Below are positions 1 through 64,000 of a DNA stretch of 64,000 nucleotides, in pieces. Each line of letters starts with the position of its first letter. Within the stretch, counting starts at the first letter, position 1. Source of the stretch: Eledone cirrhosa (taxonomy: Eukaryota); NCBI GenBank assembly GCA_964016885.1, contig OZ024755.1, forward strand, positions 42,284,001 to 42,348,000, given 5' to 3'. The translations under genes and the position numbers were made by a program. Below the pieces are notes generated by a model. The model was not told where the DNA came from. It searched no databases and saw only the letters and a list, made by a program, of their open reading frames with translations.

Positions 1-2778
<2,778 letters not shown>

Positions 2779-2967
2779 AAAATTTAAGTAAGTAAGTAAA
2801 ACATTTTTTAAAGATTTTTAAAAAAAATATTTTCTTATTTTACGTCTTTTATATTATTGTTCTGCACCCTCCTGCATTGAACCACCTAGGTACTATGACA
2901 TAACCTGTGTATTTGCTGGCATGGACGTACATCTGTGCGCCTATGTTAGTTGATATATTAAATTATC

Positions 2968-4393
<1,426 letters not shown>

Positions 4394-5347
4394 ACTAGAC
4401 ATGAAAAATGCGCAAGCTCAAAAGTGCCACAGAATGTTATAATAAACCTTCAAAAGTGTGGGACTAGAGTTGTTGCTAAAAAATATTGTAATCATTATAT
4501 ATCGTACATTCTGTAGCATCCTTTATAAAAATAGCTTAAACCAACGAAGCCTTTATTTTTACGCTATTTCACTTAGTTAATTCTTAGAGTGTAACATATA
4601 AAAATATGATTTACAACTATAAAATAAATAAATTAATATAATAACAGAGCTGCGGAGCTGAAATTTAGGAAATAATGGAGTATCGGATCCTGAGTTGGAG
4701 CCAGTCAATTTTTGGCCGACTCCGCAGCCCTGTATAATAAATTTCATATTAAAGTTATTAATAAACCTATTTTACACTGCATGCAAATTACCATGAGATA
4801 TTGATATTAGATATAAGATACAGCGCAATATCTACAGCTGTAAAAGTACGAAAGCGAAGTAATAATAAGTGGCTTAAGGTAATTCTAATATGAAAGTTTG
4901 TAGTGATAAAAATTTGATAATGCAATACGATTGTTAATATTATAGTTCTATGAAAATGTAACATAGATAACTAAATTATTTTACTATTAGTATATTTAAG
5001 AAATTATCATTATAGATTTGATCGTTCATATAAGCATCATATTAATTTTCAACACAATTATTTTGTTACTATGAGTATATGATAATAATTACGTAATTAT
5101 TTATAGCTGTTATTACATTAAACATAGATGTATTTATTTTTATATGTTACACTCTAAGAATTAACTAAGTGAAATAGCGTAAAAATAAAGGCTTCGTTGG
5201 TTTAAGCTATTTTTATAAAGGATGCCATAGAATGTACGATATATAATGATTACAATATTTTTTAGCAACAACTCTAGTCCCACACTTTTGAAGGTTTATT
5301 ATAACATTCTGTGGCACTTTTGAGCTTGCGCATTTTTCATGTCTAGT
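4394..5347. mobile_element. Non-coding foldback/MITE-like element with ~213-bp terminal inverted repeats
   Basis: 4394-4606 (ACTAGACATGAAAAATGCGC...) is the near-perfect reverse complement of 5135-5347 (...GCGCATTTTTCATGTCTAGT). No ORF; TSD unclear. Confidence 0.8.
4645..4732. mobile_element. 88-bp hAT-type MITE nested in the foldback element
   Basis: TIRs CAGAGCTGCGGAG / CTCCGCAGCCCTG; exact 8-bp TSD TATAATAA at 4637-4644 and 4733-4740. Confidence 0.8.
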
Positions 5348-5896
5348 TTAATATTTTTTTAAGGCAACGCTTGTAATAACTCTAGTTAAACAGGATATAT
5401 ATTAATAATAAATTATCGTTGTAATGTAATTAGATTATGTAATTGTTATTATAAATTATCTTATAAATATTAGTGTAAGATGTATAAAAATATTTTCAGA
5501 CTTTTAATATAAACAACTACAAAAAACAATCAATATTAAATCAATATATTATACATAATAGAAAACATAAAATAAACAATACAAAAACAAAATATTTACA
5601 TACAATTGCAATTATCAGTGTATATACATTTTCTTTATATTCCCTGAGCAAATTAATAAGATTTGTTTTTATTGTACATAATTTGATGACTTGTTGGAGT
5701 GTATTAAAAGATAGCAACAATTTGTGATTAAATTGTTATCTTAAGCAACTCACTTTTAATAGTTGTTGGCTGAGCGAAATTGTAAAAGCCTATGAGCAAA
5801 TATAAAAAAAATACACAAACAACATTTCCTTGTGTTATTACAACATTAGATAAAATAATTGAGCAATGTCGTTATATTTTGCTCTTATTGCACATT

Positions 5897-6068
5897 AATA
5901 GTGTTTCTATTTTTCGGCACAAATCCATTACGGCAGTCCATTACTGGTACTTTATTTTATCGAATTAGTAAGTATGAAAGTCGAAGTTAACCTCGGCAGG
6001 ATTTGAACTTAGAATGCAAAGGACCATAACAATACTGCAAAGCATGGTGTCTGACGCTCTACCAATAC
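5897..6068 (-). mobile_element. tRNA-derived SINE (Nin-domain type), diverged copy
   Basis: Similar to the copies at 26481 and 30406 (ACTGGTACTTTATTTTATCGA...GGATTTGAACT). Confidence 0.8.
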
Positions 6069-6539
6069 TTGTGTGTTGAGCTGGTCATTAATTTATGGTG
6101 GTCGTGCGTGGAGTAGAGCAATCGCTAGTTGAAATATTATGAACAAAACATTTTTATTTGCCGAAGAACATATTTTCAATACTGTTTGTGAATGTGACGA
6201 AGGAAATACATTCTGATATGGAACAGTGTACAAAGTGTGTCTGTGAATAACATAATGTTACCTCATGTTGTTGTCAAGACATAATGGATTTCGTATATCC
6301 AGTTAGAAGATGAAACCTAGCCATCTCGGATTAGTTATATTTCATGCCATGTGTAAACGTGTTTGAGGATAGCAAAATATGCGTGTTTCTTGTCTGGAAA
6401 CTTTCTGCTAAACTGATTGGTTTCGTTTTTGGCACTATACAATACTCATCCAACAGATAGCTGTATTGGATCCTTGATTGGTTAATATTTAGGTGAGGGT
6501 GCTTGATGCAGAGTTAGTGCAAAATGGATCAATGAGTGT

Positions 6540-7192
6540 AATAATAATAATGATAATAATAATGAAAATATTGTGTACAATGCTGAGGTGCACTACAACT
6601 CATCAAAAGTGCATATATAATACATAGGGTAATATAAAAACGTCAGGAAAAAAGAACAGTGCATGAGTCATGATATACACATATGTGCATGTGTATGGAA
6701 GGGGGACATCAGGTGTAGTTTTGGTGTATTTCGGAATGTATGATGGTTTTAAAGGATGCAGTGTGTCATCAGCTAACAACTGATGCAGGAAGTTTGTTCC
6801 ATCCTTCAGCAACTCTGAGCATGAAGAAATATTTCCTAAAGTCATGGGAGCTGTGTTGTTTTCTGACTTTGTAGGCATGTCCACGTGTTAGACACATGGA
6901 GATCAAAAAGGTGTTCGGGGTTGTTGTTGGTCGGATGGTTAATAACTTTGTGGGTGTTTACCAAGTCCATTGCCAGAGGGAAGCAAAATATTCAGGGTAT
7001 GGTAGGTGTCTGATGGAGGGTATGCGCTTGGTTGCATGTCTCTGAACAGTTTCCAGGAGGTCAATGTTCTGAGCAAGATAGGGGTTCCAGACTGATGACG
7101 CGAACTCCAAGTGTATTCGTACCATAGATGTATACAGCTTTAAATAGATGGCTGGAGAGCAGCTAATGAAGGTCTTGCTGATTGATGCCAAG
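6540..7192 (-). mobile_element. CR1/L2-group LINE 3' fragment
   Basis: ORF 6958-7191 (LYTSMVRIHLEFASSVWNPY...LETVQRHATKRI) resembles the post-RT region of CR1-group LINEs; (ATT)n tail near 6540. Confidence 0.8.
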
Positions 7193-7377
7193 TCAATCTT
7201 AATAAATTGACTGATTTATCTGTTCACTACTGCTAATCCACCGCTGTTTGTACAATTTTTTAGATAATGTCAATTTGAGCTTGAATCATTGGCGTAATGA
7301 AATTTGAAAAGATTATAAGCAAATCTTTTTTAAAATACACAGACAACATTTAACTGTATCGTTGCAACATTAGATCT

Positions 7378-7557
7378 AATAATTGTTTCTACTTTAGGCA
7401 CAAGGCCAGCAATTACCCAGTGCATTACTGGTACTTTATTTTATCTACCCCGTAAGGATGAAAGGCAAAGTCAACCTCGGCAGGATTTGAACTCAGATCG
7501 TAAAGGGACGTAACTATGCTGGAAAGCATGGCATCCGACCCTCTACCAATACTGCCA
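7378..7557 (-). mobile_element. tRNA-derived SINE (Nin-domain type)
   Basis: Same family; B-box GAGTTCAAATCC on the minus strand. Partial copies also at ~8912-8963 and ~18050-18117. Confidence 0.85.
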
Positions 7558-8077
7558 AAATAATGGAGCAACATTTGTGCAGAATTATTGTTTGTGCAAT
7601 AAGATATTTGCAGATCTGTACTCGGTCTGCTCTTTAGCTAACTCGGTACGTTTAGAAGCTCTACGCTCGGCTTGCTTTTGAGATATAATAGCTGAATTTG
7701 CAGATCTATACTTGGCCTGCTTGTTTGCCAACTCATACCGTTTTGAACATCTATACTTGGCCTGTTTTTGTGTTAATTTATCAAAATTCACAGCTCTATA
7801 ATCGGCCTGTTTTTGTCTCAACTTCTCCCGATTCCGCATCCGGTAAGCTGCTTTCACATCCAATTTAATACGCCCATCTAGATTATTAGCACAGGAATGT
7901 GAACAAGCTTGTGGGACCGCATCATTGTAAGTATATGAACTGCCTGCAACATCAAGACCCAATTCACAAGTGCAGCGTTGCTCATTCACATCGGCAGTGG
8001 GGACACCAAAATCAGTGACAGGTCTCGATTCACTCGCGAGATACATCACAGCTACACTATATATTTAAACATATATA

Positions 8078-8136
8078 CAGTGATACCTCGCTACTTGGCG
8101 GTTCAACTATCGCGGATTCACGATTTCGCGCATTTT
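8078..8136 (+). mobile_element. Tc1/mariner (pogo/Tigger-like) terminus, single end
   Basis: TA followed by CAGTGATACCTCGCTACTTGGCGGTTCA; no partner TIR seen. Confidence 0.45.
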
Positions 8137-8331
8137 TAGAATATATATATGAACACCTAAAATTTTTCATTAAATCCATTAAAATATTAATAATAAACAC
8201 AGTTCTAATCATACGCTATATATATATATATATATATAAATATAAGTAATTAATACCGTATAAATGGTACAAAGACTGTTTATGTAAAATGTATTTCTCA
8301 ACAGAGTATTGAATACTTAGGAGAAATTCAA

Positions 8332-8525
8332 AACGAAGAGTGATAAAATTTCAAGCAAAGAGTTTAATTAGGTAATGACTTACAAATTTGTTTCAGTATA
8401 TAGAGAAAGCCTGAAGCGCTAATTATAATAATTAGTTAATAATATTATATGAAAGATATACTGAAACAAATTTGTAAGTCATTACCTAATTAAACTCTTT
8501 GCTTGAAATGTTATCATTCTTCGTT
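8332..8525. repeat. ~70-bp-arm inverted repeat carrying a hammerhead 3' half; probable Penelope-like remnant
   Basis: 8332-8401 is the reverse complement of 8456-8525; each arm has GAAA-CAAATTTG-TA, but no CUGANGA core is positioned correctly. Confidence 0.6.
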
Positions 8526-9974
8526 GAGAGAGAGAGAGAGAGAGATTTATCTAGTCCTTCGCTCAAGATTAATCTATAAGTTTAGATGTCTGCCTTCGTT
8601 TAAGTAAATATTACAGTAAGATTTTTAATATAAACAACTACAAAAAACAATTAATATTAAAACGAAAAAATTATCAATGATAAAAGAAGCGGATGCAACT
8701 TTTTTTTTTATAAAGTTATATTCCTGTTTCTTTAAAGAACATTTCATTTTTGTTCTATTGTAGGCGAAATAATGCAATGGTTTAATAGGGAAGATATAAC
8801 TTACCAATTATGTCTCTAACCGTGTAACGCTTTTTAAGTAGATAACTACAATTGAAAATACTAAAGAAATGGAACCAACAATTCAATTTGAAAGTCGTCT
8901 ACTTATAGTGACAGTGTATTACTGGTACTTTATTTTATCGACCCCGTAACGATGAAAGGCAAAAATGCAAATGTTTAAAATTTAAATTGCCTTAATTCTA
9001 TCGTCTGCTGTTTCATTAAAGGGAGATTCTCGTCTGTATTTAATTCTATCGTCTACTGTTCCACTAAACAGATATACCTCCACTATCGTCTCTATTTATA
9101 CATTTTAACTTATAACTTATACACATTTGATTTGAAATATTTTATCTAGTCCCCCCTCTCAATATTATGATGATTTCTTTCGAATGAAACAGTTCTAGTC
9201 CTGTAGAAGCCATTTATATATATAATTGAACTGAGTTAAAAATTCACAATATTTATAATTAAATAAGCTCGTATATATATGTGTGTATTTATCTGTTTAT
9301 TGTATTATATATAATGTGTGTATATACAGGATGCCCCCCAAAAATATATACACACTTCAACAGCATTCTAATAACTATTGCCTGTACAGGTAATCAAAGT
9401 GTCAATCGAATGTTAGTTTCGTGTTTTAACAGTACAAATTTACAATACACACATAACACACATAAAACCAGTGTATATACATACATGAGTGTGTATACAC
9501 ATACATGAATGTGTATATACAATATATATGTATATATATATATAGACACATATATTCACGGTGCAACGGTACATTAAAATATAGATGCGGGAGAGGGGGG
9601 GGGGGTGTATATATAGGGACGCTGGGGATAAAGGAGTGTAAAGCGTGTGTAATTGATATATTGAAGGAGAGGAGCGTGCAGCGATAGAGTAACAAATATA
9701 TAGAGAGGGGGAGAGATAGTATTGAAGGGGAGGAGTGCAAAGCGAAAGAGTAAGAGAGATATATATATAGAGACGGAACAGATAGAGAGAAACAGGCGTA
9801 AGTAACAGTGGAAGAGATATAGAGAGAGGTACTCTGATTAGTTGAAAATTAGCCAATGACATACGATCACCACCACCACGGCTATCCCCGAAAAATTTTT
9901 TAAGAAGCTAGGCATATATGTTAGAACACGAAAAGTGAACATTCTGTTGTTTCACACTTTTCGTGTTCTAACAG

Positions 9975-10697
9975 ATATATATTACATATATATATATATA
10001 TATATTTCATATATATATATATATATATTACACATATATATATATATTACACATATATATATATATTACACATATATATATATATATTACACATATATAT
10101 ATATATATTACATATATATATATATATATTACATATATATATATATATATATTACATATATATATATATATATTACACATATATATATATATATTACACA
10201 TATATATATATATATATATTACATATATATATATATATATATTACACACATATATATATATATTACATATATATATATATATATTACATATATATATATA
10301 TATATTACACATATATATATATATATTACACATATATATATATATATTACACATATATATATATATATTACATATATATATATATATATTACATATATAT
10401 ATATATATTACATATATATATATATATATATATTACATATATATATATATATATATATTACACATATATATATATATATTACACACATATATATATATAT
10501 ATTACATATATATATATATATATATTACATATATATATATATATATATTACATATATATATATATTACATATATATATATATATATTACATATATATATA
10601 TATATATATTACATATATATATATATATTACATATATATATATATATTACATATATATATATATATATATATATTACATATATATATATATATATAT

Positions 10698-10728
<31 letters not shown>

Positions 10729-10978
10729 TACATATATATATATATATTACATATATATATATATATATATATATTACATATATATATATATATTACATAT
10801 ATATATATATATATATTACATATATATATATATATTTCACATATATATATATATATTACATATATATATATATTACATATATATATATATATATATTACA
10901 CATATATATATATATAACATATATATATATATATATATATATTACATATATATATATTACACATATATATATATATAT

Positions 10979-11021
<43 letters not shown>

Positions 11022-11428
11022 CATATATATATATTACACATATATATATATTACACATATATATATATATTACACATATATATATATATATTACACATAT
11101 ATATATATATAACATATATATATATATATTACACACATATATATATATAACATATATATATATAACATATATATATATATATTACACATATATATATATA
11201 TATATTAAACAATTAAGTTAAAAATACAAAGTCAGTCATACAAAAGTGAGTTACAAACGAAACGAAATTTAATTTCGTTTCGTTATTTGTTTTTATATAT
11301 ATATTACATATATATATATATATTACATATATATATATATATTACACATATATATATATATATTACACATATATATATATATATTACACATATATATATA
11401 TATATTACACATATATATATATATATAT

Positions 11429-11498
<70 letters not shown>
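9975..11498. repeat. (TA)n array with TTACA/TTACACA units, interrupted by an ~85-bp island
   Basis: Directly visible; the island (11206-11291) contains the hairpin AACGAAACGAAATTTAATTTCGTTTCGTT. Confidence 0.97.
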
Positions 11499-11502
<4 letters not shown>

Positions 11503-11543
11503 CGAAACATAAGTCAATTGCATGAACTCATAATCCTTTATTT

Positions 11544-11599
11544 ACTGCTATATATATTTCGATGATAGCCATTGAATGGCTATGACCTCATCAGGCAGT
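11544..11599 (-). ncRNA. Type I hammerhead ribozyme motif (Penelope-type minimal stem III)
   Basis: Minus strand: ACTGC-CTGATGA-ggtcatagcca ttcaa tggctatcatc-GAAA-TATATA-TA/GCAGT. Stems I and II pair; loop III is palindromic. Confidence 0.8.
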
Positions 11600-12869
11600 T
11601 AGTCAGTTCTTAGATATGCCAGCTCTGTGTTTATAGTGTTGATGGTATCAGAGCCTTGGGACATATGAGCTTGTTAGGGATAATTTAATGTTGTCAGCAG
11701 GAATAATCTTAATTCTAATAGGTCAGTTTGTAGATACTAGTAGGGTTGGTATTTGACCTCAAGAGGCAGGTGGTGTTGTAAAGTTCAAACCGTCAGGCAA
11801 GATGACAATAGTTCCATATGACTGATTTTCACAAAAAGCATTCCTGGTCAGATATATATTCAATTGAGGTTTATAGTATGAAATTGAGTGTATGCTTAAG
11901 AGTATATTTGTATATGCTCTCTTGCATGAGTGCACATGTGTATATAGACATACACGCGCATTCAGAGGTATAAACATGTGGGTGGGTATGTACTAACGGA
12001 TTCGCCTAAGCTCCAAAGCCCCCAAGCTATTGTTGTGAAGATATATATCACACTCTACTTTCGTCTAGTCTAAACAATAACTCTTCCAAACACCCACTTT
12101 ACTTTTCTTTAAAAATAACACCCACCAAGTTTTATGTCTGCCTTATACTTGGATTTGGGGGCCTCTGCTGTATATATATATGCACTTGTGCGTACATATA
12201 TATATATACACACCTGTATGGATTTGTGTGTGTGGATGTGTGTGTGTGTCTGAGGGGGTAGGTATGAGTGTATGTGCAAGTCAACCAACATAAGTCTTTT
12301 TATTTGTAAATTTTCTAGTATTCTACTCTAACCATAATTTTCAGTAGTACCACCCCACATAAATTCCTCAATTTAAGAATGACCTGTAGTATCTATTTCA
12401 TACTATAAACCTCAATGTTGTTCACTTGTCCCCCTCGCTTTACGCGATTTACTGGTCCCAATAACTTTTTTTAGTTATTGCTCGCACTAACCTGAGGTAT
12501 ATGATTTTTAATGCGATGAAATACCAATAATGGTTGGAAAATCACTGACGAAGGAGTATTTTTATCATATGTAACCCATGTGTAACCACGCAGTATTCTT
12601 CTTTCTTCTCATGTTATTTATATATATATGTATATATATGTGTGTAAATGAATGAAGTATTTCCGTCGGAAAGGTACAGGAAAAAAGAGTGCTCTATGTA
12701 GGCTACAGAGCTTATGTATATACATATCTTGTGTATTTGTTTATATTTAAGTTTGTTTTTATCCCCCCCCTCCCTCATCCGCCCCCACACTCACTCACAC
12801 CTATCGTGGTCAACACGTACCTCCCCTTCTTTTACTTTATTTTGTTTTTGTTTATATATATATATAATT

Positions 12870-15800
12870 AAAATAAGACTTGTCCTAAATAGAACTACTG
12901 TGACAGTAATATCTGTGTACGCACCCCAATCCGGACTGCCTGGCGTTATAAAAGACAGATTCTATGAGACATTGATGCTCACTACCTCCCAAATAACCGA
13001 CAGTGACTACATAATTATTACTGGCGACCTAAATGGTCACGTTGGACAACATTGTGATGGCTATGTCGGAATCCATGGAGGCTATGGGTTTGGTACTAGA
13101 AATGAAGAAGGCTCCAGAATCCTGGAATTCTGTGACGCAAATAACCTAACTATCTGTAACACTAACTTCAAAAAACGAGACCACTTGATCACCTATAGAT
13201 CAGGGGAACACGCCAGTCAGATAGATTATATCCTTACCAGAATATGTGATAGAGTGTTTGTTGTAAACACTAAATCCCTCCCCCATGAAGAATGCACCTC
13301 CCAACATAGACTCATAGTCAGGACAAGACGTACTCGACAACAGAGGAGGACTATCCGCAGGAGAAAAATATGGAAGCTAAAGGACCCTACAGCCAGTAAT
13401 AAATTTAAAAGCATATTACTTGATGCTTTTGACAGTAAGGAAGAGCAATTAGAGTCGTACAATATAGAGGAACAGTGGGAATTCCTGAAAGCTAAACTGC
13501 TGAAGGCGACAGATGAAGTCTGTGGCTGGAGCAGACCTATAGGCAGGAGGAGAGTAACGTGGTAGTGGAACAGTAAGGTGGAGGAGTCAATTAAGGCCAA
13601 AAAGCAGGCTTGGAAAGTATGGCGGGATGGGGGAAGTAGAGAAGACTATCAAGTGGCCAGGAGGGAAGCTAGGAGACAAGTGTACTTCGCAAGAAGGGAA
13701 GCAGAGGAAAGAAAGTTCAAGCATGTTCTACAACGCGAGGACCAAAAACGTGAGGTGTTCAGGATTGCTAGGCAATGTGTCAAGGAAAACCATGATATTG
13801 TCGGGGAGAAGTGTGTCCTTAATGATGATGGTGTACTTGCCATCACTGATGTTGATAAGAAGGTAGCTTGGAAGTGTCACTACGAAAGGCTACTAAATGA
13901 GGAGAATAATTGGGAGAAAGACAGTCTCCCCCACATCGACCCAATAGAGGGACCAGTAGTGCAAGTTGAAGGTAGTATAATAAGTAAGGCAGTCAGAGAT
14001 ATGAAGACGGTTAAGGCGGCTGGGCCTTCGGAAATAGTTGCTGAAATGCTGAAAGCATCTGGAACGGTGGGACACACTATGGTCACCTGGATAGTAAACC
14101 AAATCATACAGAATGGGGTCGTTCCGAAGGACTGGCGTAGCAGCATCATCATTAACTGCTACAAGGGTAAAGGAGATGCCCTAGATAGGGGTAACTATAG
14201 AGGCATTAAATTAATCGACCAGGTCATGAAGGTCACAGGAAAAGTAATAGCGCAACTAATCAGAGAGCGAATTGATCTAGATGAAATGCAGTTCGGGTTT
14301 GTGTCAGGTAAAAGTACCACAGACGCTCTTTTCATTGTACGACAACTACAGAAGTACCTAGCTAAAAGTAAACCCTATACTTAGCTTTTGTTGACTTGGA
14401 GAAAGCCTTTGACAGAGTCCCTCGCTCCATTATCTGGTGGGCTCTTAGAAAACTAGGTGTTGATGAATGGCTTGTGAGAGCTATACAAGCCATGTATAAG
14501 GAAACAGTCAGCAAGGTTAGAATTAACAACGAATATAGTGAAGAGTTTAGCGTAAAAGTTGGTGTTCATCAGGGCTCCACTCTTAGTCCCCTACTATTTA
14601 TTATTGCCCTTCAGGCTATAACAGAGGAGTTCAAGACCAGCTGCCCATGGGAACTCCTATAAACAGATGATTAACGCTCATAGCTGAATCAATGGCTGAA
14701 CTAGAGAAGAAATTCCAAACATGGAAGCATGGCCTAGAAACAAAAGGCCTTAAAATTAACCTGTCTAAGAGTAAAGTTCTAGTTTGTAGGAAGGAAAATA
14801 GGGCACCGGTCCCATCTGGTAAATGGCCATGCTCAGTGTGTAGGAAAGGAGTATGCAGAAACTCCATTTTATGTCCCAAATGCAAAGTATGGGTGCATAA
14901 AAGATGTAGTGGGATCACAGGTAAGCTAACTAAGAATATAGATTTTATATGTGGCCGGTGCTCAGGAGCAATAAGTAGCAGCAAGTGCCCACAGAATACT
15001 AGCTCATTCCATTGCACAGATGGTTCTATAGAAATAGTGGACACCTTCCGTTACCTGCGTGATAAAATCAGCAGTGGTGGAGGGTCCTCTGAAAGTATAG
15101 TAGCTAGAGTCAGAACGGGATGGAAAAAGTTCAGAGAGCTTATACCACTATTGGCCGCTAAAGGGTTCTCTCTAAAAATGAAAGGCAGGCTGTATGATGC
15201 CTGCATATGAACAGCAATGTTACATGGCAGTGAGACCTGGGCACTGTGTGCAGAGGATATACGCAGACTGGAGAGGAACGAAGCTTGCATGCTCCGCTGG
15301 GTGTGTAATAGTAATATACGTGAACGGCAAAGCATAAACAAACTAAGGGAGAAATTAGGAATAAGAGGGATCAGATGTTGTTTACTCGAGAGAAGACTAC
15401 GTTGGTACGGTCACGTGATGCACATGAAAGACAACAGTTGTATAAAAACGTGCAGGACGATAAAAATAGACGGTAGCCACGGAGTAGGCAGACCCAGAAA
15501 AACCTGGGACGACTTGATAAATTCCGACCTCACACACTTACACCTCTCCAAGACAATGACACTGGACCGAGATCTTTGGCGCTGCACAGTAATACAGAAG
15601 ATCCGCCTTGCCTAAGTACAAAGCGAAACCTACAGTCGCTAAGCACCTCTAACAAAAATACACTGTCCCACTACCCCCACCCCATCCACACCAACCCTTT
15701 TAATGTAAAGTTATGTTGGTACCACAACATCCAGTCCGAAACAAATGAAGTTGTGTAGGTGTCACAACAAAAAAAAAACACAGTCCACGCTGTAATGTGG

Positions 15801-16006
15801 CCATGTAGGTAACACGGTAAAAACCTCCCAGTCCACACTGTAAACGTGGTTGGTGTTAGGAAGGGCATCCAGCTGTAGAAAACCCGCAAGACAGTCCTAT
15901 ATGAGCAAGACAACCAATCTTACCTCAAGTGGGAAAATTCCCGTCCAAACCCATGCAAGCGTGGAAGATGGACGTTAAACGATGATGATGATGATGATGA
16001 TGATGA
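12870..16006 (+). mobile_element. 5'-truncated, disabled RTE-clade LINE (APE + RT with internal PHD finger), (GAT)n tail
   Basis: Motifs SVYAPQ, GDLNGHVG, SQIDYIL, NYRGIKL, QFGF, EKAFDRVP, GVHQGSTLSPLLF. The YADD motif is mutated to stop-TDD near 14660; several other stops and frameshifts. Confidence 0.93.
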
Positions 16007-16535
16007 TATATATATATATATGTATATAAGCAGAAGGGATATTTAATTTGTTGGAAATTCAACAAATATAAATTTATATAACTGATTCAGAGTACTTGAC
16101 AGATTTCTGGAGTAAATATTCAATGATATTAAATAAATGGAAACTATATTTAATATCATTGTATATATATATATATATATATATTGTTGTTCTTATTTAT
16201 TTTTTTATTTAGTTATTTCTGCTTGCTTACTACTTCCCAAATTTGAGTGTATATATCTGTGTATATGTATGTGTATTTATGTTCCTGTCCATATTTCTTT
16301 GTAGACACTAATACGTTTGTGTAAGTTTACGTCTATATACTTTTTAGTATATGCGCGTAGTTGATTGTGTGTATGTTTACGTTCTGGATATTTATATTTT
16401 TATTCTTATATTTATATATATATATTTTTTATTTTTTTCTCCTATTTCCTTTTCGCCCGTTTTTTTCAGCCTCACTTTCATATTTCCTAAATTTTATTTT
16501 CAAATCCATATTTAATAAAAACACCATGTTTTTCA

Positions 16536-16589
16536 TTCATTCTGATGACTGAAGACAGATCTGTCTTCAAGAAACCACTGGTAAATGAA
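16536..16589 (+). ncRNA. Type I hammerhead ribozyme motif
   Basis: TTCATT-CTGATGA-c-TGAAGACAGA/TCTGTCTTCA-a-GAAA-CC act GG-TA/AATGAA: 6-bp stem I, GUA cleavage triplet, C-A mismatch at the base of stem II. Confidence 0.75.
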
Positions 16590-16718
16590 ATAATTATCTT
16601 ATGTTGTTTATTACATAACTAATAAGCTCTGTAGCCTACATAGAGCACTGTTTTTTCCTGTACCTTTCCGACGGAAATACTTCATTTACACATATATACA
16701 TATATATATATATATATA

Positions 16719-17503
16719 ATCATCATCATTGTTTAACGTCTATCTTCCACGCTAGCATGGGTTTAGATGGGAATTGTCCCACGTGAGGCAAGATTGGTTG
16801 TCTGGCGGGTTTTCTACGGCTGGATGCCCTTCCTAACACCAACCACGTTTACAGTGTGGACTGGGAGGTTTTTACCGTGTTACATACACGGCCACATTAC
16901 AGCGGGGACTGTGTGTATTTTTGTCGTGACACCTACGCGACCTCATTTATTTAGGACTGGATGTTGTGGTACCAACATAACTTCACAGAGAAAGGGTGGT
17001 GTTGATGGGGTGGGGGTAGTGGGATTGGGGTGTATATTTGGTTAAGAGGTGCCTACTGACTGTAGGTTTCGCTTTATACTTAGGCAAGGCGGGTCTTCTG
17101 TATTACTGCGTAGCGCCAAAGATCTTGGTTCAGTGAGATTGTCTTAGAGAGGTGCAAGTGTGTAAGGTTGGAATTTATCAAATTGTCCCAGGTTTTTCTG
17201 GGTCTGCCTACTCCGTAACTTCCATCAATTTTGATCACCCTGCACTATTTTATACAGCTGTCGTCTTTCATGCGCATCACGAGACCATACCAACGTAGTC
17301 TTCTCTCAAGTAAACAGCATCTGATCCCTCTTATTCCTAATTTCTCACTTAGTTCATTTATGCTTTGCCGTTCATGTATATTACTATTACACATCCAGCG
17401 GAGCATGCATGCTTCGTTCTTCTCCAGTCTGTGTAGATCCTCTGCACACAGTGCCCATCTCTCACTGCCATGTAACATTGCTGTTCGTATGCAGGCATCA
17501 TAC
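16719..17503 (-). mobile_element. RTE LINE 3' fragment (same family as 12870-16006)
   Basis: ORF 17245-17523 (YDACIRTAMLHGSE...RLRWYG), shared 3'UTR and (CAT)n tail. Confidence 0.9.
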
Positions 17504-17528
17504 ATATATATACGCACACACATATATA

Positions 17529-17860
17529 TATAATATAAAACGAAAAATCAGTGATGCATCTGAACTCAATTTATTGTGTGTTACAATTGTTTCACCGGTG
17601 GATAGCTCGAGACAGGATCATTGTGTGGACCTGCACGCTCGCCGGACACGTCTAATGATTTCGGAGCCAATTCTTTGCTCTGAAATCATTAGACGTGTCC
17701 GACGAGCCTGCAGATCCAGAATCAGACAGATCCACACAATGATCGTTCAGATGCATTACTGATTTTTCGTTTTATATTATATCATACTATGCTCTGTAAG
17801 AGCATAGAGTGCTCAACTGGCATACCGCCTATGGAAGCATCTTAGCTACCGTCAGACACA
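17529..17860. mobile_element. Palindromic Penelope-like terminal remnant (inverted repeat + long internal hairpin + tail)
   Basis: Arms ~17529-17565 and ~17745-17781; internal hairpin ~17617-17744; minus-strand hammerhead half GAAA-CAATTG-TA near 17582-17593. Confidence 0.6.
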
Positions 17861-18465
17861 CATATATATATATACAAATATATATATATACAAATATATA
17901 TATATTTATTTATTTATTTATTTATTTATTTATTAAAATAACAGATTAAAGTTTAAGCAAAGAATCGCTGCTTTCACCCTTAATGTGTTCTTCTGAATAT
18001 ATATATATATATATACTGCATCATTAGGTTATGACAGCATATTATTTAGAATAATTGTTTCTACTGGTGGCACAAGGCCAGGAATTATTCCAGTGCATTA
18101 CTGGTACTTTGTTTTATTAGAATAATGTTATGTAAATACAGCAGATTGTAAGATTTTGTGATAGCAAGACAATGACTTATGATGAAGTGATGTTGCTTCA
18201 TCTTAGTATTATACATGTTGTTCTATATAGATGGGGTATGATTACTGGCACCATATTACTATATTTAGAATGTGAAGGAGATACTGCAGGATTGTAACTG
18301 CTGAAAGAGGTCATCATCCCAGAACATAGAGTGCTGCTGTATAATGTCTGACCTAAATATCTTCCTAACTGGAACACTAAAAACTGTATATATTGAGTAA
18401 AAATAAGAAATAGAGACATACATATATATAAAAACTGTCTGTGGTAAAATTATAACATGGCACTA

Positions 18466-19601
18466 AAACAACACTATAACAACACTATAACAACACTTTA
18501 ACAACACTATAACACTATAACAACACTATAACACTGTAACACCACTATAATAACACTATAACACTACATTATAACACTATAATAACACTATAACAATACT
18601 ATAACAACACGATAACAACCCTATAACAACACTACAACACTATAATAACACTTTAACAACATTATAACAACACTATAATAACACTATAACAACTCTATAA
18701 CAGCACTATAACGCTATAACACTACAACAACACTATAACAACACTATAACACTATAACAAAACTATAACAACACTACCACACTATAACAACACTATAAAA
18801 CACTATAACAACACTTCCACACTATAACAACACTATAAAACACTATAACAACACTATAACACTATATCAACACTATAACACTATAACAACACTATAACAA
18901 CACTATAACACTATAACAACACTATAACAACACTACCACACTATAACAACACTACAACACTATAACACTATAACACTATAACAACACTATAACACTATAA
19001 CAACACTATAACACTATAACACTGTAACAACACTATAACACTGTAACAACACAACACTATAACACTATAACAACACTACAACACTATAACACTATAACAC
19101 TACAACACTAGAACACTGTAACAACACTACAACACTATAACACTATAACAACACTATAACATTATAACAACACTATAACAACACTATAACACTATAACAA
19201 CACTAACAAAACTATAACAACACTACAACACTATAACAAAACTATAATAACACTATAACACTACAACAACACTACAAAACTATAACAACACTACAACATT
19301 ATAACAACACTATAACACTACAGCACTACAACACTATAACAACACTACAACACAATAACACCACTACAACAACACTATAACAACACTATAACATTATAAC
19401 AAAACTATAACACTACAACACTACAACATTATAACAACACTATAACAACACTACAGCACTACAACACTATAACAACACTACAACACAATAACACCACTAC
19501 AACAACACTATAACAACACTATAACACCACTACAACAACAACACTATAACAACACTATAACACTACAACACTATTACAACACTACAACACTATAACAACA
19601 C
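18466..19601. repeat. AACACTAT / AACAACACTAT (8/11-mer) minisatellite
   Basis: Directly visible; the same repeat resumes at 24557-24753. Confidence 0.95.
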
Positions 19602-22600
19602 TCCTCCTGGTTGTCCATCGTAAACGATGGTGACATCTTCTTCATTGTTGTTCCCATTTGCCGTGGGTGTGAAGGTGGCTGTGGAGGCTGATTCTTGACT
19701 TACAGGTCCAAGGACAGTGGGGGCAGGGGAAGAGACCGGAGTCGCTTGGGGCAGCTGTTGATGCCTTTCTCCTCCTTTCACGGGCCTCAGTGACCTCTGC
19801 CCGTCTCTTATCTTCAAAAGAGCCTTTGGCACGTCTGGTAAGGGCTCCCCACTCAGTCCTGTCCTGAGCATGGGACTCGAGTTGTTTAGGGGCGATTCCA
19901 GTGTTGTTGATACTGGACTTTACGCAGTCTTTGAACCTCTTGAGAGGCCTGCCCCACTTTCATTTCCCGAACAGAGTCCCCCATACATCAGTTGCTTCGG
20001 AAGCCTGTGATCGTCTATCCGGATGACATGTCCCACCCATTGGAGTCGGCTCTTCAGTATCATAGCTTTGACACTGGTTGTCTCAGCCATGTCAAGAACT
20101 TCGAGGTTGGAGACCTTGTCCTGCCATTTGATGTTGATGATTGACCGCAGGCTGCACATGTGGAACCGTTCCAGCTGCTTCAGGTGCTTTCTCTACCGGG
20201 TCCATGTCTCACATCCGTAGAGGAGGTTGGTGAGAACAACAGCCCTGTACACCTTGAGCTTGGTGGACTGCCTGATGTTGTGCTGGTTCAGGACGCGTGT
20301 CCTCAGGCGGTTGAGGGCTTGACTGGCCTTGCAGATTCTGTCATTTATCTTCTTGTCGAGGCTTCCATCGCTGCTGATGACACTGCCGAGGTACTTGGAG
20401 TCATCCACCGTCTTTAGCTGGGTGCCTGAGATGGAAGGAGGGTGGGCGACGGAGGCAGGTGCAGGCTGGAACAGGACCTCAGTCTTGCTAAGGCTAATTG
20501 TGAGACTGAAGAGGCAGGAGGCCTCCGCGAACTTGTTGGCGATGACTTGGAGGTCAGACTCCCTGTGGGTCATGAGGGCACAGTCATCAGCAAAAAGTGC
20601 CTCCAGGACGATCCTCTGCACGGTCCTTGTCTTGGCCGTCAGGCGCCGCAGGTCAAACAGGGAGCCGTCCAGTCTGTATTGCAGATACACTCCGTGTTTG
20701 AGGTCCTTGACGGCATGATTGAACACACAGGTGAAGAACAGGTTTAAGAGAATGAGAGCCAGCACGCATCCTTGCTTGACGCCGTTGGTGATTCCGAACA
20801 GCTCCGATGCTTCTCCACCCGAGCGTACCTGCTTGATCATGTCGTCATGGAATTGCCGTATCAGGTTCACAAACTTGGTTGGGTATCCAAACTTCGACAG
20901 GATCGACCAGAGGGCCTCCCTGTTGACAGTGTCGAAGGCCTTCGTCAAGTCTATGAAGACGGCAAAGAGGTCCATGTTCTACTCGACACACTTCTCCTGC
21001 ACCTGGCGTACAGAGAAGATCATGTCGATCGTGCTGCGGTTTGGGTGGAACCCGCACTGGGCCTCAGGCAGGTTGTCCTCCGAGATGTTGGCGATGAGGC
21101 GGTTGAGCATGACCCGAGCCAGAACCTTCCCAGCGATGGACAGAGAGAGATGCCCCAATAGTTGCCACAGTCAGATTTGCTGCCTTTGTCCTTAAAAAGC
21201 GAGACAACTGTGGCATCCCTGAAGTCTTTGGGCACCTCTTCTTCCTCCCATATGCTGGCGAGGAGGGTGTGGAAGGCCCCCAGGGCAGCTGGATGGGCCA
21301 ACTTGAAGACCTCAGCAGGAATCCCATCCTTCCCAGGGGCCTTTCCTGAGCTGGTCTGGTTGATTGCCTTCGTGACTTCATACACCGTGGAGGGGGGGGG
21401 GGGGGGGGGTTGAGGCTACCAACTGCGGGTTTCTGTGGAACCTGGTCGAGGGCGGCAGGGTCGACAGTGGAAGGCCTGTTGAGCAGGTTGCTGAAGTGCT
21501 CTCTCCACTTCGAGTTGATGCTGCTCTTCTCCTTCAGCAGGGTCGAACCGTCAGCAGACAGCAGCGGTGTGGTGACAGGCTTGGGAGGTCCGTAGACATT
21601 GAAGAACATGAGAGCTTTGTGTCAGCATATCTCTCGACTTCTTCGGCCTTCTTCTCCCACCACTCATCCTGCATTCTGCGTAGAGCTGCTTGGGTCTGCC
21701 TCTAGAGGTGCTTGAAGCAGTCGCGCTTCGAGGGGGAGGAGCTGTCATTCTGCCACTCAATGAAAACTCTCCTCTTCTCGTCCAGGAGTTGTCTGATGCG
21801 CTCATCGTTTTCATCAAACCAGCCCTGCTGGACTCTCTTCCTCGGCCCAATGGTTGCCTTGCCTGACTCTGTCACCAGCGACCTGAACTGGTCCCACTGT
21901 TGAGTTAGGGGTCCGGTCAGTGGTCCATGGGCAGTCAGCTGGCCATCCAGGTCCTCCGTGAATGCATCACGATGCTCTGGCTGCTTGAGTCGTGCAACGT
22001 GGAAAGCTGGCCTACAGACTTTCGGAGTCTTGTGATGCGTCGGGGTGATGTGCAGTGACAGAATGGTCCTGACAAGGCAATGGTCGGTCCAACACTCTGC
22101 ACTACGCATGGCCCTGGTATTCTGACGTCACGGATGTCCCTCCTGCGGCATATGGCAAAGTCAATCAGATGCCACTGTTTGGATCTGGGGTGATCCATGT
22201 CGTCTTGAACTTGTCTGCCTGGCGGAACAGTGTGCTGGTGATGGTGAGGTCATTCTCGGTGCAGAAACTCAACAGTATGAGGCCAGAGTTAGAGTTCAGC
22301 TTCCCTGTGCCGTGAGGTCCTAGCATGCTTCTCCAGTTGCTGCTGTCAGACCCGACTCTTGCGTTGAAGTCCCCCAGTAGGATGAGTTTGTTGCTTGGGG
22401 GGGGGGGGACGCCCTTCACGAGTGCATTGAGTTCCTCGTAGAAAGCATCCTTTGCTTCATCGCTGCTGATGACTGTGACAAGCCGAAATGAGTCGAGGGG
22501 GAAGTGGAGTTTCATTAGCCGCTCACTCACAGGTGTTGGGAGGTCTGGTAACTGCTTGCAGAGTGAAGTCCTGATGCCCAGGCCTACCCCGTGGATTCTG

Positions 22601-23645
22601 TCCTCGTCCTTTGCATTGCCCTTCTAGAAGAAGGTGTAGCCTCCTTTCGGTTCTGCTACTGATCCTTCTTCGGCAAGTCTGGTCTCGCTGAGAGCGGCTA
22701 TGTCGATCCGGTAGCGAGCTAATTCCCTCACTATGAGGGCAGTTCTTCTCTCTGGCCTCAAGGAGGTTTCCCTATCCATGAGGGTGCACACATTCCATGC
22801 GCCAAGAATCAAGTTCATCTTTCTATTATGTTGGTTTCTACCACTTGGAAGGGTAAAACCGCCAGCCGCGGTAGACTGGCTAGCTTTGTGTGGGACGAGC
22901 ATTTGGTGGGGGCTCCTTTTATCGCCCCTCCCCTCATGTGAGGGTGAGCAGTGCTCCCCTGAAAAGGGCTGCTTAGTTGCCCGGTGGAACACCTGATCTC
23001 CTCTGTCATCCCAGGGTCAGAAGGAGAACGATTTGCGCATCCAGGCCGCCCACATGTGGGTTTGAGACTGGCAACTCCCAGAGGTTACCGCCACCTGTTT
23101 CCGCCGCCTCTTGCCCATCACCGCAGGGCTTTGGGAGTGCACACTAAAGAAGAAACCTGTGCGGGGAAGGTTTATAGTGGGAGGGCCAGTGCACAGCAAT
23201 GGTCCCACTCACTCGGCCGCAGAAGCCAGAATCTGGTGGTACGGAGGACCGTCACGACCAGGGACTTCCTTGGCTGCAGTGGATGGCCACAACGTCTGTA
23301 GTGCCTTGCCGTGCCCTAGCGCTCCACACCGCTTGATGTCGCCGCTTTCTTGACCGTTGTGACGATGTTGTCCTCCTCCACTCACTCTGCCGGGTCCAGT
23401 CTTCGCATGCAGGGGTAGGCATCCCCTATCTAACTTGCTGGGGGGTTGCAGACCCATCCGGCTACCCTCAATCTGGTTCAGCCCGCCAAGGAAGGCGGTT
23501 TATTGGGGTGTGGCCAGTGTTGCATGTTACAGCTTCTTGGGGCCACAGGTGAGAGCTGAGTGTCAGGTAGGACCCAATGCAGAACGAGCTGTCCTGAAAA
23601 GGGCATGGCTAGCCCCCCCCCCCTACACAGGTACATGCCCCTCTC
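19602..23645 (-). mobile_element. Near full-length, disabled RTE-BovB-like LINE
   Basis: APE motifs (GAWNVCTL, IAALSETRL, LGDFNARVG, WHLIDF); RT motifs (FIDLTKAFDTV, GVKQGCVL, LFADD, KYLGS); BovB-like 5'UTR ~23000-23640; 3' hairpin CCATCGTTTACGATGG. Many frameshifts. Confidence 0.9.
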
Positions 23646-23699
23646 TGATACACATTTATACATACACATACATATGTACATGTGTATATACATACACAT

Positions 23700-23900
23700 T
23701 TTTTGGATGGCCGTTGACTCTTATGAGTTCTTCCGCCCTTTGTCAGGTTTTGTTTTTGTCCTGCAGGGTGTCCAAAACCACCCTCCTCACCAAGTTAACT
23801 TGGTGGGGTTGCCAGTTTAGTCACTGATGACCCGACCATGTGACAGGTTGTACTGGGTTACATGTTATCAGTAGCACTCAAGAGTGACCTGACATAAAAA
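23700..23900 (-). mobile_element. RTE-5'UTR-derived (Ceph-domain-like) SINE fragment
   Basis: The reverse complement of 23703-23790 aligns by eye with 54875-54965. Confidence 0.6.
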
Positions 23901-23906
23901 CACTAC

Positions 23907-24556
23907 CATCATCATCATCATCATCATCGTTTAACGTCCATCTTCCATGCTTGCATGGGTTTGGACAGGAATTTTCCCACTTGAGGCAATATTGGTTGTC
24001 TTGCTCGCATAGGACTGTCTGGCGGGTTTTCTACGGCTGGATGCCCTTCCTAACACCAACCACGTTTACAGTGTGGACTGGGAGGTTTTTACCGTGTTAC
24101 CTACACGGCCACATTACAGCGTGGACTGTGTGTTTTTTTTGTAGTGACACCTATACGACCTCATTTGTTTTGGACTGGATGTTGTGGTACCAACATAACT
24201 TTACATTAAAAGGGGTGGTGTGGATGGGGTGGGGGTAGTGGGACGGGGGTGTATTTTTGTTAGAGGTGCCTACTGACTGTAGGTTTCACTTTGTACTTAG
24301 GCAAGGCGGGTCTTCTGTATTACTGTGTATCGCCAAAGATCTCGGTCCAGTGTCATTGTCTTGGAGAGGTGTAAGTGTGTGAGTTCGAAATTTATCAAGT
24401 CGTCCCAGGTTTTTCTGGGTCTGCCTACTCCGTGGCTACCGTCTATTTTTATCGCCCTGCACTTTTTTTATACAGCTGTCGTCTTTCATGCGCATCACGT
24501 GACCGTACCAACGTAGTCTTCTCTCGAGTAAACAACATCTGGTCCTTCTTATTCCT
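23907..24556 (-). mobile_element. RTE LINE 3' fragment
   Basis: Near-identical reverse complement of ~15355-16006; (CAT)n tail. Confidence 0.9.
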
Positions 24557-24753
24557 AACAACACTATAACACTATAACAACACTATAACACTATAACAAC
24601 ACTACAACACTATAACAACACTACAACACTATAACAACACTACAACAACACTACAACACTATAACACTATAAAAGAACTACAACACTATAAAAACACTAT
24701 AACAACACTATAACACTATAAAAACACTATAACACTACAACACTATAACACTA
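24557..24753. repeat. AACACTAT-type minisatellite (continuation)
   Basis: Same unit as 18466-19601. Confidence 0.9.
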
Positions 24754-24759
24754 CATACA

Positions 24760-26478
24760 GAAGGAAAGCCCTCTCTCTTCCCTTCTGTACGTATTGTATC
24801 TCAAGCTTTTACTGCGGAAGCTGGAGCTGTTGCAGGGCATTCTGCTTGAACCGGGACGCGGAAAGACTGCGTCAGCTTATGCGGACGACATCACTGTAAT
24901 GGTGTCAGACACCTTGGAAATCGAGGTGGTTGGCAACTTATTGGAGGAATATGAAAGCAAAACTAAACCCAGAAAAGTTGGTGGGCCTGCAGCTCGGCAC
25001 CTGGAGAGGCAAATACATGTCTTCAACAACGTCGTTGGGCGCTGGATGGACGGACTGGTAAAGTTGCTCGGGGTTTGGTTCGAGCCATACCTCCAGGTGG
25101 ATAAGAATTGGGACAAGGTGATGAGCAGGGTAGCCAGTCTCACCCAGAAATGGGCTGCGAGGAAGCTATCACTGAAAGGTGAGGCGGAGTTGGCGAACGC
25201 ATACATCGCATCCGTCATCTACTACCGCCTTGTTCCCGTCCACACCCCACCAAGTTGGAATGGCTTCTCTTCAAATTCTTGTGGAGGGGACAAGGTCCCG
25301 TTGGTGAGGTGGTACATCTGCTGTCAGCACCCTCTATGCGGAAGGCTGGGCATGCCGTGGCTAATGATGCACAGGCATGCGCTGAGGCTGCGACATCTCC
25401 AGATATTCTACCTAAACGGTGAACAGGTGTGGTCGCCGTTTGTCAGACGGGCTTTTCCGCAGCTCGTCTCTTTGACTGAGCTGCAGTCCTAGGTCAAGAA
25501 GAGTCGGAGACTAGATGACTGGCATCTGGAATGTTGCCAGATGCTCATTTCCCTCTACCAGGAGGGTAATGTGGTCAGTGGAACTTCAATTCTCGAGTTT
25601 TATAGAGGATTAGTGGTGGCCAAATGCAATGATGCACTCAGAGAGGCTCTGGGTATCGATGAAGTTGAACTGACCAGTCTGTTCCGGAAGACTTTCAAGC
25701 CGGGGATGATGGATAACTTCCAGAAATCCCTCACTTGGTAGTGCTTCTGGCAGGCACTGCTAGTTTGAGATAAACTCTACAGGCACGGATGTGCTGTCAG
25801 ACGGGCCTGCCCGAGATGCATGCAGAGCAACAAAACCATTCTGCATGCATTTGTCTAGTGTCCGTGCATTACTGACTTGTGTCAAACAGCTGTTGTCATG
25901 TGTTGAAGGGAACCAGCTATCAGCCGAGTCCATAGTAAAGATCAACCCGCCGCCTTCTTTTGGCCAGGAAGGGCAGGCAATTTTCCTCTGTCTGTGGCAG
26001 TTGCGAAAGAGGTGGCATGGTGGACCAGGTTGAAAGGACTGAAGACAGACACTTTTCTCTTTAGCCAATCTCTCATCAACTTCTTCAAGTTTCACTTGCC
26101 AAGGAAGGTGAGGGTGGAAAGAGAAGGGCTGTCCCAGTGCATTTGCTGAAAGGTGGGTGAATGTAGCGAGAATGGCCCGTAAGTGGGCCTACTCTGACTA
26201 TGTGCCTATAGGCTGGCTAATGAGGAAGAGAGGGTGCCCTCTCTGAGTGCCCTAGAAGTGTCAGGTGGTTCAGGATTGGTGGCATACCAGAGTCACCCCT
26301 GGGTCGTCCACCCACCTATTGGGTAATTTATTTTGTTATATTTATGCATAGTTAAATTTCATTGTAAATTAATCTTGCCATTGTGCACTTTTACTTGACC
26401 TTATTGTAAACCGCCACTGCCCGTGTCTTTGTATTGTCCCCTACATATCGGCCCTTGTGGCCAATAAATGAAATCATT
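24760..26478 (+). mobile_element. L1/Tx1-clade LINE 3' portion, disabled
   Basis: SAYADDITV, KLLGVWF and WAARKLSLKG...NAYIASVIYY match L1/Tx1 RT and post-RT motifs; AATAAA near 26463. Confidence 0.8.
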
Positions 26479-26480
26479 AG

Positions 26481-26662
26481 TGGATTGGCAGTATCGGTAG
26501 AGGGTCGGACGCCATGCTTTGACGCATAGAGTTACGGCCCTTGCCATTCTGAGTTCAAATCCCGCCGAGGTTAACTTTGCCTTTCATCCTTATGGGGTCG
26601 ATAAAATAAAGTACCAGTAATACACTGGGTAATTGCTGGCCTTGTGCCAAAAGTAGAAACAA
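26481..26662 (+). mobile_element. tRNA-derived SINE (Nin-domain type)
   Basis: A-box-like TGGCAGTATCGG, B-box GAGTTCAAATCC, core GCCTTTCATCCTTATGGGGTCGATAAAATAAAGTACCAG, (ATT)n tail. Confidence 0.88.
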
Positions 26663-26677
26663 TTATTATTATTATTA

Positions 26678-28440
26678 CTTTTATATCTCAGTCATTGTTA
26701 TTTAACTGGAAAGTTTGTTCAAAGGAACATCAAGCCAGAACCTGCAGTTCAGGACATATCAGAGGGTTCTTGCTGTTCCCAACAAGCATGCCTTTTGAAG
26801 TGTTCCAAAAAAAGGGGGCTGGATTAATGTTCTTTAACCATCCTTGGAATCTCTTCAAGATAGTACCTAGTGCACCTATGACAATCGGGACGACCTTGAT
26901 CTCATGACAGTCCCAAATCCTTTTTAACTCCCACTTTAAATCCTGGCATCGGTTAATTTTCTCTTTCTCCTTTTCTTGCACTCTTGCGTCAAAGGGACAG
27001 GCTACATCTACAATCAGGCACAACCTTTTTTCCTTGTCAAAAACCATAGGTCAGGCCTATTGTGTTCTAATTTCTTGTCCGGCTGTATCCTGAAATCCCA
27101 CAGCACCTTCACTTGATCGTCTTCTATCACCGACTCTGGCTTATGCTCATACCACTTCTCAGAATGTGGTAAATTATTTAGGTTGCATAAATGCCAGTGA
27201 ATCACCTTTCCTATCATAATATGTCTCCAGCCTTTATAGTGAGTCTGGGCTAGGGTTTTACACTCGGATACAATGTGAGCCACAGTCTCCTCTCTCTCTC
27301 CACAGATCCTACAGAGTGGGCTAGCCTCCTCCTTGTCAATATGGTGTTTCATCCACTTTGTTCTGAGGGCTTGCTCCTGTGCAACCAGTAACATTCCTTC
27401 AGTAGCTTTTTAAAGGTCTCTCTTCTTTAACCAGTTCCATGTCTGTGGATCTCTGAATTCTGTTTTCTTTAAAATGATGCTATGAAGGGCCTTTTCATTC
27501 AGCTTGTTCTTCCTTTTTGTTGTTACTTCTTTCTTGGACATTCCCTGGTCTATTGTCTCATCCTTCAATACAGCCTTAAGTATTCACTTGTTACTCTCAG
27601 ACACACATTTATGTAGACAGCTTTTCTCCATCTGAACACAATTCTCCACGCTACCTTCAGATCTCTTTAAGTAGTGTCTATCAACATCACTCCTTATGAA
27701 ACACACTGTAGATAGTCATTCATTTCCTTGTCTTTCTATCCAGTACTTTTTACTCATTTACATTCAATTTAAGAATTCCTGCACTGTACCTAATAATAGA
27801 CACAGTTCGGGAATTTACTTCACTTATGGCATTCCTACTATTTAGATGTCATTTTAGTATGTTCTTTACTCTCCTTATGTATTCAGATCTTATCAATTCC
27901 TTCATTTTTGGTTCTTGATGTCATCTGCCTCCAGAACACCCAAGTACCTATATCCCTTTTCTGTGTCGATTTCCTTTATCATCTCACTCGTTGGTACCTG
28001 GATTCTGTTGCTTCTGCTCAATTTACTCCTCTTCATCACTAGGACTCCACACTTATTAACACCAAATTCCATTGCTGACAATACGGACAGTGTCAACAAG
28101 TACATCCAACTCCTTCTCGCTTTTCCCAAAAAGTTGAAGAGGAGGTGGTTGATGGCAAGCTCTCCTCTTCCCAGCTTGTATCCTGGCTTCACTCTTCACA
28201 ATACGAGGAACAAGGGTATGAGGGTAAGGACAAACAACAAAGGGAACAAACTATCTCCTTGGAAGATACCTCTCTTGATCTTCACGCCTCCCAAGGATTC
28301 TCCCCCTGATGTTAATTCTGTCTCCCAGGACTTCATACTTTTACTTAATAGCAGTCTGATGTTGTCTGCCATCTTGAAGGCTTTTGGTTATCTAAGATTG
28401 AGGAACCATGCTGAATGCCTTTTTGCAATCTATCCATCCC
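26678..28440 (-). mobile_element. R4/Dong-clade non-LTR retrotransposon, 5'-truncated and disabled
   Basis: RT fragments (INHLLF, YRYLGV), CCHC knuckle CRICGEREETVAHIVSEC and restriction-like endonuclease (RH...LWD...NRPDL...IVDVACP...K); flanked by (TAA)n on both sides. Confidence 0.88.
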
Positions 28441-28452
28441 ATTATTATTATT

Positions 28453-28645
28453 ATTGCTTTCTGATTTAGATACAAGGCTAACAATTTTTGGAGAGGGGAA
28501 AGCTGATTAAATCGACCGCAGTGCATTACTGATGCTTTATTTTATCAACCCTGTAAGAATGAAAGACAAAGCTAACCTTGTCAGGATTTGAACTCAGAAT
28601 GTAAATGTACACAACTATATGCTGCAAAGCATATTGTCCAACACT
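28453..28645 (-). mobile_element. tRNA-derived SINE (Nin-domain type), diverged
   Basis: Same core and B-box as the other copies. Confidence 0.75.
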
Positions 28646-28649
28646 TTAA

Positions 28650-28869
28650 CCCTTTAGCATTCACATTACTCTATATATACTATTGTATTTTCATGGTAAA
28701 GGCTTTATCTCACATAATTATCTCACATAATATCGAATCTATGAGATTTTGAAAGTATTTATTTTGAGAACAATACCTTAACATCAGTTTGAGCGACCAG
28801 TTACAGCCAGTTTTGACAGAAAAAGGTAGAGAATTCTGGCCGGTTTTGGCCGGTTTGAACATTAAAGGG
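28650..28869. mobile_element. piggyBac-type MITE
   Basis: TTAA|CCCTTTAG ... TTAAAGGG|TTAA; homologous to 31586-31788. Confidence 0.82.
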
Positions 28870-29787
28870 TTAATAGTATATTTTATTTAACAATCAAATT
28901 TCAGTTGAAAACAACTTTCCATGTAAATATTCTTATCTAAATAGGATAAATACATTTCCTTTACACAATTAAACATGGCTTCATTTACAGAGAAGTAGAC
29001 GTGGTGTACAAAGTTTAATCCTGTCATTGCCATATTTCTAATGAAATCACCAATTATTTTCAAAATTATCTGAAAATAATAAAGAATTTGGATGGATTTA
29101 ACTTTCTCATCATTAAGTCGATGTTTGGAACACAACTTAACGAAGGTTCTTACATAAGACTATAATGGAAGGTTTTAAAATAAATATAAACATTTTAATA
29201 CAAAATTTTCTGTTAGAACAAAGTGTGGTTTCAGGTTGTTTGGTAAAGTGCTTCCCTAATGGCACCTAATATAATTGCTGTCATTTTAAGACTGGGCATG
29301 CCTACAATTCTGGTTAATATGGAGATAGAATTATTTGTGTGTTGAGTGATGGAGGAAACAGCTACACAGTGGCATAACCTGCAGAATATGTAGCAGCCAA
29401 ATTTTCTCATGATCACAACACTCTTTTTATAAAGGAAAGCTATAATTGCTTTCCAGCACATCTCCCTTGCCGTCCCCTGAGAGACCCCTTCTCCATTCTG
29501 TCCGCCGGGGCTGTGGGGAGACGAGCCGATTATATTACGAATTCTGTTGAATAGAGTTTTAAAGATAGGAATATGGACAGCTATGTGACACTCTCGTAGT
29601 TAATAACGTGTACTAATTGCTAGTGTAGTTCTGGATATACTCCTTCAAAGGGTTTGGGGTCAAACGGTGGGGTTGTGTGTTGAGTTTCAGTCCCAAAATT
29701 GAGTATGTGTGTGTATTATCATTGTGATACTGATATTAATGGGTTGTGTGTTGAATGTTGGTGGTAGTGGGAAAGCTAATCTTCTCT

Positions 29788-29969
29788 AATAATTGTTTCT
29801 AATTTTGGCACAAGACCAGCAATTACCCAGTACATTACTGGTACCTTATTTTATCGACCCCGTAAGGATGAAAGGCAAAGTTAACCTCGACGGGATTTGA
29901 ACTCAGACCATAAAGGGACATAACTATGCTGGAAAGCATGGCGTCCGACCCTCTACTGCCAATTCACCG
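29788..29969 (-). mobile_element. tRNA-derived SINE with TSD
   Basis: Family match; CTAATCTTCTCTAATAAT duplicated on both sides. Confidence 0.9.
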
Positions 29970-30075
29970 CTAATCTTCTCTAATAATGTTGCTAAGTTGC
30001 AAGTGATAGTAATTGTTGATTTATATTGACAAAGTTTGTGGAAAATAACATTAATAATTCTCCTTTTGTTTACAG

Positions 30076-30095
30076 ATAATGGAGAAGAATCCGAG
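30076..30095 (+). CDS. Candidate 20-nt microexon of the sulfotransferase gene
   Basis: Acceptor TTCTCCTTTTGTTTACAG, donor GAG|GTAAGA; reads xAT-AAT-GGA-GAA-GAA-TCC-GAG, ending in phase 0, compatible with the exon at 32151. Confidence 0.55.
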
Positions 30096-30405
30096 GTAAG
30101 ATATTTTATTGACCTTCTGAATGAATGTATACTTTATTTCACATTTTAAGTGAGATGTAGATCCCCACTCCTGGCCTGTATGGGAAGTTAGTAGACAATC
30201 CTTGCTAGTAAGGAAAGCAGCTATTAAATAACGATGATAATGGTGGTGATGATGATGATGATGATGAGTGAGTGACTGACTAATTTTATCTGACACAATT
30301 TACAAGCCAACTCTTTCATTATCATATTTCTAATGAATGACACTGCCTATGATTTTGAAAATAAATTCTAACACTACAAATGCTCCCACTCACATCTAAT
30401 TTAAA

Positions 30406-30594
30406 TAATTGTTTCTACTTTTGGCACAAGGCCAGCAATTACCCAGTACATTACTGGTACTTTATTTTATCGACCCCATAAGGATGAAAGGCAAAGTTAA
30501 CCTCGGCGGGATTTGAACTCAGAATGCAAAGGGCCGTAACTCTATGCGTCAAAGCATGGCGTCCAACCCTCTACCGATACTGCCAATTCACCAC
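30406..30594 (-). mobile_element. tRNA-derived SINE with TSD
   Basis: Family match; CATCTAATTTAAATAAT duplicated on both sides. Confidence 0.9.
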
Positions 30595-31294
30595 CATCTA
30601 ATTTAAATAATGTTTATCCCTTCTGTTACCAACCCAGCCACTGGCTCTGGTTCTATGAAATAAAACCACCCATTTTACCATTTTAAAGGTTTTCCAATTT
30701 CAATTAATATCTTCCAACATAATTTTATATAAGAACTTTACATTAAGTTACTGTCTTAGTAATGAAATAATTAACAATTTTAGTAGATCTCTCAAATTCT
30801 TCATTAACTAATTGAAATAGAATGTCTTTCATTAGAAATATGGTTAAGATTTGTAGAATTATTGTATAATAATATTTTAATTTATGACATCAAAGTATTT
30901 TAGCTGTATTGGATTATTTGTGAAAGACAGAGTGATAGCTGTGAAGACTGAATGGTACAACCTAGAACAGACAGAACTGGATTAAAGCAACTAAAGGCTC
31001 TTGGGTTAGAGAACAGACCACAATACTTGCTCACAAATAACTTAAACAGAATTAAAAGTATATGAATGTAGGCCTACACATAGAACAATGCTAAGATCAA
31101 TCCATGCCAGCCTCTAAAACAGAGGTGACACGCTGCAAAAAAAAAAAATATGTTTAATAACAATTACAACATTCTAAATTTTGACAAAAATGTATTTCAT
31201 AGCTATATTTTGATATATATTTTATTTATGAGAAATTTAGAAGCGTCATTGATTTTTTTTTTTACTATAGAAAAATAGTCTAAATAATATGTGA

Positions 31295-31565
31295 TGTGTT
31301 GTTTCCTTGAGCAAGACACTTTATTTCACATTGCTCCAGTTTACTCAGCTGTAGAAATGAGATGATAGGGACTGGGGTCCCTATCATACCACTGCAAAGT
31401 GGTCGTGGAGGCGCCACGGCAAAAAAGCACCCAGCACTCACTGTAAATGAGGTTGGTGTTAGGAAGGGCATCCAGCTGTAGAAATCAAGCCAGCATCAGT
31501 TCCCGTCCCACCCTTGCAAGCAGGGAAAAAGCGGACGTAAAATGAAATGAAATGAAAAATGAAAT
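31295..31565 (+). mobile_element. 5'-truncated SINE with conserved core and RTE-derived 3' tail
   Basis: TCCTTGAGCAAGACACTT core; tail GGTTGGTGTTAGGAAGGGCATCCAGCTGTAGAAA shared with the RTE 3'UTRs here; (GAAAT)n end. Confidence 0.75.
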
Positions 31566-31585
31566 AGAGGACATAAACCTGTTAA

Positions 31586-31788
31586 CCCTTTAACATTTAC
31601 ATTATATATACTATTATATTTTCATGGTTAAGGCTTTACTTCACATAATATCGAATCTATGAGATTTTAATATTATTTATTTTGATAACAATGCATTAAC
31701 GTTGGTGTGGGTGGCCAGTTACAGCTGGTTTGAACAGAGAGAGGTGAGAGAATTCTGGCTGGATATGGCTGGTTTAAATGTTAAAGGG
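31586..31788. mobile_element. piggyBac-type MITE
   Basis: TTAA TSD; 14-bp TIRs CCCTTTAACATTTA / TAAATGTTAAAGGG. Confidence 0.85.
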
Positions 31789-32150
31789 TTAATGGAAGAA
31801 AATGGACATTAGCACCTGCTTATATACCATATAGATCCTTTCAAGGCCCCAGCATGACCACAGCTGAAGGCCTGAAACCATTCAAACAATATAAGAGTAA
31901 CATATTAAAATAAGAACATCTACAAAAGATGGCAAATGACAATTCTGAGGTTTGATTCTCACAGGTAGTTCCATCCAATTTTTCCACCTCAACGGGTTTT
32001 ACCCCAAATTTATTTTCACCTATTCAATTTATGTGTTGTGGTATTTTGCATAAAAATTAAAATATACTTTGAAATTCATTAAAACATTTTATATACAACA
32101 TGTTGATATCTCGAAATTGTATTAATATTTCTCTAATTTCTTACATGCAG

Positions 32151-33092
32151 ATTCGATTTACAAAAGAGGATTACAAGAGCTTTGTAGAAGATCAAGAACA
32201 AAGAAAATCGTTTTTGAGATCAGCTTGCAAGAAACTCGGTTTACTCATGAAGAAACGTGACATGAAGAAAAGTCATTTTGGAAGTATTCTTGTCAATGAT
32301 CCACATGGGTTTATGTACTGCCAAATTCCAAAAGTAGCATGCACTAACTGGCGGCGAGTTTTGCTTGTGCTAACGGGATATTATAATACAACGAAAGGTT
32401 CCCAGTTGAAAGCTATGGATGTTCATAATTCTTATGATAAACATTTAACCTATCTTAGTGACCTATCAGTTGCAGGGATTAAATATCGTCTACAGCATTA
32501 CAAGAAATTTCTGTTTGTTCGAGAACCATTTGAAAGACTAGTTTCTGCTTTTAGGAATAAAATACTCTCAACAAAAAATGAATATTTTTTTAAAAGATTT
32601 GGACGAATTATTCTAAAAAAATATCGCAATCGTTCAATGTCTGAAAATGAAATGCGGAAAACAAAGATTAAATTTAGTGAGTTTATTCATTATGTTCTCG
32701 ATATATCAAACCAGAAAATTAGTTTAAATGATCATTGGGGCCATTTTAGTCCCTTGTGTCATCCTTGTGCCATAAAATACGATTTTATAGGAAAATATGA
32801 GACACTTGAGAGAGATGCTCACTTTATTCTTCGTAATTTGACACCAAACCATTCTGTGAGATTCCCGTCCCGCAATGATACCTATAGACATGCACAAACA
32901 GGCAACGACATAGTAGTAAACTACTTCAGAAATATTGCACCAGCATCTGTAGATAAATTATGGAAGTTGTATAAACAGGATTACTATTTGTTCAACTACT
33001 CCTACCCAACATGGCTGCAACCTGAACATGTCACTTCTAAACCGGATACCAAATTACCATATTCTGATGAAATTAGAATTAATCAGACATAA
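32151..33092 (+). CDS. Carbohydrate sulfotransferase (Sulfotransfer_2; CHST11/HNK-1ST family), terminal coding exon
   Basis: 5'-PSB motif YCQIPKVACTNW; 3'-PB motif FLFVREPFERLVSAFRNK; HW...CHPC...YDFIGKYETL; LYKQDYYLFNY. Acceptor TTCTTACATGCAG ends at 32150; no transmembrane segment, so further exons lie upstream. Confidence 0.93.
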   Translation: MRFTKEDYKSFVEDQEQRKSFLRSACKKLGLLMKKRDMKKSHFGSILVNDPHGFMYCQIPKVACTNWRRVLLVLTGYYNTTKGSQLKAMDVHNSYDKHLTYLSDLSVAGIKYRLQHYKKFLFVREPFERLVSAFRNKILSTKNEYFFKRFGRIILKKYRNRSMSENEMRKTKIKFSEFIHYVLDISNQKISLNDHWGHFSPLCHPCAIKYDFIGKYETLERDAHFILRNLTPNHSVRFPSRNDTYRHAQTGNDIVVNYFRNIAPASVDKLWKLYKQDYYLFNYSYPTWLQPEHVTSKPDTKLPYSDEIRINQT

Positions 33093-33106
33093 TATAATAC
33101 TTCTTG

Positions 33107-33155
<49 letters not shown>

Positions 33156-33239
33156 GTATACATACAGGCACACATACATACATATATATATGTATATATA
33201 CAGTATAAATACACACATATATATATTTATATATATATC

Positions 33240-33540
33240 AGGGATAACAAAATATTGTTGTAGGTAATCCAGTCCGGGGTTGTGAATACTTATTATGGAT
33301 AGTTTTATCGTACGGCGCTGTTTCACTCAACAAAAGGTTTACGTAGATGGCGAGTTTATGATTTCACTTGTATTCTTATGTAAGTTTATCTTGGAGTAAT
33401 AAAATTGAAAAAAGTGGAGAATAACATGGTCAACAGTACAATAAAGGGGATTTATTTACAGTCTAACAATTTTTTCTCTGATTGAGTTGTCTAAAAATTG
33501 CTGAACACTAGAAGCAGTGTCACTCAATTTCAAATATGAT
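33240..33540 (-). mobile_element. Penelope-like terminal remnant with hammerhead 3' half, cut by an RTE insertion
   Basis: Minus-strand GAAA-AAATTG-TT/AGAC near 33460-33476; TTGGAGTAAT motif at 33391; (TA)n flank. Confidence 0.45.
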
Positions 33541-34150
33541 CATCATCATCATCATCATCACCGTTTTACGTCCGTTCTTCCACGCTAGCATGGGTTAGAC
33601 GGGTTGTCCTGTTGCGGGCAGTGTCTGGTCGGCTGACCATGCCTTGCTCATACAGGAACTGATCTGGCTTGATTTCTACAGCTGGATGCCCTTCCTAACA
33701 CCAACCTCATTTACAGTGAGTGCTGGGTGCTTTTTCGTGGCGCCTACTACACGTCCACTTTACAGTGTGGGCTGGGTGCTTTTTTGCCGTGGCACCTCCA
33801 CGACCACCTTGCGGTGGGGGGGGGGGGGGCATATTGTTTATATGCTTCAGCATGTACCCATGGGAGGTCGGGTACCCTGTATTACTGCGTGACGCCAGAA
33901 GTCACGGTCGTGTGTCATTGACTTTGAGAGGTGTAGTTGGGTAAGGTCGGCTTTTATCACCTCATCCCAAGTCATCTTGGGTCTCCCCACTCCGCGGTTT
34001 CCATCAACTTCTAGTGCTCTGCACCTTTTTATGCAGCTGTCATCCTTCATACGCATCACATGTCCATACCAGCGTAACCGCCTCTCCTGCACGCAGCATT
34101 TGATTCCTCTTATGCTCAGTCTCTCTCTCAATTCCTTTATGCTTTGGTTA
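33541..34150 (-). mobile_element. RTE LINE 3' fragment (second subfamily)
   Basis: ORF 33847-34155 ([12 protein letters not shown]...GRPKMTW); (CAT)n tail. Confidence 0.9.
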
Positions 34151-34759
34151 AACAAAATACTAGTGTGTATGAATATAACAAAGATGCTCGGTTGTGTGTA
34201 TAAAGTTTAATTAACAAGTTGAAGTTATGTAGAATAGAATAGTTGACATGCCCATGAGTAGATGAAAGAATGAAGTAAAGTTATTGGTTACCGTTTTGAA
34301 GTTAGGTCGCAAGAGACCATGTTGGGGTTGCCAAGCGAACGCGCCTGGCCGAAGACGCCTGAGGGCAAATGAGAGAGAGATCGCACTGAGTATCCCTTTT
34401 ATAGGGTCTCAGGGTGGAAGTAACAAAAAGGGTTCTGCCACCCCAACGGGAAGTAACTCCAGCTACTTCCTGTCTAGAGAACGATGATGTGATTGTCATA
34501 AGGGAGGCAACTCTTGCTACAACTCGATCAGATATTCGGAAACTGTTATAAAAAATATATATAATCAGCAAATTTACAAATTCAAATTACATCAGCAATA
34601 ATAATATTAATAATAATCTATTTATTTATTTATTTATTTATCTATTTTTAAATATTTTTTATATTTTTATTTTTATTTATTCATGTATTAACGTTTACTC
34701 ATTTATTGTTGATATCATTATTTTTTCCTCTATTTTTCTTTCTATCCTACGTTATTTCT

Positions 34760-34937
34760 GGATTGAAAGTATTGGTAGAGAATCGGACGCCATGCTTTCC
34801 AGCGTAGTTACGTCCCTTTACAGTCTGAGTTCAAATCCCGCCGAGGTTCACTTTGCCTTTCATCCTTACGAGGTCGATAAAATAAAGTACCAGTAATGTA
34901 CTGGGTAATTGCTGGCCTTGTGCCAAAAGTAGAAACA
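34760..34937 (+). mobile_element. tRNA-derived SINE with TSD
   Basis: Family match; GTTATTTCT duplicated at 34751 and 34938. Confidence 0.85.
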
Positions 34938-35565
34938 GTTATTTCTACTTATGCTTGTCTCTCCCCTGTCTACCATCATTTTCCATATATTTTCTTCTCT
35001 TTATATTTTTCTTTGTAATAATTTTTCCTTTTTCTTTCTTTTTCTTTTTCCTTTTTTTTTCTTTCCTTTCTTTCTTTACTGTATCTCCGTTTCTTCCTTC
35101 TTTTCTCTCTCTATCTTTATTATTAATATTATTATTGATGATGTAATTTGAATTTGTAAATTTGCCGTTCTTATAAAAAACTGTGATGATGAATATATAT
35201 ACAGAAGATGATAGGGTATGTCATTGTGTAGGAATTAGGTTGTATATATATAACAGTTGTATTAAAATTGCTGAGAGAAAAAAGAAGACATCTTGCCTTA
35301 CTGTAACCTCAAATTCTGAAAATCTGAATTACCATGATGCTATCACAAAATATTGGAAATTGAATTTTCCGATAAATCCTATCGGACTAGCATTTATAGA
35401 TTTTGCTTACCTGTTAATTGGCGAAACATGTGTCAATTATGTAATAAATGTTAGTTCTTTAATTGTAAAATAGTTATTTTCATATTATATATATCTATAT
35501 CTATATATATATATATATATATATATACATGGTAAAAGGTAAACAGAAATAACAACACAATCAGT

Positions 35566-35624
<59 letters not shown>

Positions 35625-35765
35625 ACTATATGTTGGTTGTTTACTGACACCTCAGTATGCAGGTTGGAGCACTCGACGAAGTACGCAGGTTGGTTTGGTT
35701 ACTCTGGAGTAATATAAAATAATTAAGTCAAATATTTAAAATTTGGCTTCGTTTATTAAAGATGT

Positions 35766-35820
35766 ACTGCTATATATATTTCGGTGACAGCCATCATTGG
35801 CTGTGACCTCTTCAGGCAGT
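35766..35820 (-). ncRNA. Type I hammerhead ribozyme motif
   Basis: Minus strand: ACTGC-CTGAAGA-ggtcacagcca atga tggctgtcacc-GAAA-TATATA-TA/GCAGT; homologous to 11544-11599. Confidence 0.82.
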
Positions 35821-36522
35821 CTGAATTGGAGTGGTAGAGACAGGTACACATGTTGTTGAAGTGTTTTACTCCGTCAATACTCTGATATCTCCAGCTCCTG
35901 GTTGTAATTTCTCTGAGGAACTGGAATCATATGAATTCGAACAAACGAATTTCGTCATCATAGGAGATTCTCTCTTCCCATTGGTCAGTTGTGAGAACAT
36001 TCTTCAGTCAAAAGTCTATAGAAATTTTTCTTAGGCAAGACAATCAGTTGTGGTTGTTTTTGTTAAGTACAGCTGACTTCCTCCCTTGTGTTGGTAGTGG
36101 TATTGGTATTAATGGTGTTAGGGGGTCAAGCTGGCACGTCAGCTTTAGTTTGGCTGCTGCTATGTTTAGAAGAATTTGTGTGTGTGTGGGTTGGCATCTA
36201 TCCTGCCAGCATTTCACGTGGTGGGGTGGGGGGTGGGGGACCAAACAGATAAAGAAATAAAAGAATAAAATAAAATGCGTGTGTGTTATAACCAATATCA
36301 AAGTTTGAAAGATTTGGAAAATATTGAGTGAAGTAGAAAGGTTGTGTGTCAGAATCGAGAAGTGCAAAGGATTACAATCTTTACACTATCATGGGGTGGT
36401 GCGTCTTATGAGGCAAGAGTGGAGTGGAAAACACCAGAACCCGAGTGTCAAAATCCGGAAATGCAGAGGACTACAGTTCTTAATTCGGCATAAAGTACAT
36501 ATGTGTGTATGTCAACTCACTA

Positions 36523-36665
36523 TTGTCACAAGTGTAGTGTTTGTACCAGAGTTTTCAAGTCGCTGGCTGGACTAAAAAGTCACACTCGTTCAGCGCATCG
36601 GTAAGGGTTCTCCTACATGGATATAAAGTAGTGGCCGTACTCGAAAACGAGTTGGCAGCCACCAT
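36523..36665 (+). mobile_element. 3' part of a non-autonomous RTE-derived element
   Basis: Near-identical to 43267-43410 and 55241-55380; ends in the hairpin GGCCGTACTCGAAAACGAGTTGGCAGCC. Confidence 0.7.
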
Positions 36666-36680
36666 ATATATGTATGTTTG

Positions 36681-36720
<40 letters not shown>

Positions 36721-36999
36721 TATGTATATATATATATGTATATAGATATGTATGTATATATATATATGTATGTATGTATGTATATATATATATATGTATG
36801 TATGTATGTATATATATATATATGTATGTATGTATGTATATATATATATATGTATATATGTATGTATATATATATATATGTATGTATGTATGTATATATA
36901 TATATATGTATATATGTATGTATATATATATATATATATGTATGTATATATATATATATATATGTATGTATATATATATATATGTATATGTATGTATGT

Positions 37000-37540
37000 A
37001 TCATCATCATCATCATCATCATCACCGTTTTACGTCCGTTCTTCCACGCTAGCATGGGTTAGACGGGTTGTCCTGTTGTGGGCAGTGTCTGGTCGGCTGA
37101 CCATGCCTTGCTCATACAGGAACTGATCTGGCTTGATTTCTACAGCTGGATGCCCTTCCTAACACCAACCTCATTTACAGTGAGTGCTGGGTGCTTTTTC
37201 GTGGCGCCTACACGTCCACTTTACAGTGTGGGCTGGGTGCTTTTTTGCCGTGGCACCTCCACGACCACCTTGCGGTGGGGGGGGGGGGCATATTGTTTAT
37301 ATGCTTCAGCATGTACCCATGGGAGGTCGGGTACCCTGTATTACTGCGTGACGCCAGAAGTCACGGTCGTGTGTCATTGACTTTGAGAGGTGTAGTTGGG
37401 TAAGGTCGGCTTTTATCACCTCATCCCAAGTCATCTTGGGTCTCCCCACTCCGCGGTTTCCATCAACTTCTAGTGCTCTGCACCTTTTTATGCAGCTGTC
37501 ATCCTTCATACGCATCACATGTCCATACCAGCGTAACCGC

Positions 37541-37543
<3 letters not shown>
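37000..37543 (-). mobile_element. RTE LINE 3' fragment, near-identical to 33541-34083
   Basis: Direct sequence match; (TA)n arrays on both sides. Confidence 0.9.
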
Positions 37544-37579
<36 letters not shown>

Positions 37580-37602
37580 ATATATATATATATGTATGTA
37601 TG

Positions 37603-37633
<31 letters not shown>

Positions 37634-37647
37634 GTATGTATATATAT

Positions 37648-37723
<76 letters not shown>

Positions 37724-37815
37724 GTATAATGAAAAATTGAACAGGGACAGAACAGAGAGGCAGTACGATAAATGTTTATTAAATTCACGCTCAGGAGAGT
37801 GGGGGGTAGGTGGGG

Positions 37816-37851
37816 GACGATGTTTCGGGCATAAGCCCTTCTTCAGGTGAG
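37816..37851 (-). ncRNA. Hammerhead-like Penelope terminal motif with poor stem I
   Basis: Minus strand CTGAAGA-aGGGC ttat GCCC-GAAAC atc GTC; the downstream bases do not pair with the upstream CTCAC. Confidence 0.4.
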
Positions 37852-37879
37852 AGTTCAAAAGGTGTGTAGGGGAGTGGTG

Positions 37880-38022
37880 ATGTATGTATATATATATATG
37901 TATGTATATATATATATGTATGTATATATATATATGTATGTATATATATATATATGTATGTATGTATATATATGTATGTATATGTATGTATATACATGTA
38001 TGTATATATATGTATATATATG

Positions 38023-38097
<75 letters not shown>

Positions 38098-38183
38098 TAT
38101 TATTATTATTATTATTATTGTTATTAATGTATGTGTGTATATGTGTGTGTGTATGTATGTGTGTGTGTATATATGTATGTATG

Positions 38184-38214
<31 letters not shown>

Positions 38215-38806
38215 TTCTTTTCCTTTTTTTTTTTTTTAATTTATTTGTTATTATTATTGTTGTTATTATTATTATTTTTTTTTTATTTTTTTTTTCTTGT
38301 GCAATGGCCATACTCGATAACGAGGGGGCAGCCATCATGTATATATATATGTATGTATATATATATATGTATGTATATATGTATGTATGTATATATATAT
38401 ATGTATGTATGTATATATATATATATGTATGTATGTATATATATATCTATATGTATGTATATATATATATGTATGTATGTATATATATATATATATGTAT
38501 GTATATATATATGTATGTATATATATATGTATGTATATATATATATATGTATGTATATATATATATATGTATGTATATATATATATATGTATGTATATAT
38601 ATATATATGTATGTATAAATATATATATGTATATATATATGTATGTATATATATATGTATGTATATATATATGTATGTATATATATATGTATGTATATAT
38701 ATATGTATGTATGTATATATATATGTATGTATATATATATGTATGTATGTATGTATATATATATGTATGTATATATATATATGTATGTATATATATATAT
38801 GTATGT

Positions 38807-38847
<41 letters not shown>

Positions 38848-38874
38848 TATGTATGTATATATATATATGTATGT

Positions 38875-38915
<41 letters not shown>

Positions 38916-39200
38916 TATGTATGTATATATATATATGTATATATATATGTATGTATGTATATATATATGTATGTATGTATATATATATGTATGTATATAT
39001 ATATGTATGTATATATATATATGTATGTATATATATATATGTATGTATATATATATATGTATGTATATATATATATATATGTATGTATATATATATATGT
39101 ATGTATGTATATATATATGTATGTATGTATATATATATATGTATGTATGTATATATATATATGTATGTATGTATATATATATATGTATGTATATATATAT
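37880..39200. repeat. (TA)n/(TATG)n arrays with short (TTA)n and T-rich island
   Basis: Directly visible; an RTE-type 3' hairpin remnant lies at ~38305-38338. Confidence 0.95.
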
Positions 39201-40637
39201 CTCACTCACCTCTCATATCATTAAGGTATTTGAGCGAGTGGTGAGATCGCGAATGACCCACTTCCTTGAGAGTAACAATATGCTGAACTCCAACCAGCAT
39301 GGATTCCATAATGGAAGGGATTGCCTGACGCAGCTACTGCATCACTTTGATGACATTTTGAGAGCCTTGGGAGAGGGTTCCAACACTGATGTTATCTACC
39401 TTGATTTCAGCAAGGCCTTTGACAGGGTTGATCATAACATTCTACTGAGAAAGCTGTCCAATATTGGTGTCACTGGAAAGCTGCTGCAGTGGATCAAGAG
39501 CTTCCTGTCAAACAGAACCCAACATGTTGTAGTTGAGGGAGTCAAATCAAGCCCAGCCAAAGTCAGTAGTGGGGTCCCACAAGGCACTGTGTTGGGCCCA
39601 CTTCTCTTCATCATCTATATTAATGACATCACTGACATCATCAAACACAGCAACATTAAAATTTTCGCTGATGATTCCAAGCTCCAAAAGGTCATCAATG
39701 GCGTGGATGACCGGATAAGCCTTCAGTCAGACCTACTGGCTGTTACCCAATGGGCAGATAAGAACAACATGTTACTGAACGAAGACAAATTCGAACTGAT
39801 CCACTTTGGAAAAGAGGATGCTCTGAAACTCCCGTACTCCCTTCCCTCCGGGGAAACTCTCGTGGCATCTAACAACATCAGAGACTTGGGAGTAACCGTG
39901 GACAGCAATATAAGCTGGACCACGCATATAAGCAGCAAAGTTGACATGGCCCGCAGAATGTGTTCCTGGATCCTCAGAACCTTCCAGTCGAGAGATTCCC
40001 GCACCATTATCCTTCTCTTCTCTACTTTCGCCCGACCACACCTTGAATACTGTTGTCCACTGTGGTCTCCCCACACGAAACAAAGTATCATGAAACTTGA
40101 AGCTCCTCAAAGGGCAATCACGAAAAAGATAGATGGCATGTCAGACCTTGACTACTGGGGTCGATTAGAAAACCTGAAACTTTACTCACTCCAACGTCGC
40201 CGTGAGCGTTATATTATCTGCATGATGTGGAAAATGTTCCATCATCACTGCCCAAATGATGTTGGCATCGCCTTCAAGATACACCCAAGGCTTGGGCCCC
40301 GTGCTATCCGTCCCATTCAAAAATCTAAATCGCAACTCATAACAACAATACGGCACAATTATTTCACCTCAATCGGCCCTGCTCTCTTCAACATCACACC
40401 AGGACACGTCAAAACAGAAACTGACCACACAAAATTCAAGAAGTCTTTGGACAAATTCCTCCAAGTAATCCCGGACAAACCACCCACACCCGGATATGTC
40501 TCCGCAAACAGTAATTCTCTTCTCGAATGGGCCATGGTGCCCAAATCCTGAATTGAAAGACTTCGCCAGGTGGTGCCATTAAGTTAGACATGGCCTGGGC
40601 CAATACTGGCCAAAACATTTCAAAGTTGTTCAAAGTT
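39201..40637 (+). mobile_element. CR1/L2-group LINE, 5'-truncated, RT frame open to the stop at 40551
   Basis: [57 protein letters not shown]; 3' end TTCAAAGTTGTTCAAAGTT. Confidence 0.92.
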
Positions 40638-42950
<2,313 letters not shown>

Positions 42951-43416
42951 TCAAAGGGCAAAGGAGCTCTTAAGAGTCAATGGCCATCCAAAATCACCGG
43001 GAGAGATGACCCCTTAGCCTTTGTCAAGGCAGAATTCTAGGAGAAGGAAAACTCTGATATAACACCTGCAACCCTGATGGTATCCAATGATGTTGACTTG
43101 TTCTTCTTTTTGGTAAATATCATCTTGGTTAAGAGAGTGGGACTGGCTTTGTGCAGTGCCTTTGCTCACTATAAAAGCTTCACGGCACAGGCATTGCTTT
43201 ATATCTGGAGATCTCTCTGCACTTGTCGTCACATGGTACCAAGGGCCCAGCACTATGTGTCAATAATTGTCACAAGTGTAGTGTTTGTACCAGAGTTTTC
43301 AAGTCGCTGGCTGGACTAAAAAGTCACACTCGTTCAGCGCATCGGTAGGGGTTCTCCTACATGGATATAAAGTAGTGGCCGTACTCGAAAACGAGTTGGC
43401 AGCCACCATGTCACCA
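42951..43416 (+). mobile_element. Non-autonomous bipartite RTE-derived element (Ceph-SINE-like)
   Basis: RTE-5'UTR-like CTAGGAGAAGGAAAACTCTGATATA plus RTE-type 3' hairpin; second copy at 54870-55380. Confidence 0.7.
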
Positions 43417-43417
43417 T

Positions 43418-44531
<1,114 letters not shown>

Positions 44532-44565
44532 CAAAGAACGCCTATAGCATATGCATATCTTTACT

Positions 44566-44611
44566 TGCTAACATTGTTTCATCCGCACTATACGTGGGAC
44601 TCATCAGAGCA
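44566..44611 (-). ncRNA. Type I hammerhead ribozyme motif (inverted copy)
   Basis: Reverse complement of 44941-44986. Confidence 0.72.
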
Positions 44612-44940
44612 TAAAGGTTAATTACATACCACACAAGCAATAACAAATCCAAGACATTGAAGAATGAAAAATAATAGAAGATAAAGGAAGTAAAAGTAAA
44701 AATAAGAATAAAAATAGAAATAAAAATAAAAATAAAAATAAAAATAAAATATTTTTATTTCTATTTTTATACATATGTATGTATAAAAATACGAATAAAA
44801 ATAAAAATAAAAATAAAAATAAAATATTTTTATTTCTATTTTTATTCTTATTTTTACTTTTACTTCCTTATCTTCTATTATTTTTCATTCTTCAATGTCT
44901 TGGATTTGTTATTGCTTGTGTGGTATGTAATTAACCTTTA

Positions 44941-44986
44941 TGCTCTGATGAGTCCCACGTATAGTGCGGATGAAACAATGTTAGCA
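44941..44986 (+). ncRNA. Type I hammerhead ribozyme motif
   Basis: TGCT-CTGATGA-gtcc cac gtata gtg cggat-GAAAC aat GTT/AGCA; GUU cleavage triplet. Confidence 0.75.
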
Positions 44987-45143
44987 AGTAAAGATATGCA
45001 TATGCTATAGGCGTTCTTTGTTATTTATTATATCACGGCTCTGTCCTCAGACATCGAGCTAACCTTATACTGCCTGCTGGATAAGTGGAGTGTTATACAC
45101 CCCTGATCCTCTCCCTAGTATACTATATATATATATATGTATG

Positions 45144-45182
<39 letters not shown>

Positions 45183-45199
45183 GTATGTATATATGTATG

Positions 45200-45238
<39 letters not shown>

Positions 45239-45379
45239 GTATGTATATATATATATATATATGTATGTATATATATATATATATATGTATGTATATATAT
45301 ATATATATGTATGTATATATATATATATATGTATGTATATATATATATGTATGTATATATATATATGTATATATATATG

Positions 45380-45450
<71 letters not shown>

Positions 45451-45955
45451 GTATGTATATATATATATGTATGTATGTATATATATGTATGTATGTATAT
45501 ATATGTATGTATGTATATATATATATGTATGTATGTATATATATATGTATGTATGTATGTATATATATATGTATGTATGTATATATGTATGTATGTATAT
45601 ATATATGTATGTATATATATATGTATGTATATATATATGTATGTATATATATATGTATGTATATATATATGTATGTATATATATATGTATGTATATATAT
45701 ATGTATGTATATATGTATATATATATATGTATACGGATTAACAAATAATAGTTAAATGCAGTCCACTTAGGTGAAGTCCAGTTATGGTATTCCAGGTAGT
45801 GGATGATATTAACGCTTGGCTTGGTTTGACTCAACAAGGCGTTTTCATAGTGATGCTGCGGGTATGCTGTAATTCCTATGTTGTAAACACTTGGAGTAAT
45901 AATAAATCAGGAAAGAAGGTTTACATGGTTTGCTATACAAAAAAGTTTTTAATCA

Positions 45956-46068
45956 CATAGCTTACATTTGTTTCACCGAACTGGTATGTCTAGAGATCGC
46001 TATCCGCCTAATTTTGCGTCACTCGATCGCCAATACAGAATTATAACCAGTCAGATCTTCGGAGCATG
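45956..46068 (-). ncRNA. Variant hammerhead motif (inverted copy)
   Basis: Reverse complement of 49221-49333 except one A/G change in stem II. Confidence 0.55.
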
Positions 46069-46425
46069 CGAGAATGAAGAAAATACACAGGCAAGAAAAT
46101 AAAAGAAAATATGGAGTAGTTATGGCATTCAATTAGAACAATAAACAACAACAATTATTACAACAATGCTATCAATAAACTATTTAAGGAGACCCTGACA
46201 TTACTTAGGTGGGGGGTATATAATGTATCTAATGTTACGGCGTGAAAACCAGCTGTCATAAGGCAAAAAGTATCGTAGTGTGTATCAATTTTAAATTATA
46301 AAGATAAGCTAGTTTTTACAGTCTTTCTCTTCATCTTCAACCGTATACATGAGTGGGACCACTGTCAAAGCTCAATAGTTGTAGAGTTAATACAGAGGTT
46401 AACGAATTAATATACGCATATATCT

Positions 46426-46494
<69 letters not shown>

Positions 46495-46899
46495 AATATA
46501 AATACACATACACATATATGTGTACATAGACACATACATACACACTAATATACACTCGTACAAAAATATACATACATGCAAAGAGAAAAGCGTGCTAATT
46601 GTAATATGGCAAAAAGAAGGTAAAGTAACATTGTAGTAGTGAAATGAGAAAAACTAGGATCTAGGATCAAATGATTGCAGCAGCTGAGAAGGAGTAAGAT
46701 TGTTGGTAGATGAGGTATTTACAGACTATTGTGTGGTATAGACTTACTTAATGAATATATATTTTTTGTGGGTAGTAGGTATCCTAATTTAAAGCTATGT
46801 TATGTTGGTTCGATTCACGGAGGTTTGAATCTTATGAATTTAGTGGCTATTCTATGCCTGCAGAAGATAGATCTTTCTAACTTATTATTAAGTAGTCTT

Positions 46900-48474
46900 A
46901 ATAAGGCGCTTATATTTGCCCAAAATAACTCTGATCTTACCCATGATGAAATTGAAATAATAATAGCGGCTAGAAGGACTATCGTAAAATTTGAAAATAA
47001 CTACTGGGTAAGAAAGGATAGAATAAATAGCTTCGATATTACAATGGGTTCAAATGATTCTGCGCAAATTACAGATATCGTGGGGCTATTCATAGCACAC
47101 AACCTACATAAGGAATTCAGTAACCTCCAAGGAGGAATTTATAGGGACGACACGTTACTTATAGCTAGGAACCTAAATAACCAGAGCATGGAAAGACTAA
47201 GGAAAAATATTAGAATATTCTTCAAAAAACTAGGCCTAAGTATTACCTACGAACTAAACCATAAGAAGGTAAATTTTCTAGATGTAACTCTAAATCTAAA
47301 TACTGGATTAATAGAACCTTTCCACAAAAATAATGAAAATCTTGCCTACATTAGTTACAACTCAAATCACCCCAAATCCATAATTAAATCCATAGCACGT
47401 AGTATATCCCTCCGAATATCCCGCCTATCCTCAAACCTAGAAATCTTTAACGAGCATGCTGACTATTATAATGCAGCATTAAGTAGGGCCGGTCATAAAG
47501 ATAAACTACAGTATATAGTGAATAAGGACAACATAAACAATCCTAGTAATTTCTACTCCAACCGCTCACATAATAATAGGAATAGCTTGACTAGACATAG
47601 GGTTAGACATGTAACACCTAGAGTAAACGGCCAAATCACTAATAACGTAAACCCTAGAAACAATAGAAGAAACAGACAAAGGAAATACCTATGGTTCAAC
47701 CCAATATTCAACTCCTCTATAAAAACTAGACTGCCCTCTATATTCTTTAAACTAATAGATAAACACTTCCCTATCTCGCATAGATATCACAAACTACTCA
47801 ATAGATCTACTATAAAACTCTCTTTTTCAACAGCAGCTAACATAGAATCACACATACGCAAGATCAACCGCAGAAATATCTCAAGTAAATCAATTGCACC
47901 TATACATAAGCACAAACTCATCACAACATCACAACCACAAGCGCATACAAACGCGCAGCAGCAAAACCCCATTGGGCATATATCACAACCCACTTATAAC
48001 AGGGTACTAAATAGGAATGTAAAAGCTGCACATAATAGCGCCTCAAACTGCAACTGTCACCTCCCAGATAGGTGCCCATTGGCGAATAGATGTCTCGATT
48101 CGAGCCTGGTGTACATGTGCACTGTCATCTCGGGTAACTCCACTTGGAATTACATAGGATCCACCGCGGGTTCTTTTAAGAAAAGATGGTATGTGCACAG
48201 GCACTCGATGAAAAACCGAGCTCTTATGGGTTCCACCACCCTCGCCAGAAAAATATGGGAATTGAAGGACAGCAACGCTAGCTACACTATCAACTGGTCG
48301 AAGTTGTCGGCTGCTAAAACCTATAGTACAGGTATGTCCTATTGCGGGCTGTGTGATCTTGAGCTATTGTATATCCTTAGAAATGTTAAAAGACTACTTA
48401 ATAATAAGTTAGAAAGATCTATCTTCTGCAGGCATAGAATAGCCACTAAATTCATAAGATTCAAACCTCCGTGA
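46900..48474 (+). CDS. Penelope-like RT + GIY-YIG endonuclease, 5'-truncated, frame open
   Basis: ITMGSNDSAQITDIVG, IYRDD, VNFLDVTL, YISYNSNHP, WFNP; linker CNCHLPDRC (CxCx5C); LVYMC...YIGST...FKKRWYVH...CGLC. The first ~57 codons of the listed ORF come from the inverted arm. Confidence 0.9.
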   Translation, partial: NKALIFAQNNSDLTHDEIEIIIAARRTIVKFENNYWVRKDRINSFDITMGSNDSAQITDIVGLFIAHNLHKEFSNLQGGIYRDDTLLIARNLNNQSMERLRKNIRIFFKKLGLSITYELNHKKVNFLDVTLNLNTGLIEPFHKNNENLAYISYNSNHPKSIIKSIARSISLRISRLSSNLEIFNEHADYYNAALSRAGHKDKLQYIVNKDNINNPSNFYSNRSHNNRNSLTRHRVRHVTPRVNGQITNNVNPRNNRRNRQRKYLWFNPIFNSSIKTRLPSIFFKLIDKHFPISHRYHKLLNRSTIKLSFSTAANIESHIRKINRRNISSKSIAPIHKHKLITTSQPQAHTNAQQQNPIGHISQPTYNRVLNRNVKAAHNSASNCNCHLPDRCPLANRCLDSSLVYMCTVISGNSTWNYIGSTAGSFKKRWYVHRHSMKNRALMGSTTLARKIWELKDSNASYTINWSKLSAAKTYSTGMSYCGLCDLELLYILRNVKRLLNNKLERSIFCRHRIATKFIRFKPP

Positions 48475-48794
48475 ATCGAACCAACATAACATAGCTTTAA
48501 ATTAGGATACCTACTACCCACAAAAAATATATATTCATTAAGTAAGTCTATACCACACAATAGTCTGTAAATACCTCATCTACCAACAATCTTACTCCTT
48601 CTCAGCTGCTGCAATCATTTGATCCTAGATCCTAGTTTTTCTCATTTCACTACTACAATGTTACTTTACCTTCTTTTTGCCATATTACAATTAGCACGCT
48701 TTTCTCTTTGCATGTATGTATATTTTTGTACGAGTGTATATTAGTGTGTATGTATGTGTCTATGTACACATATATGTGTATGTGTATTTATATT

Positions 48795-48863
<69 letters not shown>

Positions 48864-49220
48864 AGATATATGCGTATATTAATTCGTTAACCTCTGTATT
48901 AACTCTACAACTATTGAGCTTTGACAGTGGTCCCACTCATGTATACGGTTGAAGATGAAGAGAAAGACTGTAAAAACTAGCTTATCTTTATAATTTAAAA
49001 TTGATACACACTACGATACTTTTTGCCTTATGACAGCTGGTTTTCACGCCGTAACATTAGATACATTATATACCCCCCACCTAAGTAATGTCAGGGTCTC
49101 CTTAAATAGTTTATTGATAGCATTGTTGTAATAATTGTTGTTGTTTATTGTTCTAATTGAATGCCATAACTACTCCATATTTTCTTTTATTTTCTTGCCT
49201 GTGTATTTTCTTCATTCTCG

Positions 49221-49333
49221 CATGCTCCGAAGATCTGACTGGTTATAATTCTGTATTGGCGATCGAGTGACGCAAAATTAGGCGGATAGCGATCTCTAGA
49301 CATACCAGTTCAGTGAAACAAATGTAAGCTATG
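49221..49333 (+). ncRNA. Variant hammerhead motif (CCGAAGA core, ~80-nt stem II region)
   Basis: CATGCT-CCGAAGA-t-CTGACTGGT...ACCAGTtCAG-t-GAAAC aaat GTA/AGCtATG. Confidence 0.58.
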
Positions 49334-49396
49334 TGATTAAAAACTTTTTTGTATAGCAAACCATGTAAACCTTCTTTCCTGATTTATATATATATG

Positions 49397-49429
<33 letters not shown>

Positions 49430-49494
49430 GTATGTATATATACGTATATATATGTATATGTATATATATGTATATATATATGTATGTATGTATG

Positions 49495-49528
<34 letters not shown>

Positions 49529-49536
49529 TATATATA

Positions 49537-49569
<33 letters not shown>

Positions 49570-49600
49570 ATATATATATATGTATATATATGTATATATG

Positions 49601-49717
<117 letters not shown>

Positions 49718-49735
49718 ATATATATATATATATAT

Positions 49736-50814
49736 AACTTTGAATAACTTTGAAATGTTTTGGCCAGTATTGGCCCAGGCCATGTCTAACTTAATAGCAC
49801 CACCTGGCGAAGTCTTTCAATTCAGGATTTGGGCACCATGGCCCATTCGAGAAGAGAATTACTGTTTGCGGAGACATATCCGGGTGTGGGTGGTTTGTCC
49901 GGGATTACTTGGAGGAATTTGTCCAAAGACTTCTTGAATTTTGTGTGGTCAGTTTCTGTTTTGACGTGTCCTGGTGTGATGTTGAAGAGAGCAGGGCCGA
50001 TTGAGGTGAAATAATTGTGCCGTATTGTTGTTATGAGTTGCGATTTAGATTTTTGAATGGGACGGATAGCACGGGGCCCAAGCCTTGGGTGTATCTTGAA
50101 GGCGATGCCAACATCATTTGGGCAGTGATGATGGAACATTTTCCACATCATGCAGATAATATAACGCTCACGGCGACGTTGGAGTGAGTAAAGTTTCAGG
50201 TTTTCTAATCGACCCCAGTAGTCAAGGTCTGACATGCCATCTATCTTTTTCGTGATTGCCCTTTGAGGAGCTTCAAGTTTCATGATACTTTGTTTCGTGT
50301 GGGGAGACCACAGTGGACAACAGTATTCAAGGTGTGGTCGGGCGAAAGTAGAGAAGAGAAGGATAATGGTGCGGGAATCTCTCGACTGGAAGGTTCTGAG
50401 GATCCAGGAACACATTCTGCGGGCCATGTCAACTTTGCTGCTTATATGCGTGGTCCAGCTTATATTGCTGTCCACGGTTACTCCCAAGTCTCTGATGTTG
50501 TTAGATGCCACGAGAGTTTCCCCGGAGGGAAGGGAGTACGGGAGTTTCAGAGCATCCTCTTTTCCATAGTGGATCAGTTCAAATTTGTCTTCGTTCAGTA
50601 ACATGTTGTTCTTTTCTGCCCATTGGGTAACAGCCAGTAGGTCTGACTGAAGGCTTATCCGGTCATCCACGCCATTGATGACCTTTTGGAGCTTGGAATC
50701 ATCAGCGAAAATTTTAATGTTGCTGTGTTTGATGATGTCAGTGATGTCATTAATATAGATGATGAAGAGAAGTGGGCCCAACACAGTGCCTTGTGGGACC
50801 CCACTACTGACTTT
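49736..50814 (-). mobile_element. CR1/L2-group LINE, second copy (near-identical to ~39559-40637)
   Basis: ORF 49822-50784 matches the first copy almost residue for residue. Confidence 0.92.
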
Positions 50815-50824
50815 TATATATATG

Positions 50825-50873
<49 letters not shown>

Positions 50874-50969
50874 GTATGTATATATATATATATGTATATG
50901 TATGTATATATGTATATATATATATATATGTATGTATATATATATATGTATATGTATATATATATGTAT

Positions 50970-51009
<40 letters not shown>

Positions 51010-51156
51010 GTATGTATATGTATATGTATATATATATATGTATATATATGTATGTATATATGTATATGTATATATATATATATGTATATGTATATATATA
51101 TATATGTATGTATATATATATATGTATGTATATATATATATGTATGTATGTATATG

Positions 51157-51237
<81 letters not shown>

Positions 51238-51258
51238 GTATATATATGTATATATATG

Positions 51259-51353
<95 letters not shown>

Positions 51354-52646
51354 GTATATATATATATAGGTATGTATATATATATATAGGTATGTATATA
51401 TATATATAGGTATGTATATATATATATGTATGTATGTATGTATATATATATATATATGTATGTATATATATATATGTATGTATATATATATATGTATGTA
51501 TATATATATATGTATGTATATATATATATATATGTATGTATATATATATATGTATGTATATATATATATGTATGTATATATATATATGTATGTATGTATA
51601 TATATATATGTATGTATATATATATATGTATGTATATATATATATGTATGTATATATATATATGTATGTATATATATATATGTATGTATATATATATATA
51701 TGTATGTATATATATATATATATGTATGTATATATATATATATATGTATGTATATATATATGTATGTATATATATATGTATATATATATATGTATGTATA
51801 TATATATATATGTATGTATATATATATATGTATGTATATATATATATGTATGTATATATATATATATGTATGTATATATATATATGTATGTATATATATA
51901 TATATGTATGTATATATATATATGTATGTATATATATATATGTATGTATATATATATATATGTATGTATATATATATATATATGTATGTATATATATATA
52001 TATATGTATGTATATATATATGTATGTATATATATATGTATGTATATATATATATGTATGTATATATATATATATGTATGTATATATATATATATATGTA
52101 TGTATATATATATATATATGTATGTATATATATATGTATGTATATATATATGTATATATATATATGTATGTATATATATATATATGTATGTATATATATA
52201 TATGTATGTATATATATATATGTATGTATATATATATATGTATGTATATATATATATATATGTATGTATATATATATGTATGTATGTATGTATATATATA
52301 TGTATGTATGTATGTATATATGTATGTATGTATGTATATATATATGTATGTATGTATATATATATATATGTATGTATATATGTATGTATGTATGTATATA
52401 TGTATGTATGTATGTATATATATATATATGTATGTATATATATATGTATGTATGTATATATATATGTATGTATGTATGTATATATATATATATGTATGTA
52501 TGTATATATATATATATGTATGTATGTATATATATATATATGTATGTATATATATATATATGTATGTATATATATATATATGTATGTATATATATATATA
52601 TGTATGTATATATATATATATGTATGTATATATATATATATGTATG

Positions 52647-52688
<42 letters not shown>

Positions 52689-52827
52689 TATGTATGTATA
52701 TATATATATATATGTATGTATATATATATATGTATGTATATATATATATATATGTATGTATATATATATATATATGTATGTATATATATATATGTATGTA
52801 TATATATATATATATATATGTATGTAT

Positions 52828-52889
<62 letters not shown>

Positions 52890-52932
52890 ATATATATATG
52901 TATATATATATATATGTATGTATATATATATA
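50815..52932. repeat. (TA)n/(TATG)n array
   Basis: Directly visible. Confidence 0.97.
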
Positions 52933-52934
52933 CG

Positions 52935-54430
52935 TATCTCTTTTACTCTTTTACCTGTTTCAGCCATCCGGCTGAGGCCATGCTGGGGCACCGCCCTTGT
53001 TGCTACACATTTTATCTCCAGCCTGTATAGGTTGGCCACTGGTGTAGAAGGGAGTTTGTTGCTGCTGCCCTTAGGTTTCCCTCGTGTCTTGCTGTGGGCT
53101 CATCCGGGATCCTGGATAACAAGGTGTCGAGATGTTTCTTAAAGACATCCACCTCCACGTCATGCAAGTCTCGCAGATGCCTCGGCAGCCTGTTGAAGAG
53201 TTGAGGGCCCTTGAATCCCAGGCTATTGCAATACCTGCTCCTTATTCTAGATGTGGAAGACGGGACCTTTGGCACCACACAGTGACGTCCTGTTCGACGG
53301 TTGGTCCAGCTCCCAATGCCAAAGTTTGGTGCTAGTCCCTCCAGGATTTTCCACATGTAGATCACTGCGTATCTCTCCCGTCTTCGCTCCAAGGAGTAGA
53401 GGTTCAGTTCCTTCAGCCTCTCCCAGTAGCTTGTCTCCCTCATCTTGGCAATCCTCTTGGTGTAGCTTCGCTGGATTGCCTCAAGCTCTGTGGTTAGTTT
53501 GACACTATGGGGTGACCACAGCTGGGAGCAGTAGTCCAGGCGGCTTAGGACAAAAGTCCTCCACAGTGTCAACATGGTGTCTCGATCTCTTGTAAGGAAA
53601 GTCCTCAAGATCCAGCCAGCGAATCGTCTACATGCTGTCGCCACCTTCATGATGTGTGAAGAAAAAGATGCATCATCGCTCATGTCTATGCCCAGGTCTC
53701 GTATCGATTTTGACACGGGGATATCGGTCCATCCTGGTCCTGTGTAGCTGTGTTCCGCTATATTTGTGTTTGTGTTTGCAGGTTTGTATTGTAGGGCTTG
53801 GAATTTGCCAGCATTAAACTGCATGTTGTTTTCTTCCGCCCATCTGTATATGGCATCCAGATCCTGCTGTAAGAGGGCAGCGTCAGCTGGGTTTTTGATT
53901 GCCTGTGCTACCTTAGTGTCATCAGCATAGCTAGTGAGGGATGTTGTTGCATGCACCACAGAGGGCATGTCCGAGAGAGCCACCAAAAACAGTAGTGGTC
54001 ACAGGACTGTCCCCTGAGGCACCCCACTTGTTATCGGTGTTTCCCTCGAGAGGGCCCCATTTGCTGCGACTGCCTGGCTTCTGTCCCTTAAGAAGCCATG
54101 CAGCCACTCACCTACTTTTCCAGTTATGCCGAGTCCGTGTAGTTTGTGACATATCATTCCGTGGTCGACCTCGTCAAAGGCCTTCGCAAAGTCAAGATAT
54201 ATCACGTCTACATGTGAGCTGTCTAGTAGTTGTCTCAGTACCCAGTCGTAGTGATGTAGCAGCTGTGTAAGGCAGCTTCTTCCTGGGCGGAAGCCATGTT
54301 GCGTGCTAGTCAGGCGGTCATTTTCTTCGAGGAAAGTGATTAGCTTCTTTCTGACGACTCGCTCCATGACCTTACTGATATGCGACGTCAGGGAGACTGG
54401 CCTATAGTTCTTGGCCTCCGCTCTACTACC

Positions 54431-54431
<1 letters not shown>
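52935..54431 (-). mobile_element. CR1/L2-group LINE (related family), 5'-truncated, with an in-frame stop
   Basis: [27 protein letters not shown]-stop, SYADD, SRLDYCSQLWSP; tail GAAACAGGTAAAAGAGTAAAAGAG. Confidence 0.9.
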
Positions 54432-54510
<79 letters not shown>

Positions 54511-54869
54511 TGTATGTATATATATATATGTATGTATATATATATATATATGTATGCATATATATATATGTATGTATATATATATATGTATGTATGTATG
54601 TATATATATATATGTATTGTATATATATATATGTATGTATATATATATATGTATGTATATATATATATGTATGTATATATATTATATATGTATGTATATA
54701 TATATATGTATGTATATATATATATGTATGTATATATATATATGTATGTATATATATATATGTATGTATTTATATATGTATATATATATATGTATGTATA
54801 TATATATATGTATGTATATATACTATATGTATGTATAATATATATATGTATGTATATATATATATATAA

Positions 54870-55380
54870 GGTTTCTTGTGAGGAGGGTGACTTTGGACAT
54901 CCTGCAGGACTAAAAAAAACCTGTCAAAGGGCAAGGGAGCTCTTAAGACTCAATAGCCATCCAAAATCACGGGGAGAGATGACCCCTTAGCCTTTGTCAA
55001 GGCAGAATTCTAGGAGAAGGAAAACTCTGATATAACACCTGCAACCCTGATGGTATCCAATGATGTTGACTTGTTCTTCTTTTGGTAAATATCATCTTGG
55101 TTAAGAGAGTGGGACTGGCTTTGTGCAGTGCCTTTGCTCACTATAAAAGCTTCACAGCACAGGCATTGCTTTATATCTGGAGATCTCTCTGCACTTGTCA
55201 TCACATGGTACCATGAGCCCTGCACTATGTGTCAATAATGGTCACAAGTGTAGTCTTTGTACCAGAGTTTTCAAGTCGCTGGCTGGACTAAAAAGTCACA
55301 TTCGTTCAGCGCATCGGTAGGGGTTCTCCTACATGGATATAAAGTAGTGGCCGTACTCGAAAACGAGTTGGCAGCCACCA
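54870..55380 (+). mobile_element. Non-autonomous bipartite RTE-derived element (Ceph-SINE-like), longer copy
   Basis: Matches 42951-43410 and extends further 5'; that 5' part matches the reverse complement of 23703-23790. Confidence 0.7.
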
Positions 55381-56041
55381 TATATATATGTATATATATA
55401 TGTATATATATATGTATATATGTATATATATATATATATGTATATATATATGTATATATATATATATATGTATATATATATGATTATATATATGTATATA
55501 TGTATATATATATATATGTATATATATATGTATATATATATATGTATATATATATATATGTATATATATATGTATATATATATGTATATATATATATATG
55601 TATATATATATATGTATATATATATGTATATATGTATATATATATATATGTATATATATATGTATATATGTATATATATATATATGTATATATATATGTA
55701 TATATGTATATATATATATATGTATATATATATGTATGTATATATGTATATATATATATATGTATATATATATGTATATATATATGTATATATATATGTA
55801 TATGTATATATATATGTATATATATATGTATATATATATGTATATATATATGTATATATATATGTATATATGTATATGTATATATATATATGTATATGTA
55901 TATATATATATGTATATGTATATATGTATATATATATGTATATATATATATGTATATATATATGTATATATATATATGTATATATATATGTATATATATA
56001 TATGTATATATATATGTATAATATATATGTATATATATATG

Positions 56042-56073
<32 letters not shown>

Positions 56074-56275
56074 TGTATATGTATATATGTATATATATAT
56101 ATATGTGTATATATGTATATATATATATGTGTATATATGTATATATATATATGTGTATATATGTATATATATATATATATGTATATATATGTATATATGT
56201 ATATGTATATATATGTATATATATATATATGTATATATGTATATATATATATGTATATATGTATATATATATATG

Positions 56276-56306
<31 letters not shown>

Positions 56307-56349
56307 GTATATATATATATGTATGTATATATATATATGTATATATATG

Positions 56350-56403
<54 letters not shown>

Positions 56404-56679
56404 TATGTATGTATATATATATATATGTATGTATATATATATATATGTATGTATATATATATATATGTATGTATATATATATATATGTATGTATATATAT
56501 ATATATGTATGTATATATATATGTATGTATGTATATATATATGTATATATATATATGTATGTATGTATATATATATGTATGTATGTATATATATATGTAT
56601 GTATGTATATATATATGTATGTATATATATATGTATGTATATATGTATGTATATATATATATGTATGTATATATGTATG

Positions 56680-56714
<35 letters not shown>

Positions 56715-56745
56715 GTATATATATATATATATGTATATATATATG

Positions 56746-56776
<31 letters not shown>

Positions 56777-57032
56777 GTATATATATATATGTATATATAT
56801 ATGTATATATATATATGTATATATATATATGTATATATATATGTATATATATATATGTGTATATATATATATGTATATATATATATGTATATATATATAT
56901 GTATATATATATATGTATATATATATGTATATATATATGTATATATATATGTATATATATATATGTATATATATATGTATATATATATGTATATATATAT
57001 GTATATATTATATATATATGTATATATATATG

Positions 57033-57077
<45 letters not shown>

Positions 57078-57159
57078 GTATATATATATATATATGTATA
57101 TATATATGTATATTATATATGTAATATATATATGTATATTATATTATTATATATATATG

Positions 57160-57204
<45 letters not shown>

Positions 57205-57323
57205 GTATATATATATGTGTATATATGTATATATATATGTGTATATATATGTGTATATATATATGTATATATATGTATATATATATGTATATATATATGT
57301 ATATATATATGTATATATATATG

Positions 57324-57361
<38 letters not shown>

Positions 57362-57401
57362 TGTATATATATGTATATATATATATGTATATATATATAT
57401 G

Positions 57402-57432
<31 letters not shown>

Positions 57433-57534
57433 GTATATATATGTATATATATATATGTATATATATATAGGTGTATATATATATATGTATATATATATAT
57501 GTATATATATATAGGTATATATATATATATGTAT

Positions 57535-57565
<31 letters not shown>

Positions 57566-57796
57566 TATATGTATATGTATATATGTATATATATATATGT
57601 ATGTATATATATAGTATGTAATGTATTAGTATGTATGTATGTATATATGTATGTATATAGTATATATATATATGTATATTATATATTTGTATATATATAT
57701 GTATGTATATATATATGTATATGTATATATATATGTATATATATATGTATGTATATATATATGTATGTATATATATATGTATATATATATATATGT
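55381..57796. repeat. (TA)n array with TG interruptions
   Basis: Directly visible. Confidence 0.97.
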
Positions 57797-58660
57797 ATAG
57801 AAAGATTTGAATGGATACAGTTTAGTTGAAAGGAATTTATTGACACGTGTTTCTATAACAGTTACATAACACCTAAACAGCTATCTACAAAACTTTTAGT
57901 TATGCAGACATTCAATATTTCAATGTTATTATTACTGTAACTGCACCTATCCTGACAACTGCCCCCTCGGCAATAACTGCCTGGAAAAAAATATTATTTA
58001 TAAGTGTACCATTAAATCCGGAGGCAACGAGTGGTATTACGTGGGATCAACGGCAACAACGTTTAAATCTCGATTGTATAGGCATTCTTACTCAATAAAA
58101 CACCAGAGCCAAAGAAATGTAACAACTCTAGCAGAAAAAGCTTGGACGCTCAGGGATAGCGATCAAAAGTTTACCCTAAAATGGGAAAAATTAGCTAAAA
58201 CCCAAAGCTTTTCCAGGAGCCAAAATTTCTGCAAATTGTGTAATCTTGAGATTTATTACATAATCACACACAAGAAGAAACTGCTGAATAACAGAATTGA
58301 ACGAACATTATTCTGCGTCACAGAACTAAAACCATTTTTTCCCACTACAAGCCGAATATTACATAAAAGAGGGACATCCCCCAACTATATAACCTTAATC
58401 TAGTTAGAAAAATATAAAAACAATCTCTTCTCAACATATATTAATAACCTTAAATTACCATACTAATAATGAAAAGATATGCTGATGAGAATAGGTACAA
58501 ATATGCGATAATGAATGTGTCTAAAAACGTCCATAAGTATGTATATATATGTGAAAATGTATATAAATAAGTAAATATATATATATGTTTGATGTGTATA
58601 GTTAGATGTAAGTGTATTCATGTATTAAAGTGCTTATATATATGTATATGCGTGTGTGTA

Positions 58661-58727
<67 letters not shown>

Positions 58728-58732
58728 TATAG

Positions 58733-58768
<36 letters not shown>

Positions 58769-59583
58769 GTGTATATGGATGTGTATGTATGTGTATGTGT
58801 GTACACATGGACTAGAGTATGTATGTATATATGTGTGTGTCTATACGTGTGTATATAAAGATAAGTTGAGTATGAAAATGTATACACATGAGCGCGTATG
58901 TATGTACATAAATACATGTGTGTATATATGTGTATGCATGTGTATATATATGTAAGTATGAATATGTGAATTGTGTGTATATGTATTTTGTAGAGGTGTG
59001 CAAATATATTTGTGTGTGAATGCGTGGGTGAAAGGATACGTACACTTGAAAGAAAAATTTAAGTCTGAATGTTAATTAAGTGCAAACACAAAACCAACCA
59101 CGCATATCTTCACTATCTCTAATCCTTCTATAGATTTAGAAAAATAACCAATAATATATTCTATAAAAAATGTCAAAACAACAGATGGGAATCTAATTAC
59201 TCACTGCCACCAAGAATTCTCACTGCTATCGAAAAACCACTCCTTCAACTATTCTTCTAACAACTTCACCCCTCCCTCCTAATATTCTCTATAAAAACTA
59301 AATAGTCCTCAGTAATATTATTCTGATGAAATGACAGTAAATAATAACATTGAAATATTGAATGTCTGCATAACTAAAAGTTTGTAGATAGCTGTTTTAG
59401 GTTATGTAACTGTTATAGAAACACGTGTCAATAAATTCCTTTCAACTAAACTGTAATCCATTCAAATCTTTCTATTTTTTCCGGATTACTTTTGGAACTA
59501 CAACTGGAACCGTCGAGCAAACTCTACGTGAGCTGATAATCTACTGTGTGTAATATTTATATTACAACACAACGGAAATACTG
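57797..59583 (+). mobile_element. Second Penelope-like element (probably Hydra clade): GIY-YIG remnant, 3'UTR, hammerhead and ~136-bp inverted duplication
   Basis: From 57936: CNCTYPDNCPLGNNCLEKNIIYKC...YYVGSTATTFKSRLYRH...CKLCNLE; arms 57797-57933 and 59340-59475. Confidence 0.87.
59318..59434 (+). ncRNA. Type I hammerhead motif with greatly extended stem II
   Basis: TTATT-CTGATGA-a-ATGACAGT...ACTGTTAT-a-GAAA-CACGTG-TC/AATAA; palindromic loop III, GUC triplet. Confidence 0.72.
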
Positions 59584-59649
59584 TATATATATATATGTAT
59601 GTATATATATATGTATATATATATGTATATATGTATGTATATATATATG

Positions 59650-59730
<81 letters not shown>

Positions 59731-59732
59731 GT

Positions 59733-59764
<32 letters not shown>

Positions 59765-59859
59765 GTATATATATGTATGTATATATATATATATATGTAT
59801 ATATATGTATGTATATATGTATATGTATATATATTATGTATGTATATATGTATATGTAT

Positions 59860-59890
<31 letters not shown>

Positions 59891-59891
59891 T

Positions 59892-59922
<31 letters not shown>

Positions 59923-59976
59923 TATATATGTATATGTATATGTATATATATATGTATTTATATATGTATATATATG

Positions 59977-60011
<35 letters not shown>

Positions 60012-60082
60012 GTATATATATGTATGTGTATATATATATATATATGTATGTATATATATTATATGTATATGTATGTATGTAT

Positions 60083-60130
<48 letters not shown>

Positions 60131-60206
60131 GTATATAGATATATATATGTATGTATATATATACATATATGTATGTATATAGATATATATGTATGTATAT
60201 ATATAC

Positions 60207-60241
<35 letters not shown>

Positions 60242-60341
60242 TATGTATGTATATATATACATATATGTATGTATATATATATATATGTATATATATATAT
60301 GTATATATATATATGTATATATATATATGTATATATATATG

Positions 60342-60438
<97 letters not shown>

Positions 60439-60614
60439 GTATATATATATGTATATATGTATATATATATGTATATATGTATGTATATATGTATATATAT
60501 ATGTATATATGTATATATATATGTATATGTATATATATATGTATATATTATATGTATATATGTATGTATATATGTATATATATATGTATATATATATATA
60601 TGTATATATATATG

Positions 60615-60667
<53 letters not shown>

Positions 60668-60888
60668 ATATATATATGTATATGTATATATATATATGTA
60701 TATGTATATATATATATGTATATATATGTGTATATATATGTATATATATATGTGTATATATGTATATATATATGTGTATATGTATATATATATGTGTATA
60801 TATATATATATATGTATATATATATGTGTATATGTATATATATATGTGTATATGTATATATATATGTGTATATGTATATATATATGTG

Positions 60889-60919
<31 letters not shown>

Positions 60920-60942
60920 GTGTATATGTATATATATATGTG

Positions 60943-60977
<35 letters not shown>

Positions 60978-61044
60978 GTATATATATATGTGTATATATA
61001 TATGTATATATGTATATATATATGTGTATATGTGTATATATATG

Positions 61045-61079
<35 letters not shown>

Positions 61080-61081
61080 GT
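59584..61081. repeat. (TA)n/(TATG)n array
   Basis: Directly visible. Confidence 0.97.
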
Positions 61082-61205
61082 AGGAGGTGAGTTTTATTGT
61101 AGTACAATAAAGCAATGCAGATATCGGATAAGAAGCACTCTACAGTTTGTGGGACTGGAGTATGCATAATATAAGATCAAAAGATGGTTAAAGGAGTTCA
61201 ATATA

Positions 61206-61273
61206 TTTTATTATGCGCATTTCAAAAAACAAACATCATCAAACAATAATATTTGTGTTTTCATCAGATAAAA
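61206..61273 (-). ncRNA. Type I hammerhead ribozyme motif (inverted copy)
   Basis: Reverse complement of 61400-61466. Confidence 0.75.
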
Positions 61274-61399
61274 CAGGAGAACATGATATGAAGGCTAAAA
61301 AAACACTTGTTGATAGTGCAGTTTTAAATCAACATATCTGTTGATTTAAAACTGCACTATCAACAAGTGTTTTTTTAGCCTTCATATCATGTTCTCCTG

Positions 61400-61466
61400 T
61401 TTTATCTGATGAAAACACAAATATTATTGTTTGATGATGTTTGTTTTTGAAATGCGCATAATAAAA
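61400..61466 (+). ncRNA. Type I hammerhead ribozyme motif
   Basis: TTTTAT-CTGATGA-aaac ACAAATATTATT gttt GATGATGTTTGT tttt-GAAA-TGCGCA-TA/ATAAAA; G-U-rich stem II, palindromic loop III. Confidence 0.8.
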
Positions 61467-61473
61467 TATATTG

Positions 61474-64000
<2,527 letters not shown>

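What the first reader, a model, noticed from the sequence alone, without database searches (positions are those of the whole stretch)
11544..61473. (TA)n-embedded Penelope/hammerhead system: at least six hammerhead sequence families in 64 kb
Seen: complete type I hammerhead motifs (stem I, CUGANGA or variant, stem II, GAAA, minimal stem III, NUH) at 11544(-), 16536(+), 35766(-), 44566(-)/44941(+), 45956(-)/49221(+), 59318(+) and 61206(-)/61400(+), plus half-motifs near 8385/8462, 17582, 33460 and 57840. Nearly all lie in short islands beside (TA)n arrays, and stem sequences differ between families while the core is kept. Two islands still encode GIY-YIG with a CxCx5C linker. Established: Penelope-like elements carry minimal hammerheads in their pseudo-LTRs; CxCx5C plus (TA)n targeting is, as I recall, the Hydra clade signature (verify). 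Inference: a diverse radiation of ribozyme-bearing, microsatellite-targeting retroelements in this genome, mostly as non-coding remnants that repeat annotation would miss.
Basis: partly seen in the sequence, partly recalled or inferred. Interest (0 to 1): 0.82.

Follow-up and report, generated by a model that had tools for sequence, protein, structure and literature searches.

The report
Hammerhead ends of Hydra-type Penelope retroelements
The short islands between the TA repeats carry hammerhead-ribozyme motifs, two families of them directly behind protein remnants with the marks of a known group of jumping genes (Hydra-type Penelope elements) and the rest likely end pieces of the same kind; self-cutting is predicted, not tested, and a small hairpin beside the copy ends likely tells the copying enzyme where to start.

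Summary
Observation confirmed. All ten type I hammerhead motifs are present and far above chance (6 strict hits against a mean of 0.007 in 300 shuffles). An independent model built from other animals' Hydra hammerheads ranks eight of them first. They are 7 insertions in 6 sequence families, because three pairs are mirror-image arms of one insertion. Both endonuclease remnants carry the Hydra-clade marks. The Hydra clade, its hammerheads and its (TA)n preference are published, including an octopus family (Craig 2021), so these are new members of a known kind. Only two families are tied to a reading frame; Hydra membership of the other four is inferred. Two extras: (1) the two ORF-linked hammerheads have stem II regions of 81 and 88 nt against 10-25 nt in 40 outside Hydra loci, and read variants spare the fold; (2) in six two-armed insertions one arm stops 1-9 nt before a hairpin conserved in 19 of 25 outside loci, a likely reverse-transcription start signal. 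This scan found the same population, hairpin and two-armed footprint before on other DNA of this genome. Cleavage and genome-wide enrichment could not be tested.

The parts
45734..49387 (.). Two-armed Hydra-type insertion: inverted 3' arm (45734-46899, minus strand) joined head to head to a 5'-truncated RT-EN frame plus 3' repeat; TA arrays at both outer ends
   Evidence: arms 45902-46899 and 48390-49387 match at 997 of 998; junctions
46897..48474 (+). Open, 5'-truncated RT (YRDD) plus CxCx5C linker plus GIY-YIG-type endonuclease with CxxC and CxH, no CCHH; the first 62 aa of the stop-to-stop frame (from 46714) come from the inverted arm
   Evidence: profile match starts at position 264 of about 700
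49224..49329 (+). Hammerhead, U4C core, 3-bp stem I, 81-nt stem II region, GUA site at 49326; short end at 49387
45960..46065 (-). Inverted twin of the 49224 hammerhead; this arm runs 168 nt further (tail, to 45734) and carries the tail hairpin with an enlarged loop (45826-45897)
57797..59581 (.). Second two-armed Hydra-type insertion: inverted short arm 57797-57938 with the 3' half-hammerhead, endonuclease remnant, 3' repeat split by TA/TG repeats, tail to 59581
57936..58316 (+). Endonuclease remnant, CxCx5C linker, CxxC; frame breaks at the CxH motif; 46% identical to the 46900 endonuclease
59318..59434 (+). Hammerhead, canonical core, 5-bp stem I, 88-nt stem II region, perfect palindromic helix III, GUC site at 59429
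   Evidence: (z -2.33)
44524..45123 (.). Non-coding fold-back insertion with twin hammerheads 44566-44611(-) and 44941-44986(+); short end 44524, tail with GCTC..GAGC hairpin at about 45037-45058
61086..61473 (.). Non-coding fold-back insertion with twin hammerheads 61204-61275(-) and 61398-61468(+); 8-bp stem I, perfect palindromic helix III that is not of the AC..GT type
16536..16686 (+). Hydra-type hammerhead (best model match) with GCTC..GAGC hairpin 42 nt behind the cleavage site; a 62-nt inverted copy of its 3' end lies at 12651-12712
11506..11599 (-). Hammerhead 11544-11599 ending 51 nt before a TA array; same family as 35766
35627..35820 (-). Hammerhead 35766-35820 plus tail; stem II differs from 11544 by pair-keeping changes (seen in the sequence)
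   Evidence: (z -3.05)
8239..8525 (.). Fold-back with two 3' half-hammerheads; left arm ends at (TA)n, right arm at (GA)n
17528..17856 (.). Two-armed remnant: 3' half-hammerhead at 17582(-); right arm carries a GCTC..GAGC hairpin (17782-17812, z -3.55)
33236..33480 (-). Decayed half-hammerhead and tail related to the 45960 family (63% over 186 nt)
35312..35438 (+).
   Evidence: relaxed search; shuffle mean 0.06 at that setting; fold does not give the hammerhead shape
37815..37852 (-).
   Evidence: weak model match E 2.7

Best explanation
The islands carry type I hammerhead motifs beside (TA)n arrays, two families lie directly behind Hydra-type endonuclease frames, and all are likely 3' ends of Penelope-like retroelements pasted into TA repeats by target-primed reverse transcription. 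Inferred steps: (1) the GIY-YIG endonuclease with its CxCx5C linker cuts AT-rich (TA)n DNA; (2) both DNA ends prime copying of the element RNA, starting at internal sites 45-60 nt and 100-230 nt behind the hammerhead, the first just 5' of a conserved CTC..GAG hairpin; (3) copying usually stops early, and the two products join head to head, giving two-armed insertions with one short and one tailed end, most with no ORF; (4) the hammerhead, with a short palindromic helix III, would cut as a dimer in tandem transcripts or with help from the element's protein. The two ORF-linked families form a host-lineage Hydra subgroup whose hammerheads have an enlarged stem II kept under structural selection. 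Shown here: motifs, ORF marks, arm geometry, hairpin position and conservation. Not shown: cleavage, expression, start-site function.
For: Motif excess over shuffles and independent model ranking. Hydra marks in both endonucleases; all 55 homologs at E<=0.001 came back from one search, and the 47 with a full endonuclease end carry the CxxC-before-E mark; the two window endonucleases are sisters (SH-aLRT 97). In outside Hydra loci a sense hammerhead follows the ORF in 40 of 62 tested (1 antisense; ORF-internal control 2 of 72 sense, 0 antisense), with strong covariation. Helix III is self-complementary in all 8 distinct motifs folded (duplex -0.7 to -10.5 kcal/mol). Six two-armed insertions have one arm ending 1-9 nt before a hairpin start held only by the other arm; RCTC..GAGY hairpin in 19 of 25 distinct outside loci against 4.7% in shuffles, a second copy in 13 of 22 against 6.7%. 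Public DNA runs show the 45956 family is multi-copy (746 contigs in X2, 4699 reads in X11) and 249 reads plus one contig run from the short end at 45902 into (AT)n. Of 18 listed variable positions in that hammerhead, 15 are unpaired, 2 keep a pair, 1 breaks one (P 0.004 for at most 3 paired). Published: Hydra definition and TA preference (PMC8557442); both-strand nicking and extension, two internal start sites and protein-assisted hammerhead in the anole element (PMC11167929).
Against: Four of six families have no ORF beside them (a Hydra profile finds only the two known frames in six-frame translation), and two of these (11544/35766, 61206/61400) have a helix III unlike the AC..GT form of outside Hydra loci and score weakly with the model (E 0.07-0.9). 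The tree has no outgroup from other clades. RWK and DKT cannot be checked in the truncated frames. Monomer folding energies are mostly not better than shuffles (z -0.4 to -3.05). The 45956/49221 core is U4C, a change said to lower activity considerably in vitro (PMC3088659), with a 3-bp stem I and the weakest helix III duplex. The hairpin pattern matched at the expected place in only 4 of 8 window tails; the enlarged forms at 45960 and 33460 are not significant by energy (z -1.19, +0.63). Only 10 of 40 outside hammerheads show a TA run within 260 nt (many contigs end or run on). 9 of 11 LINE-type islands that I picked also touch a TA run. The variant table showed 40 of 154 rows, and RAD reads may come from few loci. 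In the anole element hammerhead cutting was not needed for insertion in vitro.
Confidence: 0.85

Rival explanations
1. Some or all of the four ORF-less families (11544/35766, 16536, 44566/44941, 61206/61400) are non-autonomous hammerhead elements (retrozyme-like) that borrow a Penelope enzyme, not truncated ends of coding elements.
For: No ORF remnant beside them; atypical helix III in two families; they keep the tail hairpin that a borrowed enzyme could read; retrozymes are reported as non-autonomous derivatives of Penelope pLTRs (bioRxiv 10.64898/2026.07.22.740005, part 1 of 5 read).
Against: No tandem monomer arrays with hammerheads in this window; 16536 and 44941 match the model of coding Hydra elements strongly; short 5'-truncated copies are expected from coding elements too.
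Confidence: 0.3
2. The TA link reflects a general sink or later array growth, not targeting by the Hydra endonuclease.
For: 34% of the window is microsatellite (21,538 of 64,000); 9 of 11 LINE-type islands touch TA runs too (islands were partly defined by the arrays); one arm ends in (GA)n.
Against: The link is directional and at a fixed distance (15 of 16 arms); other copies join (AT)n at the same base; TA preference is published for 26 of 27 listed Hydra families.
Confidence: 0.12
3. The mirror-image arms come from a template switch or fold-back during one copying event, not from priming at both DNA ends.
For: Two insertions are near-perfect hairpins with no spacer (44524-45028, 61199-61473); inverted truncated copies are a general Penelope feature whose origin is not settled.
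Against: The two outer ends differ in a fixed way (short and tailed), which fits two separate starts; the anole enzyme extends both strands in vitro.
Confidence: 0.3
4. The motifs are chance matches in AT-rich DNA.
For: Folding z-scores of several motifs are weak; Rfam finds none.
Against: 6 against 0.007 in shuffles; independent model ranking; Rfam is also blind to canonical outside Hydra hammerheads (0 matches in 4 loci).
Confidence: 0.01

Closest known systems
Hydra clade of C-terminal EN+ Penelope-like elements, including Hydra-1_Obim of Octopus bimaculoides (Craig et al. 2021, PMC8557442; abstract, passages, section 11, supplement parts 1, 2, 7, 52 of 59 read)
   Same: RT followed by CxCx5C linker and GIY-YIG endonuclease with CxxC and CxH, no CCHH; hammerhead in the 3' repeat with palindromic AC..GT helix III; insertion in (TA)n; inverted truncated copies.
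   Different: Different families: by eye the RT stretch and hammerheads do not match Hydra-1_Obim. Stem II regions of 81 and 88 nt exceed all Hydra entries in file S2 and all 40 outside loci (10-25 nt). U4C core in one family. Tails of 100-170 nt against the 30-40 bp described.
Minimal type I hammerheads of metazoan Penelope-like elements (Cervera and de la Pena 2014, PMC4209133; parts 1-2 of 4 read)
   Same: Short stem I, extra nucleotide after A9, palindromic helix III, many diverse families per genome, mostly single remnants, pairs on opposite strands 100-700 bp apart.
   Different: Longer helix III palindromes (7-10 nt) and much longer stem II in three families here.
Poseidon element PAc of Anolis carolinensis (Frangieh et al. 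2024, PMC11167929; parts 1-2 of 4 read)
   Same: Two fixed 3' ends behind the hammerhead (tail), AT-rich target, a stem-loop at the start region.
   Different: Other clade; start sites 30-40 nt apart and inside the ORF; stem-loop is AC-rich, not CTC..GAG.
Metazoan non-LTR retrozymes (Li, Clavereau and Pollet 2026 preprint, part 1 of 5 read; Cervera and de la Pena 2020, PMC7229834, search listing only)
   Same: Non-coding units with a type I hammerhead related to Penelope pLTRs.
   Different: Defined by tandem monomers each with a hammerhead; none here.

Membership tests
Hydra clade PLE | Single ORF, RT followed by C-terminal GIY-YIG endonuclease | tested here: met
   46897-48474; Pfam gave no hit on P0001 but GIY-YIG on homolog P0010
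Hydra clade PLE | CxCX5C linker | tested here: met
   both frames
Hydra clade PLE | No CCHH; CxxC and CxH flanking the conserved E and N | tested here: met
   46897 frame has both; 57936 frame has CxxC and breaks at CxH
Hydra clade PLE | N-terminal RWK and DKT motifs | not testable with these tools
   both frames are 5'-truncated; most full-length homologs carry them
Hydra clade PLE | Hammerhead in the 3' repeat | tested here: met
   49224 and 59318 lie 750 and about 1000 nt behind the frames; variant forms
Hydra clade PLE | Insertion in (TA)n | tested here: met
Hydra clade PLE | RT phylogeny groups with Hydra apart from Neptune, Nematis, Penelope/Poseidon, Naiad | tested here: inconclusive
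   endonuclease tree nests both among Hydra-type homologs but has no outgroup; reference sequences of other clades were not available as tool inputs
Hydra clade PLE (four ORF-less families) | Link to a Hydra ORF | tested here: inconclusive
   no frame beside them; 16536 and 44941 fit the Hydra hammerhead model, 11544/35766 and 61206/61400 weakly
Type I hammerhead ribozyme | CUGANGA, GAAA, NUH core with stems I-III | tested here: met
   8 of 10 motifs canonical; 2 (one family) U4C
Type I hammerhead ribozyme | Self-cleavage | not testable with these tools
   needs an in vitro assay
Neptune, Nematis, Penelope/Poseidon | CCHH motif in the endonuclease | tested here: not met
   against the definition
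Naiad/Chlamys | N-terminal endonuclease, no canonical hammerhead | tested here: not met
   endonuclease is C-terminal; only the 37846 core resembles their 'HHR_core' class
Non-LTR retrozyme | Tandem monomers each with a hammerhead | tested here: not met

The most novel reading that the evidence does not exclude
A host-lineage Hydra subgroup has enlarged its hammerhead stem II to 80-100 nt and keeps it folded, and all these families, coding or not, share a CTC..GAG tail hairpin that the reverse transcriptase binds to start copying a few bases upstream, from both ends of a cut TA array; the hairpin, not the ribozyme, would be the passport that lets unrelated non-coding hammerhead families use the Hydra enzyme.
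Probability: 0.4. Interest if true: 0.55.

Novelty: new member of a known kind. Interest (0 to 1): 0.3.

Why it matters
What could matter is the detail: a conserved hairpin at a fixed distance from copy ends gives a direct test of how Penelope reverse transcriptases choose internal start sites, shown so far for one lizard element only, and long stem II hammerheads escape both Rfam and short-stem descriptors, so ribozyme counts in such genomes are probably too low.

Tried and rejected
Genome-wide test: no whole genome is held. Rfam: 656 matches on the whole window, the 150 shown are microRNA-type hits on TA repeats and none is a hammerhead; focused scans of 44530-45125 and 35100-36000 gave no hammerhead; four outside Hydra loci gave 0 matches. 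Pfam: no family on P0001 or the 57927 frame. Close relatives of P0001 in metagenome contigs: 76 pattern matches, none confirmed. Sequencing runs: no RNA holder listed. A short-stem reading of 59318 with G at position 17 was rejected in favour of the long-stem reading. A minus-strand match at 16484-16574 has one Watson-Crick pair in stem I and was rejected. Read starts at 46065 in run X11 fall on a GCATGC site and are likely a restriction-library artefact. A-to-G editing marks between arms: none (0-7 mismatches per pair, no polarity). Coding remnants upstream of 11544 and 35766: no Hydra profile match and no shared DNA beyond simple repeats. A coding reading of the 45960 tail: profile E 13, rejected. 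MAFFT alignment of eight tails was uninformative except for 45960/33460. Lunse et al. 2017 on dimeric Penelope hammerheads is not held and is only recalled. Searches for long stem II with Penelope (0 papers) and for Hydra, tail and start site (only Frangieh 2024 relevant) found no description of these features; subscription papers and unread supplements may hold one.


Full report
Setting. The window is animal DNA, 34% microsatellite (21,538 of 64,000 bases masked), with long TA-type arrays broken by short islands. No whole genome is held. The host is probably an octopus; this is an inference from the repeat types, from the published octopus Hydra family and from earlier notes of this scan, and I did not test it.

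Observation. Two descriptor searches give stem I of 3-8 bp, a CUGANGA core (U4C in the 45956/49221 family), stem II regions of 20-88 nt, GAAA, a self-complementary helix III of 7-9 nt and an NUH site. Six strict hits stand against a mean of 0.007 in 300 dinucleotide shuffles, nine relaxed hits against 0.13; the descriptor was tuned after I saw the motifs. Self-comparison shows that three pairs are inverted twins and that 11544 and 35766 are one family, so ten motifs are seven insertions in six families. Rfam does not see them, nor canonical outside ones.

The proteins. The stop-to-stop frame 46714-48474 includes 62 aa read from the inverted arm; the true remnant starts near 46897, at position 264 of a profile of about 700. 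It has YRDD, a CxCx5C linker, a GIY-YIG-type endonuclease, CxxC before the conserved E, CxH after the conserved N, and no CCHH. These are the Hydra marks given in Craig et al. 2021, section 11. One search returned 55 homologs at 28-41% identity; full-length ones mostly carry RWK and DKT. The second remnant, 57936-58316, is 46% identical over 127 aa. In a tree of 49 endonuclease rows (2 window, 47 homologs; 8 homologs lacking the full region left out) the two are sisters with SH-aLRT 97, with no outgroup. The paper's supplement lists Hydra-1_Obim from Octopus bimaculoides with (TA)n preference and a hammerhead, and (TA)n for 26 of 27 Hydra families. By eye its RT and hammerhead differ from those here, so these are other families.

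Link between ORF and hammerhead. Of 78 outside loci, 72 reach the ORF end and 62 have at least 150 nt behind it; 40 of 62 carry a sense hammerhead there, 1 an antisense match, and ORF-internal controls give 2 of 72 and 0 of 72 (the 40 include near-duplicates). Their stem II regions are 10-25 nt. The two ORF-linked window hammerheads have 81 and 88 nt, folded as long or nested helices, and 61398 has 36. A looser look at the 22 loci without a hit showed mostly damaged short forms or contig ends.

TA arrays. A (TA)5 run begins within 160 nt 3' of the cleavage site for 9 of 10 motifs and within 236 for the tenth; the background is 13.3% of non-array positions (9.8% left half, 20.1% right half), and the 3' distance is the shorter one for 15 of 16 arms. 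In public DNA runs the 45956 family is multi-copy, and 249 reads of X11 and one contig of X1 pass from base 45902 into (AT)n, so other copies end at the same base in TA repeats; RAD reads may stem from few loci. Against specificity, 9 of 11 LINE-type islands that I picked also touch a TA run (one has an RVT_1 match; the label RTE for others is recalled), and only 10 of 40 outside hammerheads show TA within 260 nt.

Geometry. Six insertions have two arms pointing outward (8239-8525, 17528-17856, 44524-45123, 45734-49387, 57797-59581, 61086-61473). Arms are 96-100% alike where aligned, so the insertions are young. One arm ends 11-61 nt behind the cleavage site, the other 126-229 nt behind it. 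The short end lies 1-9 nt before the start of a hairpin that only the long arm carries, usually after a TAT that merges with the array. The same RCTC..GAGY hairpin stands 31-85 nt behind the cleavage site in 19 of 25 distinct outside loci (shuffles 4.7%), and a second copy follows in 13 of 22 (6.7%). In the window the strict pattern fits at the expected place in 4 of 8 tails; the others are variants, two with a loop of about 55 nt that is not significant by energy. I found the first hairpin; the idea of a second copy and the wording of copying from both ends of a break came from earlier notes of this scan, which I then tested in part.

Selection on the fold. Among the 40 best-supported of 154 variant rows, 18 fall in the 45955-46070 hammerhead: 15 at unpaired places (one is the cleavage-site base, which stays an H), 2 keep a pair, 1 breaks one, none in the core (P 0.004). 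330 reads show a sister form with a canonical CUGAUGA core. Whether U4C is typical of this subfamily could not be read from the rows shown; U4C is reported to lower activity in vitro (PMC3088659, passage).

Mechanism. Most likely the endonuclease nicks (TA)n DNA, both ends prime reverse transcription at internal sites next to the hairpin, copying stops early and the products join head to head. This follows the anole Poseidon element, which nicks and extends both strands, starts at two internal sites matching the genomic tail, and has a protein-assisted hammerhead not needed for insertion in vitro (PMC11167929). The palindromic helix III points to dimer cleavage, as shown weakly for other Penelope hammerheads (PMC4209133). 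Cleavage, expression and the hairpin's role are inferred.

Novelty. Hammerheads in Penelope-like elements, their diversity within a genome, opposite-strand pairs and lone remnants are in Cervera 2014; Hydra with TA targeting in octopus is in Craig 2021. A 2026 repeat annotation of Octopus vulgaris lists 31 recently active Penelope-like families and does not mention hammerheads or Hydra in its main text (PMC13282606, passages); the giant squid genome paper counts 235 Rfam hammerheads (PMC6962438, passage). My searches found no account of long stem II Hydra hammerheads or of the tail hairpin; papers and supplements outside the library may. This scan has noted the same population many times in this genome (unchecked notes). 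Verdict: real, new members of a known kind, with two modest extras. Interest 0.3.

Noticed in passing
window 37815-37852 (-): Hammerhead core with a perfect GC stem II and GUC site but both stem I strands pyrimidine-rich, in a 151-nt island between TA arrays; resembles the Naiad 'HHR_core' class or the rearranged forms in earlier scan notes.
   Followed up: partly
window 35312-35438 (+), with inverted repeat 34568-34616 / 35117-35165: Possible decayed long-stem hammerhead (G8A) ending 67 nt before a TA array.
   Followed up: partly
window 39200-40636 (+) and 49737-50814 (-); 52933-54430 (-): Young LINE fragments (first two 99.5% identical over 1078 nt; RVT_1 match) embedded in TA arrays at both ends, so at least one LINE family also sits in these arrays.
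   Followed up: partly
window 42951-43414, 54876-55378, 36512-36678, 23701-23790: Another repeat family, 97-99% identical among three copies, mostly flanked by TA arrays; not identified.
   Followed up: no
window 4402-5339: About 940-bp element with 205-bp terminal inverted repeats (203 of 205 alike), MITE-like, directly after the 4.4-kb TA array.
   Followed up: no
window 17626-17718, 9914-9978, 11256-11284: Short strong palindromes next to or inside TA arrays; 17626-17718 folds at z -6.1 with its flank. Possibly fold-back junctions of further insertions.
   Followed up: no
window 16625-16686 and 59572-59581; L076, L077: A shared ACGGAAA word near the long ends of two unrelated window families and behind the hairpin in two outside loci.
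   Followed up: no
window 18461-19602 and 24556-24753: Minisatellite built from AACACTAT/AAC units, unlike the TA arrays.
   Followed up: no
L014, L050, L071, L077 downstream of the ORF: In outside Hydra loci the second tail hairpin is followed within about 25 nt by an ATGGA that looks like the next unit's ORF start.
   Followed up: no
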